This document shows, piece by piece, positions 1 through 64,000 of a DNA stretch of 64,000 bases. The stretch is from an uncultured Candidatus Saccharibacteria bacterium (GTDB lineage Bacteria > Patescibacteriota > Minisyncoccia > Phycocordibacterales > UBA2163), in contig CAZVGL010000001.1 of NCBI GenBank assembly GCA_964626705.1, positions 87,643 to 151,642 on the forward strand. The letters are read 5' to 3'. Each line of letters opens with the position of its first letter. Within the stretch, counting starts at the first letter, position 1. The notes beneath the pieces were generated by a model that did not search any database, was not told where the DNA came from, and saw nothing but the letters and a program-made list of their open reading frames with translations. Both the position numbers and the translations under genes were made by a program.

Positions 1-650
1 TGTATGTTGTTCCTACGCTTACAAAAACTTTTAATGAGCTTGGTATGGATTTGCCAACTAGTACTAGAGCCATAATAGCAATAAGTGAATTTCTTACGAA
101 CAATACTATTACAGCACTATTCGTAGTTATACTATTTGGAGTCGTGGCAGTTTTAAGCTTTCGTTCAAAGAAAGGAAAAAGAATATTTGATTATGTAATA
201 CTTCGTATACCTATTATCTCTAATATCGCACGCGAGACAAATTCAGCAAGAACAACTCGTACATTGTCGTCTCTCTTGTCTTCTGGTGTAGAAGTTGTAA
301 ATGCTTTATCTATTACAAGAGATGTCGTGCAAAACTCTTATTATAAAGAGGTGCTTGAGCAGGCTAAAAAAGACATACAGAAAGGAAATCCATTGTCGAA
401 ATCATTTATGGTAAGTGAACGTATTTACCCAATACTCGTGTCTGAGATGATAGCTGTTGGTGAAGAGACTGGTCAATTGTCAGAAATGCTTCAGCAAATT
501 GCAGAGTTCTATGAAAATGAAGTTGAGCAAAAAACAAAAAACATATCCACAATCATTGAGCCGTTCTTAATGGTATTTATCGGTATAGTTGTAGGTTTTT
601 TCGCTATTTCTATGGTCTCTCCAATCTACTCTATCTCTTCAGGGATATAA
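1..650 (+). CDS. pilC: Type IV pilus / T2SS inner-membrane platform protein (PilC/GspF family), C-terminal portion; the 5' end lies outside the window
   Basis: The frame is open to the window edge. There is a GspF-domain helix pair (..IAVGEETGQLSEMLQQIAEFYE..) and a C-terminal TM segment. Prepilin genes follow directly. Confidence 0.8.
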   Translation, partial: YVVPTLTKTFNELGMDLPTSTRAIIAISEFLTNNTITALFVVILFGVVAVLSFRSKKGKRIFDYVILRIPIISNIARETNSARTTRTLSSLLSSGVEVVNALSITRDVVQNSYYKEVLEQAKKDIQKGNPLSKSFMVSERIYPILVSEMIAVGEETGQLSEMLQQIAEFYENEVEQKTKNISTIIEPFLMVFIGIVVGFFAISMVSPIYSISSGI

Positions 651-676
651 GAATAATTTTTTGCTACAATTAAAAG

Positions 677-1147
677 ATGAAAATAAAAACTAACAAAGGT
701 TCTTCTTTTACAGAAATACTAGTCATTATTGCTATATCTGTTCTTATTGTTGGCGGGGTAACCGCATCTTTTTCTGTTTTTAATAAAAGTCAAAATATAA
801 AAGGTGCGGTAAGCGAAATATCCTCCGAGCTTGATGAGGCACGTGCTTTAACTCTTGCGTCGTATGACAATACGGTATATGGAGTACATATAGAGTCAGA
901 TAAAGTTACCCTTTTTAAAGGCGATACATATTCTTCAGTTAGTGCAGATAATGAAGTTACAGAGCTTTCACCAAGAGTGTCTATCTCCGGTATTTCTTTG
1001 TCTGGTGGTGGAGATGACGTAATATTTCAGAGATTGACAGGTAAGACTGATCAATATGGCACCCTGACCGTTTCTTTAATCTCAGATATTACAGAAACAA
1101 AAGTGATCACCATACAAGAATCAGGGATAATAGAGTCTGATATATGA
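677..1147 (+). CDS. Type IV prepilin-like minor pilin
   Basis: The N-terminus KG|SSFTEILVIIAISVLIVGG has a class III signal peptide with Glu at +5 and a hydrophobic helix. It sits in tandem with other pilins. Confidence 0.65.
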   Translation: MKIKTNKGSSFTEILVIIAISVLIVGGVTASFSVFNKSQNIKGAVSEISSELDEARALTLASYDNTVYGVHIESDKVTLFKGDTYSSVSADNEVTELSPRVSISGISLSGGGDDVIFQRLTGKTDQYGTLTVSLISDITETKVITIQESGIIESDI

Positions 1148-1650
1148 TATTAAAACATAAACATAACAATGGCTTAGGGCTGATAGAAATAATTATAGGA
1201 ACAGCGATCATTTCTTTGTCTCTTGTTGGTCTTGTGACGGCTTTCAATGTATTTATGCGTACAGGTCTTTCAAATACAAATAAGATACAAGCAACATATA
1301 TTATGGAAGAAGGAGTCGAAGCTATAAGGTATTTAAGGGATGGTGGATATTCTTCAAATATAAATACACTAATTTCCGGAGTGCCGTATTATCTTTTATT
1401 TGATGGGTCGAACTGGAGTACAACTATTACGAGTAGTCTGATCGATAATAAATTTGATAGAACTATAACTATTGCGGATGTGTATCGTAGAGATTCAGAT
1501 GACGACATAGTAGATATATTATCTTCTGATCCAAAAACTCTTGATGGTAGTACTGTTCAAGCTACTGTTAAAGTTATGTGGGATGGCTTAGGAATAGCTC
1601 AAGAGGAGATAAGTTCAATAATATATCTTACAGATTTTTTTAATAATTAA
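1144..1650 (+). CDS. Type IV prepilin-like minor pilin / pseudopilin
   Basis: N-terminus NNG|LGLIEIIIGTAIISL matches the prepilin peptidase motif G|xxLIE. It overlaps the upstream gene by 4 nt. Confidence 0.65.
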   Translation: MILKHKHNNGLGLIEIIIGTAIISLSLVGLVTAFNVFMRTGLSNTNKIQATYIMEEGVEAIRYLRDGGYSSNINTLISGVPYYLLFDGSNWSTTITSSLIDNKFDRTITIADVYRRDSDDDIVDILSSDPKTLDGSTVQATVKVMWDGLGIAQEEISSIIYLTDFFNN

Positions 1651-1653
1651 TTT

Positions 1654-2151
1654 ATGGAATTTAAAAAGTTAAAAACAAAAGGATTTTCATTGCTTGAGTC
1701 GCTTGTATATATAGCAATATTGTCTGTAATGACGGTTATAATAATAAACATACTTATCTCAACCGCTAGCTCTTACGGTATGTTGCGACTTACAAGAAGT
1801 ATAAACAGCTCAGCCATATCATCTCTTGAAAGAATGACACGAGAAATAAAATCAGCAGATGATATCTCTGTAGCAGGAAGTGTTTTTGATACTCATCCAG
1901 GAAAGCTAGTAATAAATATTGGGTCTACAACAAGAGAATTTTATATTGATACTGGGGTGCTTAAAATAAAAGAAGATGACGTAGATAAAGGAGCTATAAC
2001 AAGAGATGGTATTACTGTAGATAGTATGGTGCTTAAGAATCTTGATAACGGCACCTCCAAAGCTATTCGAATAGAAATGACTCTTTTGGGGACACATCGC
2101 AATAGCACGATTACAAAGAAATTTTATTCTTTTGCTGTCTTAAGAAATTAA
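1654..2151 (+). CDS. Type IV prepilin-like minor pilin
   Basis: N-terminus KG|FSLLESLVYIAILSV has Glu at +5 followed by a hydrophobic helix. Confidence 0.7.
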   Translation: MEFKKLKTKGFSLLESLVYIAILSVMTVIIINILISTASSYGMLRLTRSINSSAISSLERMTREIKSADDISVAGSVFDTHPGKLVINIGSTTREFYIDTGVLKIKEDDVDKGAITRDGITVDSMVLKNLDNGTSKAIRIEMTLLGTHRNSTITKKFYSFAVLRN

Positions 2152-2152
2152 T

Positions 2153-3454
2153 ATGATAAAAAGATCAAATTATAAAAATAAAAAGATATTAACTAATGGC
2201 GGGCAAGCGATGATGATAGCTGTGATGTTTTTTCTTTCAGGAAGTCTTATTGTGCTAGGTGGTGTTGTATCTCCTGTGCTTAAGGATGTAAAAATTACAC
2301 GTAGCGTAATGGAGTCTAAACAAAGCATCTATATTTCAGAAAGTGGTGTAGAGGATTTGGTATATCGTGTAAAGAATGATATGAATTTTTCTAATACAGA
2401 AAATATTACTACAGGTGATGTTTCTGCAACAACTACAATAACAACAGTTGGTAGTAATAGGGAAGTTGTTTCTGTTGGAGATAAGGATAGTGTTATAAGA
2501 ATAATGAAAGCTGTCATTTCAGCTGGAGCAGGGGCTTCGTTTAACTATGCTCTACAAGCAGGAGATGGAGGTGTGGAGATGGAGAGTTATTCATATGTAT
2601 CTGGCAATGTTTTTTCTAATACTGAAATTGAAGGAGAGAGTTCAAATGTGGTTGATGGTGATGTAGTATCAGCAGGACCAGATGGACTTATAGATGATTT
2701 GAGCGTGACAGGAAGTGGATATGCTAATACTATAAGCGATTCCACTATTGATGTAGATGCTTATTATCAAAGTATTTCCGATACAGACGTGGGAGGGATG
2801 TCATACCCTGGAAGTCCAGACCAAACAACAGGAACTATGCCGATCTCTGATTCTCTTATAACTGACATTGAAACAGATGCTGCAAACGGAGGTACGATAA
2901 GTTCACCATGTCCTTATATTATAGATTCAGATGTAACACTTGGGCCTATTAAGATTAATTGTGATCTAGAAATAAATGATACTTCAGTGGTTACATTAGA
3001 GGGGAATATATGGGTTGTTGGAGATATTATTATGCGAAACTCAGCAATTATACAAATAGCGCCATCTTTGGGAGGAGATAGTGTTGTTGTGGTTGCTGAT
3101 GACCCTTTGGATAGAGAAGATAGTAGTACAATCTCTATTAAAAATAGCGTAACATTTGTAGGGTCTGGTTCGGAAGGTTCTTATGTAGTTATGATTTCGC
3201 AAAACAATGATGCAGAAAACGGAGGAGGTGAGGAAGCTATCGAAGTTAAAAACAGTGTCAGCGGAGATCTTGTTGTGTATGCTCCACACGGTAAAATCCA
3301 GATAAAAAACAGTGCTTATTCAAATGGAGCAGCTGGTTATGAGGTGGAGCTGAACAATAGCGGACACATAGATTATAATCCAGAGTTAACTAATCTGTTG
3401 TTTGCCGGAGACCTAGATGGTGGATTTAATTTAGATAGCTGGTTGGAGATTTAA
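2153..3454 (+). CDS. PilX-N-domain pilus assembly / minor pilin-associated protein
   Basis: The N-terminal GGQAMMIAVMFFLSGSLIVLGG helix is PilX_N-like. The rest is a large Ser/Thr/Asp/Gly-rich exposed domain. It is the last gene of the pilin cluster. Confidence 0.55.
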   Translation: MIKRSNYKNKKILTNGGQAMMIAVMFFLSGSLIVLGGVVSPVLKDVKITRSVMESKQSIYISESGVEDLVYRVKNDMNFSNTENITTGDVSATTTITTVGSNREVVSVGDKDSVIRIMKAVISAGAGASFNYALQAGDGGVEMESYSYVSGNVFSNTEIEGESSNVVDGDVVSAGPDGLIDDLSVTGSGYANTISDSTIDVDAYYQSISDTDVGGMSYPGSPDQTTGTMPISDSLITDIETDAANGGTISSPCPYIIDSDVTLGPIKINCDLEINDTSVVTLEGNIWVVGDIIMRNSAIIQIAPSLGGDSVVVVADDPLDREDSSTISIKNSVTFVGSGSEGSYVVMISQNNDAENGGGEEAIEVKNSVSGDLVVYAPHGKIQIKNSAYSNGAAGYEVELNNSGHIDYNPELTNLLFAGDLDGGFNLDSWLEI

Positions 3455-3471
3455 TGTGATAATATATAAAT

Positions 3472-4254
3472 ATGACTAAAAATAAGAAACTTATTATAGC
3501 TAATTGGAAACTTAATCCAAAGACTTTGAAAGATGCGAAAAAGCTTTTTTCTGATATTAAAAAGGTTGGAAGTACGACTAGAAATATACAAACGGTAATA
3601 TGTTCACCATCTATATATATAAATGAACTTAACAAAATGTATTCTGGACATAGAGTAGAAGTAGGAGCGCAGGACGTGTTTTGGGAGAATGAAGGTTCAC
3701 ACACAGGAGAGATCTCACCTGTCGCACTTAAAAGTGTGGGTGCAAAGTATGTGATAATAGGACATTCAGAAAGAAGGGCTCTTGGAGAAACTAATGTTGA
3801 TGTAAATAAAAAAGTAGTCGCGACCCTTAAAGAAGGGTTGAATGTAGTTTTGTGTATTGGAGAAAGTAAGAGAGATTCGCAGGCGCTTTATCTTAAATTT
3901 TTACAAGAAGAGCTAGAAAGTGCACTTATTGGTGTGCCCAAAAACCATCTTAAAAATTTGATAGTTACATATGAACCAGTGTGGGCAATAGGGAAAACTG
4001 CAGGCGATGCTGTGTCGTCACATCAGATGCATGAAATGTCCATTTTTATAAAAAAGATCTTAATAGGTTTGTATGGAAAGAATACAATGCAAAATGTGCC
4101 TATAATATACGGCGGTTCTGCAGAGCCAGGTAATGTAAGAGAATTGTTAGATAAAGGAGAGGTAGATGGTTTCCTTGTAGGGCATGCATCTCTTAAGGCG
4201 AGTGAGTTTAATGAAATTCTAAAAATAACAAATGAAAAAAATCCAAGAATCTAA
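3472..4254 (+). CDS. tpiA: Triosephosphate isomerase
   Basis: Motifs IIANWKLN, GHSERR, YEPVWAIGTG-like (VTYEPVWAIGKT) and YGGS are present; length 260 aa. Confidence 0.93.
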   Translation: MTKNKKLIIANWKLNPKTLKDAKKLFSDIKKVGSTTRNIQTVICSPSIYINELNKMYSGHRVEVGAQDVFWENEGSHTGEISPVALKSVGAKYVIIGHSERRALGETNVDVNKKVVATLKEGLNVVLCIGESKRDSQALYLKFLQEELESALIGVPKNHLKNLIVTYEPVWAIGKTAGDAVSSHQMHEMSIFIKKILIGLYGKNTMQNVPIIYGGSAEPGNVRELLDKGEVDGFLVGHASLKASEFNEILKITNEKNPRI

Positions 4255-5350
4255 AGATTTAAAAGGTAAAAAGGTGCTTTTAAGAAGTACTCTTAATGTT
4301 CCTATAAAGAATGAGAAAATAATTAATGATTTTCGCTTAAGAGCATCTTTAAAGACAATTAATTTTTTAAGAGATTCTGGCGCAAAAGTCATACTGATTG
4401 GTCATATAGGAAGAGGTCCTGAGTCACTACTTCCTGTATTTGAATATTTTAAAACTCAAATACCAACAATATCTTTTACACAAGAAGTATTGGGAGAAAA
4501 AACTAATTCTGCAATAGAGCAAATGAACGACGGTGACATAGTTATGCTTGAAAATCTAAGAGTAGATGATAGAGAGGTTGTAAATGATGATAGTTTTGCA
4601 AAAGAGCTTGCAGGTCTTGCAGATTTTTATGTAAATGACGCATTCTCTGTGTCACATAGAGAGCACGCTTCTGTTGTAGGTGTGCCAAAATATTTAGAAA
4701 GTTTTATAGGGATTTTGTTTCAAGAAGAGATGGATGAATTGTCGGAAGCGATAAATCCTCCAGCAGGGTCGCTTTGTATTTTAGGTGGTGCTAAGTTTAA
4801 TACAAAAGAGCCTATTATAAAAAAGATGATTAGCAAGTACGATAAAATATTTGTATTTGGCGCACTTGCTAATGACCTTTTTAAAGCGCGAGGTTTTAAT
4901 ATTGGAGTATCTTTGTCTTCAGATGTAGGTATTGATGTAAAAGAATTGGTACAAAATGAGAAAATCATAATACCATCTGACGTCACAGTTGAGAACAAAG
5001 AGGGTATATTTGTAAAAAAGCCAAATGAAGTATTGGCTGGTGATAATATAGTAGATGCAGGGCCAGAGACCATAGAAGGTCTTTCAAAAATAATTAATGA
5101 TGCTAAATTTATTTTATGGAACGGACCTCTTGGAGAGTATGAAAGAGGATTTGGTAAACATACAGAGCTTGTTGCACAAGTTATTGCAAATTCACCTGCA
5201 AAAACTCTAATAGGAGGAGGAGATACTATCGCCTCAACAGAGCATCTTGGGCTTGATGATAAATTCTCATTCATCTCTACAGCTGGTGGTGCAATGCTTA
5301 AGTTCTTGCTTGATGGCACGCTTGTTGGTATAGAAGTACTTAGAGATTAA
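4232..5350 (+). CDS. pgk: Phosphoglycerate kinase
   Basis: The N-terminus GKKVLLRSTLNVPI and hinge motifs are PGK-like; length 372 aa. It overlaps tpiA by 23 nt, consistent with translational coupling. Confidence 0.92.
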   Translation: MKKIQESKDLKGKKVLLRSTLNVPIKNEKIINDFRLRASLKTINFLRDSGAKVILIGHIGRGPESLLPVFEYFKTQIPTISFTQEVLGEKTNSAIEQMNDGDIVMLENLRVDDREVVNDDSFAKELAGLADFYVNDAFSVSHREHASVVGVPKYLESFIGILFQEEMDELSEAINPPAGSLCILGGAKFNTKEPIIKKMISKYDKIFVFGALANDLFKARGFNIGVSLSSDVGIDVKELVQNEKIIIPSDVTVENKEGIFVKKPNEVLAGDNIVDAGPETIEGLSKIINDAKFILWNGPLGEYERGFGKHTELVAQVIANSPAKTLIGGGDTIASTEHLGLDDKFSFISTAGGAMLKFLLDGTLVGIEVLRD

Positions 5351-5702
5351 TCTTAATTTTTTGTGCATTACCTTCAAAATCTTTTTTGTCACCCTTTGCT
5401 TCTTGTGGGTCTGGGAATATCCAAGTGTGCGCATGAGGAATCTCTTCTCCAACCACTTTCATATGTATAGCCTCTGTGCCAAATACTCCTTGCATTGCTT
5501 TGGCTATTTTTTGTACTACAAGTGAGTAGTTATCATAGTTTGGTATATCCCATACAAAACGATAGTGGTTTTTAGGGATTACTTGTACATGTCCGGGGGA
5601 TTGAGGGTTTATGTCAAGAAAAGCAAGGATATCAGAATCTTCATATACTTTGTGTGAAGGTATTTCTTCATTTATTATTTTGCAAAATAAGCAGTTATTC
5701 AT
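5340..5702 (-). CDS. HIT-family (histidine triad) nucleotide hydrolase
   Basis: MNNCLFCKIINEEIPSHKVYEDSDILAFLDINPQSPGHVQVIPKNHY plus the histidine-triad region IPHAHTWIFP. I moved the start to the internal Met at 5700-5702. The longer ORF to 5825 has no support and would approach the start of recJ. Confidence 0.8.
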   Translation of the reverse strand: MNNCLFCKIINEEIPSHKVYEDSDILAFLDINPQSPGHVQVIPKNHYRFVWDIPNYDNYSLVVQKIAKAMQGVFGTEAIHMKVVGEEIPHAHTWIFPDPQEAKGDKKDFEGNAQKIKINL

Positions 5703-5792
5703 GACTCTATTATAGCAAACGCTCCTCAAGGTCGCACCTTTGCTTCGCACAAGGAACGACCTTGTTCCGCGGTAATATGTTAAAATACGTAG

Positions 5793-7499
5793 ATGTCTAA
5801 ATATCCTATTCGTGAAGCAGTGCACGAAAATGATCTAAGTGAATTAAAAGAATATGGGGAGTTGATGCAACAACTTCTTTTTTATCGTGGTATTAAGACT
5901 AGGGATGAAGCGCGAGAGTTTCTCAATCCAAACTATGATACTCATGTACACGATCCATTTCTTTTGAAGAATATGAACAAAGCAGTAGAGAGAATACTTT
6001 CTGCTATAGAGAAAAAAGAGAAAATAGTTATCTATAGTGACTATGATTGCGATGGTATACCAGGCGGTGTAGTACTTCATGATTTTTTTAAAAAGATTGA
6101 GTATGAGAACGTAAGTAATCACATACCACATAGGCACGATGACGGTTATGGTTTTCACGCATCGGCAGTTGAAGAGTTCACGAAAGATAATGTGAAATTA
6201 ATTATCACAGTCGATTGTGGTATTGCAGATATAGAAACAGTAGAAAAAGCAAACGAGCTTGGTGTAGATGTGATAATTACTGACCATCATCTTGTTGGAA
6301 AGAAATTGCCAGATGCGTATGCAGTAATAGATCACAAACAAGATGGTGATGAATATCCAGATAAAAATATCTCTGGTGCAGGAGTGGCTTTTAAGCTTGT
6401 GCAAGCTTTAATACAAAAAGGAGATTTTGATATAAAAGAAGGTTGGGAAAAGTGGCTACTTGATATGGTGGGACTTGCAACAGTTGCTGACATGGTGCCT
6501 CTTATAGGAGAGAATAGGTCATTTGCCCACTTCGGTTTGAAAGTTCTACGTAAGTCGCCAAGGGTTGGGCTCATGAAGCTTTGTAAAAAAATAAAAGTAA
6601 ATCAAAAAGAAATAACAGAAGATGATATAGGGTTTATGATAGCTCCTCGTATCAATGCAGCTTCACGTATGGATTTGCCATATGATGCCTTTAAACTTCT
6701 TGTGACAGATGATGAGGTGCATGCAGGTGAGCTGTCTACGTATTTGGATAAAATAAATAACGAGAGAAAAGGTGTTGTAGCAAGTATTGTGAAAGAGATA
6801 AAAAAGAATATCAAAGCTTTAGATGATTTAGATAATGTAATAGTGATGGGTAATCCAGATTGGAAACCAGCACTTTTAGGACTTGTTGCAAATTCCATTG
6901 CTGAAGAGTATGACAAGCCGGTATTCCTTTGGGGGAGAGACGGTGGTGATGTGTTAAAAGGGTCTTGTAGGTCAGATGGCAAAGTAAACCTTGTTAGTAT
7001 GATGGAGATGGTAAAAGAGTCTTTTATAGGTTTTGGTGGGCATGCATATGCTGGAGGGTTTTCTATTAAGACAGAAGATGTACATACTCTTGGAAAGGTT
7101 TTGAGTGATGTGTACGAGAAAGCAAAAAAGTATCATGCAGACAATGTAGAAGAGATTTTTATAGACAAACATCTTGAAGTAGATGATGTGAGTTGGAATA
7201 CATATAGTGTTGTGGAAAAGTTTGCACCATTTGGTGTTGGTAATCCTAAACCACTTTTTCTATTCAACAGCATTTTAATTGACGAAGTTAATCATTTTGG
7301 TAAAGAGAAGAATCATCTTAAGCTTGAGTTTAAGAAAAATAATGGAAAGGTGGTTTCTGCAATAGCATTTTTTAAAACTAATGAAAGTTTTGAGAAGGCT
7401 CTAGAGAAGGGTGAAAGGATAAATTTGGTAGCAACTATGGAAAAATCAATGTTTCGTAACTTCCCAAAACTTCGATTGAGAATAGTAGACATTATTTAA
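5793..7499 (+). CDS. recJ: Single-stranded-DNA-specific exonuclease RecJ
   Basis: DHH motifs (YSDYDCDGIPGG, ITDHH) and a DHHA1 Gly-rich motif (GFGGHAYAGGF) are present; length 568 aa. Confidence 0.88.
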   Translation: MSKYPIREAVHENDLSELKEYGELMQQLLFYRGIKTRDEAREFLNPNYDTHVHDPFLLKNMNKAVERILSAIEKKEKIVIYSDYDCDGIPGGVVLHDFFKKIEYENVSNHIPHRHDDGYGFHASAVEEFTKDNVKLIITVDCGIADIETVEKANELGVDVIITDHHLVGKKLPDAYAVIDHKQDGDEYPDKNISGAGVAFKLVQALIQKGDFDIKEGWEKWLLDMVGLATVADMVPLIGENRSFAHFGLKVLRKSPRVGLMKLCKKIKVNQKEITEDDIGFMIAPRINAASRMDLPYDAFKLLVTDDEVHAGELSTYLDKINNERKGVVASIVKEIKKNIKALDDLDNVIVMGNPDWKPALLGLVANSIAEEYDKPVFLWGRDGGDVLKGSCRSDGKVNLVSMMEMVKESFIGFGGHAYAGGFSIKTEDVHTLGKVLSDVYEKAKKYHADNVEEIFIDKHLEVDDVSWNTYSVVEKFAPFGVGNPKPLFLFNSILIDEVNHFGKEKNHLKLEFKKNNGKVVSAIAFFKTNESFEKALEKGERINLVATMEKSMFRNFPKLRLRIVDII

Positions 7500-7610
7500 T
7501 GTTTCGTGAAATACATTTTTTCAAAAGTCCTCGGACTCCCTCGCTACGCTCGGCCAGACTTTTAAAAAAGTATATTTCACTCCACTAAGTATTAATGATA
7601 ATATGTTGTT

Positions 7611-8033
7611 ATGAAAGAAAAAATTACAATCTATACAGACGGAGGCTCACGCGGTAACCCAGGTCCGGCAGGTATCGGAGCTGTAGTTTTAGGGGTTGAA
7701 AACAAGGTTTTAAAAGAAGTTTCAAAGTTTCTTGGTAAGCAAACAAATAACTATGCAGAATACGAAGCTGTAGTAGAAGGTTTGCATGCGGTTAAAAAAA
7801 TACTTGGTAAATCGCTTAAGAATTTTGATATTGAGGTAAAGATGGACAGCCAGCTTGTGGCGCGCCAGCTCTCAGGCGAGTATCAGATAAAAGAAGAAAC
7901 ACTATTTGGACAATTTATAAAAATCCACAACATGCAGGTTAAAGATTTTCCACAAATCACATTCACATACATTCCTCGTGAACAAAACAAAGAAGCGGAC
8001 AGACTTGCAAATGAGGCAATGGATAAAGGATAA
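7611..8033 (+). CDS. rnhA: Ribonuclease HI
   Basis: IYTDGGSRGNPGPAGIGAVV is the RNase H fold signature, and the DEDD residue positions are present. Confidence 0.88.
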   Translation: MKEKITIYTDGGSRGNPGPAGIGAVVLGVENKVLKEVSKFLGKQTNNYAEYEAVVEGLHAVKKILGKSLKNFDIEVKMDSQLVARQLSGEYQIKEETLFGQFIKIHNMQVKDFPQITFTYIPREQNKEADRLANEAMDKG

Positions 8034-8035
8034 AA

Positions 8036-9487
8036 ATGAAACAAAATTATTTATATATCCTGATAGGTGGGTTTGCAGTGGGTATATTATTTCGGTCATT
8101 TTTTAATCTAGGTTTATCTTTCTCAATCTTTCTAATCGCACTTTCGGGTGTGATTTTTCTTTTTTATTATTTAAATAAAAACAAAGGACAGTCCTTTGTG
8201 TGGATAAGTATCTTTATACTTTTTGCTGGTGTTGGAGTATTGCGGTTTGATGTTGCAGATTTAAATAAGGGAAGTCTTGTGCTTGATGAAGTAGTAGGAC
8301 AAGAGGTTGTGTTAGAGGGGGTTGTCGTAGATGAGCCAGATGAGAGGGAAAATAATACGAGGCTAATTGTTAATTTCATTGATACTGGTAGTAAGGCTAT
8401 TATCACAGCAGATATACACCCAAGGTTTTCATATGGAGATAAAGTGAGTATAAATGGGGAGTTATTGAAGCCTAAAAATTTTGTAGGAGAAGACGGTGAT
8501 AGTTTTGACTATGTATCATATCTTGCAAAAGATGAGATCTTTTATCAAATGTTTTATCCAAATGTTGAGCTCATCTCAAGCGGACATGGCAATATTATAA
8601 AGCGCAATTTATTTGCATTTAAGCGTGTGTTTCTGGAGAAAGTAAGTAGAGTGATTCCTGATCCGCAAAGCTCGCTTCTAGGTGGGCTGGTAGTTGGGGC
8701 AAAGCAGTCGCTTGGTGAGGAGCTCCAAGAAGATTTTAGAAAAACTGGGATTATACACATTGTTGTTCTTTCTGGATATAACGTGACAATTGTTGCAGAA
8801 GCAATAATGCGTTTCTTTTCTTTCTTGCCGTATATGTTTGGTATCTCCGTCGGGGTAGTGTCTATTATTTTCTTTGCTATTATGACCGGAGGGTCTGCGA
8901 CCATAGTCCGTGCTTCTATGATGGCCATATTTGTATTGCTTGCACGCGCTACAGGAAGGACGCAGACTATAACGCGAGCATTGTTCTTAGCGGGTTTTCT
9001 GATGCTCTTGCACAATCCAAAAATCTTAGTCTTTGATTCTTCTTTTCAGCTTTCATTTACTGCAACACTTGCGCTTATATATTTAGCACCGAAGATAGAA
9101 AAACATTTTCATTTAGTACCCACTAGGTTTCAGCTAAGAGAATTCGCAGTCGCAACAGTTGCGACGCAGATCTTTGTATTGCCGATGATTCTTTACAAGA
9201 TGGGAACGCTCTCACTCGTAGCGCTTCCGGTGAATCTTCTTATATTAGTATTTGTACCGATAACTATGCTTTTTGGTTTTGTCACAGGCATGCTCGGATT
9301 CATCTCTACAGTCTTCTCATTACCATTTGCATTTATAACAAATTTTCTACTTACGTATCAGCTTAAAGTTGTAGACATTTTCGCATCACTACCATTTGCA
9401 TCTATAGAAATAAACTACTTCCCGATATGGATAGCAGTCCTAATTTACATAATCTACGGATTATTTCTGTGGAAGTGGAAAGATTAA
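8036..9487 (+). CDS. comEC: ComEC/Rec2 DNA-uptake channel, core only (DUF4131 + competence domain, no MBL domain)
   Basis: It is a polytopic membrane protein. The conserved ComEC block LLGGLVVGAKQSLGEELQEDFRKTGIIHIVVLSGYNVTIV is present. It carries one in-frame palindromic insert at 8181-8199. Confidence 0.82.
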   Translation: MKQNYLYILIGGFAVGILFRSFFNLGLSFSIFLIALSGVIFLFYYLNKNKGQSFVWISIFILFAGVGVLRFDVADLNKGSLVLDEVVGQEVVLEGVVVDEPDERENNTRLIVNFIDTGSKAIITADIHPRFSYGDKVSINGELLKPKNFVGEDGDSFDYVSYLAKDEIFYQMFYPNVELISSGHGNIIKRNLFAFKRVFLEKVSRVIPDPQSSLLGGLVVGAKQSLGEELQEDFRKTGIIHIVVLSGYNVTIVAEAIMRFFSFLPYMFGISVGVVSIIFFAIMTGGSATIVRASMMAIFVLLARATGRTQTITRALFLAGFLMLLHNPKILVFDSSFQLSFTATLALIYLAPKIEKHFHLVPTRFQLREFAVATVATQIFVLPMILYKMGTLSLVALPVNLLILVFVPITMLFGFVTGMLGFISTVFSLPFAFITNFLLTYQLKVVDIFASLPFASIEINYFPIWIAVLIYIIYGLFLWKWKD

Positions 9488-9518
9488 AAAAGCCACCGCT
9501 GTCGGGTGGCTCTTTTTC
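9486..9518. terminator. Bidirectional rho-independent terminator between comEC and the SOD gene
   Basis: The hairpin AGCCACC-GCTGTCG-GGTGGCT is flanked by an A-run and a T-run. Confidence 0.7.
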
Positions 9519-9538
9519 TTTCTTCTATTCTAATTATC

Positions 9539-10123
9539 TTATTTAGAATTAGCGTAGTTAAACATCTTCTCTGGGAAGTCCCAGTTTACATTGTTTAAGA
9601 ATGCGTCTATGTATTTACCTTTTTCTGCTGGTAGATAGTCTACCATAAATGCATGCTCCCACATGTCCATTGCAAGGATTATTGGAAGTCCGGAAAGTGT
9701 ACCGAGTTCGTGGTCACCCGTCCATGCGATATGGGGAGTTTGTGCTTTAGGGTCCCAGTAGAGAACTGTCCAACCAATACCACGGCTTTTACCAACTGCT
9801 TTGAAGTGTTCTATGAACCCGTCCCATGAACCGTATTTCTCTGACAATACTTTTACAAGATCTGAATCTTGATTAACTTCTTTTGCTCCACCAACGAGCG
9901 CGCTGAAATAATATTCATGCATTCGCATACCGTCAAACTCAAAGCTAAATCTCCTACGAAGTTCTGCAACTACATAGTCATCCCCCTTAAGTTCCTGTAT
10001 CTTCTCGTGAATAAGGTTTACGTGCTTTACATACCCAGCATAAAGCCCCAAATGAGCTTTGATTTGTTCTTCAGATATTCCTTCTAATGTTCCTATATTA
10101 AATTGTTGTTCTTTATATGTCAT
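9539..10123 (-). CDS. sodA: Fe/Mn-family superoxide dismutase
   Basis: The C-terminal DMWEHAFMVDY matches the SOD D/H metal-ligand motif, and the internal MHEYYFSAL region carries a His ligand. The ORF track starts at a TTG at 10159. I placed the start at the ATG at 10123 (the ATG at 10132 is an alternative); the 5' end is uncertain. Confidence 0.72.
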   Translation of the reverse strand: MTYKEQQFNIGTLEGISEEQIKAHLGLYAGYVKHVNLIHEKIQELKGDDYVVAELRRRFSFEFDGMRMHEYYFSALVGGAKEVNQDSDLVKVLSEKYGSWDGFIEHFKAVGKSRGIGWTVLYWDPKAQTPHIAWTGDHELGTLSGLPIILAMDMWEHAFMVDYLPAEKGKYIDAFLNNVNWDFPEKMFNYANSK

Positions 10124-10146
10124 AAGGTACATTATATAATTTACTA

Positions 10147-11001
10147 ATGTCATATGCAAAAAAGAGTATAAAGCTTTATCTTTTACTAGGACTCTTCATA
10201 TTAAATATTTTTATTTGGTCTATTATTTTTGGATCTGAAGGTGGCAAGCTTACTGTTGCATTTTTAGATGTCGGGCAGGGGGACGCAGTATATATAGAAG
10301 CGCCAAATGGTAATCAAGTTCTTATAGATGCAGGAAGTAGTAAGGCGGTGTTGAGACAGTTGGGCAAAGTTATGCCGTTTTATGATCGCTCTATAGATGT
10401 AGTTATAGCGACTCACCCTGACAAAGATCATATCGGCGGGCTTCCAGATGTGCTAGCAAGATATGACGTGGATTTTATATTAGACTCTGGAAGAGCTGGT
10501 GCTAGTGCAACATATAAAGAACTTTATACGCTAGTAGATGCATTAGGCGTGCAAAGTATTCAAGCAAAACGTGGAATGGTAGTAATGTTAGATGACGATG
10601 TTCATTTAAATATTTTATTCCCTGATAGAGACGTGCCGGAGCTTGAGAGTAATACTGCATCTGTAATAGCACAGCTTGTGTATGGCGAGACGGAGTTTAT
10701 GCTCACGGGCGACTCGCCAAAAGCTATTGAGAGTTATTTGGTAATGTTAGACGGTGGAAACTTAGAAAGTGATGTATTAAAAGTAGGACACCATGGATCT
10801 AAGACTTCAAGCGCAGAGGTTTTTATAGGATATGTTCAACCAAAGTACTCTGTAATATCTGCAGACAGGAATAACAAATACGGACACCCACATAAAGAAG
10901 TCATAAATACATTAGAACAATTTGGCTCAGTAATATTAAGCACCGGAGATAGCGGAATAATAGTTTTTGAATCAGACGGAGAGAATGTTTTTCTTAAATA
11001 A
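10147..11001 (+). CDS. Stand-alone ComEC-type metallo-beta-lactamase-fold hydrolase with an N-terminal membrane anchor
   Basis: AFLDVGQGDAVYIEAPNGNQVLIDAG...ATHPDKDHIGG is the ComEC C-terminal MBL-domain signature. There is an N-terminal TM helix. Confidence 0.8.
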   Translation: MSYAKKSIKLYLLLGLFILNIFIWSIIFGSEGGKLTVAFLDVGQGDAVYIEAPNGNQVLIDAGSSKAVLRQLGKVMPFYDRSIDVVIATHPDKDHIGGLPDVLARYDVDFILDSGRAGASATYKELYTLVDALGVQSIQAKRGMVVMLDDDVHLNILFPDRDVPELESNTASVIAQLVYGETEFMLTGDSPKAIESYLVMLDGGNLESDVLKVGHHGSKTSSAEVFIGYVQPKYSVISADRNNKYGHPHKEVINTLEQFGSVILSTGDSGIIVFESDGENVFLK

Positions 11002-11033
11002 AAAATCTCCCTAATTAATTAGGGAGATTTTTA
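11001..11033. terminator. Bidirectional terminator between the MBL gene and rpmB
   Basis: AAAAATCTCCCTAATTAATTAGGGAGATTTTT is a perfect hairpin. Confidence 0.75.
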
Positions 11034-11270
11034 AATAAGTCCTGCTTTTTTTAATGTGGCGTAAGCACCGTTCTTTTTGATCGTCTTGATAGCTTTTGTT
11101 GAGATCTCAAGTATCATACTCTTTTTGAGTTCAGGTATATAAATTTTCTTTTTCTGGAGGTTTGGATACCTTCGTACTTTACCTACTGGGTTGAACTGGG
11201 TAGCACGAACACGGTTGCTGTATCTTCCAGCAACTTTCGAACCTTTTTGAGTTATCGGGCAAGTTTTCAT
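11031..11270 (-). CDS. rpmB: 50S ribosomal protein bL28
   Basis: MKTCPITQKGSKVAGRYSNRVRATQFNPVGKVRRYPNLQKK.. matches bL28. I placed the start at the internal Met (11268-11270). The 141-aa ORF-track version would overlap the next gene and carries an unrelated N-terminus. Confidence 0.85.
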   Translation of the reverse strand: MKTCPITQKGSKVAGRYSNRVRATQFNPVGKVRRYPNLQKKKIYIPELKKSMILEISTKAIKTIKKNGAYATLKKAGLI

Positions 11271-11312
11271 ATTTATGTTTGTTGGTTGATATGATATCAT
11301 AAAAGCTACTAT

Positions 11313-11963
11313 ATGCAACCTGATTTCATATTTATAATAATAATACTTATATTTTCCGTAGTGATACATGAAGTAGCACATGGTTATGCTGCTAACTACT
11401 TGGGCGACCCAACGGCGCGTTTGGCAGGCAGACTTACTCTTAACCCTATAAAACACTTGGATATGATGGGGTCTATTATTATCCCAGCCATACTTATACT
11501 CACAAGTGCTGGATTTATTTTTGGTTGGGCAAAGCCAGTACCATATAATCCGTATAATCTACGAAAGGGTGGCAAATGGGCAGAGGCGATAGTCGCAGGA
11601 GCAGGGCCAGCTTCGAACTTTCTTATAGCGATAATATTTGGGCTTTTGCTTAGGTTCGGTATCGTGTTTGGTTTTGCTACTGTACCTTTTATACAAATAG
11701 CTGGGATAATAGTTTTTGTAAACATAATGCTTGGCGTGTTTAACCTTATACCCATACCACCACTGGACGGCTCAAAGGTTCTTGCGGGCATACTTCCGTA
11801 TGATGCAGGGCAGGCATATAGAAGATTTCAAGACAATATATCTCGGTATGGTTTTATTGGAATAATCGGATTTTTATTTATATTTATCTGGATCCTTGGC
11901 CCTATTTTTGTAAAATTAGTTTCTTTAATCTTCTCACTCATAACAGGGTTGCCTTTCTTTTAG
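11313..11963 (+). CDS. Site-2 protease (M50)-like membrane Zn-metalloprotease (COG1994-type)
   Basis: HEVAH (HExxH) lies inside a TM helix and there are multiple TM segments; length 216 aa. Confidence 0.6.
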   Translation: MQPDFIFIIIILIFSVVIHEVAHGYAANYLGDPTARLAGRLTLNPIKHLDMMGSIIIPAILILTSAGFIFGWAKPVPYNPYNLRKGGKWAEAIVAGAGPASNFLIAIIFGLLLRFGIVFGFATVPFIQIAGIIVFVNIMLGVFNLIPIPPLDGSKVLAGILPYDAGQAYRRFQDNISRYGFIGIIGFLFIFIWILGPIFVKLVSLIFSLITGLPFF

Positions 11964-12132
11964 TACTTGACAAGATAGTCAAAGTGTGCTAGTATATAGG
12001 CATAATACATCGGGTGTTATTTGATCTTTTATTTTTTTGATTTTTTAGCCGAAAGGGGTTAAAAATGAAATATTTATTTACTTTACTTATTGTTGCGATT
12101 ACTTTTGTTTTTTCAACTCAAAATTCTTTTGC
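11901..12132 (+). repeat. 232-bp direct repeat, copy 1 (3' end of the protease gene + promoter + RBS + signal-peptide coding region)
   Basis: It is identical to 13021-13252 by visual alignment. Confidence 0.9.
11967..11995 (+). promoter_or_regulatory. Predicted sigma70-like promoter (TTGACA-N17-TAGTAT), copy 1
   Basis: Near-consensus hexamers lie inside the duplicated 232-bp block upstream of the 12065 gene. Confidence 0.5.
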
Positions 12133-12922
12133 ACTTGTTCCTCCTGTTGAAAGTTTTCAACAACAGGAAGTACAGACCTCTAATTCCACGAGCTGTTATT
12201 TGGAATTAGAAACAGCTTTAGAAGAATTCTGTAAGGATTTCGTAGTTGAGGGATCGGTTGTTGAAGTGTCTATAAATACTATAGACGCTAATCTTATTCG
12301 TTCGAGAGACGATTCCGATAGGGCTATAAGCTTGGAAGTGTCTGTAAATTCACAACAGAAAGTTATATTCTTTGATTCTCTAATGGATGATAAGAAGGAA
12401 GAGGATAGATTAAAAGAGAATTTAAGATTGCATTTTCTGGCAGAAGAATATGTTGCTGGAGCAACAGCTGAGAGAATTAATGAGATTTTACATGAAGTAG
12501 AAGAGATGGAAGAAGATATGCAGAACCTCTTTCGACAGATTAGTGGGGAGATGATGGACGATAAAAATAACGAAGATAGGTTAAAATTGATTCTAAAGTC
12601 TCGTTTAACAAGTCATTTTTCTCAAGATGAAAAAAATGAGGCTAGTGATTCTTTTAATACTCTATTAGATAAATTAGAGTATTTTGTAAAAGAGAATTCA
12701 TTAGAAGGATTGTCTTTCCAGGAATTAGGAGAGAAATACACTTTAATTCTTGATTACAGGAGCCAGATTTTTGGAAATCTAGAGTATGTAATACTGTATG
12801 AGACTGTTGGTCTCATTACTCTGGAGTGTGCTAAAGAATTACGGACGCAGTTAAATGAACTGTTATCCGGTTTCAAAGAAACTTCAGACCAAGTATTGCA
12901 AATCCTGAAAGAATCGAAGTAG
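12065..12922 (+). CDS. Secreted acidic coiled-coil protein of unknown function (paralog A)
   Basis: Signal peptide MKYLFTLLIVAITFVFSTQNSFA. The internal duplication MDDKKEEDRLKENLRLHF / MDDKNNEDRLKLILKSRL is visible. An RBS AAAGGGG precedes the ATG. Confidence 0.6.
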   Translation: MKYLFTLLIVAITFVFSTQNSFALVPPVESFQQQEVQTSNSTSCYLELETALEEFCKDFVVEGSVVEVSINTIDANLIRSRDDSDRAISLEVSVNSQQKVIFFDSLMDDKKEEDRLKENLRLHFLAEEYVAGATAERINEILHEVEEMEEDMQNLFRQISGEMMDDKNNEDRLKLILKSRLTSHFSQDEKNEASDSFNTLLDKLEYFVKENSLEGLSFQELGEKYTLILDYRSQIFGNLEYVILYETVGLITLECAKELRTQLNELLSGFKETSDQVLQILKESK

Positions 12923-13000
12923 TAAACTGCAGATGAAGAAGATAAGCAGCTAATGTAGTCCAATGTTGGATTTACCTCTTAGCTGTTTTATTTTTGTCTG

Positions 13001-13024
13001 TTGCACCCAAAAAGGGCACGCCGA
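13001..13024 (+). repeat. Truncated solo copy of the TTGCAC structured-repeat family (head only) abutting copy 2 of the 232-bp duplication
   Basis: TTGCACCCAAAAAGGGCACGCCGA matches the unit heads at 13648, 13707 and 21562. Confidence 0.7.
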
Positions 13025-13252
13025 TTTTTGTAAAATTAGTTTCTTTAATCTTCTCACTCATAACAGGGTTGCCTTTCTTTTAGTACTTGACAAGATAGTC
13101 AAAGTGTGCTAGTATATAGGCATAATACATCGGGTGTTATTTGATCTTTTATTTTTTTGATTTTTTAGCCGAAAGGGGTTAAAAATGAAATATTTATTTA
13201 CTTTACTTATTGTTGCGATTACTTTTGTTTTTTCAACTCAAAATTCTTTTGC
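13021..13252 (+). repeat. 232-bp direct repeat, copy 2
   Basis: It is identical to 11901-12132 and carries the same promoter (TTGACA at 13087, TAGTAT at 13110), RBS and signal-peptide codons. Confidence 0.9.
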
Positions 13253-13598
13253 TTTGAATCATACCAGTTTCGAAGGTCTCACAAAGGAGTCTTCCATAGA
13301 AGATGTGGAAAAGATGCTTGATAAAGAGATAAAAGTCATTAATAACAAAAAAATCAATTTAAATAAAGAAAATATTCTTGTAAACCTTAAAAAGGCAAAT
13401 AAGAGTGTCGCTGAAGCAAGAAGTATCCTTTCTGGCGCAATATCAGAGCGTTACAAGATAGCGCTAGAATATGTAAAAATTTTAGCTGAAGAATTTCCTA
13501 CTGTTTCAAAAAAGAGAAAGGTGGAGATATTGGAAACTGTAAGAAAGGCAAAAATGACAGAGGAATTCTTAGCGGAAAGGTTTAAGGTTAAAGAATAG
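13185..13598 (+). CDS. Secreted small helical protein of unknown function (paralog B; same signal peptide, unrelated mature part)
   Basis: The first 23 aa are identical to paralog A. It is followed by the terminator at 13611-13647. Confidence 0.6.
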   Translation: MKYLFTLLIVAITFVFSTQNSFALNHTSFEGLTKESSIEDVEKMLDKEIKVINNKKINLNKENILVNLKKANKSVAEARSILSGAISERYKIALEYVKILAEEFPTVSKKRKVEILETVRKAKMTEEFLAERFKVKE

Positions 13599-13610
13599 TT
13601 TGAGTTTTAA

Positions 13611-13647
13611 AGGACTTGATACCGCGTATGTATCAAGCCTTTTTTAT
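13611..13647 (+). terminator. Rho-independent terminator
   Basis: AGGACTTGATACCGCGTATGTATCAAGCCT followed by TTTTTT. Confidence 0.7.
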
Positions 13648-13889
13648 TTGCACCCAAAAAGGGTACTGCAATCTGCAAATCAATCACTACGTTCTTGAGC
13701 AAACCGTTGCACCCAAAGGGCACGCCGGTTTGTAGCTGATCACTCCGTTCTCAGACAAACCGTTGCACCCAAAGGGCACGCCGGTTTGTGGCCAATCGCT
13801 TTGCTCTTGGACAAACCGTTGCACCTAAAGGGCACTGCAATCTACAAATCAATCGCTATCGCTCTTGAGTAGATTGGTTGCATTTTTTT
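13648..13889 (+). repeat. Tandem array of four structured repeat units of 56-59 bp (order B-A-A-B) plus a terminal TTGCAT, immediately upstream of rpsL
   Basis: The units start at 13648, 13707, 13763 and 13819. Each begins TTGCACC(C/T)AAAGGG(C/T)AC and ends ...AAACCG / GATTGG. The A units carry the inverted repeat CGGTTTGT-N21-ACAAACCG. The final TTGCAT at 13878 can serve as a -35 for rpsL. Confidence 0.85.
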
Positions 13890-13948
13890 GGCTTTGTAGT
13901 ATATTGTATCTACTCGCTAAGCGGGTTTTTTTATAAAAATACAAAGAA

Positions 13949-14356
13949 ATGTCCACAATTAACCAATTGGTAAAAAAGAAGAGAAAAAAAGAAGCCACAA
14001 AGTCAAAGACTGTGGCGCTTTCACGTGGTTTTAATACATTGAAGAATAAGCCGGTTTTCTATAATTCACCATTTAAAAGAGGTGTATGTATAAAGGTAAT
14101 GACAAAGACTCCAAAGAAACCTAACTCTGCTGTGCGAAAGGTGGCAAGAGTGCGACTTACAAACGGTATGGAGGTTACTGCATATATTCCAGGAATGGGG
14201 CATAATTTGCAGGAGCACTCAGTAGTACTTCTGCGTGGTGGACGTGTAAAAGATATTGGACTACGATACACTGTGGTACGAGGAAAGCTTGACGCAGGTG
14301 GAGTAGAGAAAAGAAATAGAGGAAGAAGTAAGTACGGTACTAAAAAACCTAAATAA
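13949..14356 (+). CDS. rpsL: 30S ribosomal protein uS12
   Basis: [33 protein letters not shown]; length 135 aa. Confidence 0.96.
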
Positions 14357-14365
14357 ATTTAAATA

Positions 14366-14836
14366 ATGAGAAGAAAAATTAAAAGAAGAAAAGAGGTTGA
14401 TGGAGACTCAGTATATGGGTCTGTTAAACTTACTAAATTTATCAACTACGTAATGCAAGACGGTAAGAAAAACACTGCGCGTAAAGTAGTTTACGATACT
14501 CTTGAAGAGATAAAAACTAAAGAAAAGACAGATAAACCGGAGGTTCTTTTTGAAACAGCTCTTGATAATGTGGGGCCAAACATGGAAGTACGTTCACGAA
14601 GAGTAGGAGGTGCTAACTATCAGGTTCCTAGAGAAGTGCGTCCAGAAAGAAGGATGTTGCTTTCAATGCGATGGATAATAGGTGCAGCACAAGCAAAGAA
14701 AGGATCTCCTATGTATAAAAGGCTTGCAGAAGAGCTTATACTTGCTAGTAAAAACGAAGGTGAAGCATTCAAGAAGAAAGAAAACGTACACAAAATGGCA
14801 GAGTCTAACAAAGCCTTTGCACACTTTGCTTGGTAA
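14366..14836 (+). CDS. rpsG: 30S ribosomal protein uS7
   Basis: S7 family; length 156 aa; follows rpsL. Confidence 0.95.
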   Translation: MRRKIKRRKEVDGDSVYGSVKLTKFINYVMQDGKKNTARKVVYDTLEEIKTKEKTDKPEVLFETALDNVGPNMEVRSRRVGGANYQVPREVRPERRMLLSMRWIIGAAQAKKGSPMYKRLAEELILASKNEGEAFKKKENVHKMAESNKAFAHFAW

Positions 14837-14893
14837 TAAAATGTCCGGGGGCATTTTGTTCATGTTTTAATATTTTTAATTTAGATAACGTTT

Positions 14894-17038
14894 ATGGAAA
14901 GAGATTATCCACTAGAGAGAGTAAGAAACACAGGTATCATCGCACACATTGATGCCGGTAAAACTACGACAACAGAACGTGTGCTGTTTTATACTGGAGT
15001 ATCACACAAGATAGGAGAAGTGCACGAAGGAGAAGCTACTATGGACTGGATGGAGCAAGAGCAAGAGCGAGGTATTACTATTACTTCTGCTGCTACGACA
15101 GCTTTTTGGACTCCAACATATGCAGATAAAGGAGATGACAGTAATAAATATCGTTTTAATATTATCGACACACCAGGTCACGTGGACTTTACAGTGGAAG
15201 TAGAACGGTCTCTAAAGGTGCTTGATGGTGGAGTGGTGGTGTTTGATGGAGTAGCGGGAGTAGAACCACAGTCTGAAACTGTATGGCGACAGGCAGACAA
15301 ATACTCTGTACCAAGAATTTGTTTTATAAATAAAATAGATAGAACTGGTGCATCTTTCGAAAGGTCATACCAGACTATCTTAGACAGACTTACAAAAAAC
15401 GCAGTACGAATGCAGATACCTATAGGAGAAGAAGAAAATATGGAAGGTGTTGTGGACTTGCTTAAGATGAAAGCCTACTACTTTGAAGGTCAGATGGGTA
15501 TGGAAGTAAGAGAAGACGAAGTGCCAGAAAACTTAAAAGCTGAAGCAGAAAAGTTTAGAGGGGAACTTATAGAAAAAGCAGTTGAGAATGATGAAGTTCT
15601 TATGAATGACTATCTAGAAGGAAAAGAGATCCCAGTAGACAGCATAAAAAAAGCTATAAGAAAGGCAACAATTGCGAATCAGTTCGTGCCAGTGTTTACA
15701 GGTACTGCTTTGAAGAATAAAGGGGTACAGCTTGTGCTGGACGCTGTTATCGACTACTTGCCATCACCACTTGATATCCCGGCAGTTAAGGGTATTGATC
15801 CAAAGACAGAAGAAGAGATAGAAAGAAAAGCATCAGATGATGAGCCTTTTGCAGCACTTGCTTTCAAACTCCAGACGGATCCATTTGTAGGACAGCTTAC
15901 TTATTTCCGTGTGTATTCAGGTACGCTTGAAGCTGGTTCTTATGTTTACAATACAACAACAGGTAATAAAGAAAGAGTGGGACGAATCTTGCGTATGCAT
16001 GCCAACTCTCGTGAAGAAGTAAAGAAGGTTTATGCGGGAGAGATAGCGGCGGCTGTAGGACTTAAAGACACAAAGACCTCAGATACCTTGTCTGACGAGA
16101 CTAATCAAATAATATTAGATAGGATAGAGTTCCCAGAGCCCGTGGTAAACCTAAAGATAGAACCAAAGACAAAAGCCGACCAAGAGAAAATGGGTATCGC
16201 TCTTAAAAAACTTTCAGATGAAGATCCTACATTTAGAATATCTACAGATACCGAGACAATGGAAACTATTATTGCAGGTATGGGTGAGCTTCACTTGGAT
16301 ATTCTAGTAGACAGGATGAAAAGAGAGTTTAATGTAGAAGCAAATATCGGTAAGCCACAAGTAGCATATAAAGAAACTATTCAGAAAGAAGCAGAAGCAG
16401 AAGTAAAATACATAAAGCAGTCAGGTGGTCGCGGACAGTATGGTCATGTGAAGATTAAGATCAAGCCGCTTGAAGCTATAGAAGAAGATGCAAAGATACC
16501 TAAGAATGTTACAAGAGAAGAGGGGTATGAGTTTATAAACAGTATTAAAGGTGGAGTTATTCCTATGGAATACATACCTGCTGTTTCTAAGGGTGTTAAA
16601 GAAGGTATGCAAAGAGGTATTGTGGCGGGATATAAGCTTGTAGATATATCAGTAGACCTATTTGATGGTTCTTTCCATGATGTAGACTCATCTGAGATCG
16701 CTTTCAAGATCGCAGGGTCACAAGCGTTCCAGCAAGCAGCTGCAAAAGCAAAGCCTGTACTACTTGAACCTATTATGAAAGTAGAAGTGGTAACTCCAGA
16801 GCAGTTCATGGGAGACGTAACAGGTAACCTAAGTTCAAAACGTGGACAAGTAGAAAGTATGGAAGATAGGGGGATGCTAAAGGTGGTAAATGCTAAAGTA
16901 CCACTTTCAGAGATGTTTGGTTACACTACAACACTCCGCTCAATGACAGAAGGACGAGCATCGTCAACTATGGAGTTTGACCACTATGAAGTAGTGCCAC
17001 AAAATGTAGCAGAAGAGATCAAAGAAGCGAGAGGGTAA
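14894..17038 (+). CDS. fusA: Elongation factor G
   Basis: [21 protein letters not shown] and NKIDR motifs; length 714 aa. Confidence 0.97.
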
Positions 17039-17066
17039 TATAATATAAAAAATGAAAATGATAAAA

Positions 17067-17105
17067 GGGAGCTAGGCACAAATGTGCTTAGCTCCCTTGT
17101 TGGTT
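17067..17105. terminator. Bidirectional terminator between fusA and the permease gene
   Basis: GGGAGCTAGGCACAAATGTGCTTAGCTCCC forms a 13/14-bp stem. Confidence 0.7.
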
Positions 17106-17122
17106 TAAAAAACAAATTAAAA

Positions 17123-18577
17123 TTAATATTTTGACAAGAATAACAATAAAGCAATACTCCCAGCGCAACTTATTATAATGAAGGGTATATACGGTAAATG
17201 TGTTCTAAACCTATATACTCCTTTACTTATACTCATTACTGCTACTCCTGCCACTGATCCGATTGGTAATAAATTACATCCTATCCCAGTAGAGAGAGCA
17301 AATAGAAGCCATTGTAATAGATTCATGTCCAGTTTATCTATGTTTAGTACGGCATATACTACTGGCACACTCCCAAATAGGGCAGAAAATGCACCCATTG
17401 AGATATTTACCGCAGTGTGGCTATACGAATCGTACAAGTTACCAACTACAGTTTCGAAGAAACCTATATACTCTAGACCACCTATCATAGGAAGAACGCC
17501 ACAAATAAACAGAAGAGCATCAAACTCTATTCTCTTTATTCGTCTCGAGACTATATTATCTTCTTCATCATTTTCATCATCGTCGGCAACTTCTTCTTTG
17601 CATTTTATTAACTTCATCATGTTTGGGATACCGCAAATAAAATGAAGAGCGTTGAAGTCTACTTCTTTACTTATGCTTTCCTCTTTAGATTTCCCATTTC
17701 GTCTCTTGTCTTTCATAAAGAACGATTTGGCTAAATATGTTAGACCACATAACATACCCAGATACGGAGGAAGGTGGAAGAAATGATGAAAACATACCCC
17801 TGTTCCTATTGTAAGAAGGAAGCATATCATTGCTCTATAAGCACCAGGTTTCATTTTGCGCACATTTAGTGATTCTTGACTCCCATTTCCTGGGCAACCT
17901 TTTGGGACAAACCAAACGGTGAGCATTGTGAATATAATCCAACAGACAATAGCGGGTGCGGCTAATGATTTTACAAATTCTGCAGTAGGTATTTTGTCTG
18001 CAACCCACAACATTAGAAGGGTGATATCTCCAAAAGGACTCCAAGCACCACCAGCATTAGATGCCAGTATAATACCAACACTCGTGGGTATTAGAAACTT
18101 TATGTTTTTTCTCTCAACTGTAAAAGCGACATTCGCCATAAGCATAGCGCTTGTCAGATTGTCCAAAACAGGAGACATACAAAACGTTAAAAACCCTGTC
18201 ATAACAAATAGCCATCTGTAACTACGCTGTTTCTTTTTTAGTCGGTCACTTAGATTATCGAAAACACCTAAATAAGTTAAGGTGTTAACATATATCATGG
18301 CGACCATAAGGAAGAAGAATAGCTCTCCTATGCTGGCTGTCATCTTAATTCTAAACCACTCATTGATTTCAGAATGATTTATAAACCCGTGTACTCCTAT
18401 ACAAAGCCAGATAATACCGGACGCAGACATTACTGGTATAAACTTATTAAGACTTATCGTCTTTTCAAGTATAACCAGAATGAATGCTGTCATTGCTATT
18501 CCTAATATGAAATAGCTCAGCATATGGTTCTCTAGCCATATACTACTGTTGATTAAATCGTTGTTGTGTATTTCCAT
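17123..18577 (-). CDS. ArsB/NhaD/CitMHS-superfamily ion transporter with a large central cytoplasmic loop
   Basis: About 12 TM helices and an acidic central loop (..EEVADDDENDEEDN..). The RBS AAAGGGGG lies 5 nt before the ATG at 18577; the ORF track begins 2 codons earlier. Confidence 0.5.
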   Translation of the reverse strand: MEIHNNDLINSSIWLENHMLSYFILGIAMTAFILVILEKTISLNKFIPVMSASGIIWLCIGVHGFINHSEINEWFRIKMTASIGELFFFLMVAMIYVNTLTYLGVFDNLSDRLKKKQRSYRWLFVMTGFLTFCMSPVLDNLTSAMLMANVAFTVERKNIKFLIPTSVGIILASNAGGAWSPFGDITLLMLWVADKIPTAEFVKSLAAPAIVCWIIFTMLTVWFVPKGCPGNGSQESLNVRKMKPGAYRAMICFLLTIGTGVCFHHFFHLPPYLGMLCGLTYLAKSFFMKDKRRNGKSKEESISKEVDFNALHFICGIPNMMKLIKCKEEVADDDENDEEDNIVSRRIKRIEFDALLFICGVLPMIGGLEYIGFFETVVGNLYDSYSHTAVNISMGAFSALFGSVPVVYAVLNIDKLDMNLLQWLLFALSTGIGCNLLPIGSVAGVAVMSISKGVYRFRTHLPYIPFIIISCAGSIALLLFLSKY

Positions 18578-18725
18578 ACACACCCCCTTTCAAAGAAGTT
18601 AAAGTGTAATTTTTAATTTAATTTTCGATTCTCAAGGTGCTGCAAACCTGCATAGTTGTAACATATTCAGCCCCTTGGCGCAATTATTCTGAACATGTGA
18701 ACGTCGCACGTCCAACTACAGGTAC

Positions 18726-18757
18726 TATGATTAACCCAAGTGGTACAGTTAACTGTA
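18726..18757 (+). promoter_or_regulatory. Perfect 14-bp stem-loop in a divergent intergenic region
   Basis: CCCAAGTGGTACAG-TTAA-CTGTACCACTTGGG. There is no convergent gene for it to terminate. Confidence 0.4.
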
Positions 18758-18875
18758 CCACTTGGGACTTTCTGTTTAATTTGCTATTTTTTGAGATTTT
18801 CGTAGACTTGTGAGTAGTAAGTTGTTTTTATCAAGATCTAATTTTTTTAAGAAATTTAGAGAAGGAGGTTTTAAG

Positions 18876-19076
18876 ATGGATGACGCAGGAATGAGCAAAG
18901 GACTTATGTGGTTTCATGCAATCGTTCCAGCACTATTATTTTTTGGCTGTATAGGAGTTGTTGTATGGGCTTCTTTTGAAAGAGGTAAGAAAAAAGAATT
19001 AAAAAAAGAAAATAACAAATTAAAGAATGATGTAAACAGGCTTGAACGAGGGATATTAAGAAGTGATCACTGTTAA
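18876..19076 (+). CDS. Small single-TM protein with a C-terminal coiled coil (hypothetical)
   Basis: The RBS GAAGGAGG lies 7 nt upstream of the ATG at 18876. TM helix AIVPALLFFGCIGVVVWASF. The ORF-track start at 18810 is an upstream extension without an RBS. Confidence 0.5.
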   Translation: MDDAGMSKGLMWFHAIVPALLFFGCIGVVVWASFERGKKKELKKENNKLKNDVNRLERGILRSDHC

Positions 19077-19100
19077 TTTTTTTTGAAACGGAGATGACCA

Positions 19101-19373
19101 ATGATAGAACTACTTGATCATATGTATTCTGCAAATGATGAGCAAATGACGTATTTGGCAAAAAGGATAATAGAGGGATCTGAAGTAACAATTGGGTATA
19201 AAGAAGAAAAGGCTTGGCTTGATAAATATACTGAGAGACAGCTAGGGATACCTTTTGACTTTGCGGAGCTGTATTTGAAACTAGGCATAATCGAGTGTCA
19301 TTCTGGCAATAATGATACCTGGGAACGGCATTATCTATTTCCTTATGAAAGGGCTTCAAGAATCACTTTTTAG
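19101..19373 (+). CDS. Hypothetical protein (90 aa)
   Basis: The RBS GGAG lies 7 nt upstream. It has no recognisable family and is adjacent to the 18876 gene. Confidence 0.4.
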   Translation: MIELLDHMYSANDEQMTYLAKRIIEGSEVTIGYKEEKAWLDKYTERQLGIPFDFAELYLKLGIIECHSGNNDTWERHYLFPYERASRITF

Positions 19374-19574
19374 TTGCGCTTTATCAAAAAGTAGGGCAGA
19401 GGACTCACTAGTACGAGTTTTCTGCCTATTTTTATATTATATCTTGCGCTTTTATTTATGTTCTGGTACTATATATCACATATCGCCTTGTGCGCTTTTT
19501 GTTATGCGCGCGAGCTTTGTCGCTAAAAAGGGGGGATATTGGTAAATTTATTAATTATTAATACATAAATTATT

Positions 19575-20768
19575 ATGGCAGAAGCTTTTGACAGGTCAAA
19601 ACCTCACGTAAACGTAGGTACAATTGGCCACGTTGACCACGGAAAAACAACTTTGACTGCAGCTATCTTGCACGTTCTACAACTTGCAGGAATGACAGTT
19701 AAGATGAAAAAGGTTGACGAAATCGACGGTGCTCCAGAAGAAAAAGCACGAGGTATTACTATCTCACTTTCTCACAACGAGTACGCAACAGACGCTCGGC
19801 ATTATGCGCACATTGATGCACCTGGTCACGCCGACTATATTAAAAACATGATCACAGGAGCCGCACAGATGGACGGCGCTATTCTTGTGGTTGCAGCATC
19901 TGACGGTGTAATGCCTCAGACAAGAGAGCACATCTTGCTTGCAAAGCAGGTTGGTGTGCCAAAGATTATCGTATTTCTTAACAAAGTTGATCAGGTTGAC
20001 GACAATGACCTAGTAGACCTTGTAGAAGAAGAAGTTCGTGAACTTCTTACACAATACGAGTTTGATGGAGAAAACGCTCCAGTTATTCGCGGTTCAGGAC
20101 TTAAAGCTCTTGACGCAACATCAATGGATGACGAATGGGCAAAGAAAGTTATGGAACTTGCAACAGCTCTTGACGAATACATCCCACTTCCAGTAAGAGA
20201 GATGGATAAACCATTCCTAATGCCTATTGAGGACATCTTCTCAATCGAAGGACGAGGTGCGGTTGTAACAGGAAGGATCGAAAGAGGTGTAGTGAAGGTA
20301 GGTGAAGAAATCGAGATAGTTGGTATTAAAGAAACATCAAAAACTACAGTTACAGGTATCGAGATGTTTAATAAGCAGCTTGAAGAAGGTCAGGCTGGAG
20401 ACAATGCTGGTATCTTGGTTCGTGGTCTTAAAAAAGAAGAGATTCACAGAGGACAAGTGCTTGCAAAACCAGGTTCTGTAACACCTCATACTGAGTTTGA
20501 AGCAGAAGCTTACGTTCTTAAAAAAGAAGAAGGAGGACGACACACACCATTCTTTACAGGTTATAAGCCACAGTTCTACATCAGAACAACTGATGTAACA
20601 GGAGAGGCAACTTTACCTGAAGGAACAGAGATGGTAATGCCTGGAGACACAACAACATTCACAGTGAAGCTGGTATCACCAGTTGCCCTTGAAGAAAAGC
20701 AAAAGTTTGCTATTCGAGAAGGAGGTAAGACTGTCGGTGCCGGAGTTGTGACAAAGATCATTGCGTAA
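19575..20768 (+). CDS. tuf: Elongation factor Tu
   Basis: [21 protein letters not shown] and NKVD motifs; length 397 aa. Confidence 0.97.
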
Positions 20769-20776
20769 ACTTAAAT

Positions 20777-21148
20777 ATGACAACAGCGACAACTAAAACT
20801 AAAAAAGCGCCTGCTAAGAAAAAAGCGTCAAAAAAAGACGAAGCGCCTAAGATCCGAATCCGTGTTCGTGCATACGAGCATAAGATTTTGGACAGTTCTA
20901 TAAAACAAATTATAGACACAGTGCTTCGTTTTGATGCAAAGATAGTAGGACCTATACCGCTTCCAACAGAGATCAAGAAGTATACTGTAAACCGTGCATC
21001 ATTTGTTTACAAAGATGCTCGTGAGCAGTTTGAGATGAGAGTTCATAAAAGGGTTATAGATATCCTTAGCCCATCTCCAAAGATCATAGAAGCGCTCACA
21101 AACATGAGCTTACCGTCTGGAGTCAATATCGACATAAAGATGGTTTAA
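20777..21148 (+). CDS. rpsJ: 30S ribosomal protein uS10 with a ~25-aa Lys/Ala-rich N-terminal extension
   Basis: IRIRVRAYEHKILDSS...VNRASFVYKDAREQFEMRVHKR is the S10 core. It is preceded by TTATTKTKKAPAKKKASKKDEAPK. Confidence 0.93.
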   Translation: MTTATTKTKKAPAKKKASKKDEAPKIRIRVRAYEHKILDSSIKQIIDTVLRFDAKIVGPIPLPTEIKKYTVNRASFVYKDAREQFEMRVHKRVIDILSPSPKIIEALTNMSLPSGVNIDIKMV

Positions 21149-21160
21149 ACTAAGATACAA

Positions 21161-21193
21161 AAACCCCGCAGGCTCAGCCTGCGGGGTTTTTGA
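21161..21193 (+). terminator. Strong rho-independent terminator directly after rpsJ
   Basis: CCCCGCAGGC-TCAG-CCTGCGGGG followed by TTTTTG. Confidence 0.85.
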
Positions 21194-21287
21194 TTTGCTT
21201 TACAAAATGATCTGACTATGGCAAACTATCATCTGGTAGTAAAACGTTGTACTCTATTTTAATCAATCTTTGTAAAGAGGAGGCTCA

Positions 21288-21464
21288 ATGTCAGTATCAA
21301 AAAAGACAAAGAAGAAACCTATTGAGAAAGAAGAATTTTTCATCGGTGTGTGTAATGAATGCGGAAACGAAACCGTAAAAGTTTCAAGCCTTGTTATAAA
21401 ACATTGGACGGATAAATGTAAGATCGGCAGTTGTGATGGGAGATACACTTACATCGAGGTTTGA
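21288..21464 (+). CDS. Unannotated 58-aa Cys4 zinc-ribbon-like protein (the ORF track missed it because it is under 60 aa)
   Basis: A perfect RBS AAGAGGAGG lies 6 nt before the ATG. Translation: MSVSKKTKKKPIEKEEFFIGVCNECGNETVKVSSLVIKHWTDKCKIGSCDGRYTYIEV (CxxC...CxxxxC). The minus-strand ORF at 21263-21448 is its antisense shadow. Confidence 0.6.
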   Translation: MSVSKKTKKKPIEKEEFFIGVCNECGNETVKVSSLVIKHWTDKCKIGSCDGRYTYIEV

Positions 21465-21561
21465 TATCTAATCAGTAAAAAAAGTTTATAATCAGTTACG
21501 CTCGCATACCCTGCATCATAGTGGGTTTGCGAGCATTTTTTTGTATAAAATCACCAAAATC

Positions 21562-21762
21562 TTGCACCCAAAGGGCACGCCGGTTTGTGGCTGATCACTC
21601 CGTTCTCAGACAAACCGTTGCACCCAAAGGGTACTTGCAATTTGCTAGGCCAATCGCTACGCTTTTGGGCAAATTGGTTGCACGACTCGGATTAGACAGC
21701 CTCCATGCACGCCGGTTTGTGGCTGATCACTCCGTTCTCAGACAAACCGTTGCATTTTATTG
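21562..21762 (+). repeat. Second tandem array of the TTGCAC structured-repeat family (units of 56, 60 and 72 bp plus a terminal TTGCAT) immediately upstream of rplC
   Basis: Unit 1 (21562-21617) differs from unit 2 of the rpsL array at one position. Unit 3 carries a 25-nt insert after the head. The array ends in TTGCAT, which forms a -35. Confidence 0.85.
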
Positions 21763-21778
21763 AGTATTATAGTACTAT
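21750..21778 (+). promoter_or_regulatory. Predicted promoter TTGCAT-N17-TACTAT for the rplC sub-operon
   Basis: The hexamers and spacing fit. The -35 is the terminal repeat head. Confidence 0.5.
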
Positions 21779-21793
21779 ACAATCACTTATTTA

Positions 21794-21815
21794 GAAGCTC
21801 GTAGCTTCTTTTTTG
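21794..21815 (+). promoter_or_regulatory. Leader hairpin GAAGCTCGTAGCTTC plus U-run, 8 nt before the rplC ATG
   Basis: The same motif recurs before rpsS (24576-24598). It looks like an attenuator or r-protein operator. Confidence 0.45.
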
Positions 21816-21822
21816 TTGAAAT

Positions 21823-22419
21823 ATGGCTAAGTTTATCATAGGCACAAAACAAAATATGACTCAGATCTTCGATACGGAAGGGCGAGTTCACCCAGCAACT
21901 GTTATAAATGCAGAGCCTACTTCAGTGACTCAGATAAAGAACAAAGAAAAAGACGGCTATGAAGCTGTGCAGGTGGGTTATGGAGAAAGAAAAGAAAAGA
22001 ACATAAACAATGCTCAGAAAACAAAAGGAAACTTTGAAGGTTTTAAAGAATTCATCGGTGCTGGGGAACTTAAAGTTGGCGACAAGATCGACATCTCAAG
22101 TTTTGCAGAAGGAGAAGAAATAGAGATCTCTTCTATTTCAAAAGGTAAAGGTTTTCAAGGTGTAGTAAAGCGTCATGGTTTTCACGGAGGACGACGTTCA
22201 CATGGTCAGAAGCATTCGGAAAGAGAGCCAGGTTCTATTGGTGCAACAGGTCCACAAAGAGTATTTAAAGGAAAAAAGATGGGTGGCCGTATGGGAAGTG
22301 ATAGAGTGACTTTGAAAAAAGTTGAAATACTTCAGATCGACAAAGACAATAATCAGCTTGTAGTAAGAGGTGCGGTACCTGGAAGAAGAGGGACTGTAAT
22401 AGAAATAAGCGCGCAATAA
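21823..22419 (+). CDS. rplC: 50S ribosomal protein uL3
   Basis: L3 family; length 198 aa. Confidence 0.95.
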   Translation: MAKFIIGTKQNMTQIFDTEGRVHPATVINAEPTSVTQIKNKEKDGYEAVQVGYGERKEKNINNAQKTKGNFEGFKEFIGAGELKVGDKIDISSFAEGEEIEISSISKGKGFQGVVKRHGFHGGRRSHGQKHSEREPGSIGATGPQRVFKGKKMGGRMGSDRVTLKKVEILQIDKDNNQLVVRGAVPGRRGTVIEISAQ

Positions 22420-22431
22420 TTTTAATATTAT

Positions 22432-23154
22432 ATGGAAACTAAAGTATACAATTTAGAAGGAAAAGAAACTGGAAAGGTATCATTACCCGAAAGTGTTTTT
22501 GGTTTACCATGGAATGATGACCTAGTGCATCAGGTGGTTGTATCTCAGCAGAGTAATTTGCGAACTCCTATAGCTCATACTAAAGATAGAAGTGAAGTAC
22601 GAGGTGGTGGTAGAAAACCATGGCGTCAGAAAGGTACTGGGCAATCTCGACATGGGTCAAGAAGATCTCCTATATGGCGTGGAGGAGGTATTACTTTTGG
22701 TCCTCGTAACGATAAGGATTATGGTAAGAAGATCAACAAGAAGATGAAAGCAAAAGCGCTTCTCACAATACTTTCACGAAAGTTCAAAGACGGTGAAATA
22801 ATATTCGTAGATTCACTTTCATTTGCAGAACCAAAGACGGCTAAAGCAAAAGAAGTTGTCACTAATCTTTCAAAGATAGCCGGGTTTGATACACTTGCTA
22901 CAAAGCGAAAAAACGCAGCATTGTTTGCACTTGGTACTAAAGACAAAAATACAGAAAAGAGTTTTCAGAACTTTGGAAGTATTTCAGTTGATGAAGCTCG
23001 TAACCTAGACCCACTTGATATTCTTACATACAAATATCTAATAGTTTCAGAGCCTAAAAATATAGTTAATTTCTTAGAAAGTAAATTACCAAAAAAAGAA
23101 GTGGCTAAAAAGGAAGTTAAAGCTGAAGTAAAGAAAGAGGTAAATAAAAAATAA
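22432..23154 (+). CDS. rplD: 50S ribosomal protein uL4 with a Lys-rich C-terminal tail
   Basis: L4 family; the tail reads ..KKEVAKKEVKAEVKKEVNKK. Confidence 0.94.
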   Translation: METKVYNLEGKETGKVSLPESVFGLPWNDDLVHQVVVSQQSNLRTPIAHTKDRSEVRGGGRKPWRQKGTGQSRHGSRRSPIWRGGGITFGPRNDKDYGKKINKKMKAKALLTILSRKFKDGEIIFVDSLSFAEPKTAKAKEVVTNLSKIAGFDTLATKRKNAALFALGTKDKNTEKSFQNFGSISVDEARNLDPLDILTYKYLIVSEPKNIVNFLESKLPKKEVAKKEVKAEVKKEVNKK

Positions 23155-23155
23155 T

Positions 23156-23566
23156 ATGGCATTGTTTGGATCAAAAAAGAAAAAAGAGGTTGCAGATAAA
23201 CCTAAAAAGGAGGTTAAAGCAGTGAAAAAAGCTGTAGCTAAAGCTCCTGCAGTTGCTGTGAAGCCACAAGCTAAAGGTGCTGATGGTATGTTTGCTCATA
23301 TTTTAGTACAGCCACGTATTACTGAGAAAGCTACTGAAAAGGCAGAGACTGGCGTATATGTATTTGAAGTTGCAACAAATGCTACAAAGAAAGAAATAGG
23401 AAGTGCTGTAAAGCATTATTACAATGTGACACCTATTAAAGTAAATATTGTAAAGATCCCTTCAAAGAAGATAACTTCAAGAACTACTCGTAAAACAGGT
23501 ACAAGACCTGGAGGTAAGAAAGCATATGTCTTTCTTAAAGAGGGGGATAAAATAGAGATTGTATAA
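23156..23566 (+). CDS. rplW: 50S ribosomal protein uL23 with a ~40-aa Lys/Ala-rich N-terminal extension
   Basis: The core AHILVQPRITEKAT..YVFEV is L23. Confidence 0.93.
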   Translation: MALFGSKKKKEVADKPKKEVKAVKKAVAKAPAVAVKPQAKGADGMFAHILVQPRITEKATEKAETGVYVFEVATNATKKEIGSAVKHYYNVTPIKVNIVKIPSKKITSRTTRKTGTRPGGKKAYVFLKEGDKIEIV

Positions 23567-23575
23567 TAAATTTTT

Positions 23576-24418
23576 ATGAAGAAATATAAACCAACAACAC
23601 CAGGAAGACGAGGAATGACAGGTATTTCATATCGAGATATTTTAACTACGTCAAAACCATATAAGCCACTGACTCGTGGTGTTAATCGTTCTGTGGGGCG
23701 AAACAGTGACGGTAGGATAACAACTCGACACAAAGGCGGAGGGCATAAAAGAGTGTGGAGAGAAATAAGTTTTAAATACGACAAACGAGAAGTTGTAGGG
23801 ACTTTGACAACTATTGAATATGATCCAAACAGATCAGGATTCATATCACTTGTATCATACAAAGATGGAGAAAAGAGATATGTACTTCTTCCACAGACAA
23901 TGAAGGTTGGCGACACTATAGTAGCTTCAGCTGAAGCTAAAGTGAAAGTAGGTAATTCATTACCACTTAATAAGATCCCTGTAGGTACTTTTGTATACAA
24001 TGTAGAGATCAAGCCAGACAGTGGTGCAAAGATCGCACGTTCAGCTGGTAACTATGCAGAGGTTATTGCAAACGACGGTGGCTTCGTACACTTGAAGATG
24101 CCATCATCTGAGATACGAAAAGTAAGTGAAAAAGCTTGGGCATCTGTTGGTGAAGTAAGTAATGACGAACATAGGCTTGTGAACATCGGTAAGGCAGGGC
24201 GAGCACGATGGATGGGGAGACGGCCGACAGTGCGTGGTTCTGCTATGAACCCAGTAGACCACCCACATGGTGGTGGAGAAGGGCATGCAGGCCGTGGACG
24301 ACGACGAGCTATCTCTAAATGGGGTAAGCCGACAGGTAAAGGACAGAAGTCACGAAAACCTAAGAAATATTCAAATCAACTTATCGTTAAAAGAAGAAAA
24401 GTTGGAAAGAAAAGATAA
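23576..24418 (+). CDS. rplB: 50S ribosomal protein uL2
   Basis: L2 family; length 280 aa; HPHGGGEG motif. Confidence 0.96.
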   Translation: MKKYKPTTPGRRGMTGISYRDILTTSKPYKPLTRGVNRSVGRNSDGRITTRHKGGGHKRVWREISFKYDKREVVGTLTTIEYDPNRSGFISLVSYKDGEKRYVLLPQTMKVGDTIVASAEAKVKVGNSLPLNKIPVGTFVYNVEIKPDSGAKIARSAGNYAEVIANDGGFVHLKMPSSEIRKVSEKAWASVGEVSNDEHRLVNIGKAGRARWMGRRPTVRGSAMNPVDHPHGGGEGHAGRGRRRAISKWGKPTGKGQKSRKPKKYSNQLIVKRRKVGKKR

Positions 24419-24427
24419 TATTAAAAA

Positions 24428-24464
24428 CAAAAACACCGAGGTTTAACCTCGGTGTTTTTGTTTG
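24428..24464 (+). terminator. Rho-independent terminator after rplB
   Basis: AAACACCGAGG-TTTAA-CCTCGGTGTTT followed by TTG. Confidence 0.85.
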
Positions 24465-24541
24465 TTACGTAGCATGTTACGTAACAAAAAGCTGTTAAAT
24501 AGCTTATCTTATGTTGAAATGAGGGATTTAGCTGTTTTTTG

Positions 24542-24570
24542 TTGACATTGCGCTGTAATTTGGTAATATT
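24542..24570 (+). promoter_or_regulatory. Predicted promoter TTGACA-N16-TAATAT for the rpsS sub-operon
   Basis: It has a consensus -35 and a near-consensus -10. Confidence 0.55.
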
Positions 24571-24575
24571 CTGTA

Positions 24576-24598
24576 AAGCTCGTAGGAGCTTGTTTTTA
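24576..24598 (+). promoter_or_regulatory. Leader hairpin AAGCTCGTAGGAGCTT plus U-run before rpsS
   Basis: The sequence and position match the rplC leader hairpin. Confidence 0.45.
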
Positions 24599-24607
24599 TA
24601 GTTAAAT

Positions 24608-24952
24608 ATGTCACGATCACTCAAAAAAGGTCCATATGTAGATGAAAAGCTTCTCAAGAAGGTTGAGGGCAAGAAACCCGACGAAGTCAAAGGGCCTATT
24701 AAGACGTGGGCACGACGAAGTCAGATATCACCTGAGATGGTGGGCTTTACATTTGGTGTTCATAACGGAAAGGAGCATATAGAAGTGTTTGTTTCTGAAG
24801 AAATGGTGGGACATAGACTTGGAGAGTTTTCAGCTTCAAAGAAGTTCTTGCGACATGGAGGTAAAATACAAAAAGAACTCGATCAGAAAAAGAAAGAATC
24901 AGAAATAACAGCAGCTAAAGCAGCTAAAGAAGCAGGAGACTCTAAGAAATAA
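24608..24952 (+). CDS. rpsS: 30S ribosomal protein uS19 with a Lys/Ala-rich C-terminal extension
   Basis: The N-terminus [20 protein letters not shown] is S19. Confidence 0.94.
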
Positions 24953-24957
24953 TTATC

Positions 24958-25392
24958 ATGAAAGCACTTCTTAAAAACTATAGACAAGCACCACGTAAAG
25001 TTCGCCTTATTGCAAACCTTGTTCGTGGTAAGAAAGTTGATAGAGCTCTTATACTTCTATCTGCTACAGATAAAAAGGCAACACTACCTTTTAAGAAGTT
25101 AGTAGAGTCTGCAATAGCAAATGCAAAAAGTTCAGGTGCTAAATCTGAAGATTTGATAGTAAAAGAAATACAGGTAAACGAAGGTATAGTTTTCAAAAGA
25201 TACAAGCCACGAGCGCGCGGTAGGGCTTCAGCAATACGAAAAAAGACAAGTCACATCTCTGTTATTTTAGAAGAAGGAAAGAAGAAGGTTGAAAAAGCAA
25301 AAGTTGAGACTAAAAAGACAGAGGTTAAAAAGGTTGCAAAGAAGGCCGAATCTGTAAAGAAATCAGCAGTTAAGAAAACAGTTAAAAAATAA
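24958..25392 (+). CDS. rplV: 50S ribosomal protein uL22 with a Lys-rich C-terminal tail
   Basis: L22 family; length 144 aa. Confidence 0.93.
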   Translation: MKALLKNYRQAPRKVRLIANLVRGKKVDRALILLSATDKKATLPFKKLVESAIANAKSSGAKSEDLIVKEIQVNEGIVFKRYKPRARGRASAIRKKTSHISVILEEGKKKVEKAKVETKKTEVKKVAKKAESVKKSAVKKTVKK

Positions 25393-25393
25393 T

Positions 25394-26062
25394 ATGACAC
25401 ATACAGTACATCCATATGCACATAGACTAGGTATTTTAAGAGATTGGAAATCTCGATGGTTTTCTGCTGATCCAAAACGATATCGTGAATTTATAAAATG
25501 CGACACTACTATAAGACAATTTTTACAAAAGAGACTGCGAGGATTTTATATAAGTTCTATTGAGATAGAGCGAGGAGAAAAGAAATTAAGAATTATTATA
25601 AAGACATCACGTCCTGGTATGATCATCGGACGAAGTGGGGACGGTGCTACAAAACTTAAAAACGACATTGAAAAAGTTATCGCAAAGCTTAGCCTTACAG
25701 ACAAACAGGATATAAAACTTGATATAGAAGAAGTTAAGAACCCTGAATCCAATGCTGCTATAGTAGGGCAGATGGTAGCTGAAGCTCTTGAGAAGAGGAT
25801 GACATTTAGACGTGTGCTAAAACAAACTGTAGAGAAGGTTATGGCAAATCGTGATGTGGTAGGAGTGAGGATCGTCCTTGGAGGGCGCTTGGGAGGAGCT
25901 GAGATGGCACGAAAGGAACAAATCAAGAAAGGGCGTATCCCACTTCAGACTTTTAGAGCGGATATTGATTTTACGCGAGAAAAAGCATATCTTCCATATG
26001 GAGTGATAGGTATCAAGGTATGGATATATAAAGGAGATGTTTTTGCTGATGGTAAGAAATAA
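25394..26062 (+). CDS. rpsC: 30S ribosomal protein uS3
   Basis: Has a KH domain; length 222 aa. Confidence 0.95.
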   Translation: MTHTVHPYAHRLGILRDWKSRWFSADPKRYREFIKCDTTIRQFLQKRLRGFYISSIEIERGEKKLRIIIKTSRPGMIIGRSGDGATKLKNDIEKVIAKLSLTDKQDIKLDIEEVKNPESNAAIVGQMVAEALEKRMTFRRVLKQTVEKVMANRDVVGVRIVLGGRLGGAEMARKEQIKKGRIPLQTFRADIDFTREKAYLPYGVIGIKVWIYKGDVFADGKK

Positions 26063-26072
26063 TAATTAAAAT

Positions 26073-26492
26073 ATGTTATTCCCAAAGAAAGTAAAATATA
26101 GGAAGTGGCAAACAAGCCGCAAGAATCCTAAAAAGATCAGTCCAGCAACACGTGGCAACACTCTTGCTTTTGGCTCTTTTGGCCTGAAGTCTATGAAGGC
26201 TGTTCGCATAAGGTCAAACCAGATCGAAGCTGCACGAAGAGTGATCTCAAGAGCTATGGGAAAAAACGGAAGAATATGGACACGTGTATTCCCAGACCGA
26301 CCTTATACTGCAAAAGCAGCTGAGGTAGGTATGGGTAAAGGAAAGGGTGACCTGCAAGGGTATGAGTTCCCAGTACTTCCAGGGCATATACTTTTTGAGA
26401 TAGACGGTGTAGATGAAGCTATTGCACGTGAAGCGCTTAGGAAGGCAACTGCAAAGCTACCGCTTACAGCTAAAGTAATAAGTAGAGTTTAA
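26073..26492 (+). CDS. rplP: 50S ribosomal protein uL16
   Basis: L16 family; length 139 aa. Confidence 0.95.
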   Translation: MLFPKKVKYRKWQTSRKNPKKISPATRGNTLAFGSFGLKSMKAVRIRSNQIEAARRVISRAMGKNGRIWTRVFPDRPYTAKAAEVGMGKGKGDLQGYEFPVLPGHILFEIDGVDEAIAREALRKATAKLPLTAKVISRV

Positions 26493-26500
26493 ATATTAAT

Positions 26501-26692
26501 ATGGCAAAGAAAATAGATTTAAAAAATAAGAGTGATAAAGATTTACAGAAAGATCTCGCAGACAAACGAGAGAATGTTCGTACATTTCGATTTGGTGTTG
26601 CAGGAAGTAAGGTGCGTAATGTAAAAGAAGCGAAGAATATAAAGAGAGGTATTGCGCAGATCCTAACTGAAATAAGTTCAAGAAATAAATAA
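26501..26692 (+). CDS. rpmC: 50S ribosomal protein uL29
   Basis: L29 family; length 63 aa. Confidence 0.92.
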   Translation: MAKKIDLKNKSDKDLQKDLADKRENVRTFRFGVAGSKVRNVKEAKNIKRGIAQILTEISSRNK

Positions 26693-26693
26693 T

Positions 26694-26954
26694 ATGGAAA
26701 ATAAGACAGAACAAAAAAATATTGTAAAAAAACAAAAAACACTTTCTGGTGTGGTTGTTTCAGACAAGATGACAGACACAGCTGTCGTTGCTGTAGAGAG
26801 GTATGTAAAACACCCTAAGTATGGTAAGTTCATAAAGCGAGTAAAAAGGTATAAAGCTCACGATAAGGACAATCAGCATAAAGTGGGTGAAAAGGTAAGT
26901 ATAGAACAAACACGACCTATCTCTAAAGACAAGACTTTTAAGATAATAAATTAA
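26694..26954 (+). CDS. rpsQ: 30S ribosomal protein uS17
   Basis: S17 family; length 86 aa. Confidence 0.93.
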   Translation: MENKTEQKNIVKKQKTLSGVVVSDKMTDTAVVAVERYVKHPKYGKFIKRVKRYKAHDKDNQHKVGEKVSIEQTRPISKDKTFKIIN

Positions 26955-26955
26955 T

Positions 26956-27327
26956 ATGATACAGCCACAAACATTAGTAAAAGTGACAGACAACTCCGGA
27001 GCGAAGATCGGGCGAGTTTTCAAAGTGCTCGGAGGTTCAAAAAAACGATATGCACGAATAGGTGATATCGTGGTTTTGTCTGTACAGACTGCAGAGCCTA
27101 GAAAGATGGTTAAAAAGAAGGAAGTACTAAGGGCTGTTGTGGTAAGACAAAAACAGCCTTTCCGAAGAAAAGATGGTTCATATATTTCATTTGATGAGAA
27201 CTCTGTTGTGATAATAGATAAAGAAAAGAAGGAACCAAAAGCAGGACGAGTCTTCGGACCTATCCCTAGAGAGATAGGTGAGCTTGGATATCAGAAGATA
27301 GTGTCACTTGCACCTGAAGTAGTATAA
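26956..27327 (+). CDS. rplN: 50S ribosomal protein uL14
   Basis: MIQPQTLVKVTDNSGAK..; length 123 aa. Confidence 0.96.
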   Translation: MIQPQTLVKVTDNSGAKIGRVFKVLGGSKKRYARIGDIVVLSVQTAEPRKMVKKKEVLRAVVVRQKQPFRRKDGSYISFDENSVVIIDKEKKEPKAGRVFGPIPREIGELGYQKIVSLAPEVV

Positions 27328-27332
27328 ATATT

Positions 27333-27548
27333 ATGAAAATAAAAAAAGACGACAAAGTAAAAATAATCGCTGGGAAAGACAAAGGTAAAACTGGAAAGGT
27401 TTTACGTGCTATTCCTGACAATGATCAGATAATAGTGGAGGGTGTTAATATAAAAAAACGACATCAGAAGCCTACAAAAAGTAATCAGAAAGGGCAGATA
27501 GTAGACAAGACAACACCAATACATGTTTCAAATGCTAAGAAGATATAA
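27333..27548 (+). CDS. rplX: 50S ribosomal protein uL24 (short, KOW domain)
   Basis: KVKIIAGKDKGKTGKV is the KOW motif; length 71 aa. Confidence 0.9.
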   Translation: MKIKKDDKVKIIAGKDKGKTGKVLRAIPDNDQIIVEGVNIKKRHQKPTKSNQKGQIVDKTTPIHVSNAKKI

Positions 27549-27550
27549 AT

Positions 27551-28099
27551 ATGATTCATATAAAAGATAGACAAAAGAATACGTTTGATAATTTGAAAGA
27601 GACTTTCAAATATACAAATGTGATGCAGACACCAAAGATAGAAAAGGTGGTTATTTCAGCTGGTATTGGTTCTGTAAAAGATAAAAACAAAATCAAGACT
27701 ATAAAAGATAGACTCGCACGTATAACAGGGCAGAAAGAAGCAGCAAGAGCTGCAAAGAAATCTATAGCTACATTTAAGACACGAGAGGGTGACATACTAG
27801 GGTATCAGGTTACACTACGAGGTCAGAGAATGTATGACTTCTTAGATAGGCTTATTCATATCGCAATACCACGAACAAGAGACTTTAGAGGGCTCGACAT
27901 AAAAGGTATAGATGAGATGGGCAACTTCACTATGGGTATTAAAGAACACACGATCTTCCCAGAAACTTCAGATGAAGATCTAAAAGATGTGTTTGGATTT
28001 GCTATAACTTTTGTTACAACAGCTAAAAATAAAGAAGAAGCAAAAGAGTATTTCAAGAGTTTAGGTTTCCCATTTAAAAAGGAAGAAGAAAAAGCTTAA
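27551..28099 (+). CDS. rplE: 50S ribosomal protein uL5
   Basis: L5 family; length 182 aa. Confidence 0.95.
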   Translation: MIHIKDRQKNTFDNLKETFKYTNVMQTPKIEKVVISAGIGSVKDKNKIKTIKDRLARITGQKEAARAAKKSIATFKTREGDILGYQVTLRGQRMYDFLDRLIHIAIPRTRDFRGLDIKGIDEMGNFTMGIKEHTIFPETSDEDLKDVFGFAITFVTTAKNKEEAKEYFKSLGFPFKKEEEKA

Positions 28100-28109
28100 A
28101 AATCAAAAT

Positions 28110-28152
28110 AAAACAACCCCGTCGCTTGCAAGCGACGGGGTTGTTTTATTTT
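28110..28152 (+). terminator. Strong terminator after rplE; the ribosomal cluster ends here
   Basis: AAAACAACCCCGTCGCTTGCAAGCGACGGGGTTGTTTT. Confidence 0.85.
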
Positions 28153-28238
28153 GATTTTGTGGTATTCTAATCAACAGTAAATTAGCCCAATTCATTATTG
28201 TAGTATTTTTAGTCTTTGTATAATATGGAGGTGTGAAG

Positions 28239-28445
28239 ATGCAGACTACAACGAAAAAGGTTTTAGTTCATTTTGTCGAAGGAGAAATGGTAAATTGTTA
28301 CGATACATCGTGTGATGGCTGTAATGGACCGGATTGTTTTTTGAATGAGGGCCTGATTGCTGATAGCGACCTTACACGTAAAGATCCTGCATTTTGTTAT
28401 GCGGGCAATTCCGTGAATTTTTCAGAACTACTAAAGCCAGCTTAG
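28239..28445 (+). CDS. Small Cys-rich protein or peptide (68 aa) of unknown function
   Basis: The RBS GGAGG lies 7 nt before the ATG at 28239. Six Cys residues are present: NCYDTSCDGCNGPDCF...FCYAG. Confidence 0.45.
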   Translation: MQTTTKKVLVHFVEGEMVNCYDTSCDGCNGPDCFLNEGLIADSDLTRKDPAFCYAGNSVNFSELLKPA

Positions 28446-28568
28446 GTATAGGTAAAGACGTATAGATAAAATAGCCCGATTTTTCTCATTACGAGAGAGA
28501 TTGGGCTATTCTCTTATCTAACGACTTTTTGGGAATTCTGTGGTTATATAACAATATAGAATAGAAAT

Positions 28569-30884
28569 ATGAAGAGAGTTTTAATATTTTCAACATCATA
28601 TAGCCCTCTTATGGGCGGAGCGGAGGTCGCTTTAAAAGAGATAACAAATCGACTTGGATCGGAGGATTTTTGTATTACTGACACAAAGGACAGTCCTTTG
28701 TCACCACAAAGGACTGTCCTTTGTGGTGAACTTTGCTTTGACATGATTACGATGCGATATGACAAAGCTCTACCTAAGTTTGAAAGTATAGGGAATATAA
28801 ATGTACATAGAGTTTCATCTTCTAAATTATTCTTTCCATTTTTTGCATACTTTAAAGCGCTGAAGCTTCATAGGAAAAACAAATACGACATAGTATGGTC
28901 CATGATGGCAGGTAGGAACGGTTTCGCTAGTTTATTTTTCAAACTTACACATAAGAAAGTTAAATATCTTTTAACTCTACAAGAAGGAGATCGTTTAAGC
29001 TATCCAAAAGAACGTGCAGGGATTCTTTGGTTTGCAGTTGGCGGCTTGTTTAAAAAAGTTTTTACAGAAGCAGATTTTATACAGGTGATTTCTAAATACT
29101 TAGGTCAGTGGGCGCATGACATGGGGTATAGAGGTGAGATAGAGATTGTGCCAAATGGTGCAGATTTAGAAAAGTTTAAGGACGGTGACTCACAAAAAAA
29201 GAATCAAGAATTAAGAAAAGAGTTAGGGATTGGAGAAAATGAAAAAGTGATCATTACAACTTCAAGGCTTGTAGAGAAAAATGCTATCAATGACATTATA
29301 CGGACTCTTACATTTTTGCCTGATAATTATAAATTACTAATAGCTGGTAGGGGGGATCTTTTCTATGAACTTAGAAAACTTACAGATGATCTACAGCTTA
29401 CAAAAAGAGTGTTATTTCTTGGAAATATAGAACATGAGCAATTACCTCAATATTTGCACATTTCTGATGTATTTGTACGCCCATCGCTCTCTGAGGGACT
29501 TGGGATCTCGTTTATTGAGGCTATGGCGGCTTCTGTGCCTGTTATAGCGACCGAAGTAGGCGGAATCACCGATTTCCTTAAAAATGGCAAAACAGGGCTA
29601 TTTTGCGGTATCCATGACCCAAGAGGAATATCTGAGAAAATAGAGCTTTTGATGAAAGATAATACGTTACGTGAGGGTCTTATCAAGAATGCTTTAGAGA
29701 TGGTAGAGAAAACTTATGACTGGAACTTGATAGTAAAAGACATGAAAGAAAAAGTTTTTGATAAGTTTGAAGTAAGAAGAAGTGTTTTAATTACTACAGG
29801 AATATTCCCCCCAGATATCGGTGGGCCTGCTACGTATTCCAAATTGCTTTTAGATAAATTACCAAAACATGAGCTTGATGTAAAAGTGTTAAGTTTTGGT
29901 GAAGTAAGGCACATGCCGAAAATAATTCGGCATGTCGTTTACTTTTTTAAAATTTTAAACAGAAGTAGGGGTGTTGATATTATTTATGCACAAGATCCTG
30001 TAAGTGTAGGTTTTCCGTCTGCTGCTGCATCTTACGTTTTACGAAAGAAGTTTTTACTGAAAGTTGTAGGTGATTATGCATGGGAGCAGTTTAGTGTTGA
30101 AAATAATAATTTTATAACCCCAGAAGAATTTCAGAATGGAAAATATGATTTGAAAACAGAAGTAAGAAGAAAGATTGAACGATGGGTAGGAAATATTGCA
30201 AATAGAATAATCGTACCAAGTAAATACCTCAAAAAAATAGTCTCAATGTGGGAAGTGAAAGAGGAGAAGATACAAGTAATCCATAATGGTATCGTTTTGA
30301 ATAAAGATTATGGAGATAAAGAGACGTTAAGAAAGCTCCTGCAGTTTGAAGGGAATCTTATAATAACAACAGGGAGGCTTGTACCATGGAAAGGTTTTGA
30401 TACATTGATAAAAATCTTCCCAGAGATAAAAAAGAAATTTAAAGATGCTAAACTTATAATAGTTGGTTCTGGTCCACAAATGAATCATTTACAAAAACTT
30501 ATCGATGAAAAAGGCCTTGATGAAGATATAGCTCTAACTGGAAAGCTAGATAATGATTTAGTTATGCGATATAAAAAAGTTTCAGATGTGTTTGTATTAA
30601 ATACAGCTTATGAAGGTATGTCACATCATATACTGGAGGTTATGAATGTTGGTATACCCATAGTTACGACAAATGTTGGTGGTAATCCAGAACTTATTGA
30701 AAACGGAAAAACTGGTTTACTTACTGAGTATAATAATGAAAAAGAATTAGAAAAAGCTATTATAAGGTTATTAGATGATAAAGATTATGGTAACAGGCTT
30801 GCAGGAGAAGCTAAGAAAAAGGTGCAGGAGTTTAGTGAAGAAAGAATGATGGAAGAAACAGCTAATATGTTAAAAACAATATGA
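28569..30884 (+). CDS. Tandem double GT4-family glycosyltransferase (two GT-B modules, 771 aa)
   Basis: There are two EX7E-type GT1/GT4 C-terminal motifs (..SEGLGISFIEAMAASVPVIATEVGG.. and ..EGMSHHILEVMNVGIPIVTTNVGG..). A 42-bp in-frame double palindrome lies at 28683-28724. Confidence 0.8.
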   Translation: MKRVLIFSTSYSPLMGGAEVALKEITNRLGSEDFCITDTKDSPLSPQRTVLCGELCFDMITMRYDKALPKFESIGNINVHRVSSSKLFFPFFAYFKALKLHRKNKYDIVWSMMAGRNGFASLFFKLTHKKVKYLLTLQEGDRLSYPKERAGILWFAVGGLFKKVFTEADFIQVISKYLGQWAHDMGYRGEIEIVPNGADLEKFKDGDSQKKNQELRKELGIGENEKVIITTSRLVEKNAINDIIRTLTFLPDNYKLLIAGRGDLFYELRKLTDDLQLTKRVLFLGNIEHEQLPQYLHISDVFVRPSLSEGLGISFIEAMAASVPVIATEVGGITDFLKNGKTGLFCGIHDPRGISEKIELLMKDNTLREGLIKNALEMVEKTYDWNLIVKDMKEKVFDKFEVRRSVLITTGIFPPDIGGPATYSKLLLDKLPKHELDVKVLSFGEVRHMPKIIRHVVYFFKILNRSRGVDIIYAQDPVSVGFPSAAASYVLRKKFLLKVVGDYAWEQFSVENNNFITPEEFQNGKYDLKTEVRRKIERWVGNIANRIIVPSKYLKKIVSMWEVKEEKIQVIHNGIVLNKDYGDKETLRKLLQFEGNLIITTGRLVPWKGFDTLIKIFPEIKKKFKDAKLIIVGSGPQMNHLQKLIDEKGLDEDIALTGKLDNDLVMRYKKVSDVFVLNTAYEGMSHHILEVMNVGIPIVTTNVGGNPELIENGKTGLLTEYNNEKELEKAIIRLLDDKDYGNRLAGEAKKKVQEFSEERMMEETANMLKTI
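28683..28724. repeat. Two copies of the 19-bp palindrome ACAAAGGAC(A/T)GTCCTTTGT separated by CACC, in frame within the glycosyltransferase gene
   Basis: The sequence is a perfect inverted repeat with no stop codon in any frame. It encodes TKDSPLSPQRTVLC. Confidence 0.9.
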
Positions 30885-31963
30885 GAGTTTTAATGCTCAG
30901 CATAGACAAAAAAATATTTGAAGAAGAGTCTGATGCAAGAGCTCGTATGATAGAGTACGGGGAGCTTTTTGATGAGCTGCATATAGTCGTACATACGAAA
31001 AAAGGGTTTGATAATTCGCAAATATCTTCAAATGTATTTTTGTATCCAACAAACACTATGTCGAAGTTTTTTTATTTTTCTGGTGCATATAAGATATGTA
31101 AAAAGGTTATCGAAAATAATTCCATTGATATAATCACATCTCAAGACGCTTTTACGAACTTAGTTGCAGTTAGGCTAAAAAAGAAATTTAAAAATATTAA
31201 ACTTCAAGTACAAATACATACAGACTTTTTATCTAGAAAGTTTAGAAAAGAATCTATGAAGAATTTTTTTAGATACAAAGGTTATGTTAAGGGTATTAAA
31301 AGTGCAGATTACATTCGTGTAGTGTCAGAGAGTATGAAAAATAAGATAATAAGTAAGTTTGGTATAGAAACTTCAAAGATTGCTGCGCTCCCAATATTTG
31401 TAGACATAGAAAAAATAAAAAATACTACTATTACAGTAGATCTACATAAAAAGTATCCGCAGTTTGAGAAAATCATTCTGATGGCGTCTAGATTAGAGAA
31501 AGAAAAGAACATACAACTTGCAATATCTGCTATGGAAGATGTGGTAGAAAAATATCCAGAAACAGGACTTGTGATAGTTGGAAGTGGAAGTGAGTTAAAA
31601 AATTTAAAGTCTCGAGTATTAAACCTCAAATTACAAGACAATGTAATATTTGAAAGATGGCAAGATAAAGAAATAATTTATTCATATTACAAAACTACAG
31701 ACCTCTTTTTGATAACTTCAGATTATGAAGGGTATGGCCTAACTATAGTAGAAGCATTGGCTTCAAACTTGCCTGTACTTTCTACAGACGTGGGTGTGGC
31801 ACGAGAAGCTGGGGCATATATCACAGAGCGTGACAATTTGGCTCAGAATATAGTTAAATATATTGAAAGCAACCAAAAAACAGTAGAATTAACTAATTAT
31901 CCGTATAAAAACAAGCAAGAATATCTAGATAAATTTAAGCAATCCTTCATATGCGCCTTCTAA
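30881..31963 (+). CDS. GT4-family glycosyltransferase
   Basis: The C-terminal DLFLITSDYEGYGLTIVEALASNLPVLSTDVG is a GT-B motif. Confidence 0.75.
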   Translation: MRVLMLSIDKKIFEEESDARARMIEYGELFDELHIVVHTKKGFDNSQISSNVFLYPTNTMSKFFYFSGAYKICKKVIENNSIDIITSQDAFTNLVAVRLKKKFKNIKLQVQIHTDFLSRKFRKESMKNFFRYKGYVKGIKSADYIRVVSESMKNKIISKFGIETSKIAALPIFVDIEKIKNTTITVDLHKKYPQFEKIILMASRLEKEKNIQLAISAMEDVVEKYPETGLVIVGSGSELKNLKSRVLNLKLQDNVIFERWQDKEIIYSYYKTTDLFLITSDYEGYGLTIVEALASNLPVLSTDVGVAREAGAYITERDNLAQNIVKYIESNQKTVELTNYPYKNKQEYLDKFKQSFICAF

Positions 31964-32997
31964 TAGTTACACAAAAAGTAGACAAGAATGATGATAATCT
32001 TGGTTTTTTTCACCGATGGATTTTAGAGTTTGCAAAGCATTACGAGTTTATAACGATCATTGCACTTGGAGTTGGTGAGTACGATTTACCAGATAATGTT
32101 AAAGTTCTTTCTCTTGGTAAAGAGAGAGGTGCATCAAAGATAGAATATCTTATTAATTTCTATAAATACATCTGGAGTGAGCATAAAAACTACGACGCAG
32201 TATTTGTACATATGAATCCGATCTATGTAGTATTAGGCGGGCTGTTATGGAAGTCTTGGAAGAAAAAGGTAGGACTTTGGTATACGCATAAATCAGTTGA
32301 TACAAAACTTCGTATTGCAGAAGGCTGGGTGGACTATATTTTTACCGCGTCTGATAAAAGTTTTCGTATGCGAAGTAAAAAGCTGCATATAATGGGGCAT
32401 GGGATAGATGCAGACGAATTTAAAGTAAACAAAGGACTGTCCTTTGTCGCTACAAAAGACAGTCCTTTGTTAATATCTAACAAAATAAATATTTTACATA
32501 TTGGACGTATTTCTCGTTCCAAAAATATACATTTATTTGTTAAGTTTGCTGAAATACTAAAAAACAAAGGAGTAAAGTTTCAGATAAATATCGTTGGTGG
32601 TGCAATAACAAAAGAAGATAAAGGATATTTGGAAATATTACAGAAAAATATTTTAAATAAAGAGCTGGCAGAATATTTTAATTTTCTTGGACCTATGGCG
32701 CCACATGAAAGAAGTTTTCGTTTTATAGAAAATGATATTTTTATAAACCTAAGCGATACAGGAAGTATGGATAAGACGGTGCTTGAAGCAATGCTTTCTG
32801 GAATACAAGTCTTGGTGTCAAATGAAGCATTCATGAATATCTTGCCAAGTGAAAACAAAACAACAAAAGATCCAGAAAGGATCGCGAAAGATATACAGCG
32901 GATTATAGGTGTTACACCGAACCCATCTCTGCGAGGATATGTATTAAAAGAACATAATCTTAGTAATTTAATATTAGCAATAGTTAAAACATATTAA
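31951..32997 (+). CDS. GT4-like glycosyltransferase
   Basis: The C-terminal GSMDKTVLEAMLSGIQVLVSNE motif is present. A 42-bp double palindrome lies at 32438-32479. Confidence 0.65.
   Translation: MRLLIVTQKVDKNDDNLGFFHRWILEFAKHYEFITIIALGVGEYDLPDNVKVLSLGKERGASKIEYLINFYKYIWSEHKNYDAVFVHMNPIYVVLGGLLWKSWKKKVGLWYTHKSVDTKLRIAEGWVDYIFTASDKSFRMRSKKLHIMGHGIDADEFKVNKGLSFVATKDSPLLISNKINILHIGRISRSKNIHLFVKFAEILKNKGVKFQINIVGGAITKEDKGYLEILQKNILNKELAEYFNFLGPMAPHERSFRFIENDIFINLSDTGSMDKTVLEAMLSGIQVLVSNEAFMNILPSENKTTKDPERIAKDIQRIIGVTPNPSLRGYVLKEHNLSNLILAIVKTY
32438..32479. repeat. Two copies of the same palindrome family (ACAAAGGACTGTCCTTTGT, CGCT, ACAAAAGACAGTCCTTTGT), in frame within the glycosyltransferase gene
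   Basis: It encodes NKGLSFVATKDSPL. The second copy has one mismatch. Confidence 0.9.
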
Positions 32998-33016
32998 CTT
33001 TGGTATATTTAACATC

Positions 33017-34120
33017 ATGAAAATAGGTATTATAGTCGAGCCATATGAAGAGCAAAATACGTCAGGTATTTCGTATTCTATTTTAAGTCAAACAAAAGGT
33101 CTTTTAGAGTTGGATCATGAAAATGAGTATATTATATATACATCAAAACCGTTTAAGAAAGAGCGTCTTAGTGGGAATGCAAGGAATATACTTGTTCCAA
33201 AGTCGTTTCTCGGAAAGAATCTTTGGTTCTTAAAAAACAGCTTTTTCAACAAATCTGTTGTACCTGATGTGCTTATCTTTAACATGCCACTTTTGCCACT
33301 CGTGTTACCAAAGAGCATTAAGACAGTGCCGATATTTCTTGAGCTTGTTTATAAGGCGCCAAAGGGTTTGAGTTTGAAAAGAAAGATCCTGATGGTAATA
33401 CAAAAATCTTTCGTTGCATCTGCAATAAAAAGAGCAATATTTATAGTTACACCATCAAATGCTACAAGAAACGACCTGTTAAGTTATTATAGAGGTGTAG
33501 ATGAAAATAAAGTTAAGAATATTTATATAGGCTTTCATACTCTTGATGGGTATGATGATGAATCTCGGCTCGATGAATTAAAAGACCCATACTTTTTGTT
33601 TATAGGTAGAGTAAAGTTTAAGAAAAATGTACACAATATGATCGAAGGTTTTATAATCTTCAAGGGTAAATACAAAACAGATCATAAATTTTATTTGGCA
33701 GGACTTTCAGATGGTAAATACAAAAAAGACCTTGAAGAAAGAGCGAAAAAGAGTGGTATAGAGAAAGATCTCATTTTTGGAGGGTTTGTATCAGATAGTG
33801 ATAAGTATCGTTTATATAAAAATACCGATGCATTAGTTTTCTCTACACTAAAAGAAGGGTTTGGTATGCCTGTAATTGAGGCAATGAGCCTGGGTGCACC
33901 TGTTATCACATCTAACAGGCCACCGCTAAATGAGATATCAAACAATGCTGCAATGTTGGTTGATCCAGAGAATCCAGAAGATATTGCAAAAGCAATGAGT
34001 GAGATAGTTATGAATAATGATTTACGAGAAGAGCTTATAAAAAGAGGAAAAGAAAATGCGAAACTATTTTCTTGGGAAAAGCATGCAGAGGGACTATTTA
34101 ATATAATTAAATCTATTTAA
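33017..34120 (+). CDS. GT4-family glycosyltransferase
   Basis: KEGFGMPVIEAMSLGAPVITSNRPPLNEI. Confidence 0.78.
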   Translation: MKIGIIVEPYEEQNTSGISYSILSQTKGLLELDHENEYIIYTSKPFKKERLSGNARNILVPKSFLGKNLWFLKNSFFNKSVVPDVLIFNMPLLPLVLPKSIKTVPIFLELVYKAPKGLSLKRKILMVIQKSFVASAIKRAIFIVTPSNATRNDLLSYYRGVDENKVKNIYIGFHTLDGYDDESRLDELKDPYFLFIGRVKFKKNVHNMIEGFIIFKGKYKTDHKFYLAGLSDGKYKKDLEERAKKSGIEKDLIFGGFVSDSDKYRLYKNTDALVFSTLKEGFGMPVIEAMSLGAPVITSNRPPLNEISNNAAMLVDPENPEDIAKAMSEIVMNNDLREELIKRGKENAKLFSWEKHAEGLFNIIKSI

Positions 34121-34121
34121 T

Positions 34122-34727
34122 ATGAAAAAAGAATCTTGGACAGAAAAAATATATACACGAAATGGTATTAAGAGAGACGACATACTCTCTGGTTTAAAAG
34201 TTATTGATATAGGGTGTGGACATCATAAGTTTCCACAGTCGACAGGTATAGATGTCGTAAAAGAGTCTGGAGCGGATATCATACATAATGCAGAAGATAC
34301 GCCATGGCCTATTGAGGATAATTCATATGATCTAGTTTTTACTAATCACTTTCTTGAACATTTAGATAATCAGTTAGAGTTTTTTGAAGAAGTAACCCGC
34401 ATCTTAAAGCCAGGGGGTAGGATTATTGTACAAGTGCCGTACTTTCGTCATATAGATGCATATACCGACATCACACATAAGCGATTCTTTACATCACGTA
34501 CTTTGGATTACTTTTTGGTTGAATCTAAGCGTTCCGGATATCATTACAGTAAGTCTCTTTTCACAAAAATAGGGTTCTGGCATGGTTGGCCGTCCAGATC
34601 AAACAATCCTTTGGTGCGTCTTTTTAAATGGTTTATTATGCGACACTATCGTTTCTATGATCAATATTTGTCACTTTTATTGCCTGTACCGTGTTTAACT
34701 TGGGAGTTAGAGGTTATAAAGAATTAG
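34122..34727 (+). CDS. Class I SAM-dependent methyltransferase
   Basis: Motif I VIDIGCGHH and post-I LKPGGRIIVQVP. Confidence 0.75.
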   Translation: MKKESWTEKIYTRNGIKRDDILSGLKVIDIGCGHHKFPQSTGIDVVKESGADIIHNAEDTPWPIEDNSYDLVFTNHFLEHLDNQLEFFEEVTRILKPGGRIIVQVPYFRHIDAYTDITHKRFFTSRTLDYFLVESKRSGYHYSKSLFTKIGFWHGWPSRSNNPLVRLFKWFIMRHYRFYDQYLSLLLPVPCLTWELEVIKN

Positions 34728-34732
34728 CTATT

Positions 34733-35824
34733 ATGAGTGACGATCAAAAAAGAAAAATATTATCTATATATGTTCCAAAACATTTAGTTAAAAAAGGATT
34801 ACGTTACTCGACACTCCTATATCCTTTTTGGGGTGTATGGCAAAAAGCTGAATCACATATTCAGACTGCGATGTTTAAGCAAAACAATTTTGATCCGAGC
34901 TATTATTCAATAGTGGAAGACCCTACCGTGGCTGATTATGTTTTTATGCCACATAATTATTGGACTCTTTTAAAAAAACACCCTGAGCTTATACAAGAGT
35001 ATGTAAAAGAGGCAAAGAAGTATGATAAGCCACTTCTAATAGATGCAATAGGGGATAAGATGGATATCATTAATATATCAAACTCTGTTGTATTGCGTTA
35101 TGCATATTATAAAAGTAAGTTAAAAGAAAGTGATGTTATAGTCCCTGTTTTTACTGAGGATTTGCTAGCTTCATATAAAGAAGGAAAGCTTGCAATACGA
35201 GATAAGAGAGAGCGTCCAAGTGTTGGTTTTACTGGTTGGGCATCACTGCCTTTCTTTAAATATCCAAAGACTCATATAAAAGATTTACCGTTATTTATTT
35301 TGAGTTTTTTTACTTCGAAGTTTAACATGTACAGAAAAGGAGTTATCTTACGTAGTAGAGCTTTAAAGATACTTGAATCATCAAAAAGTATTGATACAAA
35401 TTTTATTTACAGAAATTCATTTTCTGGAAATACTGCAACAGCGCAGAAAGATATAGTTACTTTACGTAAAGAGTTTGTTGATAATATTTTTGATTCTGAT
35501 TACACCCTTTGTATAAGAGGGGACGCAAACCAATCAACCAGGTTTTTTGAGACGCTAAATTTAGGACGAATACCGTTTTTTGTTGATACAGATATTGTGT
35601 TGCCATTAGAGAACATAATTAATTACAAAGAGTTTTGTATATACATGGACTATCGTGATATAAAAAGCGTTACTAAAGTTTTAACTGATTTTCACAGATC
35701 TGTATCCTTCGAGAAGTTTAAAGATATGCAAATAAAGGCTAGAGAAACTTATGACAAATACCTCCGAATGGACGTATATACTAAATATTTAATGGAAGAA
35801 CTAAAAGAAAAAGTAAGGTCTTAA
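34733..35824 (+). CDS. Exostosin (GT47)-like glycosyltransferase
   Basis: The C-terminal TLCIRGDANQSTRFFETLNLGRIPFFVDTDIVLPLE matches the exostosin signature C-x-RG..S.R..E.L..G.IPV...D...LPF. The start is uncertain: the ORF track begins at 34691, overlapping the upstream gene, and I chose the Met at 34733. Confidence 0.5.
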   Translation: MSDDQKRKILSIYVPKHLVKKGLRYSTLLYPFWGVWQKAESHIQTAMFKQNNFDPSYYSIVEDPTVADYVFMPHNYWTLLKKHPELIQEYVKEAKKYDKPLLIDAIGDKMDIINISNSVVLRYAYYKSKLKESDVIVPVFTEDLLASYKEGKLAIRDKRERPSVGFTGWASLPFFKYPKTHIKDLPLFILSFFTSKFNMYRKGVILRSRALKILESSKSIDTNFIYRNSFSGNTATAQKDIVTLRKEFVDNIFDSDYTLCIRGDANQSTRFFETLNLGRIPFFVDTDIVLPLENIINYKEFCIYMDYRDIKSVTKVLTDFHRSVSFEKFKDMQIKARETYDKYLRMDVYTKYLMEELKEKVRS

Positions 35825-35938
35825 TATTGTTGACTTTTACTCAAAAACCTTTAATCTAAAGCACAGAATTACGTAATAGTACGTAATCGAAAATATAGGT
35901 CTTTTTATCATTATATAAAGAAAGGAGAAGGGGGAATT

Positions 35939-37408
35939 ATGGATAAAAGAATTTGTCTTGTAATACCACCAGCAGCATTCCTCCTTAGTCAGAGGGTGTT
36001 CATGTATCTTGGAATATTAAAGATAGCAGCTGTGCTTGAGAAAGCAGAATGGAAAGTAGAAATGCTAGATCTTTCTGGCATAAGTAATTTCAATGAAGTT
36101 GCGATAGAGCATGCAAAAACTTCCAAAGCTAAGATTTTTGGATTCACTGCCACAACTGCACAGGTTCCTGTAATTATTGATATTGTAAATGCAATAAAAA
36201 CAGTTAGACCAGATATAAAAACAATCCTTGGTGGTCCTCACGTTGCGATAACATATGCAGCTTACAAAGCTTACAAAGCTGGAAAAGATGGAGTCAACAA
36301 CAGGACTGTAAAAGAAATGGGAGAGCTTAAAGATTCATTCGACACTGTAATCGCAGGGGATGGAGAAAAGGCAATTTTTGAAGCAATTAAACCAGACGCG
36401 CCTAAGATCATAGACGCAGATGACGTTGACTCAAGTCTTTTTCTTACAAGTGAAGAATTAAATTCTTTGCCGTTTCCGGCAAGGCATCTTATCGATGTAG
36501 ATACTTATAAGTATTCGATAGATGGAGTGTCTGCATTGTCACTTATCTCTCAGCTAGGGTGCCCGTTTAATTGTAGTTTCTGTGGAGGAAGAAAATCTCC
36601 AATGTTACGTAAGACAAGAGAGCGTACACCAGAGAATGTTGTTGAAGAAATGGTTCACATGTATAAAACTTTTGGACGTAAAGGTTTTATGTTCTATGAC
36701 GATGAGCTTAATGTGAGTAAGCAAATGACTCATCTAATGAACCTAATCGCTTTAAAACAAGAAGAGCTTGGAGTAAAGTGGTGTCTTCGCGGTTTTATCA
36801 AATCCCATCTTTTTACAGAAGAACAAGCTCGTGTGATGTACAAAGCTGGTTTCAGATGGATCTTAGTTGGTTTTGAATCAGGTTCACCTAAAATATTGGA
36901 AGCTATTAATAAAAGAGCTACATGTGAGCAGAATACACGATGTATTGAAATCGCTCATAAGTATGGACTCAAGGTTAAAGCTCTTATGTCAGTAGGTCAT
37001 CCTGGGGAATCTATTGAAACAATAGAGGATACAAAGGATTGGATCTTAAAGGTAAAACCAGACGACGTTGATTTTTCTTTAATAGCCCCATTTCCAGGTA
37101 CTGAGTATTATGATCAAGCTGTTTTAGAAGAAGATGTATGGGTATACGTTTGTAAGAAGACAAATGGGAGGCTTTATCAGACTGTAAGTGCTGAGAATTC
37201 AGGATTTTATAAAGGTAAACCAGGTCAATATAAGTCTTGTGTTTATACTGACCAAATGTCTTCTACCGAACTAGTTGTGGCGCGTGATGAAATAGAGAAT
37301 AAGATTCGTGAAGAATTGAATCTCCAGTTTAACCCAAGTGCTGCAGCTAAAATGTATGACCATTCTATGGGACAGTTACCAACTTTTATTCTCCGAACAA
37401 CAAATTAA
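35939..37408 (+). CDS. B12-binding-domain radical SAM enzyme (class B)
   Basis: CPFNCSFCGG is the CxxxCxxC motif. There is an N-terminal Rossmann-like B12-binding region. The RBS AAAGGAGAAGGGGG is present. Confidence 0.85.
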   Translation: MDKRICLVIPPAAFLLSQRVFMYLGILKIAAVLEKAEWKVEMLDLSGISNFNEVAIEHAKTSKAKIFGFTATTAQVPVIIDIVNAIKTVRPDIKTILGGPHVAITYAAYKAYKAGKDGVNNRTVKEMGELKDSFDTVIAGDGEKAIFEAIKPDAPKIIDADDVDSSLFLTSEELNSLPFPARHLIDVDTYKYSIDGVSALSLISQLGCPFNCSFCGGRKSPMLRKTRERTPENVVEEMVHMYKTFGRKGFMFYDDELNVSKQMTHLMNLIALKQEELGVKWCLRGFIKSHLFTEEQARVMYKAGFRWILVGFESGSPKILEAINKRATCEQNTRCIEIAHKYGLKVKALMSVGHPGESIETIEDTKDWILKVKPDDVDFSLIAPFPGTEYYDQAVLEEDVWVYVCKKTNGRLYQTVSAENSGFYKGKPGQYKSCVYTDQMSSTELVVARDEIENKIREELNLQFNPSAAAKMYDHSMGQLPTFILRTTN

Positions 37409-37410
37409 GT

Positions 37411-37447
37411 CCCCGCTATCTACTTTAAGATAGCGGGGCATCTTTGT
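37411..37447 (+). terminator. Terminator-like hairpin after the radical SAM gene
   Basis: CCCCGCTATCT-ACTTTA-AGATAGCGGGG forms an 11-bp stem. Confidence 0.6.
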
Positions 37448-37486
37448 AACATTTGCTTGTTTGTATGGTTATATTAGACTTAAAGT

Positions 37487-38563
37487 ATGATAGAAAATAT
37501 AGGTAAAATAAGAGTGTGTTTCTTTGGGTTTTATGACTCAAATTACAGTAGAAATAGAATAATGATGAAAGGACTCCGCGCGAATGGAGTCTCTGTTTTT
37601 GAGTGCAAAAGTGAGATGGTTGGCATAGCAAAATATATCGATCTTGCAAAAAAACATTGGAAGATAAGAAAAGACTACGATGTACTTTTTGTCGCATACC
37701 CTGGGTACATGGCAATACTTCTTGCAAAACTTATAACGCGTAAAAAAATAATGTACGATGCCTTCTTTTCTATATATGATTCAGTTGTTAACGACAGAGC
37801 TGTCGCAAGAAAGTTTAGCATAAGAGGATTTTATCATTGGTGTATTGATTATTTGTCTTGTGCTGTAGCAGATAAAATTATTCTAGATACAAATGCAAAC
37901 ATAGATTATTTTGTTAAAACTTTCGGTATTTCAAGAAATAAGTTTATAAAAGTGCTTGTCGGGTCTGACGATGATTTGATATTTCCGAAAGATGTAAAAA
38001 AGAAATCAGAAGATTTTCTGGTTCATTTTCATGGTGGTTTTAACCCTATGCAGGGGGTTTTATGTATTATAAAAGCTATTAATATTTTAAAGGATGAAAA
38101 TATTAAATTTAGGTTTGTTGGTAGGGGGCAAGAGCATAAATATGCTATAAACCTTGTAGAAAAGTTTGGCTTAAATAATATTGAATTTGTATCAAAAAAA
38201 GTTTCCTACGAACAGTTAAATGAATACATGAATGAGTCCGATCTATGTCTAGGTATTTTTGGTAATAACTCTAAAGCAAATATCGTAATACCAAATAAAG
38301 CTTACGAAGCCTTGGCTGTAAGAAAGCCACTGATCACACGCGACTCAAAGGCTATAAAAGAGCTTTTTGTAGATGGCGTACATTGTGTATTTTGTAAGCC
38401 AAACGACCCAGAAGATTTAGCAAGTAAAATAATGTTATTGTATAAGGATAAAGAATTGCGTGATAAAGTGGCTGAAAATGGCTATGATTTGTTTTTAGAT
38501 AAGCTTACTCCTAAGCTACTTACTAAGGATTTGCCAAAGCACTTGGAAGAACTTAATAAATAA
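37487..38563 (+). CDS. GT-B glycosyltransferase (GT4-like)
   Basis: The C-terminal nucleotide-sugar binding half (..FHGGFNPMQGV.., ..KAYEALAVRKPLITRD..) is present. Confidence 0.65.
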   Translation: MIENIGKIRVCFFGFYDSNYSRNRIMMKGLRANGVSVFECKSEMVGIAKYIDLAKKHWKIRKDYDVLFVAYPGYMAILLAKLITRKKIMYDAFFSIYDSVVNDRAVARKFSIRGFYHWCIDYLSCAVADKIILDTNANIDYFVKTFGISRNKFIKVLVGSDDDLIFPKDVKKKSEDFLVHFHGGFNPMQGVLCIIKAINILKDENIKFRFVGRGQEHKYAINLVEKFGLNNIEFVSKKVSYEQLNEYMNESDLCLGIFGNNSKANIVIPNKAYEALAVRKPLITRDSKAIKELFVDGVHCVFCKPNDPEDLASKIMLLYKDKELRDKVAENGYDLFLDKLTPKLLTKDLPKHLEELNK

Positions 38564-38568
38564 ATAAT

Positions 38569-39183
38569 ATGACAACTTGGGATAAATTTTACAAAGAAAA
38601 AATAACACAGATTTTTACTGATAAAAAATCAGTCATTGATATAGGTGGTGGTTTAAGAGTGTTAAAAAATCAAGGTAATAAATATGAAAAGAAAAATAAA
38701 TGGATCGTACCATTATTAGAAAAAGTTGATTATAAGATATTGGATCCGGTTGCAGATTTTAATCCAGATATTGTGGGAGATATTCACGATCTTCCTTTTG
38801 GTGATGATACGCAAGAAGCCGTAATATGCAATGCTGTTCTAGAGCACGTAGAAGATCCAGCTAAAGCAAGTTCTGAAATGTACAGAGTTCTTAAGCAAGG
38901 CGGGTATTTGTTTGTATATGTTCCATTCCTTTATTATTATCATGCTGAGCGTGGATACTATAAAGATTATTGGCGCTTCACAGAGGATTCTTTAAGGTAC
39001 ATGTTTAAAGATTTCTCACATTTTGAGATTCAAGGAGTAAGAGGCGCTTTTGAAACTTGGATTTATATAAGCCCTCTTGGTAGATATAAAGCATTAACAA
39101 CAATAGCAGGGTTTTTAGATAAGGTTTTTAAAAAAAATAAAAGTAAGCAAGTAAGTGGGCACTATCTTTTCTTAATAAAATGA
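38569..39183 (+). CDS. Class I SAM-dependent methyltransferase (type 11)
   Basis: VIDIGGG..DPDIVGDIHDLPFGDDTQEAVICNAVLEHVEDP..LKQGGYLFVYVP. Confidence 0.75.
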   Translation: MTTWDKFYKEKITQIFTDKKSVIDIGGGLRVLKNQGNKYEKKNKWIVPLLEKVDYKILDPVADFNPDIVGDIHDLPFGDDTQEAVICNAVLEHVEDPAKASSEMYRVLKQGGYLFVYVPFLYYYHAERGYYKDYWRFTEDSLRYMFKDFSHFEIQGVRGAFETWIYISPLGRYKALTTIAGFLDKVFKKNKSKQVSGHYLFLIK

Positions 39184-40271
39184 AATTAATATATATTGCA
39201 AATTCCCGCATGCCAACAGAGAAAGCGCATGGTATCCAAATAGCAAAAACATGCGAAGCTTTTGCGAATACTGGTGTTCAAGTAGAGCTTGTTATACCGT
39301 GGAGGATGAGCCCCATAAAAAAAGATATATTTGAGTACTATGACGTGAAAAGAAACTTCAAGGCTGTTACACTACCTTCTGTAGATTTTGTTAATTTTAA
39401 GCGTATAGGTTTTATTATCAATACTGTAGTTTTTAGTATAGTAAATTTTTGGTATCTAATCTTTAAAAAGGCAGATGTTTTCTACTCTCGTGATGAAATG
39501 CCACTGTACTTTATAGGTCTTTTTAGAAAGAGCGCTGTATACGAGGCGCATCTTCCTAGGTTTAATTTCTTCATTAAACATAGTAATAGTAAAATTATTA
39601 CTATTACAGAAGGTTTAAAACAATTCTATGCTAGTAAAGGGGTTGGTGGCGATAGGATGAGTGTTGCACCAGATGCAGTAGATATAGACAAGTTTAAAGT
39701 AGAGCTTAAGAAGTCAGAAGTCAGAGAAAGACTTAATATACTAACTGACAAAAAAGTTGTTATGTATATCGGCAGATTAGATAGATGGAAAGGAGCTGAA
39801 ACACTACTTAAAGCATCACGAAACTTAAAAGATGTACAAGTGGTTATAATAGGAGAAGGTAAAGAGGGGGTGAGACTAAAGGCAGAATATAAAGACGTTA
39901 TATTCTGTGGTATGTTGCCGTATCGGGACTTGGCATATAATCAACAGGCTGCAGATGTGCTTGTGGTCCCTAATTCTGGTAAGAGTGAAGTGTCGCGTTT
40001 ATATACGTCACCACTTAAGGTTTTTGCTCATATGACATCAAAAATCCCTATTGTTGCATCCGACCTGCCTTCTATAAGAGAGGTTTTAAACGAATCAAGT
40101 GCGGTGCTTGTTGAGCCAGACGATTCAGAGAAATTAGCAGAAGGTATTAAAAAAGTACTAGATGACTCTGTTTTTGCTAAAAATATTTCAGAAAAAGCAT
40201 ATAAAGATGTACAAGAATATAGTTGGGACAAAAGAGTAGGGAATATACTTAAATTTGTAGAAAATGATTAA
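39180..40271 (+). CDS. GT4-family glycosyltransferase
   Basis: GT-B C-terminal domain; overlaps the upstream gene by 4 nt. Confidence 0.72.
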   Translation: MKLIYIANSRMPTEKAHGIQIAKTCEAFANTGVQVELVIPWRMSPIKKDIFEYYDVKRNFKAVTLPSVDFVNFKRIGFIINTVVFSIVNFWYLIFKKADVFYSRDEMPLYFIGLFRKSAVYEAHLPRFNFFIKHSNSKIITITEGLKQFYASKGVGGDRMSVAPDAVDIDKFKVELKKSEVRERLNILTDKKVVMYIGRLDRWKGAETLLKASRNLKDVQVVIIGEGKEGVRLKAEYKDVIFCGMLPYRDLAYNQQAADVLVVPNSGKSEVSRLYTSPLKVFAHMTSKIPIVASDLPSIREVLNESSAVLVEPDDSEKLAEGIKKVLDDSVFAKNISEKAYKDVQEYSWDKRVGNILKFVEND

Positions 40272-40914
40272 AGATTTGCTGACAAAAAAAATAACACGAG
40301 ATATTTTAGATAAGTTCTTGTTAAAAAATAGTTCAGAAAAACTCACTTTAGATCTGGGTTGTTCTGGCTCACCATACTCCAAATATTTTAAAAATAGAAT
40401 AGGTTTTGATATAAAGGAAGGGGTAGGTGTTGATGTTGTAGGTGATGCTCACAACTTACCTTTTGAAGACAGTAAGTTTGATATTGTGCTGTGTACCGAA
40501 GTGTTAGAACATTTACATACACCACAGTTGGCTATCTCTGAAATGAAGAGGGTGTTAAAGAGTGGCGGTAAGCTTATCCTTACAACACGCTTTATTTTTC
40601 CGATCCATGACGCACCGCATGATTATTATAGATATACAAAATACGGCTTAAAACATCTATTTAAAGACTGGGAAGTACTGTCTTTGGAGGAAGAGGTGAA
40701 TACAATAAATACATTATCTGTTTTACTTCAAAGGATTGGTTATCAAACTCAATTGAAGATGAATAGCTTATCAAAAGTATTTATCTTTCTGCTTTCTAAA
40801 ATAGTTACATTGTTTTCTTTTTTAATAAAGAAAGAATATGAAGACATAGAAAGGTCAGTAGAAGAGAGCTATATTATGACATCTGGGTATTACATAGTTT
40901 GTAAGAAAAAATAA
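40264..40914 (+). CDS. Class I SAM-dependent methyltransferase (type 11)
   Basis: LDLGCSGSPY..VGDAHNLPFEDSKFDIVLCTEVLEHLHTP..LKSGGKLILTT. Confidence 0.75.
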   Translation: MIKDLLTKKITRDILDKFLLKNSSEKLTLDLGCSGSPYSKYFKNRIGFDIKEGVGVDVVGDAHNLPFEDSKFDIVLCTEVLEHLHTPQLAISEMKRVLKSGGKLILTTRFIFPIHDAPHDYYRYTKYGLKHLFKDWEVLSLEEEVNTINTLSVLLQRIGYQTQLKMNSLSKVFIFLLSKIVTLFSFLIKKEYEDIERSVEESYIMTSGYYIVCKKK

Positions 40915-40915
40915 T

Positions 40916-42034
40916 ATGAGAGTACTCATAATCACGCATACATTAGAAAAAAAATCTGGATGGGGGAGATATTCCACTGACGTTATTAGTGCGCTTATAG
41001 AAAATGATGTAGAAATCGTAGTTATATGTAATAAAGTTAATAAAGACTTTCCAAATATAAAGCAGTTTGCAATATTACCAGAGCCTTTTTTGTTTAGGAG
41101 GAATTATCTGGGGGTAATTTTCTATTTTATAAAGTTTTTAAAAATAAGAAAAAAAATAGGAAGTGTTAATATTGTCCATTGTTTTGTGGAGCCGTATGCA
41201 TTTTTCACATTTTTTGTATCGTGGATTCTTAGAGCACGATATGTAATAACTATACATGGGTCATTTGGCGTAAAAAGTTTCTACAATAGTTTATATAAAT
41301 TAATACAAATATTTTCCTATGAAAATGCATATAAGATTATTTGTATAAGTAATTATACTAAAAATAGAGTCACACAGTATGTCAAACTTAACAACATAGA
41401 GATTATACCAAATGGTATAGATATAAAACAATTTAATTCTTTAGAAGAACTTACGCAAACAAAAGAAGACACCATTCTAGGAGTAGGGGGGCTTAAGGAG
41501 AGAAAAGGATTTGATATTGTAATAAAAGCTGTAAACCTAGTTAAAAAAGATATACCAGGAATAAAATATTACATAGTGGGTACTCAAGAAGATAAAAAAT
41601 ATTTTTCATATTTAAGTGGTCTTATAAAAAAAAATGGATTGGAAGACAATATTTCTTTTCTTAAAGAGATAAGTGATAGTAAACTTAAGGAATTATACAG
41701 AAGGTCAAAAATATTAGTATTAACACCTGTTAGTAGTAAATATAATTTTGAAGGGTTTGGTTTAACATATTTAGAAGCAAATGCCAGCGGATTACCTGTT
41801 ATAGGGTCGTATGATAATGGAGGAGAAGATGCTATAAAGTATGGATATAATGGATTTCTTACTAAGCCACGAGATGAAAGAGACATAGCAGAGAAAATAG
41901 TAACTTTATTAAAAAATGATGGTTTATATAGTAATATGGTAAAAAATTCAGAAAAATGGGCGAAAAGCTTTTTATGGAAAGATATTGTAAAAAAATATAT
42001 AAATATGTATGAAAAATCTAATTCTACAAGATGA
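40916..42034 (+). CDS. GT4-family glycosyltransferase
   Basis: GFGLTYLEANASGLPVIGSYDNGGEDAI. Confidence 0.78.
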   Translation: MRVLIITHTLEKKSGWGRYSTDVISALIENDVEIVVICNKVNKDFPNIKQFAILPEPFLFRRNYLGVIFYFIKFLKIRKKIGSVNIVHCFVEPYAFFTFFVSWILRARYVITIHGSFGVKSFYNSLYKLIQIFSYENAYKIICISNYTKNRVTQYVKLNNIEIIPNGIDIKQFNSLEELTQTKEDTILGVGGLKERKGFDIVIKAVNLVKKDIPGIKYYIVGTQEDKKYFSYLSGLIKKNGLEDNISFLKEISDSKLKELYRRSKILVLTPVSSKYNFEGFGLTYLEANASGLPVIGSYDNGGEDAIKYGYNGFLTKPRDERDIAEKIVTLLKNDGLYSNMVKNSEKWAKSFLWKDIVKKYINMYEKSNSTR

Positions 42035-43271
42035 TTTTCCACCAGAAAGTTTTGGCGGAGCAGGAAACACCGTATTTAGTCTTGCAAAAGAACTTAAGAA
42101 AAAAGGTGAGGATGTTCGTATTATTACATCTACCCAAAACAGAGAAGATGAAGGAGAGGTAGAATATGAGGGGTTAAAAATTCACCGTATATATTCTAAC
42201 TACCATGTTAGATGGAGAGCGTATTTGAGCTTATACAATCCGTCTGTGGTACGAAAAGTTAAGCAAATAATGTTAGATTTTAAACCAGATATTGTTCATG
42301 CAAATAACATTCATTCTCATATTTCATACAAAACCCTCAAAGTGTCAAAACAGTCTGGCGCAAAAGTGATCCTTACAGCACATGACGTAATGCTGTTTCA
42401 TTACGGTAAGTTTACAGAGTACATTGATCCAAAAAAAATAAGTTGCGATTCTAATTATAAGATCAGTCCATGGACACAATTTAAGGTGCATAAAAGGCGC
42501 TATAATCCGTTTCGTAATATTATCATTCGGTATTATTTAAAATATTGTGATGGTGTCTATGCAGTAAGTAATGAATTAAAGAAAGTCCTTGAGCAAAACA
42601 ATATTAAAAATGTTGAAGTTGTTTATAATGGCATTGATACTAAAGTATGGACACCTCAAATTGCGGTAAAAGGTCTTTCCTCGGGGAACGAAGTGTACGG
42701 AGGTGAGTCCTTGAGGAGTAATTTGAATCTAACAGACAGAAAAGTTGTCTTACAGGTTGGCAGATTGAGTTGGACAAAGGGAAGTATGCAGATTATCGAG
42801 ATAATGAATTTGGTCAAAAAAAGTGTATCAAATTCAGTTTTGGTTATAGCTTCAAACAAAGATATTTATGGAAAAGAAATAGAGAGAGTCGCAAAAAAGT
42901 CTGGTGTAGAAATAGTCTTTACAGGGTGGCTTGATAGTGCAGATCTGCGTAATGTGTACAGCATGTCTGATGTGGTGGTGTTTCCGTCAGTGTGTTTTGA
43001 TACTTTTGGTATGGTTAATATTGAAGCTATGGCTATGAAAAAGCCAGTTGTTGCAACATGCTTTGGGGGTTCAAAAGAGGTTGTTGAAGAGGGTATAACA
43101 GGGTATATTAGGAATCCATACGATACAGAAAGCTTTGCAGAAGCCGTAAGTGATTTACTCGAGTCTCCTAGAAAAGCAGAAGAGTTTGGTGAAAGAGGGA
43201 GAAAGAGAGTTGAAGAAAACTTTACACTTAAGAAACAGGTTAATGTGTACATAGATATTTATAAAAGATAA
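42009..43271 (+). CDS. GT4-family glycosyltransferase
   Basis: FGMVNIEAMAMKKPVVATCFGGSKEVVEEGITG. Confidence 0.78.
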   Translation: MKNLILQDDFPPESFGGAGNTVFSLAKELKKKGEDVRIITSTQNREDEGEVEYEGLKIHRIYSNYHVRWRAYLSLYNPSVVRKVKQIMLDFKPDIVHANNIHSHISYKTLKVSKQSGAKVILTAHDVMLFHYGKFTEYIDPKKISCDSNYKISPWTQFKVHKRRYNPFRNIIIRYYLKYCDGVYAVSNELKKVLEQNNIKNVEVVYNGIDTKVWTPQIAVKGLSSGNEVYGGESLRSNLNLTDRKVVLQVGRLSWTKGSMQIIEIMNLVKKSVSNSVLVIASNKDIYGKEIERVAKKSGVEIVFTGWLDSADLRNVYSMSDVVVFPSVCFDTFGMVNIEAMAMKKPVVATCFGGSKEVVEEGITGYIRNPYDTESFAEAVSDLLESPRKAEEFGERGRKRVEENFTLKKQVNVYIDIYKR

Positions 43272-43272
43272 T

Positions 43273-44304
43273 ATGCTTTATATTTTTACAAAATCAACAA
43301 GAAACGCAGGTGGTTCACGCCACAGAGCTTTTCTTGTTGCTGATTTTTTGAAGAAAGAGGGTTATGAATCAAAGCTTATAGTACCTGCAGTCTATAATAA
43401 AGATGTCAGTAGATTCAAAGCTCGTTTAATATATTTAAAAACAATTTTTTCACTTAGAAAAAAAGACGTGGTGTTTCTACAAAATCCTATTTTTAGTACA
43501 TATTTTATTATCGCTATTATAATAGTGAAGATAGTTTTTCGTCCTACGATTATTTTTGATTTTGATGATGCTACTTGGGTCCAGAACTCTATTGCGCCAA
43601 AAGTATTAGCGATGTTTTCTGATAAGTTTATTGTGGCGAGCCATCACCTTGCAAAGTGGTCTTGGATTCGTAGTAAACCAGTCATGGTAATGTCGAATTT
43701 GGTTGATTATTCTCTTGCAGAGAAATATAAAGTCGTAAAAGATAGCGACAAGGTTGTGATAGGTTGGATTGGTGGTGCTGAAAAAAGTATTAAGAACTTG
43801 GAACTATTAGTACCCGTCCTACAAAAACTAGCAGATAAAAAATTACCAATAATATTTAAAATAGTTGGAGCAGGACACTCTGGTAAGGTTCAAGATATGT
43901 TTGATGCTACGGGTGTTGAAACAGAGTATGTTGAAACACTTGATTGGGGTAAAGAAGGTGAGATACAAAAGGTAAACAATTCCTTCGATATAGGAGTTTG
44001 TCCGCTTTTAGATAATGATTCAAACAAAGCAAGGTGTAGTTTAAAAGTGCTTGATTATATGGCGTCAGGAGTACCTGTGGTTATATCACCAGTCGGGGAG
44101 AATAAGTATTTTATAGAAGGGGAAGTGGGAGGTTTTTTACCTAAAAATGAAGACGAATGGGTAGAGGATCTAGAGAGGTTAATACTAGACAATGAGCTTA
44201 GAGAGAGGAAGGGTAGAGAAGCAAAAGAAAGACTTATTAAAAACTATAGTTATCAAGGTAATATGGGAAAATATATTGATTATTTAGGACTTAATTCTAA
44301 GTAA
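43273..44304 (+). CDS. GT-B glycosyltransferase (GT4-like)
   Basis: LKVLDYMASGVPVVISPVGEN. Confidence 0.65.
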   Translation: MLYIFTKSTRNAGGSRHRAFLVADFLKKEGYESKLIVPAVYNKDVSRFKARLIYLKTIFSLRKKDVVFLQNPIFSTYFIIAIIIVKIVFRPTIIFDFDDATWVQNSIAPKVLAMFSDKFIVASHHLAKWSWIRSKPVMVMSNLVDYSLAEKYKVVKDSDKVVIGWIGGAEKSIKNLELLVPVLQKLADKKLPIIFKIVGAGHSGKVQDMFDATGVETEYVETLDWGKEGEIQKVNNSFDIGVCPLLDNDSNKARCSLKVLDYMASGVPVVISPVGENKYFIEGEVGGFLPKNEDEWVEDLERLILDNELRERKGREAKERLIKNYSYQGNMGKYIDYLGLNSK

Positions 44305-45246
44305 ATTCTTTATTTTTGTTTTAATTCCGTGTTTACGCATTATTTTATATAAGTTTTTTACATATATAGCTTCTGTCTCTGTACACGTATCAGAACTAAT
44401 ATATTTTTGGACTAGGTGTTTATACCAACTCAAAGCATTAAAAAGCTCAAAGATTGAAAGCGGTTTATTATTAACGAAATTCACAAGATTTATCAGTTTC
44501 TTTCTGGGTATATTTATAAAACGTGCAACACTGCGAGCATTTACATCTAGAGCTCGTTGTTCTTGTATAGGTTGTGTGTGAGACATTTGTGTTACTGATT
44601 CTGGTTGTATTCTGTGTTGCGTAAGTATTGTTGGAATATTTACACATTTTTTACCGCGCAATAAAAGTCTGTCCCACAGATCATAATCTTCCACATACAG
44701 ATAGTTATTATCAAGACCACCAATTTCTACAACAACACTTTTTATTAATGTAACAGCTGACATAACAAATTGTATTTGAAGAAGAATGGGAAACTTAATT
44801 TCCTCGTGTGTAAGTGGTTTTTTCTTTTTGCCGATTATCTCTCCGCTTTCATCTATTAGTTCAACATAGCTACCAACAAAATCTATATCCTTGTTAGATT
44901 CTAAGAATTCAACTTGTGTAGTAAGTCGGTCGGGGAGAGCGACATCGTCTGAGTCTAGGATCGCAAGGTATTTACCAAGCGATTTTTCAATAGCGACATT
45001 TCTTGCTATCACAGAACCGGAATTCTTATCTAGTCGCATTGATTTAATACGATTATCCTTCTTTTTATATGAATCTATAATCTCTGCAGTTCTGTCATTT
45101 GAAACATCGTCGGCAATAATAAGTTCCCAATTAGAATATGTTTGAGATAAAATACTCTCTATTGCTTCAGCGATATATTTATCCGCATTATATGCAGCCA
45201 TTATTACTGACACAAGAGGTTTATTGTTTTTTATATTTGTATCCAT
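44284..45246 (-). CDS. GT2-family glycosyltransferase
   Basis: VSVIMAAYNADKYIAEAIESILSQTYSNWELIIADDVSNDRT is the GT-A DxD region. Confidence 0.82.
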   Translation of the reverse strand: MDTNIKNNKPLVSVIMAAYNADKYIAEAIESILSQTYSNWELIIADDVSNDRTAEIIDSYKKKDNRIKSMRLDKNSGSVIARNVAIEKSLGKYLAILDSDDVALPDRLTTQVEFLESNKDIDFVGSYVELIDESGEIIGKKKKPLTHEEIKFPILLQIQFVMSAVTLIKSVVVEIGGLDNNYLYVEDYDLWDRLLLRGKKCVNIPTILTQHRIQPESVTQMSHTQPIQEQRALDVNARSVARFINIPRKKLINLVNFVNNKPLSIFELFNALSWYKHLVQKYISSDTCTETEAIYVKNLYKIMRKHGIKTKIKNLLRIKS

Positions 45247-46097
45247 GTTGGTGGTACGATGTCATCGTTCGAAAGTTTTGGATCTTTAAACCATGGTGTA
45301 GATGGTGTAATAACCACTTTATCTTTACGAGGGTCGAGCCATGCACCCCACCAGCTAAAAGTACTGTTTGACGTAATATGTCGTCCACACATACTCATAA
45401 GGACTAATTCCTCCCAGTCTTTTAGGTTATATCCTGATACAAAAATCATTTTATGTGGTGTTTTTAGGTTCTCTTTTACCCACCCTATGTCGTCAGAAAA
45501 TACAAAGATCTCTGGGTCATTAAGTCCTTCTACAGCTTTTGAGATCGCACTGTGATAGTAATCCAAGCTACATGAGCCAAGCACTGCAGCAACTTTTTTA
45601 TCTGTAACATAATTACCGCGACGAATATGAAGAGATATGCTCGATTCGCTCATTTTATCACCAATTTCCTTTGCAACAGGGCTTATAGTTTCGCGAGTGG
45701 TGAACTCTTTTCGCACAATGTCTTCAATACCATCAAGATATTTTTCACTTTGCCAATTACCATCAAGGTATACAGATTTTTTTATATTAAGTATTTCGGG
45801 GTTGAAATTAAATTTTTCCTCTTTAATATAAACAGGGTCGTCAACCGTAGGTTTTTTATTGAAAAATGAGACAAAACTTTTTTTCTTTACACTTTTTTTA
45901 AATTTTTCTATTTCTTCTGCTGTCGCAATATTTTCTTTAATATTTAAACTTTTTAGACTATAGTTATGCCACTCATAATCTGCAAAATCAGAAATATCTA
46001 ATTTAAGTTCCATATTGTTTCTTTCAGCAAGATTTTTACCAAGTGCATACTGAAACATTTGGTTACCAAGTCCACCAATTATTTTTGTTATAATCAT
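45231..46097 (-). CDS. GT11-family alpha-1,2-fucosyl/colitosyl-transferase
   Basis: IIGGLGNQMFQYA is the GT11 motif I. It sits beside a GDP-deoxyhexose pathway. Confidence 0.82.
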   Translation of the reverse strand: MIITKIIGGLGNQMFQYALGKNLAERNNMELKLDISDFADYEWHNYSLKSLNIKENIATAEEIEKFKKSVKKKSFVSFFNKKPTVDDPVYIKEEKFNFNPEILNIKKSVYLDGNWQSEKYLDGIEDIVRKEFTTRETISPVAKEIGDKMSESSISLHIRRGNYVTDKKVAAVLGSCSLDYYHSAISKAVEGLNDPEIFVFSDDIGWVKENLKTPHKMIFVSGYNLKDWEELVLMSMCGRHITSNSTFSWWGAWLDPRKDKVVITPSTPWFKDPKLSNDDIVPPTWIQI

Positions 46098-46100
46098 ATT

Positions 46101-47303
46101 TTATTTTAAACAATTAATTATTGTATTTACATCATTTTTTGTAAGTTCAGGATAATTACCACAATAAAAACCATTTTCGTGTAGAAAATCTGCATTTGGT
46201 AAATCAAATGTTTCCTCCACATATTTTTTATAGAATGGTTGCTTTTGTATATTGCCAGCAATCATTGGCCGTACTTCAATACCTGCGTCTGAAAATCTTT
46301 TCACATATTTTTCTCTTAGTTTAGGAGTTTTACATATTATAGGTGTTGCAAATGGAGATAGTGAACGTATATGCCCATGTTCTAATGGTATTATATCGAC
46401 ATTGTTTTTCATAGCTTTTTCTATTTGCAGGAAGTTTTTTAGACGTTTGTTAATGTTTTTGTCTAGGAATTTAAGTTGAGTTAACCCAAGAAACCCTGTT
46501 ATTTCAGTAGGACGAACATTGAAAGCTAGGTCATAAAATATATATTTGGACTCAAACTCTGATCCGATATTGTATTTTTTACGCCATTTCTTTTGTTGTT
46601 TAAGCGACAGGTCTCTGTCCCAACCATTTGCTCTCACTATACGAAGCATTTCCGCAAGATCGTTGTCATTAGTACACACCATACCTCCCTCTATTGTAGA
46701 CATATGGTGTGCTACAAAAAAAGAAAAACTTGATCCTATCCCAAAATTTCCGGTTTTATTTGTTTTAAGCTTGGTTCCGAGAGCTTCACAGTTATCTTCA
46801 ATAAGAATAATCTTGTTTGTTTTACAAATCCTTTTTATTTTTTCCAGATCACCTGAAAACCCCAATGCATTAGTTATAAAAAGAGCTTCAAGTTTCTTTT
46901 TTTTGAGGCTGTCTGTCAAGTTATTAGACATGACATTAAGTGTTTCTACATTGCAGTCAATAACAACTGGTTTCATTCCAAGCTGGATTATTGGCATTAC
47001 GTTCGTTGCCCATGTAAGGGCAGAGAAGCCGACCGAGTCACCGTCTTTTAGTTTGCCAAGATTTTTGAGCGCTTGTAACATTGCCAAATTTGCACTACCA
47101 CCACTATTAAAAAGCACAGCCTCTTTACGGTCTTGTTTTTTAGCAAAAGCTTTCTCAAATTTTGTACAGGTATTACCCATACTTAGTTTATCTGTTTTTA
47201 ATATAAAATCAGCTAGGGCTTTTTTTGTTGCACGTTCATTTAAGAACGCGTTTTTCATCAGGGGTATCATTTTTAGTTTATTTATAAATTCTTCTTGTAC
47301 CAC
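46101..47303 (-). CDS. colD: GDP-4-keto-6-deoxy-D-mannose 3-dehydratase (ColD-like; DegT/DnrJ fold with His replacing the PLP-lysine)
   Basis: The motif SFFVAHHMSTIEGG aligns with the DegT family SFHxxKxxxxEGG with His at the Lys position. Strong block matches to E. coli ColD as I recall it (ILIEDNCEALG, FNSGGSANLAMLQAL, IEVRPMIAGN). There is no E1-type Fe-S Cys cluster. Confidence 0.75.
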   Translation of the reverse strand: MVQEEFINKLKMIPLMKNAFLNERATKKALADFILKTDKLSMGNTCTKFEKAFAKKQDRKEAVLFNSGGSANLAMLQALKNLGKLKDGDSVGFSALTWATNVMPIIQLGMKPVVIDCNVETLNVMSNNLTDSLKKKKLEALFITNALGFSGDLEKIKRICKTNKIILIEDNCEALGTKLKTNKTGNFGIGSSFSFFVAHHMSTIEGGMVCTNDNDLAEMLRIVRANGWDRDLSLKQQKKWRKKYNIGSEFESKYIFYDLAFNVRPTEITGFLGLTQLKFLDKNINKRLKNFLQIEKAMKNNVDIIPLEHGHIRSLSPFATPIICKTPKLREKYVKRFSDAGIEVRPMIAGNIQKQPFYKKYVEETFDLPNADFLHENGFYCGNYPELTKNDVNTIINCLK

Positions 47304-48217
47304 TTATATGTTAATTCTACCCCTTTGTCAAGAGAAGTTTTATGTTTCCATCCTAATTTACTGAGTTTTGATACATCGAGCAGCTTTCTTGGTGCACCGT
47401 CTGGTTTTGTAGTATCCCACACGATATCTCCTTCGTAGCCGGCTACTCTTTTTATAAGTTCAGCAAGATTTTTTATTGTAATATCTTCACCTGTTCCAAT
47501 GTTTAATATTTCCAAATCATCGTAATTCTCCATGACAAACATGCAAGCATCCGCAAGATCATCCACATAAAGAAACTCACGATATGCAGAACCGGTTCCC
47601 CACATTGTTACAGAAGGATCTTTAGAATTTTTTGCATTATCAAACTTCTTTATAAAAGCTGGTATGACGTGGGAGCTTTCCAAGTCAAAGTTATCACCAA
47701 CTCCGTATATGTTCGTAGGCATAACGCTAATAAAATTTAATCCATATTGTTTTTTGTATGCTTGGCATAGTTCAATACCAGCAATCTTTGCTATAGAATA
47801 TGCTTTGTTTGTTTCCTCTGGTTTACCTGTTAGAAAGCACTCTTCCTTCATTGGCTGTTCTGCTCGTCCTGGATACACGCAAGAGCTTCCTAAAAACAAA
47901 AGCTTCTTTACATTTGAAAGTCGAGCACTTTCAATTACATTGAGCTCAATAGAAAGGTTGTCACGAATAAAGTCTGCAGGGTACGTTTTGTTTGCCATAA
48001 TACCACCTACTTTTGCCGCAGAGAGGAATACAAATTCAGGTTTTTCTTTCATAAAAAACTCTAAGACATCTTTTTGGTTTGTTAGGTCGAGTTCTTTTCG
48101 TGTACGTGTGACTATGTTCTCAAAACCTTTTTTTTCTAAAAGTCGTACTATGGAAGAACCAACAAGACCTTTGTGTCCTGCAACATAAACCTTTGATTTT
48201 TTATTCATTTTTTCCAT
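47282..48217 (-). CDS. GDP-L-fucose synthase / GDP-L-colitose synthase family (Fcl/ColC, GMER)
   Basis: VYVAGHKGLVGSS..AAKVGGI..YPADFI..LLFLGSSCVYP..KPDGAPRKLLD is collinear with Fcl; length 311 aa. Confidence 0.9.
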   Translation of the reverse strand: MEKMNKKSKVYVAGHKGLVGSSIVRLLEKKGFENIVTRTRKELDLTNQKDVLEFFMKEKPEFVFLSAAKVGGIMANKTYPADFIRDNLSIELNVIESARLSNVKKLLFLGSSCVYPGRAEQPMKEECFLTGKPEETNKAYSIAKIAGIELCQAYKKQYGLNFISVMPTNIYGVGDNFDLESSHVIPAFIKKFDNAKNSKDPSVTMWGTGSAYREFLYVDDLADACMFVMENYDDLEILNIGTGEDITIKNLAELIKRVAGYEGDIVWDTTKPDGAPRKLLDVSKLSKLGWKHKTSLDKGVELTYKWYKKNL

Positions 48218-48223
48218 ATATTC

Positions 48224-49477
48224 TTATTCTACCAGATTATTTATTTTAAGCTGTTCTATAAAATCTTTTACTCTATGAAATGTCGTATGACTTTCAAACA
48301 CTTCACTCTGGGCTATTAAAGCACGCTCTATACCAATATCTGGATTATTTATAATCATTTCAAAATATTTTCTATATTCTTTTGGATTTTTAGCTACGAA
48401 CAGTGCTTTTTCTGAAAATAGTTTTGGTAGTATCTTTGCGTCGTCTATGATTTGTGGGACACCACATGCAGCAAGTTGGTATGTGCGTTCATTTACTTCA
48501 CACGCGGTATTTATTTGTTCTTCTAGATGTATATTTAATCCTATTTTACTTCGTGCGTAGACATATCTATCTCTGTCACGATTAAAATTAAAGTCTTTGA
48601 TTTGTTTCCAACCAGGTCCATCAATTAGTCCAGAATACTTTGAAACAATTGGAAGCATGTACTTAATATATCGCTTTGCTTTTGATTTGTTTGTAGATGC
48701 AATAAATGCATAGTTTGTATCTTTTTCTGTATCTGGAATAGTGTAGTAGTGAAGTATATTTGCACCAAAAGGTATAGATAAGGCCTTATAGCCAGCTTCA
48801 AAGAATGGTTTATATTCTTTTTGGGTATTTGTATAATCAATATCGCGGTAGTTGTAGTAAAAGCTAATTTTATGTTCTTTCGCCCAAATCAAGCGCTCTT
48901 TAAGCGGGGGATTGTTGTTTTCAGGAGATGCTGTTAGTCCTATACTTAGTTTATTGTTTTCTCTATATTTTGCTATAGCATCCCAATCAATCCTCTCAAG
49001 GTATGCTCTATAGTCGCTGGTTATAAATACATTTGGTTTAAATTCATCAAGAGCTTGTTTGGTGGAATCGTCCCAGCCGAGTATCCTCGTTGGTATCCCT
49101 ATAAACTTAAAACTCTCTGCGAAATTTGTAAAAAGTGAAAAACCTGCAGGTGATGAGTTTGACTCTGGAACATGAATAAGTATCCTTACATTACTTTTTC
49201 CAAGTAAGATATCTTTAAACTCTTTTTCTATTTTTTGTTTTAATTCATAGCCTTGTCTTACAAGTGGGTCATCGCTATTTAAATATAATTCTTCTTTTTC
49301 AAGAATGTCTTTCTTTTTAAGATTGTCTTCTGCTGTCCGTAATACTTCTTTGCGATTCAGCCACGTATTCTTATTGATTTTGCTTTCAAATGCAAACATA
49401 AACCAAAACGGATCTGGTTTACCTATAATTTTTTTTATAAAGTGTTTTATAAATCTTATGTTGTATTCAACGTTCAT
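48224..49477 (-). CDS. CgeB/DUF3880-like GT-B-fold protein (putative glycosyltransferase)
   Basis: The C-terminal EVNERTYQLAACGVPQIIDD is an EX7E-like motif; length 417 aa. Confidence 0.4.
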   Translation of the reverse strand: MNVEYNIRFIKHFIKKIIGKPDPFWFMFAFESKINKNTWLNRKEVLRTAEDNLKKKDILEKEELYLNSDDPLVRQGYELKQKIEKEFKDILLGKSNVRILIHVPESNSSPAGFSLFTNFAESFKFIGIPTRILGWDDSTKQALDEFKPNVFITSDYRAYLERIDWDAIAKYRENNKLSIGLTASPENNNPPLKERLIWAKEHKISFYYNYRDIDYTNTQKEYKPFFEAGYKALSIPFGANILHYYTIPDTEKDTNYAFIASTNKSKAKRYIKYMLPIVSKYSGLIDGPGWKQIKDFNFNRDRDRYVYARSKIGLNIHLEEQINTACEVNERTYQLAACGVPQIIDDAKILPKLFSEKALFVAKNPKEYRKYFEMIINNPDIGIERALIAQSEVFESHTTFHRVKDFIEQLKINNLVE

Positions 49478-49482
49478 ATTTT

Positions 49483-51300
49483 TTACTCCTTATTTATTCT
49501 ATGAAAATACGAATCTTTGTTTTTTAACATTTCAGAAGGTTTTCCGATTTCAACAATTCTATTTTTATCTATCACAGCAAGACTGTCAGCATTCTTAACT
49601 GTTGATGGACGATGAGCTATTATTATGACAGTTAATTTCCCACGTAGATTCTCTATAGTTTCTAATATGAGCGCTTGAGACTCATTATCAAGTGCACTTG
49701 TTGCTTCATCTAACACAAGTATCTTTGGATTACGTGCCAAGATCCTTGCAAGGACAATACGTTGACGTTGTCCTCCTGAGAGCCTTGTTCCACGTTCTCC
49801 CACCATTGTATCAAGCCCTTCATCTAGTGATTTAATAAAGTCGTGAATATTTGCCATTTCCATAGCACGATTCACATCTTCGTCGCTTATATCTTCAGAG
49901 TAAAAGGTTATGTTATTACGAACAGTGTCGTTTAGAAGAAAGATATCTTGTGATACATATCCTATGTTTTCCCGCCATTCTTTTGTATTGATCTCGCGTA
50001 TATCAGTCTTATCAAGAAGGATTTTTCCAGATTCTGGTTCTATAAGTCTTAGTAGTAGATCTACAATAGTTGTTTTTCCAGACCCAGATGGCCCAACAAT
50101 ACCAGTTATCTCACCTTTTTTTACAGTAAGGTTTATGTTTTGGAGAGCAGGGTCTTTTTTGTGATAAGAGAAAGACACATCTTCAAATGTTATAGCGTCA
50201 CTGAGTTTAAAAGGAGTTGTTCCAGTATTTTTTTCTTTATTTATTTTTGTTTCTTCTTCATACTCCATAACAGTTTTTAAAAATGGGTAGTGTTCATTTA
50301 GTGTATGAAGTTGCCCTTGCCCTTGTTGTATATAAGCAAATATTTTATTGATGGAATATATGACCACAGCAAAAGTCGCAAATGCAAATCCCGCAGTAGT
50401 GTGAGAAAATGCAAATAGAATAAGTATCAAAAGTATAGCGATAGGTTGCATTGCAGCGTTCGTAAAGATTGAGAGAGTTGCTATTTGTATTGTCAGCTTC
50501 TTCCATTTTTCAAATATATTTTGTGCTTTATCTGCAATCTTGTCTTCAACAGACATTGCTTTAAGTGTTTTTATTCCTGTCATGCTTTCGTTTATAAGGT
50601 TTGAACCTTCTTTCATCACTAGACCGCTCTTATGTGCAGTAGCTCTTGAACGATGCACTAGTGGCTTGAATACAAAAAACATGACTCCTCCTGCAGAGAG
50701 TGTGGCTATTGTGATAATGACTGAGATATTAAGAGCTATGGTGCTGTATATGATCACATTTACAGCAAGGATCACTATGCCAGTAGTTAGGTTAAGAAGC
50801 ACTGCTCCGGAGTTAATGTCATAAGAGAGTATTTTCTCAAGATGTCCAATGCGTTGTTTGGAAAGGTACGTCCATGAAGCGTTCAGTGTGTGGTTAAGTA
50901 GTCTGACTCTTGTCTCTTTTACATATGAATTCATGATGTTCTCGGTAATATATCTAGAGAAAAAAGTCGCAAATGCTTTAAATATAAAAATTATTGCGAT
51001 AAATATCAAAACATAATTTAATGCAAAAGGTATGTGGAATACGTCAAATACACCACTGATTGTTTTAGTGATTATGTTTGTTGAAGCACCACCGTCTTCA
51101 GCAAGAAAAGAGAAAAGAGGAATGATAGCTGTTATCCCGATACCTTCTAGTATACCACTTAGAAAACCAAGCCCTAAAAGGACTATTATTTTTTTTCTAT
51201 ATCCGGCAAAAGCTTTGTTTGTAAGACGAAATATCGCAATGAAGCGATTCTCGGCGAAAAATCCACCTTTATTTTTTTGTTTTGTTATAGTAGTTTCCAC
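49483..51300 (-). CDS. ABC exporter, fused TMD-NBD (MsbA/PglK-like; candidate lipid-linked glycan flippase)
   Basis: Six N-terminal TM helices, Walker A GPSGSGKTT, signature LSGGQRQRIVLAR and Walker B ILVLDEATSALD. Confidence 0.9.
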   Translation of the reverse strand: METTITKQKNKGGFFAENRFIAIFRLTNKAFAGYRKKIIVLLGLGFLSGILEGIGITAIIPLFSFLAEDGGASTNIITKTISGVFDVFHIPFALNYVLIFIAIIFIFKAFATFFSRYITENIMNSYVKETRVRLLNHTLNASWTYLSKQRIGHLEKILSYDINSGAVLLNLTTGIVILAVNVIIYSTIALNISVIITIATLSAGGVMFFVFKPLVHRSRATAHKSGLVMKEGSNLINESMTGIKTLKAMSVEDKIADKAQNIFEKWKKLTIQIATLSIFTNAAMQPIAILLILILFAFSHTTAGFAFATFAVVIYSINKIFAYIQQGQGQLHTLNEHYPFLKTVMEYEEETKINKEKNTGTTPFKLSDAITFEDVSFSYHKKDPALQNINLTVKKGEITGIVGPSGSGKTTIVDLLLRLIEPESGKILLDKTDIREINTKEWRENIGYVSQDIFLLNDTVRNNITFYSEDISDEDVNRAMEMANIHDFIKSLDEGLDTMVGERGTRLSGGQRQRIVLARILARNPKILVLDEATSALDNESQALILETIENLRGKLTVIIIAHRPSTVKNADSLAVIDKNRIVEIGKPSEMLKNKDSYFHRINKE

Positions 51301-51499
51301 GTTTTTATATACTGTGTATTATAGTTGAAATTCAAGAAAATACCCAGCTTTATACTACCTGATATAACTACTTGTATGTAAATATGTTTCTTGACAAGCC
51401 AGTATTAATATGTTAATTTCCCTTCAGTTAGTCCGTCACAAAAGTGGCTTTTACATACAGTCGAAACATTTATTTTGAAAAAAAGAGGAGGATTAATTA

Positions 51500-52246
51500 A
51501 TGGAAAATGGTGTTATTTTAGTAACGACAGTTTCTGGAAAAAGTCTCGATGAATTAAGAATAAAGCTTGCGTTGAAGATGATAGGTGAAGTGGTAAAGCA
51601 TGGTTATAGGATTGTCGTAGTTGATGGTTCGCCGATTGATAGTGATATAGATGATGCATTAAAAAGTGCTGGCTGTGGTCTGATTCACTATGAACGTGAA
51701 ATTAAAAAAGGTATGGGAGCTTCACGACGACAGTGTATTAGGAAAGCTCTTGAGTTAGGTGCGAAGATCGTGATATGGCTTGAACCGGAGAAATACACAG
51801 TAGTACAGTATCTCGCTAAGTGCGTTGAAGTAATGCTGGAAGATGGTTATGATATCGTTGTACCATTTAGAGAGACTCTGGACTCATATCCAGATTATCA
51901 ACACTCGTCCGAATTGCGTGCCAGTAGGGAGATAGGAAGTATCATTGGAAGACATGATCTAGATACAATGTTTGGTCCGAGGGTTATGAGTAGAAAAGCG
52001 GCAGAATTATTTTTAAATTATGTCGGCGAAGAAGGTTACGATAACTGGGAAATACTCTTTATCCCAATTCTCTGGGCGATCAGAGACGGTATGAGTATCG
52101 GTTCCTGCGTTACCACTTATGTTCATCCGCCAGAACAGACTAAAGCTGAACAAGGGGATGAGTGGAATAGCAAGAGAGACAAGCAGCGCAGAAACATTGT
52201 AAAAACACTAAAAGCGGAAGCAAACAAGTGCGGAGCCCTTGCATGA
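51500..52246 (+). CDS. Divergent GT-A-fold (GT2-like) protein, hypothetical
   Basis: RIVVVDGSPIDSD and KGMGASRRQCIRKALELGAKIVIWLEPE resemble the GT2 core with EPE in place of DxD. Strong RBS AGAGGAGG. GC content is visibly higher than in neighbouring genes. Confidence 0.4.
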   Translation: MENGVILVTTVSGKSLDELRIKLALKMIGEVVKHGYRIVVVDGSPIDSDIDDALKSAGCGLIHYEREIKKGMGASRRQCIRKALELGAKIVIWLEPEKYTVVQYLAKCVEVMLEDGYDIVVPFRETLDSYPDYQHSSELRASREIGSIIGRHDLDTMFGPRVMSRKAAELFLNYVGEEGYDNWEILFIPILWAIRDGMSIGSCVTTYVHPPEQTKAEQGDEWNSKRDKQRRNIVKTLKAEANKCGALA

Positions 52247-52286
52247 GTTCTTTTAAGTTTTTAAATCAAAGTGGTATATAGAATAG

Positions 52287-52327
52287 GTCGCGAATTTCCA
52301 GTTGTATTTGGAAATTCGCGATTTTTT
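52287..52327. terminator. Bidirectional terminator between the 51500 gene and gmd
   Basis: TCGCGAATTTCCAG-TTGTAT-TTGGAAATTCGCGA followed by TTTTTT. Confidence 0.8.
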
Positions 52328-52342
52328 GTAGAAATATTTTTA

Positions 52343-53338
52343 TTATTTTATATTATGCACTTTCAAATCATCTTCAACCATGATTTTTACCAAGTCATCA
52401 AACTTTGTTTTTGGTTCCCATTTAAGTTTTTCTTTTGCTTTAGATATATCTGCAATAAGTGCATCAACTTCTGTTGGTCTGTAATAGCGTGAATCAATCT
52501 CTACATAATCTTCCCAATTAGAGATACCTACATGTTTAAAGGCTGTCTCAACAAACTCTTTTACAGAGTGCGCTTCACCCGTCCCTATAACATAGTCATC
52601 AGGTTCTTCTTGTTGAAGCATAAGCCATGCAGCCTCCATGTATTCAGGAGCATAACCCCAGTCACGACGAGCATCTAGGTTTCCAAGATATATTTTCTTA
52701 TCAAGACCTGCTTTTATGCGAGCTACACTTCGGGTTATTTTTTTTGTTACGAAGGTTTCACCGCGTCTTTCGCTTTCGTGGTTAAAAAGTATCCCATTCA
52801 CTGCAAATATACCGTAAGCTTCTCTGTAGTTTACTGTTGTATGATATGCGAAAACTTTTGCGCAACCGTACGGACTTCTTGGATGAAATACAGTGCTTTC
52901 ATTTTGTGGAGGTTTGGATGAGCCAAACATCTCACTTGATGACGCCTGATAAAACTTAATTTTTTTATCAGTCTGTTCTTGAAAATCTTTTATAGCTTCT
53001 AATATGCGGATTGTCCCAAGGCCTGTTATGTCAGATGTGTACTCTGGAGCGTCAAAAGATATCCTCACATGTGATTGTGCGCCAAGGTTATATATTTCAT
53101 CTGGTTTAATATCAAAAATCAACTTTCTTATATTTCCTGCATCTGAAAGATCACCATAGTGGAGAATAAACCGTGCATTTTCGATGTGCGGATCTTGGAA
53201 TAAATGATCAATCCTTTTTGTATTAAAAGTACTTGCACGACGAATAATCCCATGCACTTCGTAACCTTTTCCTAATAGGATTTCAGATAAATATGATCCA
53301 TCTTGTCCTGTAATTCCTGTAATTAGTGCTTTTTTCAT
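52343..53338 (-). CDS. gmd: GDP-mannose 4,6-dehydratase
   Basis: The N-terminus [33 protein letters not shown] is a GMD hallmark; length 331 aa. Confidence 0.93.
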
Positions 53339-53430
53339 ATGATGCTTAATATAACCACAAGTATATCAGGTTAGTTTCTAATACCAAACGTAAATTTGTG
53401 AGACTTATATATAGTGCTATAATATTCAGA

Positions 53431-55647
53431 ATGAATAAAATACTAAAATATGCGTTACTTATAGGCATATTCCTAATACCTTTTATACCGTTTGTAATTT
53501 CTGACACTATGTTTTTTCCGTTTATTACGGGGAAGAATTTTGCTTTTAGGATTTTAGTAGAACTTCTATTAGGCGGATGGGCAATACTTGCTGTATTTGA
53601 TAAAGCATATCGACCTAAATTCTCTTGGCTTTTAATATCTATATTGTCTTTTGTTAGCATTATCGCTATTGCAGACATATTCGGCGCAAACCCATTTAAG
53701 AGTATTTGGTCAAACTTCGAAAGAATGGAAGGACTGCTTACATTAGTACATCTTCTCGGATACTTTGTTGTTGCAGGTTTGATGTTGAACACTGAGAAGC
53801 TTTGGAATTGGTTCTGGAATACAACAGTTGCAGTGAGTGCGATCATTGGTATCTATGGTTTGTTGCAACTTGCAGGGAAGATCACAATCAACCAAGGTGG
53901 AGTGAGGCTTGATGCTACACTCGGCAATGCGTCTTATTTAGCTATTTACATGTTATTTCATGTGTTCATAACAGCGTTTCTATTGGTAAGATGCCTGCCC
54001 GCCAAACATACTGATGGGTATGTGGCGGGGCGTGGTGCATCATGGGTAAGATATCTTTACAGTGCTGTAATAATCTTACAGCTTGTGATTCTTTACTTTA
54101 CAGCAACAAGAGGCGCACTCATTGGAATAGTTGGTGGAATATTTTTAACCACATTACTTATCGCACTTCTTGAGAAGAAAAGAAAAAGACTTCGAAAGTT
54201 GTCGATCGGTATTTTAGCAATCGTTGTGGTCTTTACTGGAATATTTTTCTTAGTAAAAGATGCAGAATTTGCAAATAAAAGTGGAACACTTGGTCGTCTT
54301 TCGTCTATCTCATTAGAGGAAGGAGCGACTCGCTTTACTATTTGGGGTATGGCTCTACAGGGTGTGAAAGAACGTCCATTACTCGGGTGGGGGCAAGAAA
54401 ACTTTAACTTTGTATTTAATAAATATTACGAACCATCTCTTTATGCACAAGAACAGTGGTTTGATAGGGTGCACAACATCTTTTTCGACTGGCTTATAGC
54501 GGGAGGTATTTTAGGTTTTCTTGCGTATATTTCTATACCAATATTCATGCTTTATTATTTATGGCGTCGGCTTGAAATAGATCTTTCCGTTACAGAAAAA
54601 AGCATATTCACCGGTTTGCTTGCGGGTTATTTCTTCCACAATATGTTTGTTTTTGACAATATTATAAGCTACATCTTATTCTTCTCTGTTGCTGCGTATA
54701 TATACACACATTCGACTGTGATACGAAAGAAAGGTATAGCAATGGGTGATGAAGAATTGGGAAGCAGGAGTGGAGATGGCATGAAGAGAGTTGCTGTGTC
54801 GTTTATTATTGTAGCAGTAATCTTCTCTCTATACTTCTTTAATATAAAAGGTATGGCAACTGCGAAAGATATTATTAGGAGTATCTCACCACAAACAGGA
54901 GGTGTGGATGTAAATATAGCAAGTTTTGAAAAAGCGGCATCATATGATGTTGTTGGTAAGCAAGAGATAGCAGAACAGATGGTAACCACAGCGCTTAATG
55001 TAAGAGGTCAAAATGCAGACATAGAAATACAAACAAAGTTTTTTGAACTAGCAAATAAAGAGATGTCAGCTCTTATTGAAGAAGTGCCAAATGACGCACG
55101 ATTACGTATCTTCTACGGAGCATTCTTAACTCAGTTTAATTTATATGACGAAGCTCTACCTCATCTTAAAAAAGCGGTTGAGCTTTCCCCAAATAAACAA
55201 ACTATCAGGTTTGAGCTCGGTACAGCATATCTGAACTTAGGGGAGCTTGATAAAGCACTTGAGATTTTCAAAGATGCTTATGAGCTTGATACTAATTTTA
55301 AAAATGCAGAGATAATATATAGGGTGGGTGCTATATACGCTAATAAAGAAGCGCAAGTAGATGCTGTGCTCGGACCTATTTCAGACGAGGACAGAACAGA
55401 AGGTAGGATTATAAATGCATATACACGTGCGGGAAGAGTAGGTGATGTCGTTAAGTCCTGGGAGCTTTCTGTAGAAAAGAACCCTGAAAACCCACAGTTT
55501 CATATATCATTAGCTGCAGCATATCTGCAAGTAGGTAGAAGAAGTGAGGCTGTAGATGAGATACAAAAAGCAATAGACTTAGATCCAAACTTTAAAGAAC
55601 AGGGAGAATTTTTCATAAAAGAGATAAAAGCAGGAAGAAATCCATAG
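53431..55647 (+). CDS. Wzy_C/O-antigen-ligase-family polytopic membrane protein with a C-terminal TPR-repeat domain (candidate glycan ligase or O-oligosaccharyltransferase)
   Basis: About 11 TM helices over the first ~430 aa, then TPR repeats (..ALPHLKKAVELSPNKQ..LGELDKALEIFKDAYELD..). I preferred the ATG at 53431, which has a TATAAT box 8 nt upstream, over the GTG at 53398. Confidence 0.7.
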   Translation: MNKILKYALLIGIFLIPFIPFVISDTMFFPFITGKNFAFRILVELLLGGWAILAVFDKAYRPKFSWLLISILSFVSIIAIADIFGANPFKSIWSNFERMEGLLTLVHLLGYFVVAGLMLNTEKLWNWFWNTTVAVSAIIGIYGLLQLAGKITINQGGVRLDATLGNASYLAIYMLFHVFITAFLLVRCLPAKHTDGYVAGRGASWVRYLYSAVIILQLVILYFTATRGALIGIVGGIFLTTLLIALLEKKRKRLRKLSIGILAIVVVFTGIFFLVKDAEFANKSGTLGRLSSISLEEGATRFTIWGMALQGVKERPLLGWGQENFNFVFNKYYEPSLYAQEQWFDRVHNIFFDWLIAGGILGFLAYISIPIFMLYYLWRRLEIDLSVTEKSIFTGLLAGYFFHNMFVFDNIISYILFFSVAAYIYTHSTVIRKKGIAMGDEELGSRSGDGMKRVAVSFIIVAVIFSLYFFNIKGMATAKDIIRSISPQTGGVDVNIASFEKAASYDVVGKQEIAEQMVTTALNVRGQNADIEIQTKFFELANKEMSALIEEVPNDARLRIFYGAFLTQFNLYDEALPHLKKAVELSPNKQTIRFELGTAYLNLGELDKALEIFKDAYELDTNFKNAEIIYRVGAIYANKEAQVDAVLGPISDEDRTEGRIINAYTRAGRVGDVVKSWELSVEKNPENPQFHISLAAAYLQVGRRSEAVDEIQKAIDLDPNFKEQGEFFIKEIKAGRNP

Positions 55648-55664
55648 AGGTAGAAGGTAAAAGA

Positions 55665-55693
55665 AAATACCGCCGTGAGGCGGTGTTTTCTTA
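55665..55693 (+). terminator. Rho-independent terminator
   Basis: AAAATACCGCC-GTGA-GGCGGTGTTTTCTT. Confidence 0.8.
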
Positions 55694-55868
55694 GACTTTC
55701 GTTAGAGCCACTCTAAAGTGGCACTCACATAGGTAGTATAGCAAATATTAGAAAATAGTCAAGTTTTTTATATGTGCTAAAATATAAGCATGTATAAACA
55801 GTCCTGTCTCGTAACAATATAGGACACATAAATAATGTGTTTCAAGGTTAGTGTAAATAAATACTTAC

Positions 55869-57728
55869 ATGATTTTAAATAACAAATCTCAATATAAAGA
55901 AAAAGTGTCCGTAACTTCGTACGGGGTAAAAATCTCAATCCTCATTGCAATACTTTTTTTAATATTTTCTCCACAAGCAACTAGCGCTGATATTACTACA
56001 GGATTAGTTGGTCATTGGAAAATGGACGACAATACAGCAAGTGCGGTTGTTACTGATGACGGTAGTGGTGGTAATAATGCCACAATGAAAGGAACTAATC
56101 CTAATACATCAGACCGTACAGTGGCTGGTAATATAAGTACAGCATTGGATTTCAACGGTAGTGATAATTACGGAGATTTAGGAGATATAACTGATTTTGA
56201 ACTCACGGTACCCTTCTCTATGGCAGCATGGGTCAACATAGACGAATTACCTGCAGTTGCGCCTACAATACTTTCAAAATATGCTTCTGCTGGCGCTTAT
56301 AGAGAATGGTTTTGGGTTATTCATTCTGCTGATAACAAGCAAAGATTTTTTAAATCATCTACTGGTAGTGGAGGATACGAAACATTAATAGCAAATACAG
56401 CTTTTGTCTCAGATGATGTAGGTAGCTGGATTCACCTAGCACTTACAGTTGACTCAGATGGGAATTGGGAATTTTATCATAACGGAACTAGTGATGGTAC
56501 AGGAACCTTTACATCTACAACTATTTTTGCCGGTCCAGCAAAAGCTCATATAGGTGCGGTAGATTCTTCATCTTCCTCTCCGGATCTATTTTTTAATGGC
56601 GCATTAGATGATGTGCGTCTTTATACAAGAGAATTAAGTACAGACGACATCACCGAACTCTACACCTACACAGGAGTAGCAGAAACCACCACCCCCACCG
56701 ACACCTCCTCCCCCCACCACACAGCAGGAGTACCACCAACAGTAACAGAAGTAAAAACAACCTCCATAACAGACACCACAGCCACAGTAACATGGACAAC
56801 AGACAAAGAAGCACACGGAGAGGTATACTACGGTACAGACCTAAGTCCAACAGACGTAAAAGCAGACTGGACACCAATGAAAGACCACAGTATTGAACTT
56901 AGTAATCTACAACCTCAAACAACATACCACTATTCAGTAAGATCAAAAGACATAGCAAATAACTCTGCTTTAACATACTCAGATAGGTTCTCTTTCACTA
57001 CACTAGGTACACCAGATATAGAGCCACCAAGTACACCTAAATACTTAAGATCACGCTCTATATCACCATCTATCATTGACCTATCATGGAGTGAGTCAGT
57101 AGATAACAATAACGGTGTAATATACTCTATATTAAGAAATGACATACTAATAGCTACAATAGTAAATAACTCCTTCAGAGATGATAGTCTACAACCAAAT
57201 ACAGAGTACAAATACACTATTACAGCTATAGATGCTTCAGACAATGAATCATCACAAGTTACCGTTACAGAGAAGACAAGACGTAATGGATCAAAGACAT
57301 ACTCCAGTACATCCTTTGACGATACACCTCCTGAGACACCTAGGAATCTGCGGGCGGTTGTTGTGAGTGATAGTAGGGTTGATTTGAAGTGGAGTAAGTC
57401 TGAAGATGATGTGAAGGTGTGGGGGTATAATGTGTTTCGGGGCGGGGTTCTTGTAGATAATGTAATAAAAAGTAAATATAAAGATCGTGATCTTTCTCCT
57501 AACACCACATACACATACTCCGTATCTGCTTTTGATGTTTCAGACAATGAATCTAACAAATCTTTCAAGGCAGAAGCCACCACACTCTTAAAAGAAGAGT
57601 CAAACTACTGTTCTGCTCTTCAAAAAAGAAGTAGTATTAAAAATGATTCATTATCATACGGAGGAATATTGTTGAGTAAAATACGAAATATAACTGTTAC
57701 AGCATTATCGTTGTGTTGGAATAAATAG
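55869..57728 (+). CDS. Secreted or surface protein: signal/anchor + LamG (concanavalin-A-like) domain + Pro/Thr linker + 3x fibronectin type III domains
   Basis: N-terminal hydrophobic segment. The LamG_3-like region reads LVGHWKMDDN..ALDFNGSDNYGDLG..FSMAAWVN. Three FN3 modules each end in ..Y.Y.V.A.D.S.NES. Confidence 0.65.
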   Translation: MILNNKSQYKEKVSVTSYGVKISILIAILFLIFSPQATSADITTGLVGHWKMDDNTASAVVTDDGSGGNNATMKGTNPNTSDRTVAGNISTALDFNGSDNYGDLGDITDFELTVPFSMAAWVNIDELPAVAPTILSKYASAGAYREWFWVIHSADNKQRFFKSSTGSGGYETLIANTAFVSDDVGSWIHLALTVDSDGNWEFYHNGTSDGTGTFTSTTIFAGPAKAHIGAVDSSSSSPDLFFNGALDDVRLYTRELSTDDITELYTYTGVAETTTPTDTSSPHHTAGVPPTVTEVKTTSITDTTATVTWTTDKEAHGEVYYGTDLSPTDVKADWTPMKDHSIELSNLQPQTTYHYSVRSKDIANNSALTYSDRFSFTTLGTPDIEPPSTPKYLRSRSISPSIIDLSWSESVDNNNGVIYSILRNDILIATIVNNSFRDDSLQPNTEYKYTITAIDASDNESSQVTVTEKTRRNGSKTYSSTSFDDTPPETPRNLRAVVVSDSRVDLKWSKSEDDVKVWGYNVFRGGVLVDNVIKSKYKDRDLSPNTTYTYSVSAFDVSDNESNKSFKAEATTLLKEESNYCSALQKRSSIKNDSLSYGGILLSKIRNITVTALSLCWNK

Positions 57729-57850
57729 GTGACACACTATAATAAATGTATTACTATAGTACTGATTGTTTCAAGCTACGACCGGCGTCGGCACTCACAT
57801 AGACTTTTATTGGAGCTCGCTCTCGCCGGTCATAGCTTGACGGAATTATT

Positions 57851-58792
57851 ATGGAAATAGAACAAAATATCTCTTTAAAAGAATTAACAACATTTATGGT
57901 CGGCGGTAATGCCGACTATTTTTGTAGGGTTTCTTCTGCGGATGAACTTAAAGAAGCTGTAACTTTTGCTAAAGAAAAAAAGCTAGACATTTTTATTTTG
58001 GGTAGCGGTTCTAATATTTTAGTATCTGATGATGGATTTAATGGATTAGTAATAAAAATTGAACTAAAAGGAATTGTCTTTGAGGATAATAAAATAAGTG
58101 CAGGTGCAGGGGAGAGTTGGGACGATGTGGTTAAGTTGTCTGTAGAAAAAGATTTGTACGGAATAGAAAACATGTCTTTTATTCCAGGAACGATAAGCGC
58201 AGGTGTCGTAGGAAATATCGGTGCATATGGTAGTGAGATAAAAGATATCGTGGAATATGTAGAAGTGTTTGATATGAATAATCTTAAAACTTTTGTTTTG
58301 AATAAAGAAGAATGCCAGTTTGATTATAGAAATAGTATTTTTAAAATAAATAAAAATTACGTAGTTACGAAAGTGTGTTTAAATCTTTTAGAAAATGGAG
58401 AACTAAATACGTCATATAAAGATGTGCAGAATTATTTTGAAAAAAACAATACTTCATTAACATTAAAAAACATAAGACAAGCCATAGGTGAGATAAGAAA
58501 TAATAAGTTTCCTGATCTAAATAAGTACGGTACTGCAGGCTCTTTTTTTAAAAACCCTATTATAGATGGTAATAAAATACATCTAGCTAAATTATTAGAT
58601 GAGTTAGGACTTAAAGGGTATAAAGAAGGTGATGTGGCACTTTATGAAAAACAGCCACTCATTGTTGTAAATTTGGGTGGTGCAAATGCGCAAGAAATAA
58701 AAAACTTTACAAACAATGTAGCGCAAAAAGTTTTTGAAAAATTAAATATAAAAATATATCCAGAAATAATTTTTGTAGGAAAATTTACTTAA
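57851..58792 (+). CDS. murB: UDP-N-acetylenolpyruvoylglucosamine reductase
   Basis: FAD-binding PCMH region FMVGGNADYF..ILGSGSNILVSDDGFNGLVIKI; length 313 aa. Confidence 0.88.
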   Translation: MEIEQNISLKELTTFMVGGNADYFCRVSSADELKEAVTFAKEKKLDIFILGSGSNILVSDDGFNGLVIKIELKGIVFEDNKISAGAGESWDDVVKLSVEKDLYGIENMSFIPGTISAGVVGNIGAYGSEIKDIVEYVEVFDMNNLKTFVLNKEECQFDYRNSIFKINKNYVVTKVCLNLLENGELNTSYKDVQNYFEKNNTSLTLKNIRQAIGEIRNNKFPDLNKYGTAGSFFKNPIIDGNKIHLAKLLDELGLKGYKEGDVALYEKQPLIVVNLGGANAQEIKNFTNNVAQKVFEKLNIKIYPEIIFVGKFT

Positions 58793-58994
58793 AAAAAGTT
58801 TTTAAAGTTATCCACACTTTTTTTAAAAAAATATTGTTTTAACTTTTTTTGTATTAGATAATATAAGTAAACACACGCAACACATTTATTTTTAGTTTTG
58901 TAAAATAAATTTTAAAAATAAAAATATTGGTCGGGAGTTGTTGTTGTTTGATTATTAACTCGAAATATAATTGTAATTGATCAATTAAAATAAT

Positions 58995-59264
58995 ATGGCA
59001 ACAAAAAGAAAAGCTGCAAAGCGAAAGCCAGCTAAAAAGCGAGTAGTAAAAAGAAAAGCAGCTCCAAAGAAAAAAGTAGCAAAGCGAAAGCCAGCTAAAA
59101 GGAAAGCAGCACCAAAGAAAAAGAAGGCTGCTCCAAAGCGAAAGCCAGCTAAAAGGAAAGCAGCACCAAAGAAAAAGAAGGCTGCTCCAAAGCGAAAAGC
59201 TGCAAAGCGAAAGCCAGCTAAAAAGAAAGCTGCAAAAAGGAAGCCAGCTCGACGACGACGATAA
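58995..59264 (+). CDS. Histone-H1-like Lys/Ala/Pro-rich basic protein (89 aa)
   Basis: It consists almost entirely of KRKPAKRKAAPKKKKAAPK repeats and is encoded with two exact 54-bp tandem repeats (59081-59188). A terminator lies downstream. The minus-strand ORF at 58854-59360 is its mirror artefact. There is no clear RBS. Confidence 0.5.
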   Translation: MATKRKAAKRKPAKKRVVKRKAAPKKKVAKRKPAKRKAAPKKKKAAPKRKPAKRKAAPKKKKAAPKRKAAKRKPAKKKAAKRKPARRRR

Positions 59265-59280
59265 TTTTGTCATTCGGATA

Positions 59281-59316
59281 AAACAAAGCCCCGTATATAC
59301 GGGGCTTTGTTTTTGT
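59281..59316 (+). terminator. Rho-independent terminator
   Basis: AAACAAAGCCCCGTATATACGGGGCTTTGTTTTTG. Confidence 0.8.
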
Positions 59317-59346
59317 GTTAAAATGGGGGAATTATTACGTTTTATT

Positions 59347-61845
59347 ATGTTTAAACTCAAGAAATTATTTGGAGATGAGAATAAGAAGGCGCTTAAAGCG
59401 TTAGGTCTTGTTGTTGAGAAGGTTAATTCTTTTGAAGATAGTATTTCTGTATTATCTGACGATGCTTTAAAAGGTAAAACTATAGAATTTAAAGAAAGGC
59501 TCTCAAAAGGGGAATCCCTTGATGATCTATTGCCCGAGGCTTATGCGGTGGTACGTGAAGCTGCAAAGCGTAATTTAGATCAACGACATTTCGATGTACA
59601 GCTTATGGGAGGTGTAGTCCTTCATCAAGGCAATATCGCTGAGATGAGGACAGGAGAAGGTAAGACATTAGTAGCCACACTCCCTGTATATTTAAATGCT
59701 CTCTCTGGAAAAGGTGTGCATGTTATTACAGTAAATGATTATCTTTCAAGACGTGATGCCGTATGGATGGGGCAAATCTATAACTTCCTAGGTCTTTCCG
59801 TGGGTATTATTAACCACGAGTCTTCTTTTATATATGATCCTGAGCATAAAGAGTTAGATGAAGAGCGTGACGAAACCGGTTCTTTTAAGGTGGTTGATGA
59901 GTTTATGCGTCCAGTCTCTCGTAAGGAGGCTTATGCTGCTGATATTACATATGGTACAAACAATGAGTTTGGTTTTGATTATTTACGTGACAATATTGAA
60001 TACGAACCAGCAAACCTTCGTCAAAGAGGACATAATTTTGCAATAGTTGATGAGATAGACTCTATTTTAATAGATGAAGCACGAACACCTCTTATTATCT
60101 CAGCTCCAGCTCAAGAGTCAGGTAACTTATATGCACAGTTCAGTAAAATAGCAGGTCAGTTAAATAAAGATGAAGATTTTGAAGTGGATGAAAAAATGCG
60201 TGCAGCATCGCTAACTGATGAAGGTGTAGAAAAAGCCGAAAAGATACTGGGGGTTGATAATATTTATACAGAAAAAGGAGTCAAATTTGTGCATCACCTA
60301 GAGACTGCAGTTCGCGCCAAAGCTTTGTTTGAAAAAGATAAAGATTACGTTGTTAAAGATGGAGAGGTTATTATTGTGGATGAATTTACAGGTCGTATGC
60401 AACCCGGAAGGCGTTGGTCAGAAGGATTGCATCAAGCAATGGAAGCAAAAGAGGGAGTTGAGGTGCAAAGAGAATCTAGAACATTTGCATCTATTACATT
60501 TCAAAACTATTTTAGAATGTACAGCAAGCTTTCCGGTATGACAGGAACAGCTATTACTTCAGAAGAGGAATTTTATAGTGTGTACGGACTTCATACTATA
60601 GCTATGCCGACAAATATACCTGTTAAAAGGATCGACAATGGAGACCTTATTTTCCAGACAGAAAAAGGTAAGTTTAAAGCTATTGCAAGAACTGTAAAAG
60701 AGCTTAATGAAAAAGGTCAGCCTGTGCTTATAGGTACTGCATCGATTGAAAAGAATGAGCTTTTAAGTGCATATTTAACACGCGAAGGTATACCGCATGA
60801 AGTTTTAAATGCTAAAAAGCATGAACAAGAAGGTGAGGTGGTAGCTCAAGCAGGTCATAAAGGTAGGGTGACTATTGCTACAAACATGGCAGGGCGTGGT
60901 GTGGACATCAAGCTCGGAGGGAACCCTGGGTCACAAGAGAAGTATGAAGAAGTGAAGAAGCTCGGTGGTTTGTTTGTACTTGGTACTGAGCGACATGAAG
61001 CTAGACGAATAGATAATCAGCTTCGAGGGCGTTCTGGTAGACAGGGGGATGAAGGAGAGACACAATTTTTTGTTTCTCTTGAAGATTCACTTATGCGCGT
61101 ATTTGCATCTGACATGATAAAAAAGATGATGGGGCGTTTCGGTATAGCAGAAGATGAGCCAATACAAAATTCTCTTATAACACGTTCCCTTGAATCTGCT
61201 CAAACAAAGATAGAAGGATTTAATTTTGATTCAAGAAAACACATACTCGAATATGACGATATTATGAATCAGCAACGTTCTGCGGTTTATGATAGACGAA
61301 GAAAGATAATGCTTGGTACCAAAGATGAAATAAGAAAAGAACTCGAAGAATTAATTGTAGAAGATGAAGGTATACAAAAAATAGTAGAAAGTAAAGAAGC
61401 ACAACTTGGTGAGGAACAGTTTTTAAATACATTTAGAAAGTTAACTCTTCAAGTTATAGATATGCTTTGGGTGGAGCATTTGGAGGTTATGGATTATACA
61501 CGAGGCTCTGTGAACTTGCGTGCTTATGGTCAGAGAGACCCTCTAATAGAATATAAAAAAGAAGGTCTGAGGCTTTTCAAAGATATGGAAATGTCTATAG
61601 ATGACAATGTACTTAAACTTTTGCCAAACATTGGTGGAGAAGCTTTTACACAAGAGAGACAGAAAGTGAAAGAAATACATGAAGAAGGAAGTATTCTGGC
61701 AAAACAACCACAAAAACCACAAGACCCAATTGCGACAGATAGTTCAACAGACAAGACACATACACCATCAGGCGAAAAGATAGGTCGTAATGATCCTTGC
61801 TACTGCGGCTCCGGTAAAAAATTCAAGAAGTGTCATGGGGAATAA
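59347..61845 (+). CDS. secA: Preprotein translocase ATPase SecA
   Basis: DEAD-like motor motifs and the C-terminal zinc finger CYCGSGKKFKKCHG are present. The start is either the ATG at 59347 (MFKLKKLFGD, SecA-like) or the ATG at 59323; I chose 59347 by homology. Confidence 0.93.
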   Translation: MFKLKKLFGDENKKALKALGLVVEKVNSFEDSISVLSDDALKGKTIEFKERLSKGESLDDLLPEAYAVVREAAKRNLDQRHFDVQLMGGVVLHQGNIAEMRTGEGKTLVATLPVYLNALSGKGVHVITVNDYLSRRDAVWMGQIYNFLGLSVGIINHESSFIYDPEHKELDEERDETGSFKVVDEFMRPVSRKEAYAADITYGTNNEFGFDYLRDNIEYEPANLRQRGHNFAIVDEIDSILIDEARTPLIISAPAQESGNLYAQFSKIAGQLNKDEDFEVDEKMRAASLTDEGVEKAEKILGVDNIYTEKGVKFVHHLETAVRAKALFEKDKDYVVKDGEVIIVDEFTGRMQPGRRWSEGLHQAMEAKEGVEVQRESRTFASITFQNYFRMYSKLSGMTGTAITSEEEFYSVYGLHTIAMPTNIPVKRIDNGDLIFQTEKGKFKAIARTVKELNEKGQPVLIGTASIEKNELLSAYLTREGIPHEVLNAKKHEQEGEVVAQAGHKGRVTIATNMAGRGVDIKLGGNPGSQEKYEEVKKLGGLFVLGTERHEARRIDNQLRGRSGRQGDEGETQFFVSLEDSLMRVFASDMIKKMMGRFGIAEDEPIQNSLITRSLESAQTKIEGFNFDSRKHILEYDDIMNQQRSAVYDRRRKIMLGTKDEIRKELEELIVEDEGIQKIVESKEAQLGEEQFLNTFRKLTLQVIDMLWVEHLEVMDYTRGSVNLRAYGQRDPLIEYKKEGLRLFKDMEMSIDDNVLKLLPNIGGEAFTQERQKVKEIHEEGSILAKQPQKPQDPIATDSSTDKTHTPSGEKIGRNDPCYCGSGKKFKKCHGE

Positions 61846-61931
61846 ATAGATTTAAATATCTAAGAAAATTAAAGTCTTAATAAAAAATAGATAGCTTTAA
61901 ATAATGACTAATTTACCATATAATACTTATT

Positions 61932-63362
61932 ATGAGTAAATATATACCAACAATAGGGCTTGAGATACATGCAGAGCTGAATACAAAGACTAAGATGTTC
62001 TGTAGTTCCAAAAACGACCCAGATGAAGTAAAACCTAATATAAATATATGCCCAGTGTGTATGGCACACCCTGGGACGCTTCCTGTTATCAATAAACAGG
62101 CTGTTAAACATGTTTTAACAGTAGGAGTGGCTTTAGGAGGTAAATTAGCTGATTTCACAGAGTTTGACCGCAAAAATTACTTTTATCCAGATATTCCAAA
62201 AGGGTATCAAATAAGTCAGTATAAATACCCGCTTGTTTCAGGTGGTAATTTGGCTGGAGTTGAGATAACAAGAGTGCATTTGGAGGAAGATACTGCCAAA
62301 TCAACTCACGAAGACAGTTACAGCTTAATAGACTTCAATAGAGCTGGAGTACCTCTTATGGAGCTTGTGACAGAGCCTGTAGTGAAAGATGCTAAACAAG
62401 CAGGTCAATTTGCCAAAGAGCTACAGCTTTTATTGCGTACACTAGGAGTGGGGGAGGCAAATATGGAGAAGGGTGAGATGCGTGTCGAGGCAAATATCTC
62501 GGTTAGGCGAGACGAAAGTGAAAGCTTCGGAACAAAGGTAGAAGTGAAAAACCTCAATTCATTTAAGGTGGTTGAGAAAGCAATAGAGTATGAAATAAAA
62601 AGACAAAGCAATTTGCTTGACGAAGGTGGTGAAGTAATACAAGAGACACGAGGTTGGGATGAAGTAAAACAGCAAACTTTCTCACAAAGAATAAAAGAAG
62701 GTTCAGCTGACTATAGATATTTTCCAGACCCAGATCTTCCAAAACTTTATATAAATAAAATAGAAGAATTTTCGGAAAATCTTCTAAAGAATAGTTTGCC
62801 AGAGTTGCCGTGGGACAGGCGAGAGAGGTATAAAATAAAATTTGATATCAAAGAAGAAGATGCAGATATGTTTGTAAAAGATGAATTCCTTTCAAAACTT
62901 TTTGATGCTGTAATAAGTAAGTTCGATGGTGATAAGAAACTTATCAAAACTGCTTCCAACTACATCACATCTGATATAGCAGGACTTGTAAAAGTTGACG
63001 ACTCTCTGGAAGGGAAACTTCATAAAAATATTTCTGCAGAAAGTTTTGCACAGTTGATGTCGATGATTCATAAAAACGAAATCTCATCAAGAGGAGCAAA
63101 AGATATTTTAGCACAGATGTATGAGAGTGGAGGAGCGCCAAGTAAGATTGCAGAAGAGAAAAATCTGTTTCAAAAAAGCGACGAAGGTGAACTTAAAGAA
63201 ATCGTAGCTAAGATAATCTTAGAGAATGAAAAAGTTGTTAACGAGTTTAAAAACGGAAAGCAGGCTGGGTTACAATTTCTAGTGGGGCAGGGTATGAAAG
63301 CTACAAAAGGATCGGCTAATCCAGAAGTGCTTAAAAAACTTTTTGTTGAGGTAATTAGATAA
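61932..63362 (+). CDS. gatB: Asp-tRNA(Asn)/Glu-tRNA(Gln) amidotransferase subunit B
   Basis: IGLEIHAELNTKTKMFC...CPVCMAHPGTLPV is the GatB N-terminus; length 476 aa. Confidence 0.93.
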   Translation: MSKYIPTIGLEIHAELNTKTKMFCSSKNDPDEVKPNINICPVCMAHPGTLPVINKQAVKHVLTVGVALGGKLADFTEFDRKNYFYPDIPKGYQISQYKYPLVSGGNLAGVEITRVHLEEDTAKSTHEDSYSLIDFNRAGVPLMELVTEPVVKDAKQAGQFAKELQLLLRTLGVGEANMEKGEMRVEANISVRRDESESFGTKVEVKNLNSFKVVEKAIEYEIKRQSNLLDEGGEVIQETRGWDEVKQQTFSQRIKEGSADYRYFPDPDLPKLYINKIEEFSENLLKNSLPELPWDRRERYKIKFDIKEEDADMFVKDEFLSKLFDAVISKFDGDKKLIKTASNYITSDIAGLVKVDDSLEGKLHKNISAESFAQLMSMIHKNEISSRGAKDILAQMYESGGAPSKIAEEKNLFQKSDEGELKEIVAKIILENEKVVNEFKNGKQAGLQFLVGQGMKATKGSANPEVLKKLFVEVIR

Positions 63363-63566
63363 TATACTCACATAGCTTTTTCTCAAAAGCACACATAAAT
63401 TTGTCTCTACAAATTTTGCTCTGCTCGTTTCGTTGAGACGAAACTGCGCAAGGCTTTTGAGTAAAACTATGCTTCGTATTACCGTTAGGGAACTAGCGGT
63501 TTTTTGGACTTTTCCACATATGCTAATTACATAGTATTTTGAGGGTAGAGTATAATAATAAGTAAT

Positions 63567-64000
63567 ATGGATGAACTAATATTTGCAGGAAATAAGTATA
63601 TCTCGTCTAAACGAGCGTCAAAGCTTACAGGATACACAACCGACTATATCGGGCAGATGTGCCGTGGTGACAAAATGGATTGTCGTCTTGTTGGTAGAAA
63701 CTGGTACATCAACGAAGAGGTGGTAAAAGCGCAGAAAAAGAGTTTCAAAAAAGAACAATTAAAAGAAGATAAGCGGGCGATAGAATATAAAAAACTTGAT
63801 TTAGATCCAATGTACTATAGCGATGACTTTCGTTCTAACGATATAAAAGTAAACAAATCAGCCGCAGTTATAGATGTAGAAGATGATAGTGATGTAGAAA
63901 TTAAGATCGAAGAGGGTGCACCCGAAGAAGTAAAAAAAGATACGCTCTCAGTATTGCATATGGTAGAGAGCCCAGTGGTTGATTTGAGAGATACAAAGCA
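63567..64000 (+). CDS. Hypothetical protein; the 3' end lies beyond the window
   Basis: The open frame MDELIFAGNKYISSKRASKLTGYTTDYIGQMCRGDKMDCRLVGRNWYINEE.. runs to the window edge. The N-terminus is basic and possibly HTH-like, followed by an acidic tail. Confidence 0.4.
   Translation, partial: MDELIFAGNKYISSKRASKLTGYTTDYIGQMCRGDKMDCRLVGRNWYINEEVVKAQKKSFKKEQLKEDKRAIEYKKLDLDPMYYSDDFRSNDIKVNKSAAVIDVEDDSDVEIKIEEGAPEEVKKDTLSVLHMVESPVVDLRDTK

Follow-up and report, generated by a model that had tools for sequence, protein, structure and literature searches.

A short hairpin followed directly by a U-rich tract stands at the very 5′ end of several translation operons, both in the DNA analysed here and in its relatives, and the two parts stay together even where the leader around them is broken up by insertions or where the hairpin itself has been replaced. 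[quoted passage not shown] We therefore tentatively interpret the leader unit as a leaky terminator or pause of this sort, sensitive to factors or to the rate of elongation, which seems to us to have not quite an even chance of being the correct interpretation.

The window, by which we mean the whole 64-kb stretch that was analysed, has a G+C content of 36% and a Patescibacteria, Paceibacteria-like affiliation. Its L2 reaches at most about 70% identity to any species representative, with best matches in Kaiser-, Zambryski-, Taylorbacteria and Paceibacterota (Patescibacteria), and the L3 homologues at 77–92% identity carry Pacebacteria or Paceibacteria labels. The gene clusters and terminators of relevance are:

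13949–17038: rpsL-rpsG-fusA
19575–21148: tuf-rpsJ, followed by a 675-nt gap to rplC
21158–21192, no strand assigned: strong bidirectional terminator 3′ of rpsJ, keeping tuf-rpsJ apart from rplC
21823–24418: rplC-rplD-rplW-rplB sub-operon, followed by a 189-nt gap to rpsS
21823–22419, forward strand: rplC (L3), at the head of rplC-rplD-rplW-rplB; its homologues match Pfam PF00297
24425–24463, no strand assigned: strong bidirectional terminator 3′ of rplB (−26.6 kcal/mol, z −7.4)
24608–28099: rpsS…rplE sub-operon, with glycosyltransferase genes downstream
24608–24952, forward strand: rpsS (S19), at the head of the rpsS…rplE sub-operon

The scan for terminator-like structures also places a strong bidirectional terminator 3′ of rplE and, since such terminators follow rpsJ, rplB and rplE alike, the leader hairpins are not the terminators of the operons upstream. 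The division of the S10 operon, with a promoter of its own for rpsS, had been proposed in an earlier reading of the window made from its sequence only, and it turns out to be clade-wide: rplB and rpsS are never contiguous in the clade, being 61–9699 nt apart in 58 relatives, as opposed to typically about 26 nt in 56 loci from other phyla.

The same sequence-only reading had noticed a hairpin with a U-run at both rplC and rpsS and an analogue at rpsL. The first two are indeed there, each behind a sigma-70-type promoter, and so is the third hairpin with its T-run:

13878–13905, forward strand: rpsL promoter, TTGCAT, 16-nt spacer and TATATT, ending 6 nt 5′ of the stem
13912–13932, forward strand: rpsL leader hairpin ACTCGC-TAA-GCGGGT with T-run (stem 13912–13926, T7 to 13932; −6.2 kcal/mol)
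21750–21755, forward strand: −35 hexamer TTGCAT of the rplC promoter, contributed by the tail end of the final 56-nt repeat unit
21773–21778, forward strand: −10 hexamer TACTAT of the rplC promoter, after a 17-nt spacer; start predicted, by inference, near A21785
21793–21809, forward strand: rplC leader hairpin (A)GAAGCT-CGT-AGCTTC(T), 6–7 bp, −7.1 kcal/mol
21809–21818, forward strand: rplC U-tract TTTTTTGTTG, directly adjoining the stem
24542–24569, forward strand: rpsS promoter, TTGACA (24542–24547), 16-nt spacer and TG-extended TAATAT (24564–24569)
24576–24591, forward strand: rpsS leader hairpin AAGCTC-GTAG-GAGCTT, −8.3 kcal/mol, 6 nt past the −10 and thus at about +1
24592–24599, forward strand: rpsS U-tract GTTTTTAT, which together with the TT at the end of the stem reads TTGTTT and so fits TTNTTT

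At rplC, 15 nt separate the −10 from a stem in which GAAGCT (21794–21799) pairs with AGCTTC (21803–21808) around a CGT loop, A21793 and U21809 forming the seventh pair; T6 (21809–21814) and G21815 come next, and the ATG lies 8 nt further on, at 21823. The arms of the rpsS stem occupy 24576–24581 (AAGCTC) and 24586–24591 (GAGCTT), GTTTTTA runs to 24598 and the ATG is at 24608, while that of rpsL is at 13949. All three hairpins are caught by the terminator-like scan, with single-sequence fold z-scores of only −1.9 to −2.7; at the tuf leader of the window the hairpin is reduced to a 3-bp version. The exact 10-mer AAGCTCGTAG occurs within the 64-kb window only at the rplC and rpsS leaders. The evidence beyond chance for hairpin and U-run comes mainly from the relatives, not from the window alone.

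The relatives sampled comprise 23 Patescibacteria loci from genomes and 80 from metagenomes. A TTGAC…TGnTAnnAT promoter lies 5′ of rpsS in 89 of 95 relatives; a hairpin is found 0–11 nt past the −10 in 73 of the 95, and in 62 of those the next 8 nt contain at least 4 T. When the unit is defined strictly (5 or more bp, among them 2 or more G-C pairs, with a tail rich in T, no more than 11 nt past the rpsS −10), it is present in 54 of 81 non-redundant cases, compared with 4.6±2.1 (maximum 11) in dinucleotide shuffles. This shuffle test is the unbiased evidence for the rpsS unit and, alongside the hairpin and U-run kept at rplC in the closest relatives, it confirms that these are genuine conserved terminator-like units.

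The rpsS hairpins of the relatives have 5–9 bp and loops of 3 to 8 nt, the commonest stem being AGCUC/GAGCU, and distant loci have AACGCC/GGCGTT, TTGCCG/CGGCAA, GTCCCGC/GCGGGAT or TGAGCC/GGCTCA at the same place. In a MAFFT alignment of 51 rpsS leaders, all of them pre-selected for a hairpin, 86.5% of the cells are paired, as opposed to 19–54% once the 3′ partner is slid by 1–3 columns, and both-side pair changes occur in 14 cells, a number reached by 0 of 500 shuffles; covariation is modest because the core sequence is conserved. The frequent G-U pairs (about 11% of cells) fit an RNA read from the + strand. Seven relatives in which the rplB-rpsS gap measures 61–92 nt keep the promoter and lack the hairpin.

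The leader stems are weak, with a median of −6.85 kcal/mol over 16 nt compared with −16 kcal/mol for the hairpins after rplB; their median start lies 7 nt past the −10 (interquartile range 5–9), i.e., at about +1 to +3, and their basal pairs are A-U or G-U in most cases. A T-rich tract of 8–9 nt lies directly 3′ of the stem. In 25 leaders longer than 30 nt, whose hairpins were chosen without any T requirement, T makes up 63% of positions 1–8 after the stem and 31% of positions 13–40. This confinement of the enrichment to the side of the stem suggests that the U-tract travels with the hairpin and not with the start codon, which is 5–146 nt away. Moreover, of the 62 tails 40 contain TTNTTT, where composition would predict 23.4±3.2, and in 15 tails it begins on the last two bases of the stem (4.9±2.1 expected). 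The leaders thus have the stem-loop and the 7–9-nt U-tract of an intrinsic terminator, but not a hairpin strong enough for efficient release, so that they would at best be weak or factor-dependent ones. On the d'Aubenton-Carafa discriminant, trained on E. coli and applied here in our own formulation, only 2 of 54 leader hairpins score positively; as it separates the leader hairpins poorly from those after rplB, we used the free-energy contrast alone.

The close relatives show how the unit changes over shorter evolutionary distances. At rplC they form two groups. In the first, the stem is conserved while the loop varies freely: L163 (89% L3 identity) has GAAGC-acttc-GCTTC followed by TATTTTT, L166 (81%) GGAGC-ttctc-GCTTC followed by T6, and L168 (77%) GAAGC-tcctctt-GCTTC followed by T6. 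In the second (L161, L162, L164, L165 and L169; 86–92%), an rpsL-type hairpin, ACTYGC-loop-GCGRGT, precedes T5. A TTGCAT-N16/17-TA…T cassette is kept at rplC in L161, L163, L164, L166 and L168 as well as at rpsL in the window, and in alignment the rplC cassettes of both groups are homologous to the rpsL cassette of the window (TTGCATTT…TATAGTAC…ACT…, then TTTTTGTTGAA), TTTTT(G/A)TTGAA being invariant in 7 of 7 aligned cassettes. In the lineage of the window type, the former rpsL-type hairpin has decayed to ACTTATTTAG, and a new, unrelated GAAGC/GCUUC hairpin abuts the unchanged U-tract. The rplC leader is thus a copy of the rpsL cassette and does not, as had been supposed, simply duplicate the leader of rpsS: the promoter cassettes of rplC and rpsL are paralogous, and the hairpin now at rplC replaced one of the rpsL type.

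At rpsS, L163 keeps the promoter of the window, a hairpin (AAGCTC-gcaa-GGGCTT) and the tail, with a 165-nt insertion between U-tract and ATG, and in L166 and L168 an insertion of about 40 nt separates the promoter from the hairpin and U-tract. In L167 and L084, promoter and hairpin with U-run come immediately 3′ of rplB, without any other terminator. That the unit remains intact through insertions and hairpin replacement suggests that what is selected is a hairpin with a U-tract right behind it. The stems fall into families in the relatives, GRAGC/GCUUC at rplC and AAGCUC/GRGCUU at rpsS, and AAGCTCGTAG is not conserved there, so that its presence in both leaders of the window is either coincidence or recent conversion. 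The leader motif said to be shared by rplC and rpsS therefore holds as hairpin and U-run, which are present in the close relatives where their absence was to have spoken against a regulatory element, and does not hold as a 10-mer, which is specific to the window.

The unit is not peculiar to the two separated parts of the S10 operon, since it is also found at rpsL, tuf, rpsN and one rplJ locus. Scanning all the Patescibacteria loci for strong promoters (TTGAC, N14–16, TGnTAnnnT), we find hairpin and T-tail after 40 of the 64 at rpsS, after 16 of the 28 at other translation genes (tuf, rpsN, rplC) and after none of the 28 that remain. The Fisher test gives p ~1e-9 for this specificity to translation genes, on sequences that are related and not phylogenetically independent and with some of the 28 remaining promoters being possibly chance matches. 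Leaders of tuf have stems of the CGCA/UGCG type, AAGCU-type stems recur at rplC, rpsS and rpsN, and one rplJ leader (L161) looks similar. At rpsL, where a TTGCA…TAGTAnAnT promoter is kept in the relatives, hairpin and U-run are seen in 7 of 8 of them, with unrelated stems. A covariance model built from 51 rpsS leaders finds leaders of rpsS, rpsN, rplC (L015), tuf (L021) and rpsL (L012); it also finds ordinary bidirectional terminators, and the rplC hairpin of the window does not match it at E<=5. Such a model cannot define a family apart from ‘hairpin plus U-run’, and its matches to ordinary terminators underline how terminator-like the leader unit is.

On our interpretation, the unit is what acts at the RNA level in a portable leader cassette, which begins with a strong promoter of the sigma-70 type and ends in an AU-rich start region without Shine-Dalgarno. 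Between them stand a short hairpin, at about 0–9 nt from the predicted start and with a GC core of 3–4 pairs on an A-U/G-U base (about −6 to −8 kcal/mol), and, directly behind it, a U-tract of 8–9 nt. With the polymerase at about +20 to +30, this hairpin would form behind a U-rich RNA-DNA hybrid, and a fraction of the polymerases could pause or terminate at the U-tract, which would make the unit an attenuator without antiterminator. The efficiency could be set by elongation rate or UTP supply, by NusA/NusG-type factors or by a bound protein. A search of the window and of relatives' loci turned up no nusG. Read-through transcripts would keep a 5′-proximal stem that may also slow their 5′-end-dependent decay, and in L084 and L167, which lack a separate upstream terminator, the unit would in addition block read-through from rplB. 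Having the same unit 5′ of rpsL, tuf, rplC, rpsS and rpsN, the operons of the translation machinery could be co-ordinated by it.

Several observations speak against the terminator interpretation, however. The stems are below the threshold for autonomous termination and far weaker than the terminators of the same genomes, a stem at about +1 is exactly what a 5′ protective stem-loop requires, and a constitutive stop at the busiest promoters would be a waste. Nor do the leaders, with their 30–40 nt, show an alternative (antiterminator) structure. The seven short-gap relatives do without the hairpin, and that of the window's tuf has only 3 bp.

It is nonetheless tempting to speculate that in Paceibacteria one generic mini-terminator replaced many protein-specific ribosomal protein leaders and tied the rpsL, tuf, rplC, rpsS, rpsN and rplJ operons to a single global signal, which could be the polymerase elongation rate, the supply of UTP or the availability of NusA/NusG. 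We consider this wider scenario improbable. Paceibacteria are, we presume, dependent on nucleotide salvage. If true, the scenario would amount to a bacterial counterpart of the eukaryotic 5′TOP regulon, spread by the copying of whole promoter-hairpin-U-tract cassettes.

The main rival to a leaky terminator or pause is a 5′-proximal stabilising stem-loop joined to a U/A-rich, unstructured landing zone for ribosomes, which would protect mRNAs of very high expression from decay that depends on the 5′ end (entry of RppH, RNase J or RNase E/Y); to us it seems doubtful, albeit worth serious attention. Weak 5′ stem-loops suffice for mRNA stabilisation in B. subtilis and E. coli (ompA, aprE, ermC), and the position of the stem, whose median start lies about +1 to +3, is what such a role predicts, as is the persistence of the hairpin beside the promoter in many long leaders (L001, L100, L118, L131, L160, L163). 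The U-rich stretch would then be no more than the start region of an organism that rarely uses Shine-Dalgarno: this motif precedes just 6 of 62 genes in the window, AU-rich unstructured starts being the norm, and some Parcubacteria are reported to have lost the anti-SD motif (PMC9297842). Stabilisation, however, does not account for an 8–9-nt U-tract that stays on the stem with the ATG 40–146 nt off, nor for the register of TTNTTT, and a single-stranded AU-rich tract beside the stem would be a good target for endonucleases. On predicted starts, the stem would lie close to the 5′ end at rpsS and rpsL (6 nt past the −10) and further from it in two cases. The rplC hairpins of the window, L163, L166 and L168 lie 15 nt past the −10, which leaves a single-stranded 5′ end of 8–9 nt, and are yet set against the U-tract, and the rpsS hairpins of L166 and L168 are some 45 nt from the predicted start.

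An autogenous operator is unlikely. In it, L4, L2 or another protein of the operon would bind the hairpin and stabilise it, stimulating termination or blocking translation, and a duplication of the site would have provided for each half of the old S10 operon. Attenuation mediated by L4 and by L10 provides established precedents (PMC3616713; PMC4538822). The stems are typical of their genes and conserved beyond structural need (AGCUC/GAGCU at rpsS, GRAGC/GCUUC at rplC, CGCA/UGCG at tuf), and the AAGCU type is common to rplC, rpsS and rpsN, which are points in its favour. Against this, a second hairpin or any other sensor domain is lacking, the loops vary freely, distant relatives have unrelated stems at rpsS (AACGCC/GGCGTT, UUGCCG/CGGCAA, GUCCCGC/GCGGGAU) and the architecture at tuf is identical. 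That close relatives have either an rpsL-type or a GAAGC-type hairpin at rplC is likewise hard to square with one specific protein partner, and nothing points to L4 or L2, which the sequence-only reading had in mind. Nor does any Rfam leader family match at any of these leaders: the whole window gives 0 matches at the gathering threshold and, at E<=5 over 13500–28600, just spurious ones on the large terminators.

A palindromic DNA operator for a dimeric transcription factor over the start site, or a functionless by-product, is very improbable: the stems are indeed inverted repeats overlapping +1, but the half-site spacing varies from 3 to 8 nt even among close relatives, G-U pairs (again, about 11% of cells) would be A-C mismatches on the opposite strand, a strand-specific T-tract always follows the stem, the hairpin has been swapped for non-homologous stems, and enrichment over shuffles exceeds 10-fold.

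Two further candidates were rejected. Sequestration of a Shine-Dalgarno would involve the AGGAG in the rpsS loop, which is 18 nt from the ATG in a genome that rarely uses this motif (6/62). Transcription starting inside the stem of a terminator, so that only read-through from upstream would be stopped, is rejected as a general rule, with L084 and L143, whose stems are extended, as possible exceptions: the conserved 5-bp core begins at or after the predicted +1, and the discriminator upstream cannot pair with the U-tract. As for mimicry of rRNA, AGCUCGU is, we believe, also present in 16S h34/35, and a 7-mer match is expected by chance.

These results bear on the way in which members of the Candidate Phyla Radiation, whose genomes are tiny and whose regulators are few, keep the synthesis of ribosomal proteins and elongation factors in balance. 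Autoregulatory leaders of the classical type, none of which were found here, mostly belong to particular lineages (PMC3616713). A simple cassette recurring on at least five translation operons is a concrete, mutable target for experiments, and if it is an attenuator tuned by factors or NTPs, it would represent a minimal form of global control over the translation apparatus. In addition, this work documents a clade-specific break between rplB and rpsS in the S10 cluster, which is widely used for phylogenomics, and the replacement of leader hairpins while structure stays under selection.

With regard to known systems, we found no description in the literature of such leaders in the Candidate Phyla Radiation or Parcubacteria. 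The 5′ stem-loops of ompA, aprE and ermC, as generally known, resemble the unit in being short stems at or near the 5′ end of highly expressed mRNAs, but they need no adjacent U-tract, and the rplC hairpin of the window is 8–9 nt from the predicted 5′ end.

The E. coli S10 leader, whose attenuator architecture the sequence-only reading had recognised here, shares with our leaders a terminator-type hairpin with U-run in the leader of a ribosomal protein operon that contains rplC…rpsS, and termination as the control point. It has, however, five hairpins, one of which, HD, is needed upstream of the terminator hairpin HE; it is located 5′ of rpsJ, its translational operator overlaps the start of S10, and it occurs in Gammaproteobacteria only (PMC3616713). 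The leaders of the window, by contrast, have 30–40 nt and a single hairpin with neither upstream partner nor antiterminator, and they precede rplC and rpsS; rpsJ lies directly 3′ of tuf, 8 nt apart. The comparison with that attenuator thus breaks down, and the leader element falls outside the L4/S10 leader family of E. coli.

Naville and Gautheret (2010, PMC2965389) proposed conserved terminator-only leaders for rimP-nusA-infB and multiform premature terminators for rpsL. Those of rpsL, for which antiterminators were predicted, are maintained in different phyla with no sequence or structure in common, and the rimP motif is a specific GGGc…gCCC stem within a long leader. Our leaders resemble both in combining a terminator hairpin and a U-stretch, without riboswitch-like sensor, on operons of the transcription and translation machinery. 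They differ in their weak stems, starting from about +1 to +9, in leaving no possibility of an antiterminator and in repeating one design on at least five operons; the rimP stem and its position 5′ of rimP-nusA-infB are not found, stems and genes being different.

There is also a likeness to the NusG-dependent terminators of B. subtilis (Mandell et al. 2021, PMC8060035), whose weak stems end in A-U/G-U pairs and whose TTNTTT begins at the stem base. The leaders have all of these, i.e., a weak A-U/G-U-ended hairpin, a U-tract interrupted distally, and TTNTTT with its first two U in the stem base, as do the NusG/NusA-dependent terminators and pauses of that species. Those, however, are experimentally defined and mostly found at 3′ ends or inside longer leaders, whereas the resemblance here is one of sequence alone. 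In its way of working, the leader unit would seem to belong with the premature, factor-dependent terminators, a kind already known. What is new is how minimal it is, that it stands at the very 5′ end, that it recurs on at least five translation operons within a single clade, and that it has spread in cassette form.

Throughout the clade, a break in the S10 cluster separates rplB from rpsS (24418-24608 in the window; L001-L023 and L081-L169 among the loci of Patescibacteria relatives), the gap between the two genes being 61-9699 nt, against about 26 nt in other phyla. It frequently contains inserted genes, for example a hicAB toxin-antitoxin pair (L162, L166) or rplJ-rplL (L161). The window's cluster has two additional breaks, one following rpsJ and one following rplE, and several further elements surround the ribosomal protein genes:

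11945-12136 and 13065-13256: pair of duplicated segments, the copies identical
13640-13880: array of 56-nt tandem repeats, directly 5′ of the rpsL promoter
19470-19520: tuf leader, with only a 3-bp hairpin (CGC-cuugu-GCG) followed by U5-7
21288-21464, + strand: small ORF of 58 aa between rpsJ and rplC
21500-21543: hairpin and T7 belonging to this ORF
21555-21760: array of 56-nt tandem repeats, directly 5′ of the rplC promoter

The 56-nt repeat unit is TTGCACCCAAAGGGCAC-GCCGGTTTGTGGCTGATCACTCCGTTCTCAGACAAACCG and contains the inverted repeat CGGTTTGT...ACAAACCG, its final copy in each array providing the -35 TTGCA of the rpsL and rplC promoters. No further copy was found in the window outside these two arrays, nor any in the loci of the 160 relatives checked; an upstream activating array and a mobile repeat are both possibilities. 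The duplicated segment comprises a promoter, a leader of about 120 nt and the first 24 codons (MKYLFTLLIVAITFVFSTQNSFAL), and fronts two unlike ORFs (12065-12922 and 13185-13598), whose shared start is signal-peptide-like. The product of the 58-aa ORF (MSVSKKTKKKPIEKEEFFIGVCNECGNE...CKIGSC) looks like a zinc ribbon, and its Shine-Dalgarno sequence, GAGGAGG, is among the few strong ones in the window.

The 3-bp tuf hairpin with its U5-7 is also kept in L161, L162, L164, L166 and L167, and an alternative 9-bp pairing, CUUGUGCGC...GCGCGCGAG, is predicted, in whose loop the U-run would fall. In the rpsS leaders of two relatives, a hairpin-forming insertion of about 40 nt (AACCCUCCUUCAUUUUUCUUAUUGAAAAAUUACGGCGGGG and a variant of it) separates the promoter from the conserved hairpin and U-tract, and could be either a small mobile element or an extra regulatory domain. 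Its positions, and those of two other kinds of element in the relatives, are as follows:

L166:7490-7530; L168:7165-7205: insertion of about 40 nt in the rpsS leader
L154:2217-2260, 4685-4760, 5486-5537; L168:3412-3460, 5496-5540; L162:5901-5941; L087:1398-1435; L088:262-330; L009:14249-14290: tandem heptad repeats
L002:8046-8145; L018:8209-8308; L154:84-186; L009, about 8050-8105; L013:4436-4540: longer rplC leader of a different type

The heptads, (A/C)GAAGCUA or AAGCUAA, stand in tandem directly 5′ of the start codons of rpsJ, rplW, rplB, rpsC, rplC, rpsS and rplN, operon-internal genes included; AAGCU precedes rpsC in 20 of 81 loci, where about 0.06 occurrences per leader are expected. Such repeats may be a translation-initiation element in genomes seldom using Shine-Dalgarno sequences. 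A search of the 20 nt next to each start finds a Shine-Dalgarno-like motif in only 6 of the window's 62 genes, the typical upstream sequence being A/T-rich (...AAATAAT), and this scarcity fits the reported frequent absence of the anti-Shine-Dalgarno motif in one Parcubacteria subgroup (PMC9297842).

The longer rplC leader consists, from 5′ to 3′, of a hairpin, the conserved GGACCAAUGG, and CCAUUG overlapping a terminator-like hairpin with a U-run just 5′ of the ATG. It is a candidate for a new ribosomal protein leader and resembles a classical attenuator equipped with an antiterminator.

Follow-up and report, generated by a model that had tools for sequence, protein, structure and literature searches.

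A perfect palindrome read in frame in Patescibacterial genes, probably a REP/REPIN-type element with a RAYT-like transposase partner

How did one and the same perfect palindrome come to lie in frame within three protein-coding genes of a Patescibacterial genome? In the window, which is the whole stretch of 64 kb that was analyzed, the exact 19-mer ACAAAGGACNGTCCTTTGT is present at 8181-8199 and 28683-28701 (both with A as the centre base) and at 28706-28724 and 32429-32447 (both with T). A fifth copy, ACAAAAGACAGTCCTTTGT, deviates at one position and is located at 32452-32470. The original prediction of a 19-bp perfect inverted repeat at three loci was thus borne out by four exact copies and one with a single mismatch. 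The host genes and the repeats within them are the following:

8036..9487, plus strand: host gene for a ComEC/Rec2 family protein of 483 aa
8181..8199, unstranded: REP-like unit on its own in the ComEC/Rec2-like gene, translated as NKGQSFV and located in a short loop ahead of a transmembrane segment
28569..30884, plus strand: intact ORF of the host gene, encoding a tandem GT4 glycosyltransferase of 771 aa
28674..28736, plus strand: GT4 insertion of 63 bp (21 codons), relative to the empty site of the 76%-identical homolog L147
28683..28701, unstranded: REP-like unit 1 of the GT4 doublet, ACAAAGGACAGTCCTTTGT, read as TKDSPL
28706..28724, unstranded: REP-like unit 2 of the GT4 doublet, with T at the centre and in the opposite orientation to unit 1, read as QRTVLC
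31951..32997, plus strand: host gene for a glycosyltransferase of 348 aa (the same protein as P0121)
32429..32470, unstranded: REPIN-like doublet in the second glycosyltransferase, in which CGCT separates an exact unit (centre T) from one with a single mismatch (centre A), read as NKGLSFVATKDSPL

Copies of the palindrome in the window

All five copies fall within intact open reading frames (8036-9487, 28569-30884 and 31951-32997), and the frame-preserving read-through that had been described, including the peptides quoted for it, proved correct. Against these five copies at three loci stood not a single match in 100 dinucleotide-preserving shuffles, which puts the frequency far above the shuffled expectation with which it was to be compared. 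The 19-mer holds no stop codon in any frame, in agreement with the claim that the element is stop-free in all six. This applies to the 19-mer itself; an AA directly 3' of it creates TTG-TAA, and several ORFs in other genomes terminate there as a result. The predicted layout of two doublets with a 4-bp spacer and a single copy in comEC was also found, but the perfection ascribed to the repeats does not extend to the second unit of the second doublet, which carries the mismatch, and this doublet, previously put at 32438-32479, actually occupies 32429-32470. In both doublets the centre bases are complementary (A/T and T/A) and the spacer measures 4 nt, which is the layout of a REPIN, that is, two inverted REPs separated by a short spacer. 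As single-stranded DNA the palindrome elements fold with z-scores of -4 to -9, the doublet reaching -21 kcal/mol (z -9). No family reached its gathering score in an Rfam scan of the 64-kb window, and the exact palindrome sequence was encountered in the literature in unrelated primer lists only.

Filled and empty sites

The clearest view of a filled and an empty site is provided by the double GT4 gene. When aligned to the DNA of the homolog L147, the gene displays a single clean gap of 63 bp, so that the insert comprises 21 aa and not the 42 bp (14 aa) that had been proposed. The gap is flanked by TTTGT (28669-28673) and TTTGC (28732-28736), which together constitute a 5-bp direct repeat TTTGY at the junctions, and the insertion can therefore be placed equally well at 28669-28731. 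The suggested search for a target-site duplication was in this way positive at one locus, and the TTTGY repeat, or target, is defined by this one comparison of filled and empty DNA. At the protein level, GT4 homologs of 71-77% identity are devoid of the 21 residues, and the ortholog in a syntenic, P0122-carrying relative (79% identity) measures 737 aa according to the gene table, versus 771 aa here. Within the insertion the palindrome of unit 2 reaches 29 bp (28701-28729), and the insertion as a whole is predicted to form a single-stranded hairpin of -23.5 kcal/mol (z -7.8). In the predicted structure of the protein, residues 35-52, situated between a helix (17-29) and a strand (55-62), have a pLDDT below 50 at a model mean of 91, and the insert thus falls in what is modelled as a disordered surface loop.

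The second glycosyltransferase gene presents a similar picture. Its alignment to homologs of 66-79% identity contains a gap of 10 aa, corresponding to about 10 extra residues here; the doublet (single-stranded fold of -18.1 kcal/mol) lies mid-protein, at residues about 163-177, and not in the N-terminal part as had been assumed. The protein with the insert, P0121, is present on no fewer than 24 contigs from independent assemblies (JGI, ENA, Logan and NCBI), the largest measuring 297 kb, and the four of these that were compared are identical in sequence to the window. Samples containing the population include JGI 3300038363/4, ERZ4198920 and SRR12939088. For the ComEC copy, no clear gain in length was apparent relative to the best homologs, which are only 56-58% identical and variable in this loop. 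A further example was found outside the window, where a UvrC gene carries a doublet in L011 and L026 and its homolog in L032 does not. On the basis of these alignments, two of the three window loci (the double GT4 and the second GT) are lineage-specific insertions, and at both the homologs that lack the palindrome also lack the peptide, so that the outcome named beforehand as refuting the mobile reading did not materialize. The proposal that all three loci had received an insertion consequently stands for the two glycosyltransferase genes, where homologs show gaps, and is no more than a possibility for ComEC.

Distribution and the associated transposase

The same 19-mer has 79 sites spread over 31 assemblies, the majority of them MAGs of Patescibacteria from several phylum- or class-level lineages, whereas about 9 occurrences would be expected by chance in the 596 Gb searched (596e9/4^18). 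The palindrome-bearing MAGs range in GC content from 32 to 56%, and the best-sampled ones contain roughly 6-13 exact copies each. Around 55% of the copies (46/83) are situated in open frames that span 150 aa or more, compared to 84% of random positions, which amounts to a depletion, and among these the reading phase that yields QRTVLC is under-represented (5/46); both observations are consistent with selection after insertion. Neighboring copies have complementary centre bases, and are thus inverted, in 13 of 20 pairs versus an expected 25%, and the spacing within doublets varies between 3 and 36 nt across loci. The consensus at the junctions is a T at -1 and an A at +1. A GTAG or CTAC tag occurs at the junctions of only 7 and 10 of the 83 copies, respectively, and the classical GTAG or CGTC tag is absent. 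Genome-specific extensions of the flanks were also observed (ttta...taaa and tgta...taca). One cluster holds 7 copies in 1.3 kb, and an 81-bp composite, in which 43 bp separate two palindromes, occurs twice in L042. An interpretation of the L042 cluster of 7 as CRISPR-like was rejected, as the spacing of the copies is irregular and the region consists of a transposase gene and the two composites.

An all-against-all clustering of the ORFs at the palindrome loci yielded as top family a protein of 215-235 aa from six genomes. It matches the Y1_Tnp family (PFAM: PF01797) above the gathering score, with E-values of 8e-13 to 1e-5, and all six members match the 'REP-associated tyrosine transposase' model REP_Tyr_transpos (NCBIfam: NF047646; best E 3e-14), although below its cut-off (50 versus 80 bits). 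An HFH (HUH) motif and a Y-x-H-L-N-P motif are invariant within the family. Sequence and profile searches of the PDB gave marginal matches only (TnpA(REP) 4er8, E 0.64; ISDra2 TnpA, E 0.02). The gene is closely connected to the palindrome: it is flanked on both sides within about 30 bp in L010 and L022, and also on both sides in L042, where the upstream copy is located about 30 bp from the start and the downstream copy overlaps the stop. In L020 and L038 a palindrome is adjacent to the gene, and in L040 the copies at the gene are degenerate, the sole exact one being located about 1.9 kb upstream. Some of the transposase genes moreover contain a copy themselves, at a conserved position.

One transposase gene per assembly was seen within the 8-kb palindrome loci. 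It lies upstream of rplJ-rplL in L038, L040 and L042, and L010 and L022 share neighbors, which suggests a single-copy gene that is inherited vertically. In the window, tblastn with the six transposases recovered no Y1/RAYT gene, and rplJ, rplL and the other neighbors that the transposase has elsewhere were not encountered there either. Of 80 homologs from metagenomes, at least 15 have the same cognate perfect palindrome of their own on either side of the gene, and many more have one on a single side; these palindromes are built alike, with AGG and CCT, 3-5 nt apart, between two variable stem parts. The particular 19-mer studied here is carried by only one of the 80. Transposases that do share an identical REP are only 32-40% identical, and the REP type is scattered over the transposase tree.

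Interpretation and relation to known systems

Considering the above, the palindrome is very probably a REP-type element and the inverted doublet a REPIN-type one, associated with a RAYT-like HUH/Y1 (IS200-like) transposase encoded elsewhere in the genome. The proposal of a stop-free, RPE-like mobile repeat residing in frame within genes was accordingly supported by three lines of evidence: absence of the segment from close homologs at two loci out of three, dispersal in related genomes and adjacency to an IS200-like Y1 (RAYT-like) gene. The alternative proposal, an uncharacterised mobile element, was essentially right as to the mobile element and wrong as to 'uncharacterised', since REP/REPIN elements with RAYTs are known in other bacteria. 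As the palindromes flank an IS200-like, RAYT-like gene in other genomes, they represent a new family within an already known class of elements and call for no new mechanism.

REPs are short repeats able to form a hairpin, and a RAYT-like transposase copies or moves them in single-stranded form. That the palindrome transposes is what we infer from the sequence comparisons. The transposase would bind the hairpin on single-stranded DNA and cut and join beside it, like TnpA(REP) of E. coli and the TnpA proteins of IS608 and ISDra2, and insertion would take place on the 3' side of a TTTG-like motif. Within a gene, copies would persist only when they are in frame, stop-free and in a segment that tolerates them, such as the putative disordered surface loop of the GT4 protein. 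The copies in the window are most likely tolerated passengers that became fixed in the population, rather than functional protein modules. A more far-reaching version holds that we are dealing with an ancient and widely conserved REPIN-RAYT lineage, in which the 18-nt REP core was kept across phylum- and class-level branches of the Patescibacteria through co-inheritance with a single-copy, itself REP-bearing RAYT-like gene near rplJ-rplL, and which is a regular source of in-frame peptide insertions. We consider this rather unlikely. In its favor speak the identical REP in transposases of 32-40% identity and the scattering of the REP type over their tree; under this version, both would stem from a hairpin that is extremely constrained or else from REPs or REPtrons passed between lineages.

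Among the competing explanations, the one that fares best takes the palindromes for the end hairpins of an active, autonomous IS200/IS605-type insertion sequence and the dispersed copies for its miniature (PATE/MITE-like) derivatives, without a domesticated single-copy RAYT. It could account for the fact that the Pfam 'Transposase IS200 like' model is matched above its cut-off and the RAYT equivalog only below, for the bracketing of the gene by palindromes in the fashion of an IS, and for the MITE-like appearance of the two 81-bp composites of L042. Yet the number of transposase genes (one per assembly among the 8-kb palindrome loci), the conserved gene neighborhoods in L038, L040 and L042 and in L010 and L022, the protein length of 215-235 aa where IS200 TnpA has about 130-150 aa, and the identity of the two flanking hairpins, which are not distinct left and right ends, all make it unlikely.

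Considerably less probable still is that the palindrome is bound by a dimeric DNA-binding protein (as an operator, or a site of the parS, matS or NBS type) and that the sites arose in place by point mutation, in some cases within genes. A perfect 9-N-9 symmetry and an 18-nt core strictly kept in lineages that diverged widely are what sites bound by proteins typically show, and copies inside and around the transposase gene could signify autoregulation. Point mutation nevertheless leads to substitutions, and what we observe are insertions (the 63-bp gap with its direct repeat and the 10-aa gap); the doublet spacing is variable, the cluster of 7 copies and the genome-specific flank extensions look amplified from a master copy, and the recurrent neighbor is the Y1 transposase, with no HTH gene consistently adjacent. 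The operator that had been put forward as an alternative is therefore not supported.

A DNA-uptake signal, comparable to the neisserial DUS or the USS of Haemophilus, would fit the copy within comEC, the occurrence of the sequence in many Patescibacteria and the thought that these organisms depend on DNA uptake. It is nonetheless highly improbable, as DUS and USS occur about once per kb, whereas the 64 kb here hold 5 copies and the best-sampled MAGs roughly 6-13 exact ones, and as such signals need not be palindromic, are not gained as insertions of 63 bp and leave the association with the Y1 transposase unexplained. Finally, chance or an assembly or sequencing artefact, for which nothing speaks except the shortness of the motif, is refuted by the shuffles, by the identical sequence in at least 24 independent assemblies and by the restriction to Patescibacteria across unrelated studies.

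The REP/REPIN reading extends REP/REPIN-RAYT biology to the Patescibacteria and offers a simple account of some of the odd short inserts in CPR proteins: segments like TKDxPL, KGxSF and QRTVLC become recognizable as repeat-derived to annotators and structure predictors. The combination of a conserved 18-nt core with divergent transposases constitutes a clean system for the study of hairpin recognition by Y1 transposases, and also permits a test of the vertical inheritance of such elements over very long times.

REP/REPIN elements with RAYTs have been described in Proteobacteria (Bertels & Rainey 2011, PMC3116915; Di Nocera 2013, PMC3733652), and the association of REPINs is tied to RAYTs of Group 2/3, with gammaproteobacterial examples. 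Intragenic REPs have been reported as well, mostly as dimers that encode 20-30 aa, the host being in many cases a repair gene (for excinuclease, for instance), and the short RPE-4 and RPE-6 are treated as intragenic REPs (Di Nocera 2013, PMC3733652). The UvrC doublet found here matches the reported excinuclease cases. A system of this type is thus new for Patescibacteria, for which the library searched contained no literature on RAYT or REPIN, and intragenic REP dimers as such are not. The 'REPtron', a RAYT gene flanked by repeats, is reportedly treated for Proteobacteria in work by Nunvar (2010) and Ton-Hoang (2012); it has its counterpart in the related genomes, the gene being absent from the window. 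Also shared are the dispersed short hairpin repeat, often in inverted doublets, and the HUH/Y1 enzyme. Differences concern the palindromes, which are perfect (9-N-9) in Patescibacteria and imperfect in classical REPs, and their location, as more than half of the Patescibacterial copies, and all five in the window, reside in genes (the former in long ORFs) whereas classical REPs are mostly extragenic. In addition, the GTAG/CGTC tag is missing, the 18-nt core is identical across phylum- and class-level lineages instead of genus-specific, and the transposase, with its 215-235 aa, exceeds the known ones in length and scores under the curated RAYT cut-off.

The resemblance to RPEs is a functional one: these too are palindromic repeats that reside in frame in genes of a reduced genome, add peptides while the ORF is kept and are absent from orthologs. 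RPE-1 measures about 100-150 bp; it is not known to be related in sequence to the Patescibacterial element, and no transposase partner has been demonstrated for it. The Patescibacterial units, in contrast, are only 19-23 bp long, and in related genomes a Y1 transposase can be identified as their partner. With the IS200/IS605 elements the system shares the Y1 HUH fold family (PF01797) and the hairpins at the ends, but its flanking hairpins are identical and not distinct left and right ends, its gene is apparently single-copy and syntenic, and its dispersed units are hairpins alone. IS608 and ISDra2 insert into single-stranded DNA 3' of a short specific motif, and the TTTGY junction at the GT4 gene is compatible with such an insertion.

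Palindrome copies in the window and their host genes

Exact copies of the 19-bp palindrome ACAAAGGACNGTCCTTTGT start at window positions 8181, 28683, 28706 and 32429, and a copy with one mismatch starts at 32452; 100 dinucleotide-preserving shuffles of the window yielded no match, even with up to two mismatches. As originally predicted, every copy lies inside a long intact open reading frame. The second doublet of that prediction exists as well, but it had been placed 9 bases off (true range 32429-32470). The host genes are:

8036-9487, ComEC/Rec2 gene, one copy (8181)
28569-30884, tandem GT4 glycosyltransferase gene, doublet (28683, 28706)
31951-32997, second glycosyltransferase (GT) gene, doublet (32429, 32452)

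In both doublets the units stand 4 nt apart and their centre bases are complementary (A then T in the first, T then A in the second), so that each doublet is itself a long hairpin; single-stranded folding gave -21 and -18 kcal/mol (z around -9). An assembly artefact could be ruled out, as at least 24 contigs, assembled independently and drawn from four sources, encode the identical second GT protein with its insert. The window equals the four fetched contigs carrying this gene base for base.

Compared with GT4 homologs of 71-77% identity, the window protein has 21 extra residues, ITDTKDSPLSPQRTVLCGELC, after ...SEDFC and before FDMIT.... At the DNA level, the empty site of a 76%-identical homolog (locus L147) reads GGAGGATT-TTTGC-TTTGAT and the filled site in the window GGAGGATT-TTTGT-(58 bp)-TTTGC-TTTGAC, which leaves a single clean gap of 63 bp bounded by the 5-bp direct repeat TTTGY. 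In the AlphaFold model of the N-terminal GT4 domain (mean pLDDT 91.4), residues 35-52, between helix 17-29 and strand 55-62, have a pLDDT below 50 and lack secondary structure, and the insert is therefore predicted to be a disordered surface loop. The second GT shows a 10-residue gap opposite GLSFVATKDS in homologs of 66-79% identity, within a variable linker joining two domains. The palindrome is thus an insertion at two window loci, which supports the proposal of a mobile element. For ComEC the nearest relatives are just 56-58% identical and the palindrome-bearing loop differs in length among them; two homologs (P0262 and P0269) carry 20-30-aa inserts in this same short loop.

Two further lineages carry other small hairpin inserts at the exact site of the 63-bp GT4 insert, preceded by GATTTTT or AAATTTT: CCGCCAGAGGCGG plus CCAGCCTCGGGCTGG in locus L148 (2160-2200) and an imperfect hairpin in L149 (8110-8145). 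Either an insertion hotspot or a loop permissive to several repeat families would fit. In UvrC, an orthologous doublet was found in two genomes (L011, ~2540-2600; L026, 513-553), right before the conserved KPCFxxHxxxCPGxC motif; a Saccharibacteria homolog (L032) lacks it.

Distribution across genomes

In 596 Gb of sequence, with each species represented by one genome, the exact 19-mer was recovered at 79 sites on 62 stretches in 31 assemblies, with a chance expectation of around 9 sites (estimated as 596e9/4^18). Multi-copy hosts were nearly all Patescibacteria MAGs (GC 32-56%), titled Saccharibacteria, Adler-, Kaiser-, Taylor- and Howlettbacteria, Paceibacteria and Minisyncoccia; the NCBI places Saccharibacteria and Adlerbacteria in separate candidate phyla. 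Two multi-copy MAGs are Pseudomonadales and Bdellovibrionales by record title only. Single copies, as in Hamadaea and Corynebacterium, are compatible with chance.

The flanks mostly lengthen the palindrome by 1-2 pairs (T at -1 in 55 and A at +1 in 52 of 83 copies), and these extensions differ by genome (ttta...taaa; tgta...taca), as would be expected if each genome had amplified its copies from a master copy of its own. Of the 83 copies, 46 fell in open frames of 150 aa or more, compared with 84% of positions drawn at random from this DNA; the copies were read in all three phases, the QRTVLC phase being rare (5/46). Neighbouring pairs were inverted in 13 of 20 cases.

An associated Y1 transposase family

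In a clustering of all ORFs from the palindrome loci, a single family of proteins of 215-235 aa came out on top. Its genes relate to the palindrome as follows:

L010 and L022, copies on both sides of the gene, within ~30 bp; TAA stop overlaps the repeat flank
L042, flanked on both sides by copies (the upstream one ~30 bp before the start), with another inside (765-783); the ORF terminates, after ...TKDSPL, within a repeat
L020, adjacent copy; palindrome or relic inside the gene at ~757-775
L038, adjacent copies; palindrome or relic inside at ~7505-7525
L040, at the gene only degenerate copies; palindrome or relic inside at ~2130-2150; sole exact copy ~1.9 kb upstream

The internal palindromes or relics share one alignment position (around codon 54) and encode KGPSF, KGQSF, KGRSS and KGQSFV in proteins that are just ~40% identical; they could represent an ancient insertion retained at the DNA level or an autoregulatory site. 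The family scores above the gathering threshold for Pfam Y1_Tnp ('Transposase IS200 like'), and all six members match NCBIfam NF047646 'REP-associated tyrosine transposase' (RAYT; best E 3e-14), at 50 bits and thus under the curated 80-bit cut-off. The family has two invariant motifs, HUH (PNHFHLL) and Y-x-H-L-N-P, and shows marginal sequence similarity to TnpA proteins of solved structure. No gene of this family was found within the 64-kb window. Upstream of the L042 gene, an 81-bp composite (palindrome, 43 bp, palindrome) occurs twice within 330 bp (237-317 and 485-565) and looks like a MITE with palindromes as ends.

Starting from the protein, 80 metagenomic homologs (30-57% identity) were fetched. 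The window-type 19-mer was near only one, on both sides with two mismatches, and at least 15 were bracketed by a perfect palindrome of their own (e.g. AAAAGGTTAAACCTTTT, ACTGCAAGGTCCAACCTTGCAGT, CCTGCAGGGCCAGGCCCTGCAGG, TGTGAAAGGACGGACCTTTCACA), with many more one-sided. These share a design of variable stem, (A/G)GG, 3-5 nt, CC(T/C) and variable stem. The family's general architecture is therefore a transposase gene lying between copies of its own hairpin, and the window palindrome is one variant of these hairpins.

The window also holds a single-copy 39-bp perfect palindrome in an intergenic gap (24425-24463, AAACAAAAACACCGAGGTTTAACCTCGGTGTTTTTGTTT), whose core CGAGGTTtAACCTCG resembles the palindromes flanking homologs L128, L141 and L109; it could be a second REP (short hairpin repeat) type or just a terminator. 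Further perfect palindromes of 32-60 bp lie at 28099-28158 (60 bp, loopless), 21158-21192, 59280-59313, 11001-11032 and 18735-18766, the first three with an A-run, GC-rich stem and T-run like bidirectional terminators. Rfam gave no matches at gathering score over the full window (no tRNA, riboswitch or leader).

Very deep lineages share the 18-nt core without change, even though the linked transposases have only 32-40% identity to the L022 protein. A rough NJ tree scatters the transposases with the window-type REP over at least three positions, among relatives with other REPs; this could reflect ancestral retention or exchange. The gene lies upstream of rplJ-rplL in L038, L040 and L042, and L057 and L059 have the palindrome at this spot without the gene; in four of these five loci a large secreted-looking protein is encoded in between. 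This conserved neighbourhood hints at vertical inheritance.

Proposed mechanism and relation to known REP systems

The palindrome is dispersed, inserted at two loci and transposase-associated, with inverted neighbours and a stable hairpin. By analogy with E. coli TnpA(REP) and the IS608/ISDra2 TnpA, the Y1 enzyme would bind the hairpin on single-stranded DNA, and cut and rejoin at its foot. New copies would land 3' of a short motif, suggested by the one empty site to be TTTG; the repeat itself ends in these same four bases followed by a terminal T. Genic insertions would persist only when stop-free, in frame and in a tolerant segment.

The window palindrome works like, and most likely is, a system of REPs or inverted REP pairs (REPINs) with a RAYT. 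Intragenic REPs have been reported, mostly as dimers encoding 20-30 aa, frequently in repair genes such as excinuclease genes, and including the short Rickettsia RPE-4 and RPE-6 (Di Nocera et al. 2013, PMC3733652); the UvrC doublet echoes this excision-repair bias. Unlike classical REPs, the palindrome lacks a GTAG or CGTC tag, has perfect 9-N-9 symmetry and a core conserved over such deep lineages, is mostly intragenic, resides in Patescibacteria and is linked to a longer transposase below the curated RAYT cut-off. No paper in the literature searched connects RAYT or REPIN with Patescibacteria, and the palindrome family and host group appear undescribed. Its kind is known: it belongs with the REP/REPIN elements and their RAYT-like Y1 transposases, including the known in-frame intragenic dimers.

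What the first reader, a model, noticed from the sequence alone, without database searches (positions are those of the whole stretch)
28569..55647. A ~27-kb surface-glycan synthesis and export island next to pilin and surface-protein genes, possibly a protein O-glycosylation system
The island holds at least 13 glycosyltransferases from GT4, GT2, GT11 and GT47-like families, plus CgeB-like and GT-A-like enzymes. It also holds three class I SAM methyltransferases, a B12-radical SAM enzyme, GDP-deoxyhexose genes, an MsbA/PglK-like ABC exporter and a Wzy_C-family membrane protein with TPR repeats. It contains no Wzx/Wzz/Wza genes and no typical LPS or teichoic-acid genes. Wzy_C proteins include the PglL/PilO O-oligosaccharyltransferases that glycosylate type IV pilins. 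This window carries a minor-pilin cluster (677-3454) and a large LamG/FN3 surface protein at 55869. One coherent hypothesis is therefore an ABC-transporter-dependent glycan assembled on a lipid carrier, methylated and possibly C-methylated by the radical SAM enzyme, flipped by the ABC exporter and transferred to pilins or surface proteins. The island begins immediately after the truncated ribosomal operon.
Basis: inference. Interest (0 to 1): 0.72.

Follow-up and report, generated by a model that had tools for sequence, protein, structure and literature searches.

The report
Variable surface-glycan locus, conserved WaaL-like ligase
A 27-kb gene cluster in an ultra-small Patescibacteria bacterium encodes the parts needed to build a complex methylated, deoxy-sugar surface glycan, export it with an ABC pump and pass it to a WaaL-like ligase; related species keep that ligase at the same chromosomal spot but swap the sugar genes, much like O-antigen serotype loci, and the proposed link to pilin or protein glycosylation remains unproven.

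Summary
Bases 28569-55647 hold 14 glycosyltransferase proteins: 9 GT4 (one with two GT4 modules), GT47-like, GT2, GT11, CgeB-like and a weak GT-A-like. They also hold 3 SAM methyltransferases, a B12-radical-SAM enzyme, a GDP-colitose/fucose cassette (GMD, ColD with its catalytic His, ColC/Fcl-like), a fused MsbA/PglK-type ABC exporter and a 738-aa Wzy_C+TPR protein. No priming phosphoglycosyl transferase, Wzx, Wzz or Wza gene is present.

Across 84 Paceibacteria species this gene sits at a fixed position before murB-secA. The cluster upstream is hypervariable and uses one of three mutually exclusive exporters: Wzx, fused ABC or Wzm/Wzt. This argues against a Wzy polymerase and for an export-route-independent ligase acting on a conserved acceptor.

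A protein acceptor is plausible because the monoderm S-layer O-oligosaccharyltransferase WsfB has the same Wzy_C+TPR layout. It is unproven: the PglL_A motif is absent, and pilin or LamG genes are linked in only 1/84 loci each. This is a new variant of a known kind, of moderate interest.

The parts
28099..28158 (.). Left boundary: perfect 30+30-nt palindrome (intrinsic-terminator-like) right after ribosomal protein L5
28569..30884 (+). Two-module GT4 glycosyltransferase (771 aa), first gene of the + strand operon
   Evidence: Glycos_transf_1 2.5e-81 in two stretches. The two modules are 31% identical to each other.
30881..31963 (+). GT4 glycosyltransferase
31951..32997 (+). GT4 glycosyltransferase (divergent)
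   Evidence: 1.7e-11
33017..34120 (+). GT4 glycosyltransferase
34122..34727 (+). Class I SAM methyltransferase
34691..35824 (+). GT47 (exostosin)-like glycosyltransferase
   Evidence: PF03016 1.4e-13. A GT47-like gene also occurs in the related locus L007.
35939..37408 (+). B12-binding radical SAM enzyme (class B-like), substrate unknown
   Evidence: In NCBIfam all equivalog hits are far below their cut-offs.
37487..38563 (+). GT4 glycosyltransferase
38569..39183 (+). Class I SAM methyltransferase
39180..40271 (+). GT4 glycosyltransferase
40264..40914 (+). Class I SAM methyltransferase
   Evidence: It is 42% identical to the methyltransferase at 38569 over 89 aa.
40916..42034 (+). GT4 glycosyltransferase
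42009..43271 (+). GT4 glycosyltransferase
43273..44304 (+). GT4 glycosyltransferase, last gene of the + strand operon
44284..45246 (-). GT2 glycosyltransferase (TuaG/EpsE-like), last gene of the - strand operon
45231..46097 (-). GT11 (alpha-1,2-fucosyl/colitosyl-type) transferase
   Evidence: PF01531 4.8e-31
46101..47303 (-). ColD-type GDP-4-keto-6-deoxymannose 3-dehydratase
   Evidence: best PDB match ColD 2GMS at 1.4e-56, with His retained at the His188 position. RfbH-like.
47282..48217 (-). GDP-L-colitose synthase (ColC) / GDP-L-fucose synthase (Fcl)-like reductase-epimerase; overlaps colD by 22 nt
   Evidence: Fcl model 475 bits, cut-off 500
48224..49477 (-). CgeB-like (Glyco_trans_1_2) glycosyltransferase
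49483..51300 (-). Fused TMD-NBD ABC exporter (HepA/MsbA/PglK-like), inferred flippase for the lipid-linked glycan
   Evidence: Orthologues lie next to Wzy_C-TPR in 10 species and are mutually exclusive with Wzx and Wzm/Wzt.
51500..52246 (+). Weak GT-A-like protein (248 aa)
   Evidence: GT2 23.0 bits against a cut-off of 23.3
52343..53338 (-). GDP-mannose 4,6-dehydratase (GMD)
   Evidence: equivalog cut-off met, 528 bits
53431..55647 (+). Conserved WaaL-fold (Wzy_C / CAZy GT121-like) ligase: 12-TM core, 13th TM and an extracytoplasmic helical/TPR domain. This is a backbone gene, not part of the variable island.
55869..57728 (+). Secreted LamG/FN3 protein with a Thr/Ser/Pro-rich linker. It is adjacent but not shown to belong, and is not conserved at this position in relatives.
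   Evidence: A LamG hit occurs in 1 of 84 loci.

Best explanation
The region is this organism's version of a hypervariable surface-glycan locus that Paceibacteria (Parcubacteria/OD1, Patescibacteria) keep at a fixed chromosomal site, next to a conserved WaaL-fold ligase.

Inferred pathway:
1. A phosphoglycosyl transferase encoded elsewhere primes a polyprenyl phosphate.
2. About 15 distinct soluble or peripheral glycosyltransferase modules build a large, non-repetitive or adaptor-plus-repeat heteroglycan on the cytoplasmic face.
3. GMD, ColD and ColC/Fcl supply GDP-colitose and/or GDP-fucose, which the GT11 enzyme adds.
4. Three methyltransferases, and possibly the B12-radical-SAM enzyme, decorate or cap the glycan.
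5. The fused MsbA/PglK-type ABC exporter flips the finished lipid-linked glycan.
6. The Wzy_C-TPR protein binds the polyprenyl-PP donor through R227 and R301, activates an acceptor hydroxyl through H348, and transfers the glycan en bloc to an extracytoplasmic acceptor that is conserved across the class.

I consider a protein the most likely acceptor (S-layer or other secreted surface proteins, recruited by the external TPR domain), as in the monoderm S-layer O-glycosylation systems. That step is inference.

Shown here: gene content, the fold and catalytic residues of the ligase, its topology, its conserved position, and the variability of the locus with three alternative exporters. Inferred: carrier lipid, order of steps, glycan composition and acceptor.
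For: - Gene content.
- Catalytic residues: R227, R289, R301 and H348 are invariant in 85/85 species-level orthologues. They align with E. coli WaaL R215/R288/H338. Their spacing of 74/47 is close to the 74/48 of C. metallidurans WaaL R191/R265/H313 (PMC10920833).
- Ligase versus polymerase signature: His at the acceptor-activating position is the O-antigen-ligase signature, whereas the polymerase families of the same clan carry Asp or Glu there (PMC10920833).
- Topology: N-terminus inside, 13 TM helices, C-terminal TPR domain outside, consistent with the positive-inside rule.
- Downstream context: 84 orthologous loci from different species were examined. secA lies downstream in 48 of 53 and murB in 31 of 53.
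- Upstream context: of 67 loci with at least 6 kb upstream, 26 have Wzx, 10 a fused ABC exporter and 8 a Wzt-like ABC protein. These never co-occur. The Wzt-like class was confirmed by Pfam as Wzm plus Wzt with a Wzt_C domain in the two loci tested (L020 and L035).
- Variability: one species whose ligase is 80% identical carries NeuB/NeuC/NeuA genes instead. Another at 80% has the same backbone without the colitose cassette.
- Carrier chemistry: a WcaJ-type phosphoglycosyl transferase lies directly upstream of the ligase in 4 loci and about 3 kb upstream in a fifth, which supports polyprenyl-PP chemistry.
- Architecture precedent: the predicted S-layer O-oligosaccharyltransferase WsfB and PglL are reported to carry a C-terminal TPR motif, and those systems use ABC export plus methyl capping (PMC2943079).
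Against: - There is no direct evidence for any acceptor.
- The PglL_A motif (PF15864) is absent.
- No candidate target gene is conserved next to the ligase.
- No priming enzyme lies in the window, so the carrier chemistry is inferred from relatives.
- WaaL and TacL, the characterised members nearest in fold or by analogy, transfer to lipids.
- TPR domains also occur in polysaccharide export machinery, so the TPR domain is not specific for protein acceptors.
- In 23 of 67 loci no exporter was detected with my seed sequences.
- In L017 the ligase follows the ribosomal operon with no glycan genes within 10 kb. The ligase can therefore be separated from a glycan cluster.
Confidence: 0.55

Rival explanations
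1. The Wzy_C-TPR protein is a WaaL/TacL-type ligase that transfers the exported glycan to a membrane glycolipid. The product would be a lipoglycan, analogous to O-antigen on lipid A-core or to pneumococcal lipoteichoic acid, rather than a glycoprotein.
For: - The closest solved structure by far is WaaL, and the catalytic residues are the same.
- TacL, a Wzy_C protein of a monoderm, ligates an Und-PP-linked polymer to a glycolipid (PMC5727136).
- High conservation of the external loops fits a single conserved acceptor (the reasoning follows PMC10920833).
Against: - WaaL and TacL are about 400 aa and lack the extra TM helix and the 250-aa external TPR domain (PMC5727136).
- No glycolipid-anchor synthesis genes appear in the window or in the loci with Pfam tables from the look-up of encoding contigs (L005-L008).
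- Patescibacteria are generally thought to lack de novo lipid synthesis (general knowledge, not tested here).
Confidence: 0.22
2. The ligase attaches the glycan to peptidoglycan or lipid II. It would then fill, by glycosyl transfer, the role that LCP phosphotransferases play in Firmicutes and Actinobacteria.
For: - The acceptor appears conserved across the class, and peptidoglycan is the most conserved envelope component.
- murB lies downstream in 31 of 53 loci.
- CAZy authors have speculated that GT121 members in Gram-positives may link polysaccharide to peptidoglycan (PMC10920833).
Against: - No Wzy_C enzyme has been shown to use peptidoglycan as acceptor.
- The neighbourhood with murB and secA may simply be conserved synteny in reduced genomes.
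- The acceptor-activating residue is His, as in ligases, not the Asp of SEDS proteins (PMC10920833).
Confidence: 0.1
3. The Wzy_C-TPR protein is a Wzy-type repeat-unit polymerase for the island's glycan.
For: - Pfam Wzy_C also covers some polymerases.
- 26 of 67 related loci have a Wzx flippase next to it.
Against: - It co-occurs with Wzm/Wzt and with fused ABC exporters, pathways in which polymerisation is cytoplasmic.
- It is 39-80% identical across species whose glycan genes differ completely, whereas polymerases are the most variable class (PMC10920833).
- It has an invariant His where clan GT-C1 polymerases have Asp or Glu (PMC10920833).
- Its top structural hit is WaaL.
Confidence: 0.03
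4. The island makes a free or loosely attached exopolysaccharide or capsule. The neighbouring Wzy_C-TPR gene would be a conserved housekeeping gene with an unrelated role, and its adjacency would be only positional.
For: - The ligase is a backbone gene with conserved murB-secA synteny.
- In L017 it has no glycan genes within 10 kb upstream.
- In 11 of 67 loci my seeds detected no glycan-gene hits upstream. At least one of these, L010, does carry glycan genes by Pfam, so this count is an overestimate.
Against: - 56 of 67 loci have glycan genes upstream.
- The exporter gene is often immediately adjacent and divergent, with gaps from -58 to +100 bp in many loci.
- In 4 loci a priming phosphoglycosyl transferase directly abuts the ligase gene.
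- In the window the ligase is transcribed divergently from gmd, with a 92-bp intergenic region.
Confidence: 0.1

Closest known systems
S-layer protein O-glycosylation (slg) clusters of Geobacillus stearothermophilus NRS 2004/3a and Paenibacillus alvei CCM 2051T (WsaB/WsfB)
   Same: - Monoderm envelope.
- Glycan assembled on a lipid carrier by soluble glycosyltransferases, including multi-domain enzymes.
- Methyltransferase decoration or capping.
- ABC-transporter export.
- Final transfer by a Wzy_C-domain enzyme. WsfB carries a C-terminal TPR motif, and WsaB has a TPR protein encoded next to it (PMC2943079).
   Different: - Those clusters use Wzm/Wzt. The window uses a fused MsbA/PglK-type exporter, although 8 related loci have a Wzt-like ABC protein, confirmed by Pfam as Wzm/Wzt in the two tested.
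- Those clusters encode their priming enzyme (WsaP/WsfP) and lie near the S-layer gene. Neither is seen here.
- The sugars differ: rhamnan there, a colitose/fucose cassette here.
- No acceptor is known here.
WaaL O-antigen ligase (CAZy GT121; Cupriavidus metallidurans structures 7TPG/7TPJ) with its O-antigen locus
   Same: - A long external loop carrying two Arg and one His.
- Works downstream of either Wzx- or ABC-type export.
- A conserved enzyme paired with hypervariable donor-glycan loci.
   Different: - There is no lipid A-core in this lineage.
- The protein is 738 aa, with an added 13th TM helix and a 250-aa external TPR domain.
- Conservation is much higher (39-80% identity across candidate phyla) than among WaaL proteins.
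- The ligase gene lies directly beside the variable locus.
PglL/PilO(TfpO)-type O-oligosaccharyltransferases of Neisseria, Acinetobacter and Pseudomonas
   Same: - Wzy_C domain with the same Arg/Arg/His residues (PMC3643930).
- Relaxed donor specificity would fit the variable loci.
- An extra C-terminal extracytoplasmic region.
   Different: - The PglL_A motif (PF15864) is not detected.
- There is no conserved adjacent pilin or target gene.
- Those systems are in diderms.
TacL lipoteichoic-acid ligase of Streptococcus pneumoniae
   Same: A Wzy_C enzyme in a monoderm that ligates a flipped Und-PP-linked polymer to its final acceptor (PMC5727136).
   Different: TacL is 397 aa without a TPR domain. 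Its acceptor is a glycolipid and its donor is a single conserved teichoic acid.
E. coli O8/O9a polymannan O-antigen pathway (WbdA/WbdD, Wzm/Wzt) and C. jejuni PglK
   Same: - A multi-module GT4 enzyme.
- Methyltransferases that could cap the chain.
- ABC-dependent export. The PglK-type fused exporter flips a complete lipid-linked oligosaccharide.
   Different: - The window has no Wzm/Wzt.
- The exporter scores 238 bits against the PglK equivalog cut-off of 1000.
- All nine GT4 proteins are mutually divergent (21-31% identity). This points to a complex heteroglycan rather than a homopolymer.

Membership tests
O-antigen ligase family (Pfam Wzy_C PF04932 / CAZy GT121) | Significant match to the Wzy_C profile | tested here: met
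   2e-20, 73.6 bits (cut-off 31.7), residues 224-378 of the 749-aa ORF
O-antigen ligase family (Pfam Wzy_C PF04932 / CAZy GT121) | 12-TM GT-C_B fold with a long extracytoplasmic loop between TM9 and TM10 | tested here: met
   [not shown]
O-antigen ligase family (Pfam Wzy_C PF04932 / CAZy GT121) | Two Arg that bind the Und-PP phosphates and a His that activates the acceptor | tested here: met
   R227, R301 and H348 are invariant in 85/85 orthologues. They align with E. coli WaaL R215/R288/H338. The H-N-x9-G-x2-G motif is present.
O-antigen ligase family (Pfam Wzy_C PF04932 / CAZy GT121) | Transfers glycan from Und-PP to lipid A-core | not testable with these tools
   No LPS genes are in the window. 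The acceptor is unknown.
PglL-type protein O-oligosaccharyltransferase | PglL_A motif (Pfam PF15864), which separates PglL from WaaL (PMC3643930) | tested here: not met
   It is not among the Pfam hits at E<=0.01, nor among the precomputed Pfam domains of 120 homologues.
PglL-type protein O-oligosaccharyltransferase | Gene adjacent to its target protein gene (pilin or other) | tested here: not met
   A pilin-like ORF lies within 10 kb in 1 of 84 loci. A LamG homologue occurs in 1 of 84 loci.
PglL-type protein O-oligosaccharyltransferase | Demonstrated en bloc transfer to Ser/Thr of a protein | not testable with these tools
   This needs glycoproteomics or heterologous reconstitution.
Wzy repeat-unit polymerase (BP-Pol) | Asp or Glu at the acceptor-activating position (clan GT-C1), high sequence variability, and use only in Wzx-dependent loci | tested here: not met
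   His is invariant at that position. Identity is 39-80% across species with different glycan genes. The gene co-occurs with Wzm/Wzt and with fused ABC exporters.
Monoderm S-layer glycosylation (slg) cluster | Wzy_C transferase with or next to a TPR module, plus ABC export, plus a methyltransferase | tested here: met
   comparison with PMC2943079
Monoderm S-layer glycosylation (slg) cluster | Cluster-encoded priming Gal-1-P transferase, and linkage to an S-layer structural gene | tested here: not met
   No phosphoglycosyl transferase was found in the window, and no S-layer gene was recognised.
GDP-L-colitose pathway (GMD, ColD, ColC) | GMD equivalog | tested here: met
   527.7 bits, cut-off 415
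GDP-L-colitose pathway (GMD, ColD, ColC) | ColD: a PMP-dependent 3-dehydratase with His replacing the aminotransferase Lys | tested here: met
   best PDB match ColD 2GMS at 1.4e-56. The query motif AHH aligns to ColD SHH (His188). The criterion comes from PMC8987622.
GDP-L-colitose pathway (GMD, ColD, ColC) | ColC as distinct from Fcl | tested here: inconclusive
   the Fcl model scores 475 bits, just under its cut-off of 500. The 22-nt overlap with colD suggests ColC, but no ColC-specific model was available.
PglK / MsbA-type lipid-linked-glycan ABC flippase | Fused TMD-NBD half-transporter of the exporter type | tested here: met
   ABC_membrane plus ABC_tran; about six TM segments.
PglK / MsbA-type lipid-linked-glycan ABC flippase | Equivalog-level match to PglK, MsbA or HepA | tested here: not met
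   HepA 355 against 725; MsbA 321 against 602; PglK 238 against 1000

The most novel reading that the evidence does not exclude
The Wzy_C-TPR protein is a lineage-wide, export-route-independent WaaL-fold ligase that attaches a hypervariable, serotype-like glycan to peptidoglycan or lipid II. This would be a new acceptor class for the family. It would make the locus the functional equivalent of an O-antigen system in ultra-small monoderm episymbionts, and would replace LCP-type wall-polymer ligases.
Probability: 0.1. Interest if true: 0.85.

Novelty: new variant of a known kind. Interest (0 to 1): 0.5.

Why it matters
- Patescibacteria (CPR) live attached to other microbes, and almost nothing is known about their surface chemistry.
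- This analysis shows that a whole class, with at least 594 species matched in the genome scan, keeps one highly conserved WaaL-fold ligase with an external TPR domain at a fixed locus.
- The adjacent glycan genes and even the export mode are reshuffled between close relatives.
- That is the genomic signature of diversifying selection on a surface antigen, as expected from pressure by phage, host recognition or immune evasion.
- It gives a concrete, testable handle, one conserved enzyme with three catalytic residues, for finding out what CPR cells display on their surface and what it is attached to.
- The gene cluster itself is an ordinary kind of glycan locus.

Tried and rejected
- hhalign of the family profile against single-sequence E. 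coli WaaL gave a negligible probability (0.6%), although the three catalytic residues aligned. I use it only for residue correspondence.
- phmmer with E. coli WaaL, WzyE, WbbH and WzxE found nothing in the window or the loci, because these families are too divergent.
- I tested whether Wzx-type loci carry an extra polytopic membrane protein, a candidate separate Wzy, more often than ABC-type loci. The result was 9/26 against 2/18. This is suggestive but not conclusive, and the extra proteins were not identified.
- A search for a priming enzyme in the window was negative by Pfam on all ORFs of at least 100 aa, by phmmer with WecA and WcaJ, and by hydropathy.
- No tRNA genes, Rfam families or flanking direct repeats mark the island as a mobile insertion.
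- The GT4 genes are not recent duplicates (21-31% identity). I therefore dropped the idea of a tandemly amplified GT-MT module that makes a poly-O-methyl homopolymer.
- Literature searches found no description of this CPR protein family or locus. Pilin glycosylation in Saccharibacteria has only been predicted, not shown (PMC11623550).
- I did not use the second structure job, the third fold search or the representative-library search. None would discriminate between the candidate acceptors.


Full report
**Observation**

The plus-strand operon runs from 28569 to 44304. In order it encodes:
- a 771-aa protein with two GT4 modules
- three further GT4 enzymes
- a methyltransferase
- a GT47-like enzyme
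- a B12-binding radical SAM protein
- then GT4, methyltransferase, GT4, methyltransferase, GT4, GT4, GT4

A convergent minus-strand operon runs from 51300 to 44284. It encodes a fused ABC exporter, a CgeB-like transferase, an Fcl/ColC-like enzyme, a DegT-family enzyme, GT11 and GT2. After it come a weak GT-A-like gene (51500-52246, +), GMD (53338-52343, -) and the Wzy_C+TPR gene, which is transcribed divergently from GMD.

That makes 14 glycosyltransferase proteins with about 15 catalytic modules. The GT4 proteins are only 21-31% identical to each other. They are distinct enzymes, not recent duplicates.

The Wzy_C gene most probably starts at ATG 53431 (738 aa). Its orthologues and the database entry start there. 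The overlapping antisense ORF has no family hit.

Only two polytopic membrane proteins lie in the island: the exporter and the Wzy_C protein. The window contains no Wzx, Wzz, Wza, LPS or teichoic-acid families and no priming phosphoglycosyl transferase.

**Sugar-nucleotide cassette**

- GMD passes its equivalog cut-off.
- The DegT-family protein matches E. coli O55 ColD best among solved structures (1.4e-56). The CDP-hexose 3-dehydratase E1 and the perosamine synthases score lower.
- It carries His where aminotransferases have the catalytic Lys. The query motif AHH aligns to ColD SHH, whose first His is His188. This substitution is the hallmark of 3-dehydratases (PMC8987622).
- The gene upstream of it in the operon overlaps it by 22 nt. 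It scores 475 bits against the GDP-fucose synthase model, just below the cut-off of 500. That is what a ColC paralogue would be expected to do, but ColC and Fcl could not be separated.
- Together with the adjacent GT11 gene, the cassette predicts terminal colitose and/or fucose.
- The roles of the three methyltransferases and the radical SAM enzyme (O-methylation, capping, C-methylation) are inferred only.

**The Wzy_C-TPR protein**

An AlphaFold2 model built on 36 orthologues is confident (pLDDT 84.8, pTM 0.81).

- Architecture. The model has the 12-TM WaaL core with the long external loop between TM9 and TM10. It then has a low-confidence basic cytoplasmic linker, a 13th TM helix (449-485) and a helical/TPR domain (492-733).
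- Topology. The positive-inside distribution of Lys and Arg fits an N-in, C-out topology. The TPR domain is therefore on the same extracytoplasmic side as the catalytic loop.
- Catalytic residues. R227, R289, R301 and H348 are invariant in all 85 species-level sequences. R227, R301 and H348 align with E. coli WaaL R215, R288 and H338. Their spacing of 74/47 is close to the 74/48 of C. metallidurans WaaL R191/R265/H313. In WaaL the two Arg bind the Und-PP phosphates and the His activates the acceptor (PMC10920833; PMC3643930).
- Ligase versus polymerase. In the same clan, Wzy-type polymerases and SEDS proteins carry Asp or Glu at the His position (PMC10920833). The His therefore favours a ligase-type enzyme.

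It does not distinguish protein-directed from lipid-directed ligases.

**Comparative context**

This part changes the picture. The membrane domain has more than 6,000 database homologues. The best 120 are proteins of about 725 aa with the same Wzy_C+TPR layout. Where a source names them they are from Patescibacteria (Paceibacteria, Kaiserbacteria), and they are 50-80% identical to the query.

I kept 80 loci and added four from contig look-ups.

- Downstream, the neighbourhood is conserved. secA is present in 48 of 53 loci with enough sequence and murB in 31 of 53, often followed by gatB.
- Upstream, 56 of 67 loci carry glycan-synthesis genes, but the content differs from species to species.
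- A species whose ligase is 80% identical (L010) has a nonulosonic-acid cassette instead (NeuB, NeuC, CMP-transferase), with methyltransferases and a deacetylase.
- Another species at 80% (L009) has the same GT4-GT4-GT4 / GT2-GT11-CgeB-ABC backbone as the window but lacks GMD, ColD, ColC and the GT-A-like gene.
- The export gene next to the ligase takes three mutually exclusive forms. A Wzx-type flippase occurs in 26 loci. A fused ABC exporter orthologous to the window's occurs in 10 (phmmer scores of about 450-1080). A Wzt-like ABC protein of about 425 aa occurs in 8. Pfam on the two such loci tested (L020 and L035) confirmed Wzm plus Wzt with its Wzt_C carbohydrate-binding domain.
- A WcaJ/WbaP-type priming transferase lies directly upstream of the ligase in 4 loci and about 3 kb upstream in a fifth.

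**What this means**

- a hypervariable cassette (28569-53338);
- a conserved backbone gene (53431-55647).

A Wzy polymerase is effectively excluded, for three reasons. The enzyme accompanies Wzm/Wzt and fused ABC exporters, whose substrates are completed in the cytoplasm. It stays conserved while the donor glycans change. It has the ligase-type His.

The pattern of variable donors, one conserved enzyme and very conserved external loops is what is expected for a ligase with one conserved acceptor. That reasoning is set out in PMC10920833. It mirrors the relationship between WaaL and O-antigen loci in diderms.

The window's organism uses the fused ABC route. The exporter is only a distant relative of HepA, MsbA and PglK and falls below all equivalog cut-offs. 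Its role as flippase rests on position and on mutual exclusivity with the other exporters.

**The acceptor**

For a protein acceptor:
- Among characterised or predicted Wzy_C enzymes, the ones with extra extracytoplasmic C-terminal modules are O-oligosaccharyltransferases.
- The review of S-layer glycosylation reports a C-terminal TPR motif in Paenibacillus WsfB and in PglL, and a TPR protein encoded next to Geobacillus WsaB.
- Those systems are monoderm, ABC-dependent and methyl-capped (PMC2943079).

Against it, or neutral:
- The PglL-specific PglL_A motif is absent.
- The LamG/FN3 neighbour has a homologue in 1 of 84 loci.
- A pilin-like ORF lies within 10 kb in 1 of 84 loci.
- The window's own pilin cluster is 50 kb away.
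- TPR domains also occur in polysaccharide secretion systems.

The lipid-acceptor rival has real precedent in monoderms. TacL is a 397-aa Wzy_C protein that ligates teichoic acid to a glycolipid (PMC5727136).

A peptidoglycan or lipid II acceptor is speculative. It is not excluded, given the conserved acceptor, the murB neighbour and the fold relationship to SEDS proteins.

My estimates are about 0.4 for protein, 0.2 for lipid and 0.1 for peptidoglycan. The remainder goes to other or no linkage.

**Boundaries and origin**

- The ribosomal str-S10-spc gene series ends after L5, at a perfect 30+30-nt palindromic terminator.
- A 70-aa Cys-rich ORF and a second hairpin lie before the island.
- In one related species (L017) the intact spc operon (S8 through SecY, Adk, Map and Ndk) runs straight into the Wzy_C-TPR gene, with no glycan genes between. 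The ribosomal operon and the ligase-secA block are therefore neighbours in at least two lineages, and the glycan cassette occupies the gap. In the window's genome the distal half of the spc operon must lie elsewhere.
- No tRNA genes, flanking direct repeats or mobile-element genes mark the island.
- Island GC is somewhat lower than the flanks: 0.30-0.36 against 0.37-0.41.

**Novelty and verdict**

The gene cluster is a normal member of the lipid-linked glycan-locus kind. Databases already label the ligase family "O-antigen ligase family protein".

I could not find three things described in the literature searched:
- a 13-TM WaaL-fold ligase with an external TPR domain that is conserved across the whole class;
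- its fixed chromosomal position;
- the O-antigen-like turnover of the adjacent cassette, with three interchangeable export routes.

I rate it a new variant of a known kind, with moderate interest (0.5). The protein O-glycosylation reading is plausible but undemonstrated, and the specific link to pilins is not supported by gene neighbourhood.

Noticed in passing
window 27551-28158; L017 1367-9627: The spc ribosomal operon stops after L5, at a perfect 30+30-nt palindromic terminator. S14 to SecY are not in the window. In related locus L017 the intact operon (S8, L6, L18, S5, L15, SecY, Adk, Map, Ndk) directly precedes the Wzy_C-TPR gene.
   Followed up: partly
window 28233-28445: A 70-aa Cys-rich ORF (7 Cys) with a GGAGG ribosome-binding site lies between the L5 terminator and a second hairpin (28470-28510). 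Its function is unknown, and it was not scanned against any family library.
   Followed up: no
window 58995-59264; also L005 13709-13936, L006 12795-13034, L008, L010, L012, L013, L015, L017: An extremely basic 89-aa ORF made of Lys/Arg/Ala/Pro repeats (histone-H1-like composition) lies just upstream of secA. Similar ORFs occur at the same position in at least eight other species.
   Followed up: partly
window 55869-57728: The LamG/FN3 protein has a signal peptide and a Thr/Ser/Pro-rich linker (residues about 273-300). Such a segment would suit O-glycosylation. The gene is not conserved next to the ligase in relatives.
   Followed up: partly
L003 12439-16216: In one assembly of the same species the LamG/FN3 gene is truncated to 421 aa. 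It is followed by different genes (an HGTP_anticodon-domain protein, possibly a tRNA synthetase, and a signal peptidase) instead of murB-secA. This is either a strain-level rearrangement or a misassembly.
   Followed up: no
L009 277-12163: A species whose ligase is 80% identical has the same island backbone but lacks GMD, ColD, ColC and the GT-A-like gene. It has two other small genes between the CgeB-like gene and the ABC exporter. The colitose module therefore behaves as a separable cassette.
   Followed up: partly
L011 2801-3589 and 7647-8457: The GT11 and Fcl-like genes appear split into fragments in a Campbellbacteria genome. These are either pseudogenes or sequencing frameshifts.
   Followed up: no
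window 17123-18583: A CitMHS-family transporter gene lies on the opposite strand, between fusA (EF-G) and tuf (EF-Tu), and interrupts the str operon.
   Followed up: no
window 55620-55647 (protein residues 725-738): The C-terminal tail of the ligase (...KEIxAGRNP) is nearly invariant among the 36 closest orthologues. It is less conserved, or missing, in the wider 85-sequence set.
   Followed up: partly
L029, L034, L075, L082 (adjacent); L052 (about 3 kb upstream): A WcaJ/WbaP-type phosphoglycosyl transferase gene directly abuts the Wzy_C-TPR gene on the opposite strand in four species, and lies about 3 kb upstream on the same strand in L052. The window has none.
   Followed up: partly
window 28000-54000: Island GC content (0.30-0.36) is lower than that of the flanking ribosomal and secA regions (0.37-0.41).
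   Followed up: no

Follow-up and report, generated by a model that had tools for sequence, protein, structure and literature searches.

The doubled palindrome at positions 32429-32470 of the window (the whole stretch of 64,000 nucleotides that was analysed, from an uncultured Candidatus Saccharibacteria bacterium) is most probably a non-autonomous element of the REP type in a dimeric, REPIN-like form, made of two inverted copies of a 19-21-bp palindrome. The family to which it belongs lives in genomes of Patescibacteria (CPR) together with a REP-associated tyrosine (Y1/HUH) transposase (RAYT), by which the element would be mobilised in trans. The repeat has the form ACAAAGGAC-N-GTCCTTTGT, and the features of the window that carry it are the following, the palindromes, spacer and insertion being given without strand.

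31951-32997, + strand: host gene, a 348-aa GT4-family glycosyltransferase; the doublet encodes approximately residues 160-173
32429-32447: palindrome copy 1, ACAAAGGACTGTCCTTTGT, perfect, centre T, read as (N)KGLSFV
32448-32451: spacer CGCT, 4 nt, the loop of the long hairpin; the doublet in locus L068 has the same spacer
32452-32470: palindrome copy 2, ACAAAAGACAGTCCTTTGT, one G>A mismatch in the left arm, centre A, read as TKDSPL
28569-30884, + strand: host gene of the sister locus, a 771-aa fusion of two GT4 glycosyltransferase modules
28669-28731: sister locus, a 63-bp insertion relative to two orthologues, from DNA alignment
28683-28701 and 28706-28724: perfect inverted doublet inside the sister insertion, spacer CACC
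8181-8199: single perfect copy, read KGQSFV in the gene for a ComEC-like competence protein (8036-9487, + strand)

The doublet and its host gene

The two copies and their spacer form a block of 42 bp in the local sequence ...GTAA ACAAAGGACTGTCCTTTGT CGCT ACAAAAGACAGTCCTTTGT TAAT..., which is translated as NKGLSFV-A-TKDSPL in the ORF at 31951-32997 (peptide NKGLSFVATKDSPL), and the centre A of copy 2 is complementary to the centre T of copy 1. A first-pass annotation of this DNA had put the block at 32438-32479, which is correct in length and 9 bp too high, 32438 being the centre of copy 1. Its description of copy 1 as perfect and copy 2 as having a single mismatch holds, as does its statement that the host is a different glycosyltransferase from that at 28683 (Pfam matches to Glycos_transf_1 and Glyco_trans_1_4; PF00534 and PF13692). 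The reading frame is also shifted by one relative to the sister locus, as had been noted, with KGLSFV followed by TKDSPL here and TKDSPL followed by QRTVLC there (TKDSPL-SP-QRTVLC in full).

The host enzyme has the GT-B fold with a C-terminal Glycos_transf_1 domain, and its AlphaFold2 model (pLDDT 90.5) consists of two Rossmann-like halves. The sole segment of the model with pLDDT below 50 comprises residues 160-175, which have no secondary structure and lie between the halves as an interdomain linker. The residues encoded by the doublet are predicted to occupy this linker, the only disordered stretch of the glycosyltransferase.

Other copies in the window

Allowing up to 3 mismatches, we found five copies of the palindrome in the window (8181, 28683, 28706, 32429 and 32452), where dinucleotide-preserving shuffles of the window give an expectation of 0.07 and none of 100 shuffles reached five. 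The half-site GTCCTTTGT occurs 9 times against 0.51 expected, always within these five copies, and no decayed half-sites of the palindrome were found in the window. All three loci that hold the copies are intragenic.

Insertion relative to orthologues

The segment is absent from 15 orthologues of the host glycosyltransferase (53-81% identity), in agreement with the earlier view of a second insertion of the doubled palindrome, which is in frame and independent. The linker GHGID..KINILH spans 24 aa in this gene, against 14 aa in each of the three orthologues that were compared as DNA, so that the net gain is 10 aa (30 bp) and not 14 aa (42 bp). Another orthologue, P0009 (70% identity; its DNA is in L068), carries TKDSPLSLQRTVLC, a perfect doublet with spacer CGCT, at a different site in the same gene, ~100 residues further upstream in the protein. 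The presence of the same doublet type at different sites in two orthologues argues strongly that the insertions were independent.

At the sister locus, 24 orthologues of the glycosyltransferase lack the doublet, and at the DNA level the insert is an exact 63-bp indel against two of these 24. This insert, the only one whose boundaries are defined to the base, consists of the 42-bp doublet, preceded by 14 additional bases and followed by 7, and TTTG is present at both junctions. The net inserts measure 63 bp at 28669-28731, ~30 bp at 32429 and ~45 bp in P0009. The annotation had suggested that the element inserts as a 42-bp unit; this was not borne out, given these insert sizes, spacers that range from 1 to 13 nt, and the fact that most copies are single. 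When the dimer was sought elsewhere, as had been proposed, it did recur: the 23-bp spacing of its copies was seen at four independent sites in three genomes (twice in the window, in L068 with CGCT and in L023 with TGCT). In other lineages the two copies are separated by 1, 3, 5, 7 or more nt. By the sequence evidence, the inverted doublet is a real and recurrent form of the element, which may or may not move as an exact 42-bp unit.

Two further candidates for a sign of the unit were rejected. An apparent 42-bp presence/absence polymorphism in the neighbouring glycosyltransferase (757 against 771 aa) was traced to the choice of a start codon 42 bp further downstream in identical DNA, and a left flank AAAGTAA(AC), common to window 32429 and L068, is too weak to mark the edge of a unit given that it is shifted by 2 nt between the two. 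No presence/absence polymorphism was found among near-identical strains, and so there is no sign of current activity.

We also noted palindromic extensions of 5-8 further bp that are specific to individual copies (28701-28729, L033:6571-6589, L037:376-394, L042:547-565 and L059:4964-4982). An extension of at least 4 bp beyond the 19-mer is present in 18 of 97 copies, which suggests either that copies inserted into the loop of hairpins already present or that the target was duplicated in inverted orientation.

Architecture of the doublet

Both doublets of the window fold as single 20-bp hairpins in which the 4-nt spacer is the loop, with RNA energies of -25.6 and -34.6 kcal/mol and hairpin z-scores of -8.3 and -6.6; the arms of the sister doublet (28682-28725) are 20 nt long and 100% complementary. 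The centre base is the sole asymmetric position of the palindrome. Among 19 non-redundant doublets drawn from many genomes, 16 combine complementary centre bases (binomial p = 0.002), and hence the doublets are inverted repeats, as in REPINs. In one pair of apparently orthologous doublets, on two related metagenome contigs with matching flanks (L076:424-464 and L080:86-126), the two centre bases have changed places jointly (C..G against G..C) and the spacers differ by one base; the swap looks like a compensatory change that would keep the long hairpin.

These data bear directly on what is mobile. An alternative that we take seriously, and to which we would give somewhat less than an even chance, is that only the monomer moves and that doublets arise locally, the 42-bp dimer being a product and not the transposing unit. 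The local route could be a second insertion beside the first, with the element as its own preferred target, or a hairpin-templated or slippage duplication. Such an origin fits the prevalence of single copies, the lineage-specific spacers within the range of 1-13 nt, the doublets of 39, 41 and 43 bp (none of 42 bp) returned by a metagenome scan, the insert sizes, which are never 42 bp, and the difference in spacer between the two doublets of the window (CGCT and CACC). It fits less well with the identical CGCT spacer at the unrelated sites of window 32448 and L068 (TGCT in L023), with the joint swap of centre bases in L076 and L080, and with the proportion of complementary centres, which independent insertions in random orientation would hold at ~50%.

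Distribution of the palindrome across genomes

The exact 19-mer identified 62 loci among 185,579 species genomes (one genome per species), a database in which a rough estimate gives about ten by chance. Nearly all of the 62 loci are from Patescibacteria (Saccharibacteria, Adler-, Kaiser-, Taylor- and Howlettbacteria, Paceibacteria and Minisyncoccia), and several MAGs contribute multiple loci each. Dozens of unrelated MAGs and one single-cell genome (SAG AM-311-F06) contain the element, and the 19-mer had no matches in viral contigs. Going by the names attached to its closest homologues, the window itself derives from a Paceibacteria-like organism.

Several copies are also held by MAGs with labels from outside the CPR, namely L010, L013, L015, L044 and L055 (CAZYUF01, labelled Pseudomonadales) and L014 (labelled Bdellovibrionales); L010, with its Pseudomonadales label, holds a homologue of the transposase as well. 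These MAGs may be mislabelled or misbinned; if they are not, the system extends beyond the Patescibacteria.

A RAYT-like transposase linked to the palindrome

An ORF of 225-235 aa, homologous between loci, is present at six of the 62 loci. At L042 seven perfect copies surround and overlap an ORF of 231 aa, and homologous ORFs adjoin the palindrome in five more loci. At five of the six (L042, L038, L020, L022 and L010) the ORF is bracketed: a copy that is perfect or nearly so precedes the start by ~15-30 bp, and a further copy is situated at the stop codon or extends over it. We considered a CRISPR-like array for L042, where 7 copies fall within 1.1 kb, and rejected it: the spacing is irregular and the copies surround and overlap the RAYT-like ORF.

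The CPR protein P0241 matches Pfam Y1_Tnp with 25.8 bits (gathering cut-off 23). Its best NCBIfam match is REP_Tyr_transpos (NF047646), the curated RAYT model, which it fails with 28.4 bits, far below the cut-off of 80. Residues H87 and H89 (HFH triad) and Y147, within a YxHLNP motif, are invariant in the RAYT-like family. The protein has ~230 aa and a helical C-terminal extension, and the top PDB match that Foldseek returned for its AlphaFold2 model (pLDDT 87.6) is 4ER8 (E 4e-5), the E. coli REP-associated tyrosine transposase bound to a REP hairpin, with the TnpA proteins of IS608 and ISDra2 next. A profile search of the PDB gave a weak match to ISDra2 (E 0.03); matches to the TetR family (CmeR) from a single-sequence search of the PDB were judged spurious.

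At E≤1e-10 the family comprises 2,819 homologues, of which the named ones belong to the CPR (Paceibacterota, Adlerbacteria, Parcubacteria and Minisyncoccia). The C-terminus TKDxP(L) is found in 25 of the best 120 of these 2,819 homologues, and this ending means that the 3' palindrome copy overlaps the stop codon; other RAYT C-termini (TKVSPL, TEDRPP and KGQTFV) point to variant palindromes elsewhere. The RAYT-like proteins next to the 19-mer are only 31-44% identical to one another.

We observed in addition that RAYT-like genes contain a copy of their own flanking palindrome within the coding sequence, at a fixed position near aa 57 (L042:765-783, L038:7498-7516 and L020:734-752). It encodes a conserved KYKGxSF motif and is a perfect 21-bp palindrome in L042. 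Self-insertion was rejected as its origin, as the motif is conserved and free of indels across 120 homologues; the internal palindrome hints at possible derivation of the REP from the transposase gene, at autoregulation or at conversion.

A search of the 64-kb window by tblastn and HMM search returned no RAYT homologue, and longer contigs of the same organism have neither RAYT nor further palindrome copies in ~10 kb downstream and ~8 kb upstream. Mobilisation in the source genome, by action in trans, would thus depend on an enzyme encoded elsewhere.

Proposed mechanism

The mechanism that we propose for the REP-type element is modelled on E. coli TnpA-REP and on IS608/ISDra2, and would proceed by single-strand transposition with the RAYT as catalyst. 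On single-stranded DNA the palindrome would form an 8-bp stem with a 3-nt loop, and the doublet a single hairpin of 20 bp closed by a loop of 4 nt. This hairpin would be bound by the transposase, whose gene would lie elsewhere in the genome, and be cut beside its foot through a phosphotyrosine link; the enzyme would then rejoin the piece into single-stranded target DNA. The doublet may or may not have arrived in one event. Its persistence would follow from the combination of a stop-free palindrome, a net length that is a multiple of three and a disordered interdomain linker, with the doublet being translated, and no benefit to the host would be needed.

Comparison with known systems

The architecture known as the REPtron, a REP or REPIN together with a RAYT (TnpA-REP), has been described in Proteobacteria (PMC3333891, PMC3116915, PMC8266576), and the biochemistry of TnpA-REP includes a cleavage and strand-transfer assay (PMC8266576). 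The CPR family resembles these systems in its short palindrome, its many copies and its inverted doublets that give one long hairpin, as well as in the Y1/HUH gene flanked by repeat copies in the CPR genomes L042, L038, L020, L022 and L010. The group 3 REP of S. maltophilia also has an 8-bp perfect stem with a 3-nt loop, and E. coli TnpA-REP (4ER8) is the best structural match to the predicted fold of the CPR protein. In contrast, the conserved GTAG (or CGTC) tag is absent here: CTAC/GTAG occurs in 19 of 194 flanks (10%), and the consensus flank has T at -1 (62%) and T or A at -2. Further differences are that about half of the CPR copies lie inside genes whereas REPs are predominantly extragenic, that the CPR protein is longer, with ~230 aa and the helical extension, and scores below the NCBIfam RAYT cut-off, and that the hosts are Patescibacteria. 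Of the traits of the REP/REPIN class, the family shows the dispersed short palindrome and the inverted doublet hairpin, and neither the GTAG tag nor a predominantly extragenic location. The points that speak against a REP/RAYT assignment are that GTAG/CTAC is not conserved, that the NCBIfam and PDB profile scores are weak, that the insert sizes differ from the length of the element, that no RAYT homologue turned up in the window or in ~18 kb around it, and that near-identical strains showed no presence/absence polymorphism.

Rickettsia palindromic elements (RPE) are the classic case of in-frame insertion, RPE-1 being much longer, with ~100-150 bp. Intragenic REPs have been catalogued, with more than half as dimers or groups and many in genes for DNA replication and repair, and RAYT genes flanked by REPs were recorded in the same work (Di Nocera et al. 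2013, PMC3733652). The CPR family shares with the intragenic GTAG/CGTC REPs and with RPE the presence of in-frame palindromic repeats in functional genes, and with the former the residence in replication and repair genes (here LigA, UvrC and RecG). It differs from both in sequence family and in phylum, and in that intragenic residence is the norm here. In-frame REP dimers have been known from other phyla since 2013, and the doublet is not a new principle.

With IS200/IS605 and its PATE/MITE derivatives the CPR family has in common a Y1 HUH transposase, subterminal hairpins, a single-strand mechanism and the lack of classical inverted terminal repeats; in L022 and L010 one identical palindrome stands at either end of the gene, as in a compact IS. 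The ends of IS200/IS605, however, are two different imperfect hairpins with defined cleavage tetranucleotides, whereas here the same perfect palindrome is found at both ends, and the modelled CPR protein matches IS608/ISDra2 TnpA less well than TnpA-REP.

We found no literature that links RAYT or REPIN with Patescibacteria/CPR, and a 2018 phylogenomics paper on HUH does not mention Patescibacteria/CPR taxa. The findings would extend selfish DNA of the REP/RAYT type to the ultra-small Patescibacteria, for which we found no published description, and they account for short odd insertions (TKDxPL, KGxSFV and QRTVLC) in otherwise conserved CPR proteins, which can mislead alignments, gene calling and structure prediction. 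The hairpin and its enzyme also offer a compact and highly conserved pair for the study of substrate recognition by Y1 transposases.

Residence inside genes

Taking the window and the other genomes together, 48 of 95 perfect non-redundant copies lie within ORFs of at least 200 aa, where random positions in the same loci would do so in 73% of cases; the depletion from genes is only mild. The intragenic hosts include RecG, LigA, RNase R, AlaRS, UvrC, a MurD-like ligase, a P-type ATPase and ComEC, and the copy in LigA is a doublet situated just before the KxDG motif. The annotation had held that all frames are tolerated. All three are indeed used in the window (TKDSPL, KGxSFV and QRTVLC), but they are not tolerated equally, since the intragenic copies comprise 26 read as KGxSFV, 17 as TKDxPL and 5 as QRTVLC (chi-square p ~0.001). 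The palindrome is free of stop codons in every frame and with any centre base. We rejected this property as evidence of adaptation, as ~23% of random palindromes of the same form at 36% GC are also stop-free.

A bolder version of the REP-type reading, which we regard as unlikely, is that the family is adapted to life inside genes. Its stop-free palindrome, with three translations compatible with loops, would have colonised the coding sequence of gene-dense CPR genomes in at least two classes, keeping an identical 19-nt core while the RAYT diverged to ~31% identity, although the apparent invariance of the core is partly an ascertainment effect of a search that used the exact core. If this is true, the family would repeatedly give rise to surface-loop insertions in essential CPR proteins.

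The perfect dyad symmetry of the palindrome, typical of sites bound by dimers, the strong conservation of its core across CPR lineages, the lack of decayed half-sites in the window and the copy in comEC might instead indicate an immobile site that evolved in place under selection, either as an operator for a dimeric DNA-binding protein or as a DNA-uptake or competence signal in bacteria that depend on ComEC. We consider this improbable, because the copies are extra residues absent from orthologues, their positions differ between orthologous genes, they fall in unrelated housekeeping genes and bracket RAYT-like genes, and their density (~3 loci in 82 kb) is far below that of known uptake sequences. 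There is still less in favour of removal of the insert before the mature protein is made, as an intervening sequence at the level of RNA or protein that would leave the enzyme unchanged. The strong 20-bp RNA hairpin could be a substrate of RNase III, but cutting it would destroy the message and not splice it, no known intron or intein is nearly as short as 42 nt, and the reading frame is kept in all intragenic copies, which would be needless if the segment were removed; Rfam at its gathering threshold had no match over the window, and a tRNA scan also returned nothing. Last, library artefacts such as a chimeric palindromic read or an adapter-like sequence can create perfect palindromes, but an origin of the doublet in assembly or sequencing is hardly conceivable, as the four contigs that were compared (JGI, ENA and Logan; different samples and pipelines), each assembled independently, agree throughout the 100 bp around the site, the identical host protein is indexed on at least 24 contigs, the insert is in frame within intact genes, and the same element is found in the unrelated MAGs and the SAG given above.

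Other repeats in the window

The window contains further repeats besides the palindrome. A second, unrelated family is intergenic (13683-13835 and 21555-21766) and has a period of ~56 nt; imperfect palindromes (CAAACCGTTGCACCCAAAGGGCACGCCGGTTTG) alternate in it with GGCTGATCACTCCGTTCTCAGA, in at least five units at two loci 7.8 kb apart. A direct repeat of 232 nt, with copies that are 100% identical and 1,120 bp apart, is present at 11901-12132 and 13021-13252. A perfect palindrome of 60 bp (28099-28158), with 30-nt arms and no loop, begins at the stop codon of ribosomal protein L5; past it the ribosomal protein operon is broken by a small ORF of 68 aa together with an extended cluster of genes for glycosyltransferases, methyltransferases and radical-SAM proteins, and the related genome L088 has the same L14-L24-L5-GT order. 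Finally, the coding region at 58987-59256 is rich in Lys and Ala and consists of tandem repeats of KRKPAKKAAPKKK-like units with periods of 54-69 nt, much as in histone-H1-like or DNA-binding proteins of low complexity.
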